This document shows positions 1-31,754 of a stretch of 31,754 nucleotides of DNA, piece after piece. Location: positions 1 through 31,754 of the forward strand of contig JBDRWW010000013.1 in NCBI GenBank assembly GCA_039802605.1. The letters run 5' to 3'. Numbering within the stretch: position 1 is the first letter of the stretch; each line of letters opens with the position of its first letter. Position numbers and translations under genes: made by a program. Source of the stretch: a candidate division WOR-3 bacterium. GTDB taxonomy: Bacteria; Hydrothermota; Hydrothermia; LBFQ01. The notes under the pieces are model-generated. The model had not been told where the DNA came from, did not search any database, and saw only the letters and a program-made list of their open reading frames with translations.

Positions 1-125
1 GTATTTGCCCTACATTCTGTGTGAAGAGCATACTTATACCTTCCTCGTATATCTCCCCAGCCCTTTTGTCGGGCTTTGGGGTTATGCCTTCCAGCGGCAA
101 TGAGGTTATTAATGATTATTGCCAT
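1..125 (-). CDS. 5' end of a probable gene running off the left edge (possible frameshift near nt 110)
   Basis: TAAAAT box (140-135) lies 9 nt before ATG at 125, as for other genes here. The ATG frame reads MAIIINNL...; the adjacent frame reads LITSLPLEGITPKPDKRAGEIYEEGISMLFTQNVGQI with more host-like codons. Confidence 0.35.
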   Translation of the reverse strand, partial: MAIIINNLIAAGRHNPKARQKGWGDIRGRYKYALHTECRAN

Positions 126-172
126 AAGAAAAGCATTTTAATGTTGAAAAGTTTTTTTGTAAAGTGGGCTTA

Positions 173-3100
173 CTACCTCCCCTTTATCTTCCTTTCCGGT
201 GTTAAGAATGTGTATATTACGGGAACCACGAAAAGGGTTGTTATTAAAGAGAAGTTTAACCCTCCAAATATGGCAACACCCAAGCCCGACCAGAATTCCG
301 AACCCTGTTGTTTTATAACAGCAAGGGGTAAAACCGCAAGGGATGTCGTTAAGGTTGTCATAAGTATAGGTCTCAACCTCCTTGTGGCGGATTCTATTAT
401 CGCTTCAAACTTGTTTTTACCCCTCCTTATGAGTATGTTCGCGTAATCAACCATTACAACGGCGTTATTAACCACGACACCGGTTAAGGCTATAAGCCCT
501 ATAAACCCCGTAATTGAAAGGGGTTGTCTGAAAATTAAGAAGCCGAGGGAAGCACCCGCCAAACCAAAGGGAATACTCGTTATAAATATTATTATCCCCT
601 GCCTGAAGCTCTCAAACTGGGCGGATAAGGTTAAATATATGAGTATCAAGCCGATTATTAGTAGAACCCCCAATTGTGAAAAGCTTTCCGCCTGCCTTTG
701 TATTGCCCCTCCAAACTCGTACGAATATCCACCGGGAAGGTTAAAGTTCTTCAAAAACTTATTTATATCGGCGGTTATTTCACCCAAGGGCCTACCAACA
801 ACCTCACCCGATACCTCAACATACCTTTTTCCATTCCACCTGTCTATTCTAATGGGTGAAGCCCCTTCATCAACCTTTACGAAATTCAACAATGGAACCA
901 AACCGTAGGGTGTGTTTATACTTAGGGATAATACCTTATCAAGGTTTTCCTTATCCTCCTCATCCAAGGTTATCAAAACATCAATGTTTTTTCCTCCGGA
1001 TTTAAGGGTAAAGAGGTTTTGACCGGTTAAGACATACCTTAGAAACCCGGCAACTTGGGTTGGTGTAATACCGTAGGAGTAAGCCTTATCCCTATCAATG
1101 CTTAAAACGAATTCCGGTCTCGGATTTCCAAAGGATGTTTGAACATTCTTTAATCCCCTTACGGTTTTCATATAATCCGCCAAAATTGTCGCCAAACTAT
1201 CCAGAACCCTTATATCATCTCCATAAATCCTAACAACCGCACCCCTTGAACCTCCAAAAAGTATTTGCGAACCCTGACTTGTTGCGGATACCTCATACCT
1301 TTCAACGCCGGGAATTTCCTTTACAAGTTTTTCTATCTCATCCGCAACCTCAAAAGTGCTTTTCTTTATATCATCCTTTAATCTGACCACAAAGAACGCG
1401 GTATAAGGCGCTTCTACACTTCCAAAAACCGCCCCAAATCCCGATTCCGTAGGACCCACCCTAAACACCGCTTCCATAACCTCGGGCATTTTATAAACCT
1501 TCTCGGCCACCGGTAAAACCATCTCGTAGGTTTTATCAAGGGATGTACCCCTTGATAGTTCCAAGGTTCCCCTTATCTGTTTTTCATCCGCTTGTGGGAA
1601 GAAATCCGTGGGTATAAACCTCCAAATAGATGCCGTTATTAATAGTATTAAAACAAACACACCCAAAAATACAAGTCTCCTCTTAACGACAAACTTAACC
1701 AATTGATTGTATACCCTTTCCACGGGTTTAAACCATGCGGGTTCCCCTTTTGGTTTTAATATTATCTGGTTTGCCGCCAATGATGGTATAATCGTTAAGG
1801 CCAAAAACAAACTCGTAAGGTACACTATAACGGATATGGTTGCCAATTCTTTAAAAATCACTCCTATAAATCCCGGTATAAAAAACAGGGGTAGCAAAAC
1901 TATGAAGTTTGTTATTACGGAAGCGGTTATAGCACCCCGCACTTCCAAAGTTGCAAACTCGGAAGCCTCCCTTGGGGGTTCTCCCCTTAACCTGTGAAAG
2001 AAAATGTTTTCTATTACAACTATTGAAGCATCAACCACAGAACCTATGGCCAACGCCAATGCCGAAAGGGATATTATGTTTATTGAACTCCCGCTCAGGA
2101 ATAGGTATAAGAAGGCAATGATTAAGGAAGAGGGTATTGTTAAGGCCACGAGGATACTTGAACGAACATCCAAGAGGAAGATGAAGGATACGAGAATAAC
2201 TATTATACCCGCTATGAACAGAGAATTCCTTAAATTCGCAATTGCATTCCTTATAAAACTTGAACCGTCGTTCTGTATAAAGAACTTTACGGGGTATTTC
2301 CTCTCAATTTCTTCCAACTTCTTTTTAACATTATCGGCAACTTCAACAACATTCGCATCCGCCTGCTTTTGGACGGCAAACAAAACCGCATCTTTACCCT
2401 TATGGTTTATGTAATTAACCCTCTTGGCGTATCCATCAACAACATCGGCAACCTCGTAAAGTTTAATGGGCCTTCCGTTTATAAATCCCACAACGGTTTC
2501 CTTTAAATCTTCCACAGATCTTATACTTGATGGGATTTTTAGTATCATCTCCTTATCGGAATACTTAACCTCACCCGCCGGGATTTCTAAGCCTTGGGAT
2601 TTTAGCATGCTTGCTATACCATCAAAGGTTAAACCATAATTCTCCAACTTATCCCTATGCACATATACGTTTATCTGCCTCTTCTTTCCCCCTCCCCATA
2701 TCTGAACCAAACCTACACCCTTAACCCTCTGCAATTCATCTTTAAGGTAATCCTCCGCCCATTCCCGTATGGGGAAATCCTCCTCGGTTGAATTTACCGT
2801 TGCTATTATTATGGGGAATTGTTGTATATCAAACTTCAAAATCAAGGGATCGCTTGCGTCTTCTGGAAGCAGGGATGAGGCGAAACTCAATCTGTCCTTA
2901 ACATCCAAAGCCGCCTTATCAATATCCGTCCCGTATTTAAATGTTATCGTAACAACGCCTAACCCGTTTTGGCTGGTTGAACTTATGCGATCAATATCTT
3001 CAAGGATGGAGAGGTTTTCCTCTAAAACTTCCACTATATTCTTTTCCACATCTTCCGGAGACGCCCCGGGATATTGTACCACAACGGAAACCGATGGCAA

Positions 3101-3217
3101 TGTGAATTTCGGTAAGAAATCCAACGGCAGATTTATAAGACCAAAAATCCCCCCTATTATAAGTATTAAATACACAACAAGGGCAAAGGTAGGTCTTCTT
3201 ACAAAGAACCTTGTCAT
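173..3217 (-). CDS. RND efflux transporter permease subunit (AcrB/AcrD/AcrF family)
   Basis: 1014 aa. N-terminal FFVRRP, YPGASPEDVE, GSVVDASIVVIENI (TM4), GVVVNNAVVMVD (TM10) and RLRPILMT (TM11); two periplasmic halves. Confidence 0.96.
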   Translation of the reverse strand: MTRFFVRRPTFALVVYLILIIGGIFGLINLPLDFLPKFTLPSVSVVVQYPGASPEDVEKNIVEVLEENLSILEDIDRISSTSQNGLGVVTITFKYGTDIDKAALDVKDRLSFASSLLPEDASDPLILKFDIQQFPIIIATVNSTEEDFPIREWAEDYLKDELQRVKGVGLVQIWGGGKKRQINVYVHRDKLENYGLTFDGIASMLKSQGLEIPAGEVKYSDKEMILKIPSSIRSVEDLKETVVGFINGRPIKLYEVADVVDGYAKRVNYINHKGKDAVLFAVQKQADANVVEVADNVKKKLEEIERKYPVKFFIQNDGSSFIRNAIANLRNSLFIAGIIVILVSFIFLLDVRSSILVALTIPSSLIIAFLYLFLSGSSINIISLSALALAIGSVVDASIVVIENIFFHRLRGEPPREASEFATLEVRGAITASVITNFIVLLPLFFIPGFIGVIFKELATISVIVYLTSLFLALTIIPSLAANQIILKPKGEPAWFKPVERVYNQLVKFVVKRRLVFLGVFVLILLITASIWRFIPTDFFPQADEKQIRGTLELSRGTSLDKTYEMVLPVAEKVYKMPEVMEAVFRVGPTESGFGAVFGSVEAPYTAFFVVRLKDDIKKSTFEVADEIEKLVKEIPGVERYEVSATSQGSQILFGGSRGAVVRIYGDDIRVLDSLATILADYMKTVRGLKNVQTSFGNPRPEFVLSIDRDKAYSYGITPTQVAGFLRYVLTGQNLFTLKSGGKNIDVLITLDEEDKENLDKVLSLSINTPYGLVPLLNFVKVDEGASPIRIDRWNGKRYVEVSGEVVGRPLGEITADINKFLKNFNLPGGYSYEFGGAIQRQAESFSQLGVLLIIGLILIYLTLSAQFESFRQGIIIFITSIPFGLAGASLGFLIFRQPLSITGFIGLIALTGVVVNNAVVMVDYANILIRRGKNKFEAIIESATRRLRPILMTTLTTSLAVLPLAVIKQQGSEFWSGLGVAIFGGLNFSLITTLFVVPVIYTFLTPERKIKGR

Positions 3218-4065
3218 CTTTCAAACCTCACTATCTTAACCTTATCCCCATCCTTTACAACATTTGCCCCGAAGACCACTACGGTATCCCCAAACTTTAA
3301 TCCCCTTATAACCTCATATCCTTCCGATGTGGTTATTCCCAATTCCACCGGAACCCTTTTCGCAATATTCCCGCTAACCACAAAAACATACCCTTTATTA
3401 TCCCCAACGAAGGCGCTAACGGGTAAAACTATCGTTGAATCCGATCTCTTTACCTCTACTTCAACCAGAACCGATTGTCCGGGGATGAAATTCCCGTTTA
3501 TTTCCCCTTCAACCTTTAATGTCCTTGTTCTTGTGTCAAGGGCTGGGGAGACCCTTACAATCCTCCCCCTTTTACCCTCAACCCATATTTTCCCGCCAAC
3601 CCTTATATCACTTGCGAAAACCTCGGGAACATCAAATAATACCGAAATCTTATCCTTACCGACTATTCTAAAAAGCGGCGTTTGAGGTGAAACCGGTGCC
3701 CCTATATCCCTCAACAAAACCTGAACATATCCGCTTGTCGGCGCCTCAACGGTTAAAGGTTGAACATCTATACCCGGCGCAGATCTATCAATCAGCGCCA
3801 ATATTTGACCCTTTCTTACATATTGCCCTTCGGATACATTTACCCTTAAAAGTTTTCCCGGCATATCCGCAAAAACATTTATATCTGGATAACCCTTAAT
3901 TATACCAGAAACGGTTATGGTTTTTGATATACTTTCGGGCCTGGCGATTTTTACCACTACGGTTTTTTCAACATCCTTACCGTTTTCGTTTTTAACATTT
4001 TCCGTTTTCCCTCTTCCCGCGCAGGATATTATAAGTATAAGCAATAACGCGAACGGTTTTCGCAT
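3214..4065 (-). CDS. RND periplasmic adaptor (membrane fusion protein), predicted lipoprotein
   Basis: Lipoyl-like VSEGQYVRKGQILA...APTSG, ISPALDTRTRT-type motif (VSPALDTRTRT), GLKFGDTVVV. Start moved to ATG 4065 (MRKPFALLLILIISC lipobox), 8 nt after TAGAAT. ATGA overlap with the permease. Confidence 0.92.
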   Translation of the reverse strand: MRKPFALLLILIISCAGRGKTENVKNENGKDVEKTVVVKIARPESISKTITVSGIIKGYPDINVFADMPGKLLRVNVSEGQYVRKGQILALIDRSAPGIDVQPLTVEAPTSGYVQVLLRDIGAPVSPQTPLFRIVGKDKISVLFDVPEVFASDIRVGGKIWVEGKRGRIVRVSPALDTRTRTLKVEGEINGNFIPGQSVLVEVEVKRSDSTIVLPVSAFVGDNKGYVFVVSGNIAKRVPVELGITTSEGYEVIRGLKFGDTVVVFGANVVKDGDKVKIVRFER

Positions 4066-4086
4066 AATCGGATATTCTAAGGGTGA

Positions 4087-4104
4087 TTTGAACGGTCGTT
4101 CAAA
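4087..4104. promoter_or_regulatory. Palindromic operator TTTGAACG-GT-CGTTCAAA overlapping the -35 of the RND operon promoter
   Basis: Perfect 8-bp inverted repeat. Minus-strand TTGAAC (4103-4098) lies 18 nt from TAGAAT (4079-4074). Confidence 0.6.
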
Positions 4105-4166
4105 AACCAAATCCAACCCCTTTTTCCTTATGCCCGGATACATATTGGAACCGTTGAGTGCAAGGG

Positions 4167-4172
4167 TATAAT
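4167..4172 (+). promoter_or_regulatory. -10 box TATAAT of the leaderless-type promoter of the M32 carboxypeptidase (representative of 15 such sites)
   Basis: TATAAT-atccggtt-ATG; no SD. Confidence 0.7.
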
Positions 4173-4180
4173 ATCCGGTT

Positions 4181-5671
4181 ATGACACCGAAAGAGGCTTA
4201 TAGCGAACTCCTTGAAATATCAAGAAGGGTTGCGATATTTTCGTCTTTTGGTTCCCTTCTCGGGTGGGATCAGAGGACATATATGCCTAAGAAAGCGGCC
4301 AATTACAGGGCATTACAGTACGCCTCGCTTATGGAATACATTTACGAAATCCTGACATCGGATAGGTTTGGGAAACTGATAGAAATTGCGGAAAAAGGGG
4401 AATACGACCTGAGGGGTAAAATGAACATTTACTGGTGGAGGAGGGGATACGATAGATTAACAAAAATACCGAAAAGCCTTTATGTTGAAGAGGCAAGGGT
4501 TTCTTCCGAAAGTGAGAGCGTATGGGTTGAGGCTAAGAAGAAGGGAGACTTTAACCTTGTGAAGCCATACCTTGAAAGGCTTATAAACATTAAAAAGGAG
4601 ATGGCGGAACATATGGGTTATGAGGGGGAAAGGTATAACGCCCTCTTGGATTCTTATGAGCCCGAATTAAGGGCGGAATATGTAAGCGAGATATTCACAA
4701 ACTTAAAAGGGGAAACCCTAAGGCTTTTAAATGTGGTTATAAACTCGGGTAAAAAACCCAAAGGGGAAATACTAAAAGGGCATTTCCCAAAGGATAAACA
4801 AAGGGAGTTCTGCCTGTTTTTGTTAAAAAGCATAGGTTATGACTTTGATGCCGGTAGGCTGGACGAGACGGTACATCCGTTCGCAACGATGATAACACCA
4901 AACGATGTAAGGATAACCACAAAATACGAAGAGGACTTTATATCACCTTCAATTTTTGGAACCCTTCACGAAATGGGACACGGTTTATACGACATGGGAT
5001 TACCAGAGGATATGTGGGCGGAACCCGTGGGTAGCGCGGTATCACTTGGGGTACACGAATCGCAGTCAAGGTTTTGGGAAAACATAATAGGTAGAAGCGA
5101 GGCTTTTTGGAAGCGGTTTTATAAAGACCTCTCAGATCACTTCCCGAAGTTTAAAGATATTCCCCTTGAAGATTTCCTATTTGCCGTAAACGAAATTAAG
5201 CCATCAACTATAAGGATCGAGGCCGACGAACTGACCTATAACCTTCATATAATCCTAAGGTTTGAAATTGAAAGGGAGGTTATAAACGATAAAGTTTCCG
5301 TAGATGACTTGCCCGACCTTTGGAACGAAAAGTTTAAATCTATGTTTGGTTTCTACCCACCTAATATATCCGAAGGGGTTTTGCAGGATATACATTGGTA
5401 TGGAGGCTCGTTTGGATATTTCCCAACTTATACCCTCGGAAATATCATATCCGCCCAGATCTTTGCCAAAATGAAGGAAGATTTGCCGGTTTATGAACTC
5501 GTTGAGAGGGGAGAATTCCAACCGATAATAAACTGGCTGAAAGAAAAAATACACTCCAAGGGTTCCCTTTACAAACCCTCCGAACTGGTTAAACGCGCAA
5601 CCGGCGAAGATATAAACCCGAAATATTTGATAAACTATTTGGAGGACAAGGTTAAGAGGTTTTACGGGTAA
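4181..5671 (+). CDS. Carboxypeptidase M32 (carboxypeptidase Taq family)
   Basis: 496 aa; WDQRTYMP, HPF, HEMGH (HEXXH), HESQS, IRIEADE, QDIHW, YFPTY motifs. Confidence 0.96.
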   Translation: MTPKEAYSELLEISRRVAIFSSFGSLLGWDQRTYMPKKAANYRALQYASLMEYIYEILTSDRFGKLIEIAEKGEYDLRGKMNIYWWRRGYDRLTKIPKSLYVEEARVSSESESVWVEAKKKGDFNLVKPYLERLINIKKEMAEHMGYEGERYNALLDSYEPELRAEYVSEIFTNLKGETLRLLNVVINSGKKPKGEILKGHFPKDKQREFCLFLLKSIGYDFDAGRLDETVHPFATMITPNDVRITTKYEEDFISPSIFGTLHEMGHGLYDMGLPEDMWAEPVGSAVSLGVHESQSRFWENIIGRSEAFWKRFYKDLSDHFPKFKDIPLEDFLFAVNEIKPSTIRIEADELTYNLHIILRFEIEREVINDKVSVDDLPDLWNEKFKSMFGFYPPNISEGVLQDIHWYGGSFGYFPTYTLGNIISAQIFAKMKEDLPVYELVERGEFQPIINWLKEKIHSKGSLYKPSELVKRATGEDINPKYLINYLEDKVKRFYG

Positions 5672-5720
5672 AAATTATCCTGACTTTTTTGGTCAATTTT
5701 CAACCTTAAAATACCCGCCT

Positions 5721-6803
5721 ATGGTGAAACTTGACGAAATAAGAGCGGAAGCAAAGAGGCTATACGAACAACTGCCCCTTCCCGAAAGCAAGTACACAAA
5801 CCTAAAATGGTGGAAGGACGAAGATTACCTAATTGAGGGGGAATTAAATGTTGATATATCCGGACCCGAAGGTGTAAAGTGGGAATTCTTAGAATCCGCA
5901 AATATTGGGGGCTTGGTGCCTATAAACGCGAACAAGTTCATGGCATTACATTATGCTAACATAGACAGGGTTTTAAGGGTGGAGTTCCCCGAAAACTTCA
6001 GGGCGGAAACACCGGTGTATATAAAGGTGAACGTTAAGGGTAGGGGGCATTTGCACGTATTGGTTGAGGGAAAAAGGAACGGTAAGGGCGAAATAGTTAT
6101 TTTTTCAAGCGGTAAGGGTTTATACACGGAGGTTATAGAAACATATGTTGATCAGGAGGCCGATATAAAGATAGGGGCCCTCGAGAGTTTGGATAAGGAT
6201 TCCGTTGTTTTCTCTTCAAGGGCGGTTAAAACGCTAAAATTTAGCAAATCCCAGTTGGTTGGCGCTTGGTTTGGCGGAAAATTCGTTATGTCAAAACACC
6301 TTATAAAACCCTTGGGAGAGGAATCCCAAATAGAGGATGTTCAGGTTTTACTCGGTGAGGATTCCCAGCACTTTGATATATCCACACACCTGGATTTTTC
6401 TGCCCCTTATACCAAAGGTGAATCTATGATTAGGGCGGTTTTGAAGGATACGGCAAGGGCTGTAATGTACGGTTTAATAGACATAGAAAGGGAAGCGCAG
6501 TTTGCGGATGCATACCTTTCAGAACACGCGTTGCTCTTGAATTCCGGGGCAAGGGCCGATTCAATACCGGGTCTTGAAATAATGGCGAATCAGGTTAGGG
6601 CAACTCATGGCGCAACCGTTGGTCCAATTGACCCCGAACAGATGTTCTACCTTATGAGTAGGGGGTTGGATGAAATAGAAGCCAAAAAACTAATAGTTAT
6701 GGGCTTCTTTGAGCCGGCCACATCGAGGATGGGTATAGAAGAGGTTAGGGATGTTATATATAACTATGTTGAAGAAGTCCTTTCGGAGAAACAGCCCGTT
6801 TAG
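5721..6803 (+). CDS. sufD: Fe-S cluster assembly protein, SufD/SufBD family
   Basis: Beta-helix core and C-terminal PGLEIMANQVRATHGATVGPID...FYLMSRGL...LIVMGF. Confidence 0.85.
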   Translation: MVKLDEIRAEAKRLYEQLPLPESKYTNLKWWKDEDYLIEGELNVDISGPEGVKWEFLESANIGGLVPINANKFMALHYANIDRVLRVEFPENFRAETPVYIKVNVKGRGHLHVLVEGKRNGKGEIVIFSSGKGLYTEVIETYVDQEADIKIGALESLDKDSVVFSSRAVKTLKFSKSQLVGAWFGGKFVMSKHLIKPLGEESQIEDVQVLLGEDSQHFDISTHLDFSAPYTKGESMIRAVLKDTARAVMYGLIDIEREAQFADAYLSEHALLLNSGARADSIPGLEIMANQVRATHGATVGPIDPEQMFYLMSRGLDEIEAKKLIVMGFFEPATSRMGIEEVRDVIYNYVEEVLSEKQPV

Positions 6804-7289
6804 TTAAGGTATTTTTTGGCTACATCCAAAACCTTCTCGGCTTTTTGTAATGCCCGCGGGACATAAGGAATCTCCATAAAAGCCCATAAAAATTGATTGG
6901 GGTATAGGGGCATCTTCGTTTAACCACAACCTGATATAGGTAAATGTAATTAAGCGATAAGACTGCTCCACGATCTCAATCCCTTCAACAAAGTCCCAAG
7001 GTATCAGATACCCATCCGGTTTTTTGAAAAGATTCATTATGGTTAGTGGACTAACCCAAATCCCCTGATGACCTACGGCTAAAATGGGCCTTTTACCGCG
7101 AAATGCCATTAAAAAGAAAAAAACCGACATGGGGACGAAAAACAAGATAATGATCCAACCTACAAGGGGTTCATCCTCCGATGCCATAAGCCAACCGACA
7201 TATGAAAATATTACGCTTATAACCCCGAACACCAAGAGGCGCAAAACACTCGGATAAACATACAAATCCATTTCCGGTAAATCTTTCAT
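6800..7289 (-). CDS. STM3941-like small membrane protein (2 TM + PH-like domain), probable frameshift near 6880
   Basis: Two N-terminal TM helices, then ILAVGHQGIWV...IPWDFVEGIE. The ORF tail is atypical; the alternative frame 6877-6800 reads MEIPYVPRALQKAEKVLDVAKKYLN*. Confidence 0.55.
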
Positions 7290-7357
7290 AATGTCGAAAT
7301 TTTAACCGTGAGAAATACAGTCAATTGGGATTTTTAACACCCTTATACTACCCATCC

Positions 7358-8485
7358 ATGGCCCACGCGTATACTCCCGGATTAAAGGTATCGGAAAAAA
7401 CCATTGTTAGAAAGGAAAGGAGGCTGCCCCTTTGGGGTGATGTTTTGGTTAATAAAGGGGAATTTGTAAAGGCGGAAGATGTAGTGGCCAAGGCATTGCT
7501 TCCAGGACCGGTTTATCCAAAAAACTTGGCCGGAGAAATGGGAATATCACCGGCCGATATTCCAAAGGTTTTATTGGTGGAAAAGGGTGAAAGTATAAAA
7601 AAGGGACAGGTAATAGCAAGGGCAAAGGTGTTTTTCGGTTTGTTTAAGGTTGAAGCCACATCACCGATAGATGGTTATCTTGAAGACTATTCCGAAATAA
7701 CCGGACAAATAATTTTAAGGGAAAACCCCATACCAATCGAGGTTAAGGCTTACCTTGACGGTATAGTTGAGGAGGTTATACCAAATGAGGGTGTTGTTGT
7801 AAGAACCGTAGCCGCTATGGTTCAGGGAATATTCGGGGTAGGGGGTGAGCAGATGGGGGTATTAAGGGTTGCCGTAAATTCCCCGGATGAGGTTTTAACA
7901 CCGGAAAAGGTAAATGAGGATTTGAGGGGTTGTATAGTGGTGGGTGGTAAAACGGCGGATATAGAAACCCTTAGGAAATGCGCTGAAGTGGGGATAAAAA
8001 CCCTTGTCCTCGGTTCAATAGACGATTCAACCCTTGAAGAATATGTTGGTCGTCAGATAGGCGTTGCCATTACCGGAAACGAAGATGTACCTTTTACCCT
8101 AATTATAACCGAGGGTTTCGGTGAATTGCCTATGGCGGAAAGGGCTTTTAATCTTTTTAAGAAGTTTGAGGGGTTGAAGTGTTCTTCAAACGGGGCCACA
8201 CAGATAAGGGCGGGTGTTCAAAGACCCGAGGTAATAATTTTCCGTAAAGATGTAGATCCAACGGAGGAGGTTGTTGATAAAACGGAGAGCGGGCATTTAG
8301 ATATAGGCACAACGGTTAGAATAATAAGGGACCCATACTTTGGGGAAATTGGTATGGTTGTGGAACTTCCAAACGAAGCGGTGAAAATAGAAACGGAATC
8401 AACCGTTAGGGTTTTAAAGGTTAGACTTTTGGACGGAAGGGAAGTCGTGGTTCCGAGGGCAAATGTTGAACTTATAGAAACATAA
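7358..8485 (+). CDS. Conserved hypothetical protein with barrel-sandwich-hybrid (lipoyl-like) motifs and a C-terminal KOW-like domain
   Basis: VLVNKGEFVKAEDVVA and LLVEKGESIKKGQVIA...SPIDG motifs; C-terminal GTTVRIIRDPYFGEIGMVVE. Start at ATG 7358, 8 nt after TATACT. Confidence 0.75.
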   Translation: MAHAYTPGLKVSEKTIVRKERRLPLWGDVLVNKGEFVKAEDVVAKALLPGPVYPKNLAGEMGISPADIPKVLLVEKGESIKKGQVIARAKVFFGLFKVEATSPIDGYLEDYSEITGQIILRENPIPIEVKAYLDGIVEEVIPNEGVVVRTVAAMVQGIFGVGGEQMGVLRVAVNSPDEVLTPEKVNEDLRGCIVVGGKTADIETLRKCAEVGIKTLVLGSIDDSTLEEYVGRQIGVAITGNEDVPFTLIITEGFGELPMAERAFNLFKKFEGLKCSSNGATQIRAGVQRPEVIIFRKDVDPTEEVVDKTESGHLDIGTTVRIIRDPYFGEIGMVVELPNEAVKIETESTVRVLKVRLLDGREVVVPRANVELIET

Positions 8486-8486
8486 A

Positions 8487-8870
8487 ATGGAAGTGCTCCT
8501 GATATTGCATAACTTTATAAGGTGGGTGGTGTTTTTAACGGGTTTATGGGCGGTTTTTGGTGTATTTAAAAACAACCCCAAGGGTTTGAGGTTTTACACC
8601 ATATCCTTTGATGTTCAGGCACTTCTGGGAATAATTCTCTGGATAAATCTCATCCTATCTTATGGTTCTTCCCAAGGGTCTATGAAGGAATTCTATTTTA
8701 GGTTTTTTGTTATGGAACACCCCGTAATAATGTTGCTTTCCCTAATATCCGCACATTTGTCCGTTGTTAAAGCAAAATCGGAAGGTAATTCTTGGAAGGT
8801 TTTGGCCATATTATCGTATATTTTGTTAATTGTCGGAATACCTTGGTGGAGGCCTTTAATAAGAATCTAA
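8487..8870 (+). CDS. Small 4-TM membrane protein (cytochrome b-like hypothetical family)
   Basis: LHNFIRW, FFVMEHP, SAH and GIPWWRP motifs; His residues in TM helices. Coupled to the upstream gene (TAA-A-ATG). Confidence 0.65.
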   Translation: MEVLLILHNFIRWVVFLTGLWAVFGVFKNNPKGLRFYTISFDVQALLGIILWINLILSYGSSQGSMKEFYFRFFVMEHPVIMLLSLISAHLSVVKAKSEGNSWKVLAILSYILLIVGIPWWRPLIRI

Positions 8871-9695
8871 AAATTCCTTCATTTGAGGGAATTTTTTTAA
8901 AATTTTCTTTTTTGCCGATTCCTTTATTTGCCTTATATATTCACGGGTATAACCCAACTCCCGGGCTATTTGTGCCAAATTCTTATCCTCAAACATGTGT
9001 TTCCACAAAACCGTTTTTTCCTTTTCGTTTAAAATCCCCGATTCAAATATTTCATTGACCAATTCCTCTATTTTTATTTGGTTATACTTCTCTTCAACAA
9101 AATCCTCCGGGGTTAGTGCGGCATATGAAAAGGTATCATAAACATCTCTTTCCGGGTCATCGCTATCCAAACTCTCAACCCTCAAAACCTTCCAATCCAA
9201 AGCCTCCATTATGCTTTTCACTTTCTTCCTGTCATATCCCAATTCCTTGGCGATTTCCTCCTCCGAAGGTTCCCTACCCAGCTTCTGATATAAGGTAACA
9301 ATCTTTACCATGTCCTTGCGGGATACCGTGGGCATATGGGATAAAACCTTATAGGATTTCAAATACCTATACATAGCCTTATCAATATAGGGTTTTGCGT
9401 ATGACAAAAATCTAACATTTTTTTGTGGGTTAAAGTTCTCAAAGGCGTCGTATAAAGCCAAAATCCCTTCCGAAATCAAATCCTCAACGGGGACACCCGA
9501 ATCTCTAGAAAGCATTTTTGCCTTTGCAACAACGAATCTGACATTGGACTTTATAACCCTATCCCTCGCGGCTTTATCACCCCTTTTTGCCTTTAATATT
9601 AGTTCCCTTTCCTCCTCGGGACTTAAAGGCCTAAATTCCGGAGAACTTAGGGTTTTGTAATCCCATGCTTCCGAGCCGTATTCCCAAACTTTCAT
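8856..9695 (-). CDS. Divergent sigma-70 family RNA polymerase sigma factor
   Basis: Region 1.2/2 (LSPEEERELI...NVRFVV...DLISEG...FNP...RFLSYA), region 3 (LGREPSEEEIAKELG), region 4 HTH (NLAQIARELGYTREYIRQI). Confidence 0.9.
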   Translation of the reverse strand: MKVWEYGSEAWDYKTLSSPEFRPLSPEEERELILKAKRGDKAARDRVIKSNVRFVVAKAKMLSRDSGVPVEDLISEGILALYDAFENFNPQKNVRFLSYAKPYIDKAMYRYLKSYKVLSHMPTVSRKDMVKIVTLYQKLGREPSEEEIAKELGYDRKKVKSIMEALDWKVLRVESLDSDDPERDVYDTFSYAALTPEDFVEEKYNQIKIEELVNEIFESGILNEKEKTVLWKHMFEDKNLAQIARELGYTREYIRQIKESAKKKILKKFPQMKEFLDSY

Positions 9696-10234
9696 GACAA
9701 AACCTTCCCCACTAACTCCAACTTACCCTTCACCACGAGTTTAACAACATCATAAGACTTCTCAAATATTTCCGGTAATAACTTTAATTCATCTTCCGAA
9801 AAGTTTGACAAAACCCAATCCGCCAAATCAACCCCCTTGGGGGGTTTTGAAATCCCTATCCTCAACCTCATAATATCACTCCTGTTTAAACTTTCGTATA
9901 TATCCCTTAAACCCTTGTGTGAAGGGATTGAGTTTATACCTACCTTAAACCTAACCTTCCCAAAGGGTAAATCCGCGTCATCGTATATTACGAGTATTGG
10001 CATATTCTTTATTGGTATTGGGGCGGAAAGCAAAGCCTTACCCGAGTTATTCATAAATAGTTTTGGTTTAACCAAGTAAAACCCCCTACCCTTTGCCAAA
10101 AGGACGCTTGGATAGTCTTCAAACTCTAAACCCTCTTTATTTGCGATATAATCAACAACCATAAAACCCACATTATGCCTGTTTAAAACATACCTAAGCC
10201 CTACATTGCCCAAACCAACAACGACTAAATCCAT
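9692..10234 (-). CDS. pth: Peptidyl-tRNA hydrolase
   Basis: GLGN, RHNVGF, KP..FMNNSG, DD.DL, RLRIGI, VLSNF; follows rplY as is usual. Confidence 0.93.
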   Translation of the reverse strand: MDLVVVGLGNVGLRYVLNRHNVGFMVVDYIANKEGLEFEDYPSVLLAKGRGFYLVKPKLFMNNSGKALLSAPIPIKNMPILVIYDDADLPFGKVRFKVGINSIPSHKGLRDIYESLNRSDIMRLRIGISKPPKGVDLADWVLSNFSEDELKLLPEIFEKSYDVVKLVVKGKLELVGKVLS

Positions 10235-10246
10235 TTTCTAACCCGA

Positions 10247-10834
10247 TTACTGACCCTCTGCGCCTTCTTCTCCGGATTTCTCCTCGGCTTTTGCCCCGAC
10301 TACAACCACAACAACCGTATCCGGGTCTTCCGCTATTGTGAAGTTCTTAGTGGGTATATCCTTAACATGTATTGCATCTCCAATGTTTAATTTGGAAACA
10401 TCTACCTCTATGTGGGGTGGTATGTTTGCGGGTTTTGCCCTAACGGCTAAGGATTTCGTTAGAACTTCCATAACACCACCGGCCTTAACTCCCGGCGCCT
10501 CTCCCACGATAACGACCGGAACCTCAACCTCAACTTCCTCGCCGGCGTGCAATATCTGCAAATCCACATGTAGAATATCGCCCCTTACGGGGTGTAATTG
10601 CATGTCTTTTATGATTACGGGTTTGGTTTTTCCGTTTATGTTTGCGTTTATTATAACACTCTCACCGTGGGTTTCGTGTAAAAGTTTTATCAGTTCCGAT
10701 TTCTTTACCAAGCCGTGAAAATTTTCCTCCCCCTTTCCGTAAAGTTCAACGGGTATAAATCCCCTTTTCCTATACCTTTTGGCCGCCTTTGTTCCTATAT
10801 CTTCCCTCAAAATGATGTTTAATGTTACATCCAT
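10247..10834 (-). CDS. rplY: 50S ribosomal protein bL25 / Ctc (long form)
   Basis: G.IP..LYG, Q.HPV...ILHVD, G.A.GVK.GG, IP..IEVDVS.L.IGD; acidic tail. Confidence 0.95.
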   Translation of the reverse strand: MDVTLNIILREDIGTKAAKRYRKRGFIPVELYGKGEENFHGLVKKSELIKLLHETHGESVIINANINGKTKPVIIKDMQLHPVRGDILHVDLQILHAGEEVEVEVPVVIVGEAPGVKAGGVMEVLTKSLAVRAKPANIPPHIEVDVSKLNIGDAIHVKDIPTKNFTIAEDPDTVVVVVVGAKAEEKSGEEGAEGQ

Positions 10835-10903
10835 AAGTGGGAATTATACCGCTGAAATGTTTGTTTATATGCTCTACCTTAACCCTCTTATAATCCACAC
10901 CTT

Positions 10904-11803
10904 ATGAACATTGCCATTATAGGGGATGTTATGCTTGACGAGTATGCCTTTGGAGATGTTGAGAGGATTTCCCCTGAGGCCCCTGTACCCGTATTCTCGT
11001 ACAAAAGCAGCAAGTTTTTACCGGGCGGTGCGGCAAATGTTGCCTTAAACCTGGTAAAATTGGGCGTAAATGTTTATTTATACGGTATAGTGGGGGATGA
11101 TGAGGATGGTGAGAAGTTGATAAACATATGCGAAAGCCTTGGGATAAACTTCCGATTCCATAAGGGTAAGTTTAGAACCTTAAAAAAAACCCGTTTATTG
11201 TCAAAACACCACCATGTTTTGAGAATAGATTACGAGGAGAAGTTCTTGGAAGATGATGCATACGACCTTTTGGACTTAATAAAGGTGGATGTAGATGCGG
11301 TTGTAATATCAAACTACGATAAAGGTACCGTAATTCCCGAAACCTTGCGTCTAGTTAAGGAAAAATTTGGCGACAAATTAAAGGCCATAGACCCAAAGTC
11401 CCTTTTATGGGAATCTAAGGGCTTTGATATAATAAAACCCAACCTCAGCGAACTTTCAAGGGCATTGCATAGGGATTTAAAAAGTGTTGAAGATGTTCTT
11501 GAAGGTTCCTTGGAGGTGTTTAACAAATTGAAGCCGGAGGCACTAATATCGACCATGGGGGATAAAGGGATGTGGGTTATCACAAGGGATAAAAAAGTGC
11601 ATATTCACGCATATAAAAGGGAGGTATACGATATTACGGGTGCAGGCGATACGGTTCTAGCTTGGGTTGTTTGGGGAAGGTTAAAGGGATATGATTGGGA
11701 AACCATTGGGAAACTATCCTCAAAGGCGGCGGCCATAACGGTTTCAAAACTCGGGGCATATGCGCCCACATTGGATGAGGTTTTAAGGGAATTTCCGGAT
11801 TAA
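10904..11803 (+). CDS. hldA: D-glycero-beta-D-manno-heptose-7-phosphate kinase (RfaE domain I, PfkB family)
   Basis: GDVMLDEY..G.VERISPEAPVPV, GGAANVA, KPNLSE, DITGAGDT. Confidence 0.9.
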   Translation: MNIAIIGDVMLDEYAFGDVERISPEAPVPVFSYKSSKFLPGGAANVALNLVKLGVNVYLYGIVGDDEDGEKLINICESLGINFRFHKGKFRTLKKTRLLSKHHHVLRIDYEEKFLEDDAYDLLDLIKVDVDAVVISNYDKGTVIPETLRLVKEKFGDKLKAIDPKSLLWESKGFDIIKPNLSELSRALHRDLKSVEDVLEGSLEVFNKLKPEALISTMGDKGMWVITRDKKVHIHAYKREVYDITGAGDTVLAWVVWGRLKGYDWETIGKLSSKAAAITVSKLGAYAPTLDEVLREFPD

Positions 11804-12660
11804 ACAAAAATAACCGTTTTATCCTCAGTAACCTCGTATTCCGCGGGCGTATAACCCGCAAACTCCCCCTCACATTCAACGGGTATATTCGGCGTAAAAA
11901 CCTTTAATCTCTTAGCATCAATCTCCATTATTTCTTTTATCCTCAGGTGACTCCCGTTATACACCCTCGGAAAATAATAGACAAACTTATAAACCGGAAC
12001 ATATTCAATAACTATAACCTTTGTCGGCCCCGTGATTGAAGAGTTTGGGGAGATTTTCATACCCCCACCAAAATACGGTGAATTTGCAAATACAACCATT
12101 ATAACATCCCCCTCGTAATATTTACCATCTATCTCCATATTAACCCTTAAAGGTTTCAATTCGTACAATGTATTCAATACACCTATCGCATATCCAAACC
12201 TTCCAAACCTCCTAAGGCCGTCAAAACTATAAGCAACCTTGGCCCCAAAACCCAAATCCGAAACCCCCACAAAATACCTATAACCTTCGGAGGTTTTGAG
12301 GAGAACGGGATTAACCCTTTTGATGTTAAACCTCAATATTTCCTCAAACCTTTCAACCGGTTTTCTTTTAATATCCAAACTCCTCGCAACATCACAACCG
12401 GTACCTCCAAATATAGGGGCTACCGGCATTTCAACCTTGTGATCGATTATCCCGTTTACAACCTCGTTTAATGTTCCGTCCCCACCCGCCACTATTATAA
12501 CATCCCCTTTTGCAGATTTTACCAATTCCCTTGCGTGCCCCCTCCTCTCGGTGTAAAATGTTTCATAGGTATATCCGTGTTCCTCCACCAACTTTGAGAA
12601 TATTTTATAAATCTTTAAACTGGATCTGGCAACGGGATTAACGACAAAACTGAACCTCAT
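11800..12660 (-). CDS. Diacylglycerol/lipid kinase family protein (YegS/BmrU-like)
   Basis: VVNP, TERRGHA, GGDGTLNEVVNG, GTGCD.AR, N.PYFGGG. Confidence 0.9.
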   Translation of the reverse strand: MRFSFVVNPVARSSLKIYKIFSKLVEEHGYTYETFYTERRGHARELVKSAKGDVIIVAGGDGTLNEVVNGIIDHKVEMPVAPIFGGTGCDVARSLDIKRKPVERFEEILRFNIKRVNPVLLKTSEGYRYFVGVSDLGFGAKVAYSFDGLRRFGRFGYAIGVLNTLYELKPLRVNMEIDGKYYEGDVIMVVFANSPYFGGGMKISPNSSITGPTKVIVIEYVPVYKFVYYFPRVYNGSHLRIKEIMEIDAKRLKVFTPNIPVECEGEFAGYTPAEYEVTEDKTVIFV

Positions 12661-13586
12661 ACCGATACTTCTCTTGGCAAAGCAAACTTAACATTTTCCT
12701 TAATCAAACCCAATTCCTCCACGCTTTCCCCTCCCATTTTTAAAAGTTTCCAAACAACACGCCTTACAAGGCTTTCCGGTGTGGATGCCCCCGAGGTTAT
12801 CCCAACCGCTGAAATTCCTTCAAGCCATTTCGGATTTATATATGTTTCATCCTCTATGAGGTAAGCCCTTTTACCCCTCTTCTCCGCAACCTCCCTTAAC
12901 CTATTGGAATTTGAGCTTTCCTTGGAACCTATAACCAATATCAAATCCGCTACCTCGGACAACCTCTTTACGGCGTCCTGTCTGTTTTGTGTTGCATAGC
13001 ATATATCGTCCGCTTTTGGTAAAACGATATTCGGAAATCTCCTCTTTAATACCTCAATTATTTCTTTGGTATCATCCACGGATAATGTGGTTTGTGTTGT
13101 TAAGGCCACTTTATTCGGATCTGGGACCTCAACCCTTTCCGCGTCCTTTGTATCTTCAACCAATATAATATTATCCGGAGCCTCTCCCATCGTACCTTCA
13201 ACTTCAACATGACCCCTATGTCCCACAAGGATTATTGTATAACCCTCGGAGGCAAACTTCCTAACCTCTCTATGAACCTTATGAACCAATGGGCATGTCG
13301 CATCTATAACCTTTAAATTTCTCCTCTTTGCATCTTCCCTAACCTTTGGAGAGACCCCATGCGCCGAGAAAATAACAATTGAACCCTCCGGAATCTCATT
13401 CACATCCTCGACAAATATAGCCCCCTTATTTTTTAAATCCTCAACCACATACCGGTTATGGACTATTGCATGCCTTACATATATAGGAGGACCAAAAATC
13501 TTTAAAGCCCTTTCAACTATTTCAATAGCCCTATCAACCCCCGCGCAAAACCCCCTTGGAGACGCCAAATAGATTTTAAAAGCCAT
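12657..13586 (-). CDS. ispH: 4-hydroxy-3-methylbut-2-enyl diphosphate reductase
   Basis: PRGFCAGVDRA, IVHN, SAHG, DATCPLV, ICYATQNRQ, SSNSNRL, GASTP. Confidence 0.98.
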   Translation of the reverse strand: MAFKIYLASPRGFCAGVDRAIEIVERALKIFGPPIYVRHAIVHNRYVVEDLKNKGAIFVEDVNEIPEGSIVIFSAHGVSPKVREDAKRRNLKVIDATCPLVHKVHREVRKFASEGYTIILVGHRGHVEVEGTMGEAPDNIILVEDTKDAERVEVPDPNKVALTTQTTLSVDDTKEIIEVLKRRFPNIVLPKADDICYATQNRQDAVKRLSEVADLILVIGSKESSNSNRLREVAEKRGKRAYLIEDETYINPKWLEGISAVGITSGASTPESLVRRVVWKLLKMGGESVEELGLIKENVKFALPREVSV

Positions 13587-13627
13587 AGGATATATTCTAA
13601 GGTTGAAACAACTTTAAAATTCCCGTA

Positions 13628-15132
13628 TTGATTGACATATCGCCCATAGTTAACGGTAAAGATACCCTATACCTTTACCCGCCATATATAATCCATTCTT
13701 CTTTGGTTGAGGGTATAGTAAAGGGTCTTAATGGGGAAATAACCCCTTTGGATGCCTTTGAAAGGGGGAAAAAAATCCCATATGTCCTTATAACCAGGTT
13801 TAATTTCAAAATTGAGGATTTTTTAAGGGTTTTAAGGGAAAAAGGTGTTGTGATTGTGGGTGTTATGGAACAGAATGCGGATTATAGGTTTTTAATAAGG
13901 GAATTGCACAAAGTGGGTTTAAGGGTTGATGAGGTTTTTGAAGAGATAATATTTTTAAATCCTAAGGGTGATACGGGCGATTTCAGGGAAAAGATGGCAA
14001 TAATTAGGGCAGAAAGGGAATACAACTCCCTAAGCGTGGATTTAAAAGATAGGTTAAGATTTTTGTTTGATTTGGTGGTTTTTGGGGTGTATGAGGGTAG
14101 GTATAGGATTAAAAAGGGTTGGTTTGGAGAAATTAGAGGCTTGGAGGGTTTTTTGGATATAGAGGGGGAGTACATAGTTCCAAAGGTTGATAAGCTGTGC
14201 GCGATTTTCCAAGAGGATTGGAGTTTTGAAAGGCTCCAAAGCGTTATAAAAAGACTCCCGGATAATTATGAGCCCTTTAACCTACTCGCAGAGTTCATAC
14301 ACGAAAAGGTTTATTACCTTGACATTAAAAACGATGAAGTGCGAAAGGCCTTTGAATTAACCTTAAATTGGGCAATAAACTTATCAAAGGGAACGGATGG
14401 GTTTTTAGAAGCCTTTAAAAATCTCGCTTATTATAGGATAGATTTTCCAACTAGCGACAATTATTCGGGAAATTACAACCACGCAAAGGTGTTGTTTGAG
14501 GAAATAATCAAAAGGGACGACGGTTATATGAGGGATATGGCCTTGTTAAACCTCGCATTCCTTAAAGGTCGTATGGGAAAAATTTTTGAAGAGTACGAAA
14601 TGTTTAATGGCGTTAGGTAATATTTTGGCTGACCTGGGTATTATTTACGAACAAACCAAGGACAACAGGTATATAAAGAAAAGGTTTAAGGATTTTAGAA
14701 GGTTTTAGGGATAACCATGGACTTTTTCAGTTGAGGTATAATTACGCGATTGTAATGTCCAATGTTGGAAAATACGACGAAGCCTTATCCAAAGTTGAGG
14801 AGATATTAAGGGTTTATAACAAGGGGATTAACCCAAACGAGTATGCGGATACCCTTGGCCTTAAAGGTTATATCCTCCTGTTAAAAGGTGAGTATGAAAG
14901 GGCAAGGGAAACATTTGAGGAAGCCCTTAAAACATTTGATTTGAGCTTTAAAAACTTTGAAAACAGGTACTGCATTGCAAAAATTTATTACGCAAAAACC
15001 CTTTCAAAATTGGGTAGGGTTGGTGAAGCAGTTGAAATAATGCTATCCGTAAAGGGGAAGGCTGAAGAGGTGGGATATACGGAAATATGGAAAAATGTTA
15101 TGTCGGAAATTCAAAGTAATACCAGTTCTTAG
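13628..15132 (+). pseudogene. TPR-containing protein interrupted by two +1 frameshifts (pseudogene or sequencing errors)
   Basis: ORF 13628-14620 (TTG start, 7 nt after TAAAAT) continues as LMALGNILADLGIIYEQTKDNRYIK (14604-14678). It then continues as KGLRILEGFRDNHGLFQLRYNYA... into the TPR-like ORF ending at 15132. Confidence 0.6.
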
Positions 15133-15898
15133 ATGTGTTCCATATATCCAAAAGCATTTTAACGAAATCCTCAAACATATTTAAGGGTATCTGCGTTGAT
15201 GCATCCGATAAGGCTTCCCTTGGGTTTGGATGTACTTCCGCAAATATCCCATCAACCCCAACCGCAACCGCCCCCCTTGCCAAATGCGAAATTAGTTCCC
15301 TGTATCCCCCAGAATTTTCCGATAATCCCGGCCTTTGTAGTGAATGGGTTGCATCGTATATAACCATTATACCCGCCTTCTTTATCCAAACCAAATTCCT
15401 GAAATCAACCACCAAATCGTTATAACCGAAAAATGTTCCCCTTTCCGTTATCCAAACGTTTTGATTTCCCGTACTAAAAACCTTTTCCGCCGCCTTTATT
15501 ATCTCGTTCGGAGACATAAACTGTCCCTTTTTTATATTTACGACTTTACCGGTTTTACCCGCCTCTATTAACATATCCGTTTGCCTTGAAAGGAAGGCGG
15601 GTATTTGTATAACATCAACAACCTCCGCCACCCTTTTAATATCGTGTAAATCATGCACATCCGTTAAAACCCTTAAGCCGGTTTCATCTTTCACCTTTCG
15701 CAAAATCTCCAACCCCCTTTCAATCCCAGGACCCCTAAAACCTTTAACGGATGTCCTGTTTGCCTTATCATAAGAGGACTTGAATACAATGTCTATTTCC
15801 AACCTTTCGGAAATTTCTTTTAACCTTTCCGCCGTCTTTAAAACCATCCCCTCGCTTTCAATCACGCAGGGGCCGGCTATGAATATAGGGGTTTTCAT
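15098..15898 (-). CDS. kdsA: 3-deoxy-8-phosphooctulonate (KDO8P) synthase
   Basis: AGPCVIES, KSSYDKANRTS, QIPAFLSRQTD, KKGQF, ERGT.FGY, DATHS. Confidence 0.97.
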   Translation of the reverse strand: MKTPIFIAGPCVIESEGMVLKTAERLKEISERLEIDIVFKSSYDKANRTSVKGFRGPGIERGLEILRKVKDETGLRVLTDVHDLHDIKRVAEVVDVIQIPAFLSRQTDMLIEAGKTGKVVNIKKGQFMSPNEIIKAAEKVFSTGNQNVWITERGTFFGYNDLVVDFRNLVWIKKAGIMVIYDATHSLQRPGLSENSGGYRELISHLARGAVAVGVDGIFAEVHPNPREALSDASTQIPLNMFEDFVKMLLDIWNTSKNWYYFEFPT

Positions 15899-17019
15899 CC
15901 AAGGGGATTCCTCGGTGATAGTTGGGTGGGAATTACTATATCCGCAATGGATTCCATATCCCTATGCGTTATAGATACATCCTTATGAACCCATATTAAG
16001 GGTAGGGGATAACCTTCCGGCGAAAGCCGGGCTATATATCCCAAAAATTTCCCAATATTTTCGGGTTCAACATTCAATATCTCAACCTTATATGTTGAGG
16101 TGGAAAATGGGGATAACCTAACAAAGGTTTGGTATATGTATATGTCAAGTATTTTAACAAATTCCACCGGCAATTCCATCTTCTTCTCCTCTAAGGATGC
16201 CTCTATTGGTTCCGCATACCCATTTTTACCCAAAGTGCAAATGTTAAACATAACCTGATCCGTGATAAACCCCTTTATATTCCATTTTTTAACATAATCG
16301 GACAGGAAAGAGTCCTTTGTTATAAAGAATATCGGGTTTTGCAATGATACCAAAAACTCTATTGCGGAAAGGTATTCGTAATACAAGAGTAGGGCGTTTG
16401 CATACACATATATTGGTAATCCTTCATTCCTAAACCCCTCTGCAAACTTTACAAAAGCAAAATCTTCATCCCAGAACGTACCCTTTATATCCTCAATTAA
16501 ACCCTTTAACTCCCCCTCTAAGCCTTTAACATCATCGTATTTAACATCCAAATGTTTAATCCAATCGTATGTTGGTTGAGGGCTTATAACATCGCTTATA
16601 AAGGAGCCATCCATTAGAACCATATATTCACCTTTGTCGTCCAAGTCTTTGAGGATTTTTAAAAGGTTTTTTATTTCCGCCAACCTCATCCACATTGATA
16701 GAAATTCCGCTAGATTCTTGTTTCTCAGGATATTCTTTTCCATTTTACCCACAAAGGATATTCCCTCATCATTAAAACCATCACCGATTTTAACATATGC
16801 CAGACCTGTAATCGCAAATATCATATCAACATTCCTTATGGTATAGTTATACGAACCATCAACCGCTATTATGGGTCTTTCCGGAATATCATCGGGGAAT
16901 GGATGCCATTTCTCATCGTCAAGGGCCGGTAATTCCTCGTAATCCCTCTCTCCACCGAGATTATAAATCCCCCACTTGCCAATATTCGCCAAAAATCCGT
17001 AAATTGACCTCTCGTGCAT
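15895..17019 (-). CDS. nurA: NurA-domain nuclease (RNase H-like fold)
   Basis: IAVDGS, MRLAE, VLMDGS, ITKDS and C-terminal GYPLPL..VHKDV.IT motifs typical of NurA. Confidence 0.8.
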   Translation of the reverse strand: MHERSIYGFLANIGKWGIYNLGGERDYEELPALDDEKWHPFPDDIPERPIIAVDGSYNYTIRNVDMIFAITGLAYVKIGDGFNDEGISFVGKMEKNILRNKNLAEFLSMWMRLAEIKNLLKILKDLDDKGEYMVLMDGSFISDVISPQPTYDWIKHLDVKYDDVKGLEGELKGLIEDIKGTFWDEDFAFVKFAEGFRNEGLPIYVYANALLLYYEYLSAIEFLVSLQNPIFFITKDSFLSDYVKKWNIKGFITDQVMFNICTLGKNGYAEPIEASLEEKKMELPVEFVKILDIYIYQTFVRLSPFSTSTYKVEILNVEPENIGKFLGYIARLSPEGYPLPLIWVHKDVSITHRDMESIADIVIPTQLSPRNPLG

Positions 17020-17744
17020 TATTGTATTCTAATGGGCATTGGAAAGGCTGTACCCTTAATAAGCAGCATGGTTGAAGGTGTTAAGGCCTTTTCTATTTTT
17101 ATATATTTTAAGACATTTATCATTAATAGGGCAGTACCCGTATCGCTTACAACGGATGAAGGTATGTAATGGGATGTGGCATTTGGGGGTAGGTTCTTTA
17201 TATAAGGGTTTTGGTCGTTTAGTTTGAAGAAAACCTGTATAGAATCCGCACCGCTTACCGCATTCCAAGAAACAAATATTGAATCCCCAACGGAATGGAA
17301 TATAGTATCAACGGATATGCTGTCGGGTGGATTTACACTTGGTAATGTGAATTGTATGTCTTCCCCATACTTTGCGGTATGTATCCTTATGTTTGTTCCG
17401 CCGGAAAGGTTTATGTTTTGGGGTATGCCGTTTGAGTCGGCTAACATAAACAGCCCCTTATCCGAATAATATTTTAATAGGGTGCTCCCCACCTGCACAT
17501 GTGCCGATGGGTCTTCCTGGCCATCCACGAGAACCTTAAATATTGCCGTTTCGTATTTAATTGTATCCAAAAAGGCCGGGAATGAAGGGGGTGTTATATT
17601 TGAAGGTAGTATGGAATAGAAACTCCTCAGAGCCGGACCGGTTGCCCCACCAACACCGAATACGGATGTATGGGATATGCTGACCTTCTCCTTACAGGAT
17701 GTTATGAATAAAAGACCAAAAATTATAAAGGATAACCTTTTCAT
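17019..17744 (-). CDS. Hypothetical lipoprotein with an FN3/Ig-like C-terminal region
   Basis: MKRLSFIIFGLLFITS-C lipobox; VSWNAVSGADS FN3-like motif; TAATG overlap with nurA. Confidence 0.75.
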   Translation of the reverse strand: MKRLSFIIFGLLFITSCKEKVSISHTSVFGVGGATGPALRSFYSILPSNITPPSFPAFLDTIKYETAIFKVLVDGQEDPSAHVQVGSTLLKYYSDKGLFMLADSNGIPQNINLSGGTNIRIHTAKYGEDIQFTLPSVNPPDSISVDTIFHSVGDSIFVSWNAVSGADSIQVFFKLNDQNPYIKNLPPNATSHYIPSSVVSDTGTALLMINVLKYIKIEKALTPSTMLLIKGTAFPMPIRIQ

Positions 17745-17768
17745 AACGCTTGATATTATAAGGATGAA

Positions 17769-18857
17769 TTATTCGGCGAATATTATGGTGTTTGCCATAA
17801 GGTTCCCGTGCCTGTTTTCCCTTTCCGGTAAGAAGCACCCCTGCTCGCCAAAGGTCGCACAACCCACAAAGGGAACGCCTCTTCCAAGCCCATCCTTGAA
17901 GTTTTCTATTGCCTCATTAATCCCATCCATAACCACGCCCACACAACCTGCGCAGTATATCAATATTGCCCCCTTTAAGCCTTTAAAATCCTTGCCCTTT
18001 AAACTCATATCAACCACCTGTTTTGCCCTTTTTAGTAAAGCTTCCTTTGTGCCTCTCATTAAAACTATTTCATCCCATTCTTTGAATTCCGTAAAGAAAG
18101 TTAAGGCCTTACTCTCCGGTATTACCATATGTGGATGTGATAGAAGGTATTTTGGAACACCAAAGGTTCTTCCTATAACCCTACCAACGGGCCTTAGGGT
18201 GGTATCCGCCAGAATCACCCCTCCCTTATCCAAATACCTTTCTATAAGGCCTCCGGTCCATTCGTTGTATACTATTGCCGCGGGCCTTCCGTCTATTTCA
18301 TAAACGATTCTCCCCTTTGCCTTTGTTATCACGCCCTTTTTATTCGTAGGTAAATATCCGCTTAAAAAGTATCCAAAGGTCTTACCCGTAAATCCCACGA
18401 GCAAAAACCCGGAATTGGTGCTTTGGCCGTTGTAAAACACCTCCCATTTGCCCGTAAGATCATCATCTCCGGCACTTCCGCCGTATACGGGAACTTTGTT
18501 TCCAAAAACATCGTTTATACCATCCAATACCCTTTCTTCAAAACCGGGTGTAGCATGCATTAGGATTACAGAAGGCTTTTCAACTTTATCCGATATCTCT
18601 TTTGCGGCATCCTTGGCCTTATCGAATGCATCCCTTTCTGAACAGGACCTTAAAACGGGAAAAGCATCTATACCATCCCCATCATCAACGGTTAGCATAT
18701 AGGAGCCTCTGTGGAAACCTGTGGGTGTGAATACCCCTTGAAATGAGGTTGCCCCGAATACATCCTTGCCACTTGGGAATTTTATATCTTCCCCTATGGT
18801 TTTATACACCAACGCCCACTTTCCCGCATTCTCCGGGTTGTATTTATCCCACTTCAT
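17769..18857 (-). CDS. Stand-alone FIST signal transduction domain protein (FIST_N + FIST_C)
   Basis: PVYGGSAGDD, ITKAKGRIVYEIDGRPA, YCAGC, TFGEQ, HGNL. Confidence 0.88.
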   Translation of the reverse strand: MKWDKYNPENAGKWALVYKTIGEDIKFPSGKDVFGATSFQGVFTPTGFHRGSYMLTVDDGDGIDAFPVLRSCSERDAFDKAKDAAKEISDKVEKPSVILMHATPGFEERVLDGINDVFGNKVPVYGGSAGDDDLTGKWEVFYNGQSTNSGFLLVGFTGKTFGYFLSGYLPTNKKGVITKAKGRIVYEIDGRPAAIVYNEWTGGLIERYLDKGGVILADTTLRPVGRVIGRTFGVPKYLLSHPHMVIPESKALTFFTEFKEWDEIVLMRGTKEALLKRAKQVVDMSLKGKDFKGLKGAILIYCAGCVGVVMDGINEAIENFKDGLGRGVPFVGCATFGEQGCFLPERENRHGNLMANTIIFAE

Positions 18858-18931
18858 AACTAACGATATATTATACAGGTGAATAGTTTACCATCTACCA
18901 CCCGAGTCTTTGCCTTCGGAGGTATAAAACC

Positions 18932-19966
18932 TCAACCGATTTCAAATATAACCTTCATTGCGGCACCTTGAATAATGGTATCAAAGGCATGTTTGTACTC
19001 TTCCAAGGAAGATATGTGTGTTATTATAGGCGATAAATCCACCCTTTTTGTATCCAAAAGGGATGTCGTTTTAACCCATGTGGAAAACATCCTCCTACCC
19101 GTTATACCGTACAATGTGATATTTTTCATAATTACGGAGTTTAAAGGTACATCTATGGTGTTTTTGCCGTAAATACCCAAAAGGCCTACCCACCCCCCAT
19201 TGGTTATAACGCTTAGGGCGCTTTCAAGGGCTTGGGGATTGCCAGACATTTCCAAAACAACATCCACGCCCTTCCCGTTTGTTATATCCATAACGGCGGT
19301 TTTTAAGCTGTCTATTTCCGGATTTATCGTGTAATCCGCGCCCATCTTCTTTGCTATGTTTAACCTAAAATCGTTAATATCCGAGGCTATAACCTTAGCA
19401 GCACCGTATGCCTTTGCTATTGCCACGGCCATAGCCCCTATGGGGCCTGTTCCCACAACGAGTACATCCGCACCCGCTATATCCCCGGCCAAAACCGTAT
19501 CGACGGCGTTTCCCATAGGTTCCATAATGGGAACCCAATGCCTTGGAATGCCGTCCGGAACTTTCCAGGCGTTTTCCGCCGGTATTACAACATACTCCGC
19601 AAAGGCCCCATCCCTATGGAACCCGAGAATTTTTAGGTTTTTACACACATGCTTTTTGCCGATTCTACACTGATAGCAGTGACCACACGCTATGTGGGTT
19701 TCAATGCCCACATAATCCCCAATCTTTAAACCCTCAACCCCTTCACCCAATTCCACAACCTCGCCGGCGGATTCGTGCCCTATTATCCTTGGTAAGTGGT
19801 CTATTTCACTTTGGGCAAACTCGTCCCATTTATAAATATGAACATCGCTTCCGCATATGGAAGCATATTTAACCTTTATCAAAACTTCACCGGGCCCCGG
19901 TCTTGGTATATCGGTTTCTATAATCTGTAATCCGGGACCCCCCTTTGTTTTTGCAAGGGCTTTCAT
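18932..19966 (-). CDS. tdh: L-threonine 3-dehydrogenase
   Basis: ICGSDVHIYKWDE, GHE, ETHIACGHCYQC...C, EPMGNAV, GTGPIG, EMSG, GITGRRMF.TW. Confidence 0.93.
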   Translation of the reverse strand: MKALAKTKGGPGLQIIETDIPRPGPGEVLIKVKYASICGSDVHIYKWDEFAQSEIDHLPRIIGHESAGEVVELGEGVEGLKIGDYVGIETHIACGHCYQCRIGKKHVCKNLKILGFHRDGAFAEYVVIPAENAWKVPDGIPRHWVPIMEPMGNAVDTVLAGDIAGADVLVVGTGPIGAMAVAIAKAYGAAKVIASDINDFRLNIAKKMGADYTINPEIDSLKTAVMDITNGKGVDVVLEMSGNPQALESALSVITNGGWVGLLGIYGKNTIDVPLNSVIMKNITLYGITGRRMFSTWVKTTSLLDTKRVDLSPIITHISSLEEYKHAFDTIIQGAAMKVIFEIG

Positions 19967-19969
19967 ATT

Positions 19970-21028
19970 CTACCATGGATTAAAATCTTCTTTGCCCTTC
20001 CCGGAAATCTTCCTTGCAAATGCGGATATGAGTTTTACAGCACCTTCAACATCCCTTATATCAACCATTTCGGAAGGGGAATGCAAATACCTGCAAGGTA
20101 TGGAAATTAAAGCGGTGGGTATTCCTCCCCTTTCAAGTTGTATATAATTCGCATCCGTGGGCGTACCCCTAGGGGAGGCCTCTATTTGTATTTCTATACC
20201 CTCTTCCTTTGCCGTTTCAACCAAAAGGTTAAATACTACGGGGTTTATGTTCGGACCTTTTGACAGAACCGGCCCTTTGCCCAGTCTTATATCCCCTATC
20301 ATCCTCTTATCAACCGATGGGTAATCAGTTGCAAGGGTTACATCAACCGCAATGGCCACATCCGGATTAACGGCGTATGCGCTCGTCTTGGCACCCCTTA
20401 AACCTATCTCTTCTTGAACGGTTGCAACGGAAACCATACGGGTATCCCCAGGATTTTGGCTGTAAAACCTCAAAGCCTCCAATACGGTGAAAGCGCCTAT
20501 GCGGTCGTCCAAAGCCCTTGAAACCAATTTGTGATCGTTTAGGAATTCCCCATCCCAATCCAAAACACCGTAATCACCAACGGATATAACCTTTTCCAAT
20601 TCTTCCCTTTCGAGTCCGAAATCCACCCAAAGTTCCTCCATCTTAACCGCCTTATCCCTCTCCTCAGGCTTCAATATGTGTATGGGTTTTCTGCCTATAA
20701 CCCCCTTTATAACCTTTCCATCCTTATTAACAAATCTAACCCTTTGACCCACCAAAACCTGAGGATCCCATCCCCCAACACCGCTTATATAAACAAAGCC
20801 GTTATCGTCTATGTATTGTACCATCAAACCTATTTCGTCTATATGCCCTGCCAACATAAGGGTTGGCTTCCCCTCACCGAATTCGGCGTATGTATTCCCG
20901 TGATTGTCCGTATATACCTTTTTTGCGAATTTCTTGGCCTCTTCCTGCCAAACCCTTGATGCCCTACCTTCATCACCCGATGGGCCTACCTGTGATAAGA
21001 GCTTTAAAAGGAATTCTTTGTTAAGCAT
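19970..21028 (-). CDS. M42 family metallo-aminopeptidase
   Basis: GPSGDE, HIDEIG, ALDDRIG, QEEIGLRGA, VDVT, RYLHSPSE. Confidence 0.95.
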   Translation of the reverse strand: MLNKEFLLKLLSQVGPSGDEGRASRVWQEEAKKFAKKVYTDNHGNTYAEFGEGKPTLMLAGHIDEIGLMVQYIDDNGFVYISGVGGWDPQVLVGQRVRFVNKDGKVIKGVIGRKPIHILKPEERDKAVKMEELWVDFGLEREELEKVISVGDYGVLDWDGEFLNDHKLVSRALDDRIGAFTVLEALRFYSQNPGDTRMVSVATVQEEIGLRGAKTSAYAVNPDVAIAVDVTLATDYPSVDKRMIGDIRLGKGPVLSKGPNINPVVFNLLVETAKEEGIEIQIEASPRGTPTDANYIQLERGGIPTALISIPCRYLHSPSEMVDIRDVEGAVKLISAFARKISGKGKEDFNPW

Positions 21029-21051
21029 AGCGGGTATTGTAAGGGGGAAAG

Positions 21052-22848
21052 TTATCTTAAAATAACCCTCTTTGTCTTTTTGCCCTCTTTTATAAAATAA
21101 ACCCCCCTGCCCTTTATATTAACACGCCTACCCAAAATATCGTAAATTATCCTTTTATCCCCCTTTAATTCGGCGCCCTTATCCCCAACTTTCAGTTCCG
21201 CTTCCGAGATTTCAAAACCAATCTTTATGCTGTCAAGCCTAAACCTCCTCGTACCGGTAAAATTCGTGAAGGCAACAATTAATACCTGTGCGCTGTCTAT
21301 GTCGTAAAGTGATGTATCGTAAAATGGGATATTTGGGATAACCTCAACGAAATCCCCCCAACCACCCTTATAACCCCTTATATAAACCTTTAACGAGCAA
21401 CAATCGGAAAAATTCCCGAAAACCTTAACAACCCTAGCATTGGCATAATTGGTACCTAAGCCCTTTGAGGGTAGGAGGAAGTAAAAGGCATTACTCCTAT
21501 CATAAACATTGCCGAATATCTGAACGGATAGGTTTCTACTCGCCTTTACCGAGTAAAGGTTTGTTTTAAGGGTTGTATCAAAATAAAAAGGGGGTCCCAA
21601 ATTCCAATAAACGCTTGAACTGTCCAACTCCTTCCTTGAAGATAGTATATCAGGCCACCCATCCCCATCAAAATCCATTACAAATACCCCGTAATTGCTG
21701 CTTGAAGGTATCACAAGCTTTCTACTTTCGGAAAAATTACCGTTATAGTTAAAGTATATCGTTATCCTGCCGTTGTTCCAATCGGATAAAGGTGCCTTTT
21801 CCCCAAATATAACATCAACCCATCCATCCCTATTTATGTCATAAGCCTGAACATTCCTACAATCTTGCAAGGATAAAAACTCGTGTTTGTTGTAAGGTGA
21901 ATATCCTACACCGCTTCCCCACATAACCACGCCATACCCGTATGCGCAGGATATTATGTCAAGGTACCCGTCCCGGTTTAAATCCGCAACCGTTGCGCCA
22001 TAACTACCAGACGAATCAAGTCCGGTTGGTTTAAACCATATATCGGTATATACACTTTGGTAAAAGTTTCCGAAAACATTCCAATATACCTTTGGGGGGT
22101 TTGTGGGTGGGAACCAATCCCTATAATAAAGACTACCAATATACGCATCAAGGAAGCCATCGTAATCCAAATCCGCAAAGAATACGGGATGTGTTCCCGC
22201 ACCGTACAAACAGGGTGTTGTATCCCATTGGTTATAACCGGAAGGCGAACCGAAAAATATCTTTGAACACTCCCTACCCTGAGGGGTTAACTGCGATGAA
22301 TCCCTCCATACACCTACGAGTATATCGGGATAGCCGTCCATATTTACATCCGCGACATATGGGGTTTCAACGGATCCAGCCTTCAAATAAACCATTCTAC
22401 TCGTATCAAAGGGATAATCGTAATAAACCCTTATCCCGGTTTTGCTTCTCGGATCCATAACGCTTAAAACATAGTCAATAATACCGTTTCCGTTCAAATC
22501 CCCAACCCAAACAGCATCGTGGCACATGCTATCGCCATCCGCACGATACTTCCAATATACCGGTGAAAACCTCCTGCCACCCGAGTTTATAAAAACATGC
22601 TGATATGGATAAGCATACCACCACTCGTTGTTCGTAAGTATTATATCCATAAGGCCGTCACCGTTTAAATCCAAGTCTTGACCCAAAATCCTTATGCCGT
22701 TTGACCAATACATATGCAAACCCAAATTCCAAGTCCTAACCTTATTATCCGACCAAAATAGCGTATCGCTACCGTAATAGTAATACTCCCTACCTCTTAA
22801 AAAATCCACCCCTTTATGCGCAATAGTATAGCAGAAAATAAGCTGCAT
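21052..22848 (-). CDS. FG-GAP/VCBS-repeat beta-propeller protein with a short T9SS-type-A-like C-terminal tail
   Basis: Seven DxN/DxDGxxD motifs (DLNGDGLMD, DLNGNGIID, DVNMDGYPD, DLDYDGFLD, DLNRDGYLD, DINRDGWVD, DFDGDGWPD); C-terminus IYDILGRRV...GVYFIK...KRVILR. Confidence 0.85.
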   Translation of the reverse strand: MQLIFCYTIAHKGVDFLRGREYYYYGSDTLFWSDNKVRTWNLGLHMYWSNGIRILGQDLDLNGDGLMDIILTNNEWWYAYPYQHVFINSGGRRFSPVYWKYRADGDSMCHDAVWVGDLNGNGIIDYVLSVMDPRSKTGIRVYYDYPFDTSRMVYLKAGSVETPYVADVNMDGYPDILVGVWRDSSQLTPQGRECSKIFFGSPSGYNQWDTTPCLYGAGTHPVFFADLDYDGFLDAYIGSLYYRDWFPPTNPPKVYWNVFGNFYQSVYTDIWFKPTGLDSSGSYGATVADLNRDGYLDIISCAYGYGVVMWGSGVGYSPYNKHEFLSLQDCRNVQAYDINRDGWVDVIFGEKAPLSDWNNGRITIYFNYNGNFSESRKLVIPSSSNYGVFVMDFDGDGWPDILSSRKELDSSSVYWNLGPPFYFDTTLKTNLYSVKASRNLSVQIFGNVYDRSNAFYFLLPSKGLGTNYANARVVKVFGNFSDCCSLKVYIRGYKGGWGDFVEVIPNIPFYDTSLYDIDSAQVLIVAFTNFTGTRRFRLDSIKIGFEISEAELKVGDKGAELKGDKRIIYDILGRRVNIKGRGVYFIKEGKKTKRVILR

Positions 22849-22916
22849 AAGTGGAAATTATATAGATGCCTCTGGTTTTCCCACACGAAAACTTTTTCTA
22901 TCGTATAATAACCGCT

Positions 22917-24413
22917 ATGCGTAAATTTGTGGTAATACTCCTGCCTACGGTGGTATTCGCCCAAGAGAGCGAGGAGATATACCGCGAGGAGCAACCGACA
23001 CGGGTACAGGTTAGTTCCGAAGTGTTCGGCGCCACCACCCTAATAGGCACCCCTATAAACGATTTGAGCGGACTTTCAGCCCAAGCAACGGGGGATCTTT
23101 TGAACATTTTAAGGGCCCGGGCGGGTGTATACGTAAGTTTTGCAAACAAATTCACCCTTGCCATAGCGGGCATATATGTCGGGGAAGCGGCGAGTGAAGT
23201 TTCAAGGCTTCCAATTGGTTTATCGGAAGCATATGTTCAGCTGGATACATTCGTATTGCCAATAGGGGGATTGGGGGAACTCAGAATGGGAAGGCAAATT
23301 ATTAACTACGGTATGGGCTTGGCATTTGGGGATTATCACGGTTTTGGTACCAATGCAATAAGGTTTGCATACAGGTTTAGCCCGGCATGGGATTGGTATT
23401 TGCATATATTGTACGCGAAATCAAACGAAGGTGGTGCAAGGCAGGTTGAGTACTTCTGGTATCCCTTTGCGTATTATAATGAATTAACAAATGAACAGGC
23501 CTTTAAATGGATATATACAAAGTACGACCTTGAAACATGGGCTTTGATATTGGGTAAATCAAGGGGTGATAGGGGTATTTATGATTTCTTCGTTTATGGC
23601 GCCGCAATGACGGAGGACAGGGGTTTGGGCGGAGGTTTTAACCCCTATTGGGTGGGAGGCTACATAAATATCGGACCCATTGGGAATTTCTTTATGGACG
23701 GTGAATTGGGTTATATGACGGGAACATGGGGTTCAAAACAAGAGGTATGTTATGACTTTTGCGACCAGATTTATAACATAACCGGTGGGGAAAGACAACA
23801 AATAAACGCGTACGCGATAGCAATAAGGGCATCTTATGACTTTACGGATCAGATAACGGGCGGACTGTCCTTCTTCACATTCAGCGGCGATAACCCGAAC
23901 ACCAGGGGTATGTACGAATCTTGGCTGTCCCCTCTTCCAAAATCCGGTATAAGCGCTTACAGTCCTTGGACACACTGGACGGGTATGGGTGAGGTGTTTA
24001 TTTGGAATTACAGGCCCGACAATTGGAGGAGCATATACTTCTTCAATCCGACGAATTTCGTCGTGGCAAACCTGAATTTCATATACAAGGCCTTCCCAAT
24101 ACAGCAATCGTTGGTTATAAGGGCGGATGGGTTTGCGTTTGCCGAAGCGGCATCACCAAGTGGGGTTGATTCCTACCTAGGTAGTGAGTTTGACTTGGCC
24201 TTAAAGTTTTCATACGCGGATATAGCGGATGTGGGTATAACTTTCGGGTATTTTGTGCCGAGCACGAGGTTTCAAAATACCGGTTGGTCAAGACCTTCTA
24301 GGTTGGACCTTGTTCAGGAGGGTTTGGTACCGGCGGACTACCAAGTCTTGAAAATTACCGGAAATTCCTATGTGGTCAGGCTTTGGATATACAGGTCCAT
24401 AAACTTCTTCTGA
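22917..24413 (+). CDS. Outer-membrane beta-barrel protein (alginate export/AlgE-like)
   Basis: Signal MRKFVVILLPTVVFA-Q; EAYVQL, GRQ.I.YG.G, SGDNP, LGSEFDL; aromatic amphipathic strands; C-terminal Phe. Start 7 nt after TATAAT. Confidence 0.75.
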   Translation: MRKFVVILLPTVVFAQESEEIYREEQPTRVQVSSEVFGATTLIGTPINDLSGLSAQATGDLLNILRARAGVYVSFANKFTLAIAGIYVGEAASEVSRLPIGLSEAYVQLDTFVLPIGGLGELRMGRQIINYGMGLAFGDYHGFGTNAIRFAYRFSPAWDWYLHILYAKSNEGGARQVEYFWYPFAYYNELTNEQAFKWIYTKYDLETWALILGKSRGDRGIYDFFVYGAAMTEDRGLGGGFNPYWVGGYINIGPIGNFFMDGELGYMTGTWGSKQEVCYDFCDQIYNITGGERQQINAYAIAIRASYDFTDQITGGLSFFTFSGDNPNTRGMYESWLSPLPKSGISAYSPWTHWTGMGEVFIWNYRPDNWRSIYFFNPTNFVVANLNFIYKAFPIQQSLVIRADGFAFAEAASPSGVDSYLGSEFDLALKFSYADIADVGITFGYFVPSTRFQNTGWSRPSRLDLVQEGLVPADYQVLKITGNSYVVRLWIYRSINFF

Positions 24414-24417
24414 TAAG

Positions 24418-25050
24418 TTGCCCTTCGTAGGAACTTTAACAAATGCTTTAAGTGTGGCGATTGGGAGTTTATTGGGCGGTATTTTGGGAAGCTTTATAAG
24501 TGAAGGGGTGAAGGAGGGCATTCTGAAAATCCTCGGTATTATAACCTTGGCCATATCCTTTAAAATGGTAATTGAGGGGGATATCGTTAAGGGGGCGGCT
24601 ACGGTTCTTTTGGGATACATCATTGGGAAATCTTTAAGGTTATCGGATTTCTTTGAAAGGTTTGAGAACATGGGAGGGGTTATTGCCGCATCCGTTTTGT
24701 TTTGCACGGGTCCTATGACGGTTTTGGGTTCAATAAAGGATGCTTTTGGCGATCCGGAAATATTGATTATAAAAGCACTGTTGGACGGATTCGCCTCTAT
24801 CACATTTGCAAGTATATACGGTTATAAAATAATCCTATCTTCCTTGGTGGTTCTAACGGTTCAAGGTGGTATAGGGTTGGCCTCTCTGTTTATAGGAGGT
24901 GGTAATCCCGATCTTTCCGTTTTAAACTCCGCGGGGGGTATGATACTTATGGCAATAGGGTTTAACCTTATGAGGTTTTGGAAGTTTGAAATCGCGAACC
25001 TTTTAATGGCATTTCCCATTATCCCGCTATGGTATTTCTTGCGATTTTAA
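24418..25050 (+). CDS. DUF554 (YqgA-like) membrane protein
   Basis: GTLTN...GSLLG, ASVLFCTGPMTVLGSI, KALLDGFASI, QG, ANLL; TTG start. Confidence 0.9.
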   Translation: MPFVGTLTNALSVAIGSLLGGILGSFISEGVKEGILKILGIITLAISFKMVIEGDIVKGAATVLLGYIIGKSLRLSDFFERFENMGGVIAASVLFCTGPMTVLGSIKDAFGDPEILIIKALLDGFASITFASIYGYKIILSSLVVLTVQGGIGLASLFIGGGNPDLSVLNSAGGMILMAIGFNLMRFWKFEIANLLMAFPIIPLWYFLRF

Positions 25051-25850
25051 GCCAAAAGGTAATATCAAGGCCTGATATTGAATACGGCTTTTATTGGAAT
25101 TACAAAATTGGCCATTACTTTTCTATACTCTCCAATCGGAATGATAAGTTGGAAGAAAAGGTTTTCTTAGGGTTTGAAAAGCCAATTATATCCTTCATCT
25201 TCGTAGGCGATACTCTCGGAATAACAACGGAAAACCGTTGTGGGTTTTATCTGATAACATACAAGTCCGAAAAACCGATAAAGTTAGGTGAATTTGAGGG
25301 TTGCAACCGTTTTACATTTTTTGCATACGATACGGGTGGGATATATGTGGCGATACCTAAGGGGAAAAAATTAAACATTTATAATTTTAAGGATAATAAA
25401 CTTAAATTTGTTAAAACAAAAACTTTTAACTTTAACGCCAAGATTTGCGATGTAATAAATGGCGAATTCGTATGCGTCCCATACAAGGGGGAAATATACG
25501 AGGGCGGTTTTTTAGACGATTCAACCTATTACGTCATTGAGGGGAAGACGGTTAAGGTTTTCAGAAATAAGGAATTGCTTATTGAAAAAAGTATGGATAA
25601 AAAGCCTTTATCGGTTTCGGCATCCCATGGGTTTTTATACATATCAACGGTTGAAGGTATATATTGCATAGATTTAAATACAAAGGCGGAAGGTTTTGTT
25701 GAGTTTCCTTCATTAAAGGTTTATGCCGCAAAATACTCCTTTGTGGTTTTGGTGGAAGATTTGGATGGTTGTATAAACATTTTTAAGCCCGTTTTTAGAC
25801 CCCCGTCCTTAAAGTTTTTATCAAAGGCAAATACGCGGTTCTGCAAATAG
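25029..25850 (+). CDS. Hypothetical beta-rich (propeller-like) protein
   Basis: 273-aa ORF with host-like codon usage and repeated short beta strands (FLYISTVEGIYCIDL); overlaps the end of DUF554. Confidence 0.65.
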   Translation: MVFLAILSQKVISRPDIEYGFYWNYKIGHYFSILSNRNDKLEEKVFLGFEKPIISFIFVGDTLGITTENRCGFYLITYKSEKPIKLGEFEGCNRFTFFAYDTGGIYVAIPKGKKLNIYNFKDNKLKFVKTKTFNFNAKICDVINGEFVCVPYKGEIYEGGFLDDSTYYVIEGKTVKVFRNKELLIEKSMDKKPLSVSASHGFLYISTVEGIYCIDLNTKAEGFVEFPSLKVYAAKYSFVVLVEDLDGCINIFKPVFRPPSLKFLSKANTRFCK

Positions 25851-25856
25851 GTTTGA

Positions 25857-26414
25857 TTAGCCCCTTCTTAAAGCAACAAGCGTCATAAGAGCGGACATAA
25901 CGATAAGGGTTGTATATCCGTAGTTTTGATTAAAAGAAAGTAGCAGATCTCCAAAAAATGTAAGCGTTATAATGATGGAACCGGGAATCCACCTCTTACC
26001 CACCTCACTGCCCCAAAACGCAAGCAAGTTAAAGTACACACCTAATGCCGAAATTAAATCTGCTATAATAACAATCGCAAAAGAACCAAAACCGCCTATA
26101 TAAAACCAAATTGCAACCACAGGAACTAACACGATAAGGCTTAATGCAAACCATGCTATCCATTTTATTCCAAAATCCCTTAATGAGGGTCTTATAAAAG
26201 GGATGGCGTACTGTAATACCCCGATTGCCACAATTAGGCGGGAAATTAATAATAGCCAATCCTTTTGGAAAATCCCATACAATCCCTGAAAGATAAAAAT
26301 AACAAATATGGATAAGTAAAGCCTACCCCTGATACTTTGATAACCCAATTCCCGAACCTTTAAAAGCTGTGCAAGGGCTGTTAAGAATGATATCAAAATG
26401 AATGCCGTTTTCAT
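25857..26414 (-). CDS. Hypothetical integral membrane protein (about 7 TM)
   Basis: Almost entirely hydrophobic. Start moved to MKTAF (26414), 8 nt after TACAAT. Confidence 0.7.
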   Translation of the reverse strand: MKTAFILISFLTALAQLLKVRELGYQSIRGRLYLSIFVIFIFQGLYGIFQKDWLLLISRLIVAIGVLQYAIPFIRPSLRDFGIKWIAWFALSLIVLVPVVAIWFYIGGFGSFAIVIIADLISALGVYFNLLAFWGSEVGKRWIPGSIIITLTFFGDLLLSFNQNYGYTTLIVMSALMTLVALRRG

Positions 26415-26450
26415 AAACGACAATTGTATACGGGCGAAAAAGCACATACA

Positions 26451-28412
26451 TCATTCAAATACTATTTCAACCCTTCTATTCTTAGCCCTACCCTCCTCCG
26501 TATCGTTTGGAGCTATGGGTTTCTTTGAACCGTAGCCAATAACATTTATCCTTTTTGGGTCTATACCGTTCCTTATCAGATAGTCCGCAACGGCCTTTGC
26601 CCTCCTTTCCGAAAGTTTTTGGTTATACTCTTCCGTACCAACAATATCCGTATGACCCGCAACGGTTATCCTTATATTGGCATGTTCCTTTAAAAACTTT
26701 ACAAGCCTGTTCAGTTCAAGTTTTGATTCCGGTTTTAATTCCGCCGAATTAAAGTCAAAGAATATGTTGTTTAAAACAAACTTCGCCCCCTTTTCAATTG
26801 GTTGTAGGGGTATTTCCAAGTATTTCTCCTGATAGTTTCTTAAACCCTTTAAATCAAAGTTAAAGGATTGGAAGGCGTGCAATGTATCCAAGGGTTCTGC
26901 GGTTAGTCCGTAAAACCTTTCGGATGGCAGAACCACGACGAATTGCCCGTTTTCATCGGTTTCGGATGAGAACCAAATTTTACCCGTTCCCAAATCTTCA
27001 ATTGTTATTTTGGCTTTTAGGGTTTGTTTGGTTTTCGCATCAAAAACCTTGCCCCTAACGAGGTTCACGGGTTCTGGCATTAATTCCTTCTGTTTATCGG
27101 TTAAACTATCCCTATTGGGTATACTCGCCCTGTAAATATGGTATATCTTTACCCCCGTTTTTTCATCAACGGAATCGATTCGTGAAAAATATATCCAATC
27201 AGCACTTGCGGGTATTGAAAAGAATATATCGTCTTCGTGTGTGTTGTAAGGATAACCGAGGTTTTCGGCTTTCGTCCATCGGTTTTCACCGACCATTTTA
27301 CTAACAAAAATATCATACCCTCCGAAACTCGCCCAACCGTTTGATGCAAAGTAAAGGGTTTTCCCGTCGGAATGTATGAACGGTGAAATTTCATTACCGG
27401 GTGTATTAACATTAGGGCCCAAGTTTACCGGCTCGCTCCAACTCCCATCCTCGTTTCTAATACACATCCAAATGTCTAAACCCCCATAACCCCCCGGTCT
27501 GCTTGAAGAAAAGAATAGATATTTCCCATCTGGGGACATTGTGGCTTGGGCATCCCAGTGCCTGCTGTTTGGTGGACTACCGGCGTTTTTAGGTTCTCCC
27601 CAAGATTCCCAACCGTTCCTCCTCTCGGAAAAGAAAATATCCATACTCCCATGACCGTCCCTTATACCCCCCTCCTTCTCCTTGGGTAAAGGTTTGTACT
27701 TTGAGTTATAGGCCAATATTAGGGTTTTATTATCAGCCGATATTCCGCTAACACCTTCGGAAGATGGGGTGTTTAAACCTTTTAAATTTATAGGCTCAGA
27801 CCATTTATCGCCCGTTTTTGTGGTTATCCATATATCCTCCCTACCCTCTCCCCCCTTTCTGGTTGATACGAAAACCATTACCCTACCATCGGCACTTATT
27901 ACGGGTGAATAATCCCCACCCGTTCCATCACTTAGAAGATAATACGACTTTATGGGTTTAACGAGTTCCTTTATCTGCTCAACCTTAACATTTTTAAACC
28001 TTCGCGCGTATATATCCCGTAATACTTGGAAATCCTCAATCTTTTTATAAACATCGGATTTTAGGGGGAAATGTTCGGGGTATTTGTATCCCCCTTCGGA
28101 GAGGTAGGTTTTTAAAAGGCTTATGGCCATATCAAATTCGTAAGCCCTGCCATAGGATAACGCGGCGTTTAATAGGGCTTTTAGCCTAAGGGTGTCGCCA
28201 TAGGCCGCCTTTTTGGAAGCTTTATAGAAGTAAATTGCCGCCGAGTCATACTTTGCCGTGCTGTAATAAACCCATCCCAGTTGGTAATTGTCTTCATAGG
28301 TATCGTTTGTATATTTGCTTTTGAGTTCGGAGAACCTCCTGCTTTTGAAATAGGCGGAATATTTATCGTTTAATGGCGGGAAAAGGTCAATGTATGCGAA
28401 GATTATTACCAT
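26451..28412 (-). CDS. TPR-PD40-carboxypeptidase-regulatory-OmpA domain protein (PorE-like architecture)
   Basis: N-terminal TPR-like helices; PD40 repeats (SPVISADG, MSPDGKYLFFSSSRPGGYGGLDIW, SPFIHSDGKTLYFAS); VRGKVFDAKT; OmpA_C (GHTD...N.KLSERRA.AV...NRRVE). Confidence 0.9.
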   Translation of the reverse strand: MVIIFAYIDLFPPLNDKYSAYFKSRRFSELKSKYTNDTYEDNYQLGWVYYSTAKYDSAAIYFYKASKKAAYGDTLRLKALLNAALSYGRAYEFDMAISLLKTYLSEGGYKYPEHFPLKSDVYKKIEDFQVLRDIYARRFKNVKVEQIKELVKPIKSYYLLSDGTGGDYSPVISADGRVMVFVSTRKGGEGREDIWITTKTGDKWSEPINLKGLNTPSSEGVSGISADNKTLILAYNSKYKPLPKEKEGGIRDGHGSMDIFFSERRNGWESWGEPKNAGSPPNSRHWDAQATMSPDGKYLFFSSSRPGGYGGLDIWMCIRNEDGSWSEPVNLGPNVNTPGNEISPFIHSDGKTLYFASNGWASFGGYDIFVSKMVGENRWTKAENLGYPYNTHEDDIFFSIPASADWIYFSRIDSVDEKTGVKIYHIYRASIPNRDSLTDKQKELMPEPVNLVRGKVFDAKTKQTLKAKITIEDLGTGKIWFSSETDENGQFVVVLPSERFYGLTAEPLDTLHAFQSFNFDLKGLRNYQEKYLEIPLQPIEKGAKFVLNNIFFDFNSAELKPESKLELNRLVKFLKEHANIRITVAGHTDIVGTEEYNQKLSERRAKAVADYLIRNGIDPKRINVIGYGSKKPIAPNDTEEGRAKNRRVEIVFE

Positions 28413-29047
28413 TTTAAGGCTCTTAGAATGCTTAAAAATACACCAAGCCCGTCTTCGCTTCCCAAAATCTCATCGCTTGCCCTCTCCGGATGGGGCATAG
28501 TTCCGAAAATCCTGCCATCCTCGGATATTATAGCCGCTATATCATCCTCCGAACCGTTTGGATTTTCTTCATACCTGAACACCACCTTAAAATTTTTCCC
28601 TTTTCCCTTTATGTATCTTCCGTCGGAATGTGCTATTGGAATTTTAATCCTTTGGCCTTTTCTAAACATGTTTGTAAATGGTGTATCGTTATCCTCAACT
28701 ATGAGGGTTTGCCATTCGCATATAAACTTCCCGTTTGTGTTTTTGGTTAGGGCTCCGGGTAAAAGTTTGCTTTCCGTTAAAATTTGAAAGCCGTTGCATA
28801 TTCCGAGTATATAGCCTTTAAAATCCCATAAAGCCTTAACAACGGGGGAAAAGGATGCCAAGGCCCCCGGTCTTAAATAATCCCCATAAGAGAAACCACC
28901 GGGTAATACTATGAGTTGGTAGTCTTTTATATCGGTTTCCTTATACCAAATATATTTGGCATCAAAACCCGCCTTTTCAAGCGCCCAATATGTATCCCTA
29001 TCGCAATTACTACCCGGGAATACTACAACGCCCGCCTTGGGTTTCAT
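28406..29047 (-). CDS. purQ: Phosphoribosylformylglycinamidine synthase subunit PurQ
   Basis: FPGSNCDRD, PGGFSYGDYLR.G, GICNGFQIL, NPNGS, MPHPER. Confidence 0.97.
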   Translation of the reverse strand: MKPKAGVVVFPGSNCDRDTYWALEKAGFDAKYIWYKETDIKDYQLIVLPGGFSYGDYLRPGALASFSPVVKALWDFKGYILGICNGFQILTESKLLPGALTKNTNGKFICEWQTLIVEDNDTPFTNMFRKGQRIKIPIAHSDGRYIKGKGKNFKVVFRYEENPNGSEDDIAAIISEDGRIFGTMPHPERASDEILGSEDGLGVFLSILRALKW

Positions 29048-29868
29048 ACGCTCATAGGTGGGGCTTTGGGGGCATCGGGTGGTGGCGTGGCATTCCAGTC
29101 AATTTTATGAAAGCCCGCCTTCTTTTTCTTCTTAGCCAACCCTAAGGAGTATAAAGCCAGTTCCCTCTTTAACAACTGTATTGCCAAGGCGGGGTCAACA
29201 CCCTTAGGACATGCGTCGGAGCAGGCGCCCGCAAAATGGCACCTAAAAGCACCCTCAACCAATGAAGAAACAACCGCCCTATCAACAATATAACCCTCAT
29301 CCCTACTGTCTGCTATATACCTATAAGCGGCGGTTAAAGCCTGAGGCCCCCAAAAGTCCTCGTTTCCGGATACTACCGGACAGGCGGCAACACATGCACC
29401 GCACTTTATACAATAGGAAAACTGCAAGTAATCCTCAACATCCTGAGGGGTTTGGAGGTACTCGCCGGTTGGGTTTTCAAACTCTTCTGGGTCGGAATAT
29501 CTAATTATGTATGGTTTTACCGATTTATGATTTTCAAAAAACCTTCTCAGGTCCGGAACGAGGTCTTTTATAACCATATAGTTGTTCATAGGTTCAACGG
29601 TTATGGTGTCAGAATTCAGTTTTAATATCTGGGTTTGGCATGCAAGCATCATTTTTCCGTTGATCTTCATAGCACAGGAACCGCACACTCCCATCCTACA
29701 AGACGCCCTAAAAACCAGAGAACCATCAAGGTTTTCCTTTATGTAATATAAACCCTCTAAAACCGTCATCCCTTTAAACACGGGAACGGTATATTCCTTA
29801 AATTCCGCATTGTGGCTTTTCGGGGAATACCTGAGAACCTTAAAGGTTATGTTTTTTGTTTCCTTCAT
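29044..29868 (-). CDS. sdhB: Succinate dehydrogenase/fumarate reductase iron-sulfur subunit
   Basis: CRMGVCGSC..LAC [2Fe-2S], CIKCGACVAACP [4Fe-4S], CHFAGACSDACP [3Fe-4S]. Confidence 0.93.
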   Translation of the reverse strand: MKETKNITFKVLRYSPKSHNAEFKEYTVPVFKGMTVLEGLYYIKENLDGSLVFRASCRMGVCGSCAMKINGKMMLACQTQILKLNSDTITVEPMNNYMVIKDLVPDLRRFFENHKSVKPYIIRYSDPEEFENPTGEYLQTPQDVEDYLQFSYCIKCGACVAACPVVSGNEDFWGPQALTAAYRYIADSRDEGYIVDRAVVSSLVEGAFRCHFAGACSDACPKGVDPALAIQLLKRELALYSLGLAKKKKKAGFHKIDWNATPPPDAPKAPPMSV

Positions 29869-29898
29869 GAAGTTGGTATTATATACTGGAAGTTGATT

Positions 29899-30378
29899 TT
29901 ATAACCCTCCTCTCACCAAAATCACCCCAAGCATAACAACGATTAAGGCCAACAACAGGTTGATACGCCCTATCCAAGATGCCAATTTTCTCATACGAAG
30001 GGTATCTGCGGATTCGGGATTTTTCATCCATAGGCCTGTGGCCTTGGGTCCTATAACGAAGTCGTGTAATGCGCTTATAATCCCCAAGGTGCGGCCAAAA
30101 GAACCTTCCCAAAGTCTGACATTTAAAAAATCTTCCCATACAAAACCACGATAGGACAAGTTAAAAATCCCGCTTAGGATTAACAAACCCAAACAAATCC
30201 ACCCAATAAATCGGAAACGGTATCCCGTCCAATGTATAATTCCAGAAGATATAGAACGGTATTCCGGGCGTCTTATAACAGGTACTAATACCAGTGCTAA
30301 AAATAGCATTCCACCTATCTATATAATGGCCGAAAGTATATGCAACCAAACGGAAAGTAGGTATAAAGCCTTTATCAT
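29899..30378 (-). pseudogene. CopD/DUF4149-family membrane protein with an in-frame TAG
   Basis: Reads MIKALYLLSVWLHILSAII*IGGMLFLALVLVP, with TAG (30321-30319) at the conserved W of the LH...WIGG motif. Part of the TM before HDFVIGP also appears deleted. Confidence 0.75.
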
Positions 30379-30389
30379 GCTTTTCCGGT

Positions 30390-30693
30390 TTAAAATTTTG
30401 CTTTCAAAAATCCTTTAAGTGCCACGGCGCTATTATGGACCTTATCCCTGGTGCTGAAAGGGAGAGTTATGGTGCCTTTTCTTATGGTTTCTAATAAGAG
30501 TTGCCAAGATTCGGGTTTGGTTTCCAACTCGGCAAAGTATCGCCGTTTAAACTCTTCCCAATTCGCCGGGTCATGGTTATCTATATCCTTTTTACACCCC
30601 TCGGCCATAGGCGATCCTCTAGAAAACGCTTTCCGTCCTCATGTAAAGGGGGTTGTAAACCCGCTTAACCCGAACTTGTCCATTCTTTGCCAT
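30390..30693 (-). pseudogene. DUF488 (YeaO-like) pseudogene
   Basis: Three frames give MAKNGQVRVKRVYNP / HEDGKRFLEDRLWPRGVKR / NHDPANWEEFKRRYFAEL...HNSAVAL. The usual APS..LRKWF segment is missing. Confidence 0.85.
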
Positions 30694-30696
30694 CTA

Positions 30697-31056
30697 CTAT
30701 TTCCCTACCAATGTACCCGTGATTTTCCCTGATTGGGTTCCGGGGGATCCGTGTAGAAATCCCACAAACACCAACTCCTCATCTAAAGCCCGAACGGTAT
30801 GTTCCTCGCCGGGTTCAAATATAATAAGCGTTCCCGGTCCAGCCTTTACCTCTTTTCCATCGGCCCCGGCAAAAATTCCCTCTCCCTTCATTACTACAAT
30901 AAAAAGGGGTGAATGCGGGGCGCGATGTTCCTTTATACTCTGCTCGGGTTTTAACATAAAGCGTAAGACCAAACCCCACTCGGCCGCAATAAGTGGTTCC
31001 GCGTAGGGGTGCTCATCCTGAAATTTAAGGTTTTCCAATAATTGCGTATGCATCAT
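30697..31056 (-). CDS. Cupin domain protein
   Basis: HRAPH...VMKGEGIF...GPGTLIIFEPGEEHTV cupin motifs; strong SD. Confidence 0.88.
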   Translation of the reverse strand: MMHTQLLENLKFQDEHPYAEPLIAAEWGLVLRFMLKPEQSIKEHRAPHSPLFIVVMKGEGIFAGADGKEVKAGPGTLIIFEPGEEHTVRALDEELVFVGFLHGSPGTQSGKITGTLVGK

Positions 31057-31062
31057 TTTAAT

Positions 31063-31083
31063 ACCTCCTTTCCGAGTATTATA
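31063..31083 (-). promoter_or_regulatory. TATAAT -10 box and Shine-Dalgarno AAGGAGGT of the cupin gene
   Basis: Minus strand TATAAT (31083-31078), then AAGGAGGT (31070-31063) 6 nt before ATG 31056. Confidence 0.75.
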
Positions 31084-31125
31084 AGGGTGGTGGTTTAATT
31101 CTTAGGATCCGTTATTGCGGGATTG

Positions 31126-31754
31126 ATAAGTAGGCTAATAACCGGTTTCCCGCCCCCGGCCTTTATTTGCATTTTTCGTATTTCAACCCCTTATAGGTAG
31201 GCTAATAACCGAACAGGACTACGAGAAAATCAAAAACCTTGTTATTTGTTTCAACCCCTTATAGGTAGGCTAATAACTATTGTATGAACTCTCGCAGTCT
31301 CCTCTTTGGAAGGGTTTCAACCCCTTATAGGTAGGCTAATAACCGATAATCCCAATGCCGACCCAACGGACCCCACAAACAGTTTCAACCCCTTATAGGT
31401 AGGCTAATAACATACTTCTCCCGGCTTGCACCTGGGCGGAGAACTCGGTTTCAACCCCTTATAGGTAGGCTAATAACGCCCAAATTTCATTCCACTCCTG
31501 TCGCAACAATTCAGTTTCAACCCCTTATAGGTAGGCTAATAACTTGGGGGTTTTCAAAAAATCTAAAAATTGTATCTCAGGTTTCAACCCCTTATAGGTA
31601 GGCTAATAACGTGGATGTTTTAAGTGGTGTCTTTGATGGTTATGGGAAGTTTCAACCCCTTATAGGTAGGCTAATAACACCAAACTATCAAGGCTGGAAG
31701 TCCCGGTTAATCTTGTTTCAACCCCTTATAGGTAGGCTAATAACAAACAAATCG
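31126..31754 (-). CRISPR. CRISPR array, trailer end; repeat GTTATTAGCCTACCTATAAGGGGTTGAAAC (30 bp); continues beyond the window
   Basis: Nine full repeats start at 31180 (1 mismatch), 31248, 31314, 31382, 31448, 31514, 31581, 31649 and 31715. A half repeat sits at 31126-31142 (16/17 match). Nine unique spacers of 36-38 bp. The GAAAC 3' end and degenerate left end indicate minus-strand transcription. Confidence 0.98.

Follow-up and report, generated by a model that had tools for sequence, protein, structure and literature searches.

In a 31,754-bp stretch of DNA (hereafter the window; 42% GC) from a candidate division WOR-3 bacterium, a hot-spring-type organism near Candidatus Caldipriscus, almost every gene that leads a transcription unit carries a -10 hexamer placed nearly against the start codon. 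We found TAnAAT or TATACT 7-12 nt before the start codon in 17 of the 21 leading genes of the window, defined as genes that are divergent or have an upstream gap of 20 nt or more, and in 0 of its 12 internal genes, which overlap the upstream gene or lie within 12 nt of it (range -22 to +12; Fisher p = 5e-6). These hexamers probably belong to compact, -35-independent sigma-70-type promoters that abut the start codons and give mRNA leaders of 0-5 nt.

A -10 hexamer at a fixed distance before leading genes

A sequence-only reading of the window had listed 17 start codons with their boxes and gaps, and had reported no Shine-Dalgarno (SD) sequence at any of them. All 17 combinations proved exact, and a GGAG, GAGG or AGGA core occurs in none of the 17 gaps between hexamer and start codon. 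The gap is C/T-rich and measures 7 nt at four sites, 8 nt (the mode) at seven, 9 nt at four, and 10 and 12 nt at one site each. The sites are listed below, each from the conserved upstream C through the start codon, together with the related site of a cupin gene:

123-146, reverse strand: edge gene (ATG 125), a putative 41-codon fragment running off the window; C-N5-TAAAAT, hexamer 135-140, gap 9 nt; weak site
4063-4085, reverse strand: membrane-fusion lipoprotein gene (ATG 4065, re-called from 4143; Pfam HlyD_D23); TAGAAT 4074-4079, gap 8 nt; product N-terminus MRKPFALLLILIISC, by eye a lipoprotein-type signal peptide
4161-4183, forward strand: M32 carboxypeptidase gene (ATG 4181); TATAAT 4167-4172, gap 8 nt
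5701-5723, forward strand: SufBD-type gene (ATG 5721); TAAAAT 5707-5712, gap 8 nt; best matrix score of the window
7287-7310, reverse strand: 161-aa membrane protein gene (ATG 7289); TAAAAT 7299-7304, gap 9 nt; divergent from the next gene across 68 nt
7338-7360, forward strand: 375-aa gene (ATG 7358, re-called from TTG 7325); TATACT 7344-7349, gap 8 nt
10832-10854, reverse strand: L25/Ctc - Pth - sigma-factor operon (ATG 10834); TATAAT 10843-10848, gap 8 nt
10883-10906, forward strand: PfkB-family kinase gene (ATG 10904); TATAAT 10889-10894, gap 9 nt
13584-13605, reverse strand: ispH (ATG 13586); TAGAAT 13594-13599, gap 7 nt; shares a 41-nt intergenic region with the next gene
13609-13630, forward strand: TPR gene, broken in the window (TTG 13628); TAAAAT 13615-13620, gap 7 nt
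17742-17766, reverse strand: 241-aa lipoprotein-like gene (ATG 17744); TATAAT 17755-17760, gap 10 nt; fills a 24-nt co-directional gap, beginning directly after the upstream stop codon
18855-18881, reverse strand: FIST-domain gene (ATG 18857); TATAAT 18870-18875, gap 12 nt (outlier)
21026-21047, reverse strand: M42 peptidase gene (ATG 21028); TACAAT 21036-21041, gap 7 nt; fills the 23-nt gap past the stop codon of the FG-GAP gene
22846-22868, reverse strand: FG-GAP repeat gene (ATG 22848); TATAAT 22857-22862, gap 8 nt
22898-22919, forward strand: 498-aa secreted or outer-membrane-like gene (ATG 22917, re-called from 22866); TATAAT 22904-22909, gap 7 nt; product N-terminus MRKFVVILLPTVVFAQ, signal-peptide-like by eye
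26412-26434, reverse strand: 185-aa membrane protein gene (ATG 26414, a putative start re-called from 26447); TACAAT 26423-26428, gap 8 nt; weak site
29866-29889, reverse strand: Fe-S subunit (Fer2_3) - purQ-like - OmpA/PD40 string (ATG 29868); TATAAT 29878-29883, gap 9 nt
31054-31089, reverse strand: cupin gene (ATG 31056); C-N5-TATAAT, hexamer 31078-31083, then a 21-nt stretch with GGAGG at 31064-31068, 7 nt before the ATG

Counting both strands, the window contains 163 hexamers of this set. When the 40-nt stretches upstream of the genes were shuffled (20,000 rounds), a mean of 0.51 genes and a maximum of 5 carried the motif at the required distance. A start-blind profile was also drawn, counting each motif that is followed, after a gap, by an ATG with an ORF of 100 codons or more. 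Its peak lies at gaps of 7-10 nt (counts 3, 7, 3 and 2), and other gaps give almost nothing. Of the 16 leading genes for which the longest ORF alone sets the start, 12 have the strict motif, so the result is independent of the re-called starts.

The motif had also been proposed to correct four over-extended starts. That of 7358 is borne out by homologue N-termini: of the top 30 representatives, 26 place the homologue's residue 1 at position 12 of the longer reading frame. By eye, 4065 and 22917 gain an N-terminal signal peptide; 26414 stays putative. Four leading genes have no such signature (31056, 30309, 14731 and 30608), two of which (14731 and 30608) are pieces of broken genes; among the credible leading genes of this one window the share is 17 of 19 (95% CI 0.67-0.99). 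Near internal starts we noted TAGAAT at gap 6 before 17019, where the upstream C is missing, and at gap 0 before 19966.

Architecture of the start module

The aligned sites define a module of about 22-24 nt, from an invariant C to the start codon, with the consensus tttC-A-n-C-n-t-TAnAAT-w-y-C-C-R-y-y-t-ATG. Within the hexamer, T1, A2, A4 and T6 are present at all 17 sites and A5 at 16, and position 3 is free, as in the sigma-70 -10 consensus. The C 6 nt before the hexamer is found at 17/17 sites versus 26 of the 146 background hexamers (p = 9e-12); 12 of the 17 sites also have A at -5, and 11 have C at -3. Past the hexamer, a purine at the fifth nucleotide with CC before it recurs at 14 of the 17 window sites and at 9 of 10 sites in relatives. 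The signal, with its C at -6 and its CC-purine, is thus longer than the hexamer first noted. The extra conserved bases around -6 lie 5' of any possible transcript, and a pyrimidine run precedes the ATG.

When both strands of the window were scored with a 22-nt matrix from which the start codon was excluded, the 15 highest scores all fell on claimed sites. Leave-one-out scores are 2.7 bits for 125, 3.1 for 26414 and at least 10.1 for the other 15; the best score outside the claimed sites (12.8) is that of the cupin gene.

The -10 consensus of the canonical sigma-70 promoter (-35 TTGACA / 17 nt / -10 TATAAT) is therefore present, but its -35 partner is not. Across the 17 sites no position from -22 to -45 carries more than 0.43 bit of information, giving no sign of a -35 hexamer at 16-18 nt, and a two-hexamer promoter scan of positions 1-20000 returned 57 sites versus 47.5 +/- 5.4 in shuffles, recovering just 3 of the 12 claimed sites there. 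The site at 4181 has a -35-like TTGGAA with a 16-nt spacer and is one of just three claimed sites with such a hexamer. E. coli and the Firmicutes also have sigma-70 promoters that do without a -35, the extended -10 (TGn) type among them, and there as here additional conserved bases just 5' of the hexamer seem to take the place of that element. The T-G of the extended -10, two and three nt before the hexamer, is seen in 0 of 17 sites; the bases conserved in its stead are the C at -6, the A at -5 and the C at -3.

The intergenic DNA is compact. The regions between divergent genes span 41, 68, 68, 69 and 115 nt; some neighbours that run in the same direction are separated by 23-24 nt, which contain the module and nothing more. 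Into the shortest of these spaces, of 23-41 nt, an upstream promoter plus a leader cannot fit outside coding DNA. Predicted structure in the first 36 nt of module-gene mRNAs was not significantly lower than in gene-body windows (p = 0.066).

Conservation of the module in relatives

At ten sites in relatives that were chosen regardless of the C at -6, this C is present in all ten. In the locus L001 of a relative whose IspH is 94% identical to that of the window, the module of the 10834 operon is identical while the DNA farther upstream differs, and that of the 10904 kinase gene is retained beside a 5-kb insertion, which leaves it with an unrelated upstream flank. The L001 orthologue of the FIST gene at 18857 has wholly different upstream DNA, yet carries C-N5-TATAAT with a 9-nt gap. 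The TPR gene at 13628 keeps its TTG and module in L001, where it is a single intact ORF of 556 aa. Caldipriscus ispH orthologues retain C-N5-TAAAAT, 7 nt and ATG in diverged surroundings.

The Caldipriscus locus L022, read manually, looks more mixed than the window, with about six leaderless-type starts, three SD-led and three undecided. The proposal that starts of this type approach 100% of leading genes is not supported; in a single window, 17 of the 19 leading genes that are credible have one.

Shine-Dalgarno-led genes

The sequence-only reading had also suggested that translation in this lineage may start with hardly any SD pairing, which conflicts with GGAGG(T/G) sequences found 6-9 nt before starts in the window (31056), in L001 (14052 and 15568) and in L022 (160, ~3166, 4751, 10927 and 17345). 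L022 17345 belongs to infC (TIGR00168, E = 2.5e-52), which has a TTG start with GGAGGTG ahead of it. SD-dependent initiation is evidently in use. The recurrent extension to GGAGGTG complements the canonical 16S tail, a match that argues for an intact anti-SD. Within the window, besides leading gene 31056, a GAGG core lies within reach of only 2 of the 12 internal genes (3217 and 15898).

The cupin gene 31056 itself is, as its upstream sequence reads, a conventional leadered, SD-led start served by the same promoter module. Since the module here precedes a GGAGG-bearing leader, it appears to work independently of the start codon.

Discussion

A -10 box only a few bases before the start codon implies an mRNA that probably has little or no leader; as first proposed, the 5' UTR would be a few nucleotides at most. 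The motif that implies this is confined to gap-preceded genes and absent before internal ones. We suggest that at each site the housekeeping sigma-70-type RNA polymerase would use a -35-independent promoter and begin transcription 7-9 nt past the hexamer, at the A of the ATG, which is the first pyrimidine-purine step after the pyrimidine run, or a few bases earlier. The resulting mRNA would have a 5' UTR of 0-5 nt and no SD, and would be translated by the leaderless route with its start codon at or beside the 5' end. Internal genes (-22 to +12 nt from their neighbours, no module) are presumably translated by coupling, with an SD assisting at times, and in a minority of genes that module would be followed by an ordinary leader bearing GGAGG. 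The modal gap of 8 nt exceeds by 1-2 nt those of D. radiodurans (6-7 bp) and of Armatimonadota loci (mode 6), so a strictly leaderless 5'-AUG is not assured; the conserved purine after the CC could mark an alternative start, giving leaders of 3-5 nt.

A -10 motif adjacent to ORFs, with leaderless expression, was reportedly described for Deinococcus-Thermus by de Groot in 2014. In D. radiodurans a -10 motif 6-7 bp before ORFs was shown to act as a promoter (Zhong et al. 2025, PMC12340547); it adjoins about one-third of ORFs (PMC12340547), and another report gives a share of 46.1% (PMC3160421). The WOR-3 window resembles this system in having a -10-like hexamer at a fixed few nucleotides before the start codon, no SD, a large share of genes, coexisting SD-led genes and over-extended start annotations that the motif exposes; at 17 of all 33 window genes the share is not above the 46.1% given there (p = 0.33). 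It differs in having the full TAnAAT, with A4 and A5 nearly invariant, rather than TANNNT/TACACT, in its modal gap of 8 nt rather than 6-7 bp, and in adding the invariant C 6 nt upstream and the CC-purine, in another phylum. A second likeness is to GeneMarkS-2 group C (Mycobacterium tuberculosis and other Actinobacteria), which places a Pribnow box some 10 nt ahead of the genes that open operons and needs a dual start model, internal and leadered genes using a different signal (PMC6028130). Its predicted 25-50% of leaderless operons (PMC6028130) contrasts with 17 of 19-21 leading genes in our one window. Solirubrobacterales control loci lacked the C at -6; their motif was TANNNT, with gaps of 6-10 nt and a C at -1.

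Little SD use and an A/T-rich signal near the start also recall the Bacteroidota and the FCB group, possibly a superphylum related to WOR-3, and the WOR-3 proteins here show features that we take to be associated with FCB. The motif, A/T-rich and at a fixed distance from the start codon, might then be an mRNA-level non-SD translation signal on leadered transcripts transcribed from farther upstream, like that of group B, to which one survey assigns 89.9% of FCB-group genomes (PMC6028130). We hold this to be very improbable. Group B motifs lie within the mRNA and precede first and internal genes alike (PMC6028130), whereas here internal genes have none (0/12); the conserved positions have the anatomy of a promoter, being those of a -10 hexamer joined by the C at -6; at 31056 the module stands 21 nt from the start codon with an SD following; and an upstream promoter would not fit into the shortest intergenic regions.

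That the lineage has essentially abandoned SD:anti-SD pairing, its anti-SD lost or unused, is highly unlikely too. The 17 module genes without an SD and the few GAGG cores before internal genes fit this idea, as does a crude all-ORF count in the window (an SD 4-mer in 16% versus 6% at decoy spacing), but the clean GGAGG(T/G) sites of the window, L001 (two) and L022 (five, infC among them), and the match of GGAGGTG to the canonical 16S tail, speak against it. There is next to no chance that the pattern is an artefact of AT-rich intergenic DNA and of starts picked to fit. Four starts were indeed re-called to fit the motif, and the loose TANNNT is common enough at 42% GC to make its profile noisy; however, most leading genes that keep their longest-ORF start (12 of 16) still show the strict motif, selection took no account of the invariant C at -6, and the module is conserved in relatives. 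Chance is refuted by the start-blind profile, the enrichment of that C, the shuffles (maximum 5 against 17 seen) and the homologue N-termini at 7358.

Short-leader promoters abutting the start codons thus remain our preferred reading. A bolder version of it is possible but rather doubtful: that in this Caldipriscus-related lineage a 22-24-nt module combining the transcription and translation starts (C-N5-TAnAAT, then a C-rich spacer of 7-9 nt and the start codon) dominates expression genome-wide, in more than 80% of transcription units, with no -35, a novel -18/-17 contact, few SD genes and a TTG leaderless start. SD initiation would then be confined to a handful of genes, regulated or acquired, such as infC, the cupin gene and inserted clusters; the leaderless fraction, if true, would be the highest among bacteria, and the -18/-17 contact would be one undescribed in other bacteria. 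The leaderless-type mode is itself already known from Deinococcus and Actinobacteria, and what is added here is a new lineage and phylum with a promoter signature of its own.

TTG is an unusual leaderless start in E. coli and mycobacterial work. We observed it at 13628 in the window, where it counts against the leaderless reading, and at two sites in relatives.

A −10-like module directly precedes most leading genes

Leaderless-type starts, in which a −10 box abuts the start codon, had been proposed for 17 genes (starting at 125, 4065, 4181, 5721, 7289, 7358, 10834, 10904, 13586, 13628, 17744, 18857, 21028, 22848, 22917, 26414 and 29868), and all 17 combinations of start, hexamer and gap are exactly as the sequence-only reading gave them. 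The hexamer, TAnAAT or TATACT, occurs 163 times on the two strands of the window, and 20 of these occurrences lie at most 15 nt upstream of a placed start, 17 of them with gaps of 7-12 nt. We took as leading those genes that are divergently transcribed or have an upstream gap of at least 20 nt (n = 21), and as internal those with an offset of −22 to +12 nt (n = 12). The motif stands 7-12 nt before 17 of the 21 leading genes and before none of the 12 internal genes (Fisher p = 5e-6 for this window).

Chance, or an artefact of picking starts to suit the motif, can be rejected as the source of this pattern: in 20,000 shuffles of each 40-nt upstream stretch the motif preceded 0.51 genes on average and never more than 5, against the observed 17, and the motif still precedes 12 of 16 leading genes when the edge gene (125) and the four starts that had been re-called inside longer ORFs (4065, 7358, 22917 and 26414) are set aside. 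A profile blind to start assignments, which demands only the motif, a gap and an ATG with a reading frame of 100 codons or more, is highest at gaps of 7, 8, 9 and 10 nt (counts of 3, 7, 3 and 2); the looser TANNNT pattern gives a noisy profile in the window. The leading genes that lack the signature are:

14731, the 3' part of a broken TPR gene
30608, a DUF488 fragment
31056, a cupin gene with the promoter module plus a leader containing GGAGG
30309

With the broken 14731 and 30608 left out, the signature is found in 17 of 19 credible leading genes (95% CI 0.67-0.99).

The TPR gene forms two ORFs in the window (13628-14620 and 14731-15132); the related locus L001, from an uncultured bacterium, has an intact 556-aa ORF (8290-9960) with the same TTG and module. 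The window copy is probably a pseudogene or a sequencing or assembly error. The DUF488 gene (30390-30692) is also broken, its 72-aa ORF covering just profile positions 54-114 of 131, and a short ORF beginning 3 nt past the stop codon of the cupin gene is apparently the N-terminal part that has become separated from it.

Anatomy of the probable promoter signal

The 17 sites were aligned at the hexamer, and positions are counted from its first T. A C at −6 is present in all 17, compared with 26 of the 146 other hexamer occurrences (p = 9e-12), and is accompanied by A at −5 (12/17), C at −3 (11/17) and a T-rich stretch from −7 to −10. Within the hexamer, T1, A2, A4 and T6 are invariant and A5 is found in 16 sites. 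Downstream of it, C is common at nt 3 (12/17) and nt 4 (11/17), nt 5 is a purine in 14/17, and pyrimidines run from this purine to the start codon. The aligned sites have no −35 element (at most 0.43 bit at every position from −22 to −45), and the TGn of an extended −10 occurs in 0/17.

A generic two-hexamer sigma-70 scan of positions 1-20000 found 57 sites against 47.5 +/- 5.4, which is no enrichment, and included just 3 of the claimed sites; intrinsic-terminator-like sites, scanned alongside, were not enriched either (22 against 27.6 +/- 5.4). With a 22-nt matrix that leaves out the start codon, the top 15 hits of the window are 15 of the claimed sites, followed by the cupin promoter (12.8) and then by an antisense site (12.5). 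Leave-one-out scores are at least 10.1 for 15 sites, and weak at 125 (2.7) and 26414 (3.1). The module supplies a sharply defined promoter model, with an invariant C, no −35 element and a C-rich spacer. The antisense site, either a coincidental match or a possible antisense promoter, is:

28582-28593, plus strand, CcacctTAAAAT, score 12.5, inside a purQ-like gene (28406-29047, minus strand)

The module is probably a promoter rather than a ribosome-binding signal

WOR-3 is a neighbour of the FCB group, whose rule is another non-SD (non-Shine-Dalgarno) mechanism, and a ribosome-binding signal of that kind is one way to read a conserved motif so close to the start codon. The part of PMC6028130 that treats the FCB motif places it before internal genes as well, whereas the module in the window precedes 0 of 12. 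What is conserved is the sigma-70 −10 hexamer together with bases 5' of it. The cupin gene at 31056 has the identical module type followed by actcggaaaGGAGGtattaaa-ATG, which is how a conventional promoter, its leader and an SD are laid out. Space is short too: divergent pairs are separated by 41, 68, 68, 69 and 115 nt, two gaps between co-directional genes, 23 and 24 nt long and counted from the upstream stop codon, contain the module alone, and at 14328 of the Caldipriscus locus L022 the module lies within the 3' end of the gene before it. Because of its absence before internal genes, its −10 anatomy, the layout at 31056 and this lack of space, we conclude that the module is in all likelihood a promoter. 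It is not an archaeal-type leaderless promoter, since it lies 7-12 nt from the start; the archaeal TATA box is put ~26 nt upstream in the relevant part of PMC6028130.

Given the 7-9-nt gaps and the pyrimidines that precede the ATG, transcription would start at the A of the ATG, where the first step from pyrimidine to purine falls within the usual start window. In E. coli, C-rich discriminators move transcription starts downstream. The CC-purine at nt 3-5, whose purine is found in 23 of 27 sites of the window and its relatives (p = 1.6e-4), may reflect an RNA polymerase contact, or else an early transcription start yielding leaders of 3-5 nt. In both cases we infer a 5' UTR of ~5 nt at most, which would be too short for an SD. 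Predicted structure in the first 36 nt of the mRNA does not differ significantly between 16 module genes (mean −3.44 kcal/mol) and 166 gene-body windows (−4.37 kcal/mol; p = 0.066).

Conservation in relatives and other phyla

Comparison loci were gathered by an IspH search of genome contigs; the window's own copy is:

12657-13586, minus strand, IspH, with 100% identity to an NCBI protein of a candidate division WOR-3 bacterium

L001 is largely syntenic with the window (IspH 94% identical), L022 and L027 belong to Candidatus Caldipriscus sp. (84% and 83%), L002 and L010 are more distant (63% and 61%), and 75 loci of other phyla served as controls. Near-identity of the modules in the syntenic stretches of L001 carries little weight. 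L001 also retains the module at 18857 and 10904, however, where insertions have left it with unrelated upstream DNA, and ispH of Caldipriscus keeps C-N5-TAAAAT, 7 nt and ATG in diverged surroundings. We also chose 10 sites in L001, L022 and L027 by hexamer and gap alone, 8 of them not orthologous to window sites. All 10 have C at −6 and 9 have the nt-5 purine, with gaps of 6 (2 sites), 7 (2), 8 (5) and 9 nt (1).

The upstream C at −6 is lineage-specific. Armatimonadota loci differ in having a leaderless-like g-TAGAAT/TAAAAT (G at −1) with a modal gap of 6, then GTG or ATG, and no C at −6; in Solirubrobacterales loci, TANNNT has C at −1, and C at −6 is absent. The Armatimonadota loci (L047, L048, L049, L052, L054, L057-L059, L075) contain 26 hits at gap 6 in 151 kb, 14 at gap 9 and 1-8 at most other gaps, and the gap-6 pattern is kept at orthologous genes between species.

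L001 carries two insertions relative to the window (12706-17443 and 1826-4554). One, a cluster of three genes that sits between those for L25 and PfkB, is SD-led (GGAGG at 14052 and 15568). The second is ~2.7 kb long, and its 644-aa gene (2620) bears a leaderless-type module.

Frequency of leaderless-type starts and use of Shine-Dalgarno pairing

In the portions of the literature that bear on frequency, leaderless operons make up 25-50% in GeneMarkS-2 group C genomes (PMC6028130), leaderless genes 46.1% in D. radiodurans, the top of that survey (PMC3160421), and leaderless ORFs ~30% in Deinococcus-Thermus (PMC12340547); for D. deserti, 167 of 262 TSS-mapped genes are given as leaderless (PMC6028130). 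The 17 of 33 genes in the window are not above 46.1% (p = 0.33), and 17 of 19 leading genes nominally exceeds 0.637 (p = 0.013) while 17 of 21 does not (p = 0.074). The leading genes of L022, read manually, are mixed: ~6 leaderless-type, 3 SD-led and 3 unclear. Since neither 17/21 nor 17/33 is significant and L022 is mixed, the suggestion that such starts are near-universal is not established.

The further idea, that the lineage initiates almost wholly without SD pairing, is not supported. Clean SD-led starts are found in the window (31056), in L001 (14052 and 15568) and in L022 (160, ~3166, 4751, 10927 and 17345), the last being that of:

16842-17345 of L022, minus strand, infC (IF3; TIGR00168, E = 2.5e-52), with a TTG start 7 nt past GGAGGTG

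By its sequence, this infC looks like a classical leadered non-AUG arrangement where most leading genes are without leaders. The recurring GGAGGT(G) presumably fits a canonical anti-SD. SD-led starts were read singly, as the positional profile of GGAGG is swamped by coding copies (84 GGAGG in the window); a crude automated gene call of all 80 loci, run with decoy spacings, gave noisy SD figures that serve as a rough control (Gammaproteobacteria 28% against 8% decoy). Among the 12 internal genes of the window, an SD core precedes only 3217 (GTGAGG) and 15898 (GAGG, distant). Its absence from the other ten suggests that they are translated by coupling via overlaps (offsets −22 to +12).

No view of translation initiation is overturned. 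Leaderless expression was known before, and initiation by SD pairing persists. What is new is the WOR-3 lineage and its lineage-specific promoter anatomy, which extends expression from a −10 box next to the ORF, so far mainly a matter of Deinococcus-Thermus and Actinobacteria, to the WOR-3 phylum. Our literature search, WOR-3 genome papers included, found no published account of leaderless-type starts in WOR-3, and six of the seven files of the GeneMarkS-2 supplement contain no WOR-3, Caldipriscus, Hydrothermae, Armatimonadetes or Chthonomonas. The promoter model has become testable through the cultured WOR-3 strain sy37 (PMC12285271) and through hot-spring metatranscriptomes, among them those of the Yellowstone Conch and Octopus Springs, which are reported to include Caldipriscus (PMC11696919).

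Start codons and gene calling

The proposal that the motif corrects four over-extended ORF starts stands in part. It is confirmed at 7358: of the best 30 representatives, 26 have their first residue opposite residue 12 of the long ORF (the ATG at 7358), the other 4 having 3-13 extra residues or being fusions; at 4065 and 22917 the N-termini, read by eye, are signal-peptide-like. In nine other products, Pfam domains (profile positions 1-4) start no later than residue 10, which agrees with the starts assigned to them.

TTG occupies the leaderless position, 6-7 nt past the hexamer, in three different genes (window 13628; L022 12966 and 20323), and in two of them the nearest in-frame ATG is far downstream. 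Several IspH entries of relatives (P0006-P0013, P0016, P0017; L022 9977-10930) are annotated at 317-323 aa. The motif-supported IspH has 309 aa, as in the window, and some database homologues are 8-14 residues longer; such starts are probably over-extended in public annotations of the lineage. Gene callers that assume an SD will misplace starts in this lineage.

Other features of the window

The window (31,754 bp, ~42% GC) holds 33 placed ORFs, with just 1,139 nt of 1-31247 outside them; no tRNA genes were found in it, nor any cas gene. Two further features are:

31248-31744, CRISPR array reaching the window end, 8 repeats each matching Rfam CRISPR-DR2 at 39.4 bits
8856-9695, minus strand, 279-aa sigma-70-family factor with regions 2, 3 and 4, sharing an operon with the genes for L25/Ctc and peptidyl-tRNA hydrolase

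Degenerate repeat-like copies lie at ~31100-31247, between the array and the cupin promoter. The sigma factor falls under all specific NCBIfam cut-offs (best RpoS, 111 bits against 378.7) and does not obviously have a housekeeping role. An FG-GAP repeat protein (21052-22848, minus strand) ends in a short basic/hydrophobic C-terminal tail, which may resemble the type IX secretion sorting domains of FCB-group bacteria.

Follow-up and report, generated by a model that had tools for sequence, protein, structure and literature searches.

The window, the whole 31,754-nucleotide stretch of DNA analysed here, comes from the genome of a hot-spring bacterium of candidate division WOR-3, which was assembled from a metagenome into 23 contigs (1.65 Mb). 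The part considered below encodes an FG-GAP repeat protein, a protein of no assigned family and a protein with an OmpA domain, each of which begins with a very short hydrophobic peptide (Table 1). A sequence-only reading had noticed these starts and suggested that the lineage may use minimal signal peptides together with an adapted Sec/SPase system. As it stated, the three proteins have no basic n-region: K and R are absent from residues 1–9. They also carry no lipobox.

Table 1. Coordinates of the genes and promoter-like boxes discussed (a slash marks the likely cut site)
Feature	Position	Strand	Remarks
Edge gene fragment starting MAIIINNLIAAGRH...	1..125	-	41 codons on contig
Lipoprotein-type protein MKRLSFIIFGLLFITSC	17019..17744	-	Example in the window of retained MKR, h-region and lipobox
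FG-GAP repeat beta-propeller protein, 598 aa, T9SS-CTD-like C-terminus	21052..22848	-	Starts MQLIFCY
TATAAT (-10-like) box	22857..22862	-	8 nt 5′ of the FG-GAP protein ATG; from sequence
TATAAT box	22904..22909	+	7 nt 5′ of the ATG at 22917 (divergent gene); from sequence
498-aa protein, conventional but short signal MRKFVVILLPTVVFA/QE, ends ...INFF	22917..24413	+	No family match
273-aa protein, no assigned family, starts MVFLAILS/QK	25029..25850	+	Ultra-short type, [S/A]-Gln ending
PorE / CHU_0125-like periplasmic protein, starts MVIIFAYID	26451..28412	-	Pfam OmpA 6.8e-29, PD40 7.3e-25
213-aa upstream gene, purQ-like from reading of its sequence	28406..29047	-	From sequence

Genes of the window and their starts

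The start of the FG-GAP protein had been fixed from its -10 box, and the reading frame agrees: only three codons (FPL) separate the ATG from an in-frame TAA, the frame measuring 601 codons from stop to stop. The position of the TATAAT box implies a leaderless or nearly leaderless mRNA, and 8–9 nt to the ATG is the most frequent spacing of such boxes genome-wide. The family assignment is supported by a Pfam FG-GAP_3 match (4.4e-30). The C-terminal sorting domain proposed for the same protein is not confirmed by the curated model, since the last 99 residues reach E = 0.1 and 12.6 bits against TIGR04183 (cut-off 23), and the protein is absent from the 46 TIGR04183 and 19 PF18962 matches of the genome. 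Its orthologues show the usual C-terminal pattern ...Y-x-x-x-G-R/K-R/K ... G-x-Y ..., with a tail that is shortened in the window copy. An AlphaFold2 model based on a 7-sequence alignment has a mean pLDDT of 60, with residues 1–58 below 50.

The OmpA-domain protein consists of an N-terminal part without family match, a PD40 propeller and an OmpA_C peptidoglycan-binding domain; no TPR family was reported by the Pfam scan. It scores 255.5 bits with CHU_0125_OmpA (cut-off 620) and 242.3 bits with T9SS_PorE (cut-off 600), and thus appears to resemble PorE / CHU_0125 in architecture without being a curated member. Its start, MVIIFAY, stands as originally read: the 19 open codons upstream include no ATG, GTG or TTG, and the stop codon of the purQ-like gene overlaps the ATG (ATGGTAA), so that a longer signal has no room. 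The start of the 25029 protein likewise holds, with an in-frame stop 13 codons upstream, and the truncated edge gene begins as described.

The protein encoded from 22917 provides a contrast to the ultra-short type within the window, and its orthologues begin MRRITLLFIPYIALAQE. The remark that even the conventional signals here are short proved accurate: this one has 15 residues before the Gln, and the lipobox Cys occupies position 13–15 in 22 of 38 lipoprotein-like proteins of the genome. One RNA-library contig covers 28273–28495, and the seven contig pieces of one RNA-library run that are identical to the window are informative on neither starts nor strands. Three raw-read hot-spring RNA runs have 0 reads over positions 20900–28900 and hence no bearing on starts.

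Distribution and carriers of the short starts

By definition, short-type starts contain no D, E, K or R in residues 2–7. With a class definition and a gene caller that are both crude, the same caller being used on all genomes compared, 109 of 1087 ATG-first ORFs in the source genome are of the short type. The controls gave 3/110 in 200 kb of E. coli, none of them exported, and 3/260 in a distant relative from the phylum (G066), all cytoplasmic-looking. G027 has 30/210 and G078 has 27/233. Short-type starts in the source genome therefore exceed chance.

The sequence-only reading would have been wrong had the true starts lain upstream. This is ruled out by the nearness of in-frame stops, at most 5 codons from the ATG in 59 of the 109 genes and at most 12 in 87, with no ATG, GTG or TTG in between, and by orthologues that start equally short. 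The PorE-like gene has a short hydrophobic start at 12/12 orthologous loci, six of the seven in genus g2 using a conserved TTG. The N-termini of FG-GAP orthologues include MFLFAYTVVH, MVILISITFIV, MKILLLLMVSD, MMSALVLFILAD and MPLPVIGLLLASSS. Alignment with homologues shows that the short hydrophobic character is conserved despite sequence divergence, in 7 FG-GAP orthologues and in the BamA genes of four families (f1, f5, f10 and f27).

These data bear on whether the feature is an artefact of wrong start calls, assembly frameshifts, a non-standard code or decaying pseudogenes with eroded signals. Such a reading could draw on the origin of the genome, metagenome-assembled and in 23 contigs, and on FG-GAP orthologues that are split or have in-frame stops in three fragmented relatives (G001, G002 and G004). 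Against it, the same short starts recur across independent assemblies at 28–95% identity, and about 100 unrelated genes share the feature, including essential ones such as bamA. Since orthologues of the window proteins in up to 11 relatives have equally short starts, these do not result from assembly or start-calling errors. A non-standard genetic code was rejected because TAA (55), TGA (31) and TAG (23) all occur as upstream stops and SecY, read with the standard code, aligns with that of E. coli over nearly its full length. An artefact is largely refuted and we give it hardly any credence.

Which proteins carry the short start was addressed by running Pfam on a random 60 of the 109 and sorting the results by hand. 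At least 19 belong to families working only outside the cytoplasm: Omp85/POTRA, OEP (two), Plug (two), FadL, cytochrome c, PCuAC, LolA-like, Amidase_2, Amidase_3, SLT, ResA-like redoxin, PD40, SLBB, YceI, Por_Secre_tail (two) and C25. A further four are false positives that are clearly or probably cytoplasmic; Pfam matched nothing in 15, and repeats, peptidase domains or DUFs account for 22. Short starts are thus carried by BamA, TolC, TonB receptors and most T9SS cargo, among others. The 46 TIGR04183 (T9SS CTD) matches divide into 25 short-type starts, 4 longer ones without K/R, 6 conventional signals, 9 ambiguous cases and 2 with no called ORF. Among the periplasmic, outer-membrane and T9SS proteins of the source genome that are not lipoproteins, the short type is the predominant candidate signal, a pattern at odds with textbook rules of protein export.

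Domains begin directly behind the peptide: Pfam PCuAC matches from residue 10, DUF4159 from 9, AhpC-TSA from 10 and OEP from 13. Residue 12 of the ResA-like protein aligns to residue 6 of a solved soluble ResA domain, and residue 14 of the PCuAC protein to residue 7 of Thermus PCuAC. Judged by these alignments, the short hydrophobic peptide occupies the place of a signal peptide.

It might be argued that the hydrophobic starts are simply a by-product of 5′ constraints on leaderless mRNAs, with U/A-rich first codons, and that export relies on the T9SS domain or on internal signals. A TATAAT-like box 4–11 nt upstream of the ATG is indeed enriched, being found in 58/109 short-type genes versus 257/772 other genes (odds ratio 2.3, Fisher p = 7e-5). 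However, 51 of the 109 have no box, the PorE-like gene is translationally coupled instead, and most box-bearing genes have no hydrophobic start. The carriers belong almost entirely to envelope families, with BamA, TolC and cytochrome c among them lacking any export signal at the C-terminus, and known T9SS cargo still depends on Sec for crossing the inner membrane. We consider this explanation very improbable.

The hydrophobic run of the short type has a median of 7 residues and ends at residue 8 (most commonly 6–10), which places it at the lower bound of the 7–15 residues or so of a Sec/SPI h-region, or beneath it. It is about half as long as that of conventional signals of the source genome, its relatives and E. 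coli, and its summed Kyte-Doolittle hydropathy is about 20, compared with 36–42 for the same three sets. A trade-off of hydrophobicity for length was rejected, because the hydropathy per residue (mean 2.74) hardly exceeds the 2.4–2.8 of conventional signals of relatives. Trp occurs at position 3 in 23/109 proteins against a background of 1.3%, and Gln at position 8 in 15/109 (background 1.8%). The pair [ASGC]-Q is present within residues 5–16 in 21/109 and in a control window in 6/109. A small residue closes the run in only 21/109, so that many short types have no obvious -1/-3 site; S, G or T comes next after the run in 41/109. About 25 conventional signals of the source genome, counted by eye, mostly end in ...FA/Q or ...YA/Q. 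Lipoproteins form a separate class which begins MKR and keeps an h-region of about 8–12 residues and a lipobox. No twin-arginine (Tat) motif is apparent, as none of the 109 has an Arg in residues 2–7. A type IV pilin (class III) signal was ruled out: it would have a short basic leader, a G/F cut site, Glu5 and then a helix of some 20 hydrophobic residues, whereas here a run of 6–10 residues is followed by globular domains.

Export machinery and SRP

The source genome encodes SecY, SecA, YidC, one LepB and LspA. SecY is 43% identical to E. coli SecY when aligned nearly full length under the standard code, both proteins having 443 aa. Fourteen positions, which we take to be pore-ring, plug or prl sites (E. 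coli numbering), were compared in 28 sequences of the phylum, 2 of 30 loci having no clean ORF. The only departure from the conventional residues is an Ile-to-Ala change at the position equivalent to E. coli 187. This change is limited to families f1 and f3, is absent from the short-signal families f5 and f27, and does not track short signals. The single LepB is an ordinary-looking one-helix SPase I with SSSM directly behind the helix. YidC has no extended basic C-terminal tail like that of Oxa1/YidC2. The proposal of minimal signals with an adapted Sec/SPase is thus supported in its first half, as the starts are real, conserved and used genome-wide in envelope families; the second half, as worded, is not supported, since neither the 28 SecY sequences nor LepB has changes that account for short signals.

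Ffh, which had also been suggested as a place to look for changes, is apparently absent rather than altered, and so are FtsY and SRP RNA. None of the three was found in any of 31 related genomes. The apparent SRP loss extends over the class containing the source genome and further families of the phylum. A simple causal link from this loss to the short signals was rejected: 27/233 ORFs of G078 are of the short type although this genome possesses both Ffh and SRP RNA, and G093, which lacks SRP, has mostly longer or conventional signals. The two traits are therefore separable.

A candidate minimal export signal and its relation to known systems

There is direct support for the starts themselves, for their conservation, for their use by envelope families throughout the genome and for their occurrence across part of the phylum. 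On this basis, we favour the reading that the short hydrophobic N-termini are real translation starts and probably act as a minimal signal, particular to this lineage, for export by the general SecA/SecYEG pathway. This signal would consist of fMet and about 6–10 strongly hydrophobic residues (I/L/V/F, frequently with Trp as the third residue of the protein), with no basic n-region and almost no c-region, and would usually close with a small residue that has Gln, Asp or Glu behind it. The route would be Sec. At least the [A/S]-Gln subset would be cut by the single SPase I after residue 7–9, so that Gln becomes the N-terminal residue, as under the Bacteroidetes Q-rule; the other short types may be processed at a less canonical site or remain uncut. 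Lipoproteins, in which the lipobox Cys must be displayed on the outer membrane face of the lipid bilayer crossed, keep MKR and the h-region. A very hydrophobic core can reportedly compensate for an absent N-terminal positive charge (Chou & Kendall, 1990; Hikita & Mizushima, 1992). Against this reading, the run is about half that of conventional signals in both length and summed hydropathy, and with a median of 7 residues it should not span the membrane leaflet pair; many short types have no obvious -1/-3 site; SecY and LepB show no adaptation explaining acceptance of such signals; and no plant-type glutaminyl cyclase was found.

A different possibility is that the peptides direct export without being classical cleaved Sec signals: they could open SecY and then slip out uncleaved, being too short for the membrane to retain them, or they could feed a novel targeting factor or translocase, for which the recurrent M-hydrophobic-W motif might be the recognition element. 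The excess of Trp3 suggests sequence-specific recognition rather than plain hydrophobicity, many peptides have no small residue closing the run, their summed hydropathy reaches about half the value of normal signals, and lipoproteins, which are obliged to span the membrane for processing, retain longer signals. The lack of SRP in a whole class also implies that targeting has been rewired somehow. However, no candidate for such a factor or translocase came to light, the [A/S]-Gln signature, which the conventional signals share, suggests the same SPase I, and the short type is also found in the SRP-bearing G078. We regard non-classical export as unlikely, although less so than a leaderless by-product.

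Signals of 7–10 residues without an n-region would be shorter than any class known to be described. Literature searches on short signal peptides and WOR-3 found no description of the ultra-short signals, nor did those on missing SRP genes find one of the SRP loss; in the parts of the WOR-3 literature consulted, neither 'signal peptide' nor 'secretion' occurred. Should the peptides truly drive export, the lower limit of what SecA/SecYEG, and perhaps SPase I, can recognise would have to be redrawn, and the basic n-region would be dispensable across an entire proteome. Most exported proteins of these hot-spring and hydrothermal lineages are probably overlooked by signal-peptide predictors and by surveys of secretomes, CAZymes or peptidases. 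With SRP apparently lost in the same class, the lineage offers a natural experiment in SRP-independent membrane-protein biogenesis. If short signals and SRP absence both hold, two supposedly universal rules of membrane and secretory biogenesis are broken and predicted secretomes are badly under-called. It is conceivable, at a little under even chances, that a large clade of the WOR-3 phylum has rebuilt its protein targeting, with 7–10-residue signals without n-region on most of its envelope proteins other than lipoproteins (possibly recognised through M-hydrophobic-W, and cut after residue 7–9 or left uncut) and, separately, an SRP-free class and families. A WOR-3 strain has been brought into culture (PMC12285271), which makes both short signals and SRP loss testable at the bench.

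In textbook Sec/SPI signals the hydrophobic run has about 10–15 residues and the whole presequence about 18–30. Like these, the short type is N-terminal and hydrophobic, lies directly before the mature domain of periplasmic, outer-membrane or secreted proteins and varies between orthologues, and a subset has a small residue before the likely cut. It differs in having no basic n-region, a run of about 6–10 residues, almost no c-region, a presequence of about 7–12 residues and a frequent Trp3. As under the Bacteroidetes Q-rule, Gln stands behind the likely cut in many conventional and ultra-short signals and T9SS-type cargo is present, but the share of Gln at position 8 of the short types is much lower and a search for the plant-type glutaminyl cyclase (Glu_cyclase_2) found none. 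In the sections consulted, the Q-rule is described as specific to Bacteroidetes and not common to the whole FCB group or related phyla, with no discussion of the WOR-3 lineage (Bochtler et al. 2018, PMC5837995). The lipoprotein (Sec/SPII) signals of the same genome very likely share the translocon and are also shorter than usual, as the position of the Cys in 22/38 indicates, but they retain the MKR n-region, the longer h-region and the lipobox. Finally, proteins whose signal sequence is defective or missing are still exported in prlA (SecY) suppressor strains of E. coli, which illustrates that SecYEG can in principle take very poor signals; in contrast to those strains, SecY here is wild-type-like at the compared positions, apart from the change at 187 in f1 and f3.

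Short starts in the window and in orthologues

The sequence-only reading had proposed that exported proteins of the window carry hydrophobic N-termini of 5-8 residues in place of signal peptides, and the three starts concerned have held. That of the FG-GAP protein is fixed, since only three codons (Phe-Pro-Leu) separate an in-frame TAA from the ATG and a TATAAT lies 8 nt upstream; 68 bp separate this ATG from that of the divergent gene, which has its own TATAAT 7 nt ahead. For the OmpA-domain (PorE-like) protein, the 19 open codons upstream include no alternative ATG, GTG or TTG, and the ATG overlaps the stop (ATGGTAA) of the preceding gene, which looks purQ-like from its sequence. The 273-aa protein begins as claimed, and a gene at the window edge, with just 41 codons on the contig, starts with MAII. 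An RNA-library contig bridging the junction of the purQ-like and PorE-like genes fits their co-transcription, DNA carry-over being possible too.

Features of the window
Feature	Position	Strand	Remarks
Lipoprotein	17019-17744	minus	short signal, MKR n-region
FG-GAP protein	21052-22848	minus	open frame 601 codons; start MQLIFCYTIAHKG
TATAAT, FG-GAP gene	22857-22862	minus	
TATAAT, divergent gene	22904-22909	plus	
498-aa protein (divergent gene)	22917-24413	plus	conventional signal; C-terminal ...INFF
273-aa protein	25029 (start)	plus	starts MVFLAILSQK
OmpA-domain protein	26451-28412	minus	start MVIIFAYIDLFPPL
RNA-library contig (run X1)	28273-28495		identical to window

In Pfam and NCBIfam the FG-GAP protein matches FG-GAP repeats; the OmpA-domain protein matches PD40 and OmpA_C, with a full-length likeness to the CHU_0125 and PorE families that stays below threshold; the 273-aa protein has no match. 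A CTD of the FG-GAP protein was not confirmed by the curated T9SS tail model (E = 0.1). Its copy in the window has a shorter C-terminal tail than the family-level orthologues (alignment A1, columns 601-681), and some orthologues are split over contigs, carry an in-frame TGA or lie in two ORFs (loci L015, L017, L018 and L025; genus-level relatives G002, G004 and G001). The 498-aa protein, whose gene adjoins the FG-GAP gene in relatives too, matches nothing in Pfam or NCBIfam; it probably represents an uncatalogued outer-membrane beta-barrel.

The PorE-like protein is present in the genome under study (G000) and in all 11 family-level relatives, with open frames of 656-706 codons (in G008 divided between two contigs). 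It starts with MVIIFAYID, MVILLSYLD or MVILLTYLQ in genus g1; in genus g2 the start is a conserved TTG (ATG in one copy), 6 nt downstream of a TAAAAT box, and reads M-IVLVAALGKLE ahead of a conserved MFPPL. FG-GAP orthologues start with MFLFAYTVVH, MIWPQIFYIVFD, MVILISITFIVD, MPLPVIGLLLASSS, MKILLLLMVSD or MMSALVLFILAD. In both proteins the N-terminal residues drift while hydrophobicity and shortness are kept, as is typical of signal peptides and unlike the effect of frameshifts. Recurrence in orthologues with drifting sequence largely rules out an artefact of assembly or of start calling.

A class of ultra-short starts in G000

Crude ORF calling (the first ATG, GTG or TTG following a stop taken as start, a minimum of 90 codons, overlaps removed greedily) in this 1.65-Mb genome (23 contigs, 41% G+C, zero N; the window is the complete contig C13) gave 1588 ORFs, or 1577 without contig-edge ORFs, 1087 of them ATG-first. 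Class U was defined by a mean Kyte-Doolittle value of at least 1.5 over residues 2-8 and by the absence of D, E, K and R from residues 2-7. This rule is passed by 144 ATG-first ORFs, of which 109 lack any membrane helix further on and reach their first charged residue no later than position 20. The definition is conservative, because the FG-GAP protein of the window (Gln at position 2) scores under the threshold. The short start thus extends beyond the window, to 109 of the 1087 ATG-first ORFs and to many envelope families.

In the 109 the median hydrophobic run is 7 residues long, ending at residue 8. I, L, M or V fills position 2, Leu or Trp position 3, and L, I or V positions 4-6. Trp at position 3 occurs in 23 of them as against 4 of 176 MKR-type starts (background 1.3%), and a start of the form M-I/L/M/V-W-I/L/V may, judging from these frequencies, be a recognition motif. 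Gln stands at position 8 in 15 (background 1.8%), and [ASGC]-Gln falls inside residues 5-16 in 21, compared with 6 of 109 in a control window. The in-frame stop lies within 5 codons upstream of the ATG in 59 and within 12 in 87, and all three kinds are used (TAA 55, TGA 31, TAG 23), which rules out both longer N-termini and a non-standard genetic code as explanations of the class.

A random 60 of the 109 proteins were run against Pfam. Matches include BamA (Omp85 and POTRA), two TolC-type OEP proteins, two Plug-domain receptors and FadL; di-haem cytochrome c, PCuAC, LolA-like, Amidase_2, Amidase_3, SLT and ResA/TlpA-like redoxin; PD40, SLBB, YceI, a C25 (PorU-like) peptidase and two weak Por_Secre_tail matches; and S8, M14 and M28 peptidases with LVIVD, FG-GAP and BNR repeats. 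By our sorting at least 19 belong to families acting solely outside the cytoplasm; four (PurF with MCGIVG, IspDF, DUF503, BFN) are false positives, being clearly or probably cytoplasmic, and 15 have no Pfam match. The PCuAC and AhpC-TSA domains both start at residue 10, and in alignments to solved structures residue 12 of one query corresponds to residue 6 of the soluble ResA domain and residue 14 of another to residue 7 of Thermus PCuAC. Since the domains begin directly behind it, the peptide holds the position of a signal peptide, outside those folds. Among 46 matches to the T9SS tail model TIGR04183 in G000, 25 show the short type without K/R and 4 a longer start that also lacks K/R; 6 are conventional, 9 unclear (contig-edge fragments in several cases) and 2 have no called ORF.

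Starts with MKR or MRK and an h-region belong mostly to lipoproteins with a lipobox, whose Cys is at position 13-15 in 22 of the 38 caught by a lipobox rule, with many more found by eye. These lipoprotein signals, one of them in the window, are unusually short and retain the MKR n-region. Conventional type-I signals, about 25 by eye, end mostly in FA/Q, YA/Q or YA/D (the slash marks the likely cut). Set against the 109, this number gives the ultra-short type a share of about four fifths of non-lipoprotein exported proteins, which appear to use it. Gln often follows the likely cut genome-wide, in the window at the genes starting at 22917 (MRKFVVILLPTVVFA/QE) and 25029 (MVFLAILS/QK).

A -10-like box adjoins the ATG in 58 of the 109 short-type genes versus 257 of 772 other genes (Fisher p = 7e-5); as 51 short-type genes have no box, leaderlessness is associated with the short start and not required for it. 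Throughout G000, 394 of 1092 ATG-first ORFs have a TATAAT-like box at 4-11 nt (mostly 8-9 nt) 5' of the ATG, which suggests that leaderless mRNAs are widespread; SD-like motifs were found in 235 of the 1092.

Export machinery and the SRP across the phylum

An adapted Sec/SPase system had also been proposed, and for SecY and LepB this finds no support. G000 has one SecY, SecA, YidC and LspA each and a single LepB. SecY (contig C2, 107320-108651) is 43% identical to that of E. coli. At the positions that we take to be pore-ring, plug or prl sites, 28 SecY sequences of the phylum have conventional residues, with the exception of position 187 (E. coli Ile187, presumably in the pore ring), which is Ala in families f1 (that of G000) and f3 and Ile in all 24 others compared; the change is not seen in the short-signal families f5 and f27. 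LepB looks ordinary, with one N-terminal helix and SSSM directly after it, an arrangement that we judge typical from its sequence. YidC of G000 has no long basic tail. SecA (contig C3, 24679-27615) ends in ...KAKSRRRGVILED, and no Cys-rich zinc-binding tail, for which we take E. coli SecA as the yardstick, is visible in its last 120 residues.

Ffh, listed with SecA, SecY and LepB as a protein to check for changes, departs from the norm: it is not altered but was not found, along with FtsY and the SRP RNA. The Ffh M-domain (PF02978) and the SRP RNA (RF00169) were found in none of 31 genomes (G000 with 30 relatives as distant as the class, several of which are 99-100% complete and assembled in 3-40 contigs), where TIGR00959 (ffh) gave nothing above 21 bits; in 14 control genomes the Ffh models match in all and the RNA model in 12. 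In G000 nothing exceeded the cut-offs for PF00448 and TIGR00064 (ftsY), and the Ffh search would also detect the GTPase domain of FtsY. Five Ffh proteins of other WOR-3 genomes gave no tblastn match in G000 (best E = 0.025); in the G058 sample these queries find Ffh with E values of about 1e-116 to 1e-125. The SRP (Ffh, FtsY and SRP RNA) thus appears to be missing from G000 and, judged by Ffh and SRP RNA, from these 30 relatives.

Among 81 genomes of the phylum Ffh is above cut-off in 46 and the SRP RNA was found in 49, the two agreeing by family. Families f12-f16, f18-f20, f22 and f27-f31 have both (one f16 genome has Ffh and no detected RNA), and neither was found in f1, f3, f4, f5, f8, f10, f11, f23, f24, f26 and f32; f17, f21 and f25 have no SRP RNA and only weak matches (79-101 bits) to the SRP-type GTPase domain.

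Class U as a share of ATG-first ORFs, with the same caller and thresholds in all genomes
Genome, extent	Relation	SRP	Class U	Starts
G000, whole genome	own, f1	not found	109/1087	ultra-short
G027, 391 kb	same class, f5	not found	30/210	ultra-short
G078, 392 kb	same phylum, f27	present	27/233	short
G093, 170 kb	same phylum, f24	not found	9/93	longer runs and conventional signals
G058, 400 kb	same phylum, f13	present	12/216	several runs of 11-14 residues; others cytoplasmic-looking
G048, 400 kb	same class, f4	not found	11/250	many more signals of ~10-14 residues with one K/R
G066, 400 kb	same phylum, f16	present	3/260	all cytoplasmic-looking
E. coli K-12, 200 kb	control	present	3/110	none exported

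BamA presequences of 30 genomes follow the same gradient as these shares, the counts describing a pattern among non-independent genomes and not a statistical test. In f1 and f5 they consist of M and 6-7 hydrophobic residues before Gln; those of f10, f13, f27 and f31 have about 11-14 residues and those of f8 have 16-17, in both cases without K/R; f3 and f4 have about 11-13 with one K, and f12, f15, f20 and f25 about 19-28 of the conventional kind. SRP loss and short starts are separable, because G078 has the SRP and many short starts and G093, where no SRP was found, has mostly longer ones; the two genomes contradict SRP loss as a simple cause of the short signals. Neither ultra-short signals nor a natural SRP loss in this phylum turned up in literature searches, and a term search found neither 'signal peptide' nor 'secretion' in two recent WOR-3 papers (PMC12542636, PMC12285271).

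A probable minimal signal and its likeness to the Q-rule

The best-supported reading is that of a minimal Sec signal, in which the h-region alone would drive export. In model signal peptides a very hydrophobic core can reportedly stand in for N-terminal charge. The total hydropathy of the short peptides is about half that of normal signals and their per-residue hydropathy is no higher, so such compensation is insufficient by itself. The Cys of a lipoprotein has to be exposed at the outer face of the membrane, and the longer signals that lipoproteins keep fit the possibility that ultra-short peptides do not span it in a classical hairpin.

Many class-U peptides have no small residue closing the hydrophobic run and may be cut elsewhere or left uncut. 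The [A/S]-Gln ending common to ultra-short and conventional signals of G000 suggests that at least this subset would be cut by SPase I after residue 7-9. The ending resembles the Q-rule, which PMC5837995 describes as specific to Bacteroidetes. The plant-type glutaminyl cyclase Glu_cyclase_2 (PF05096) was not found in G000.
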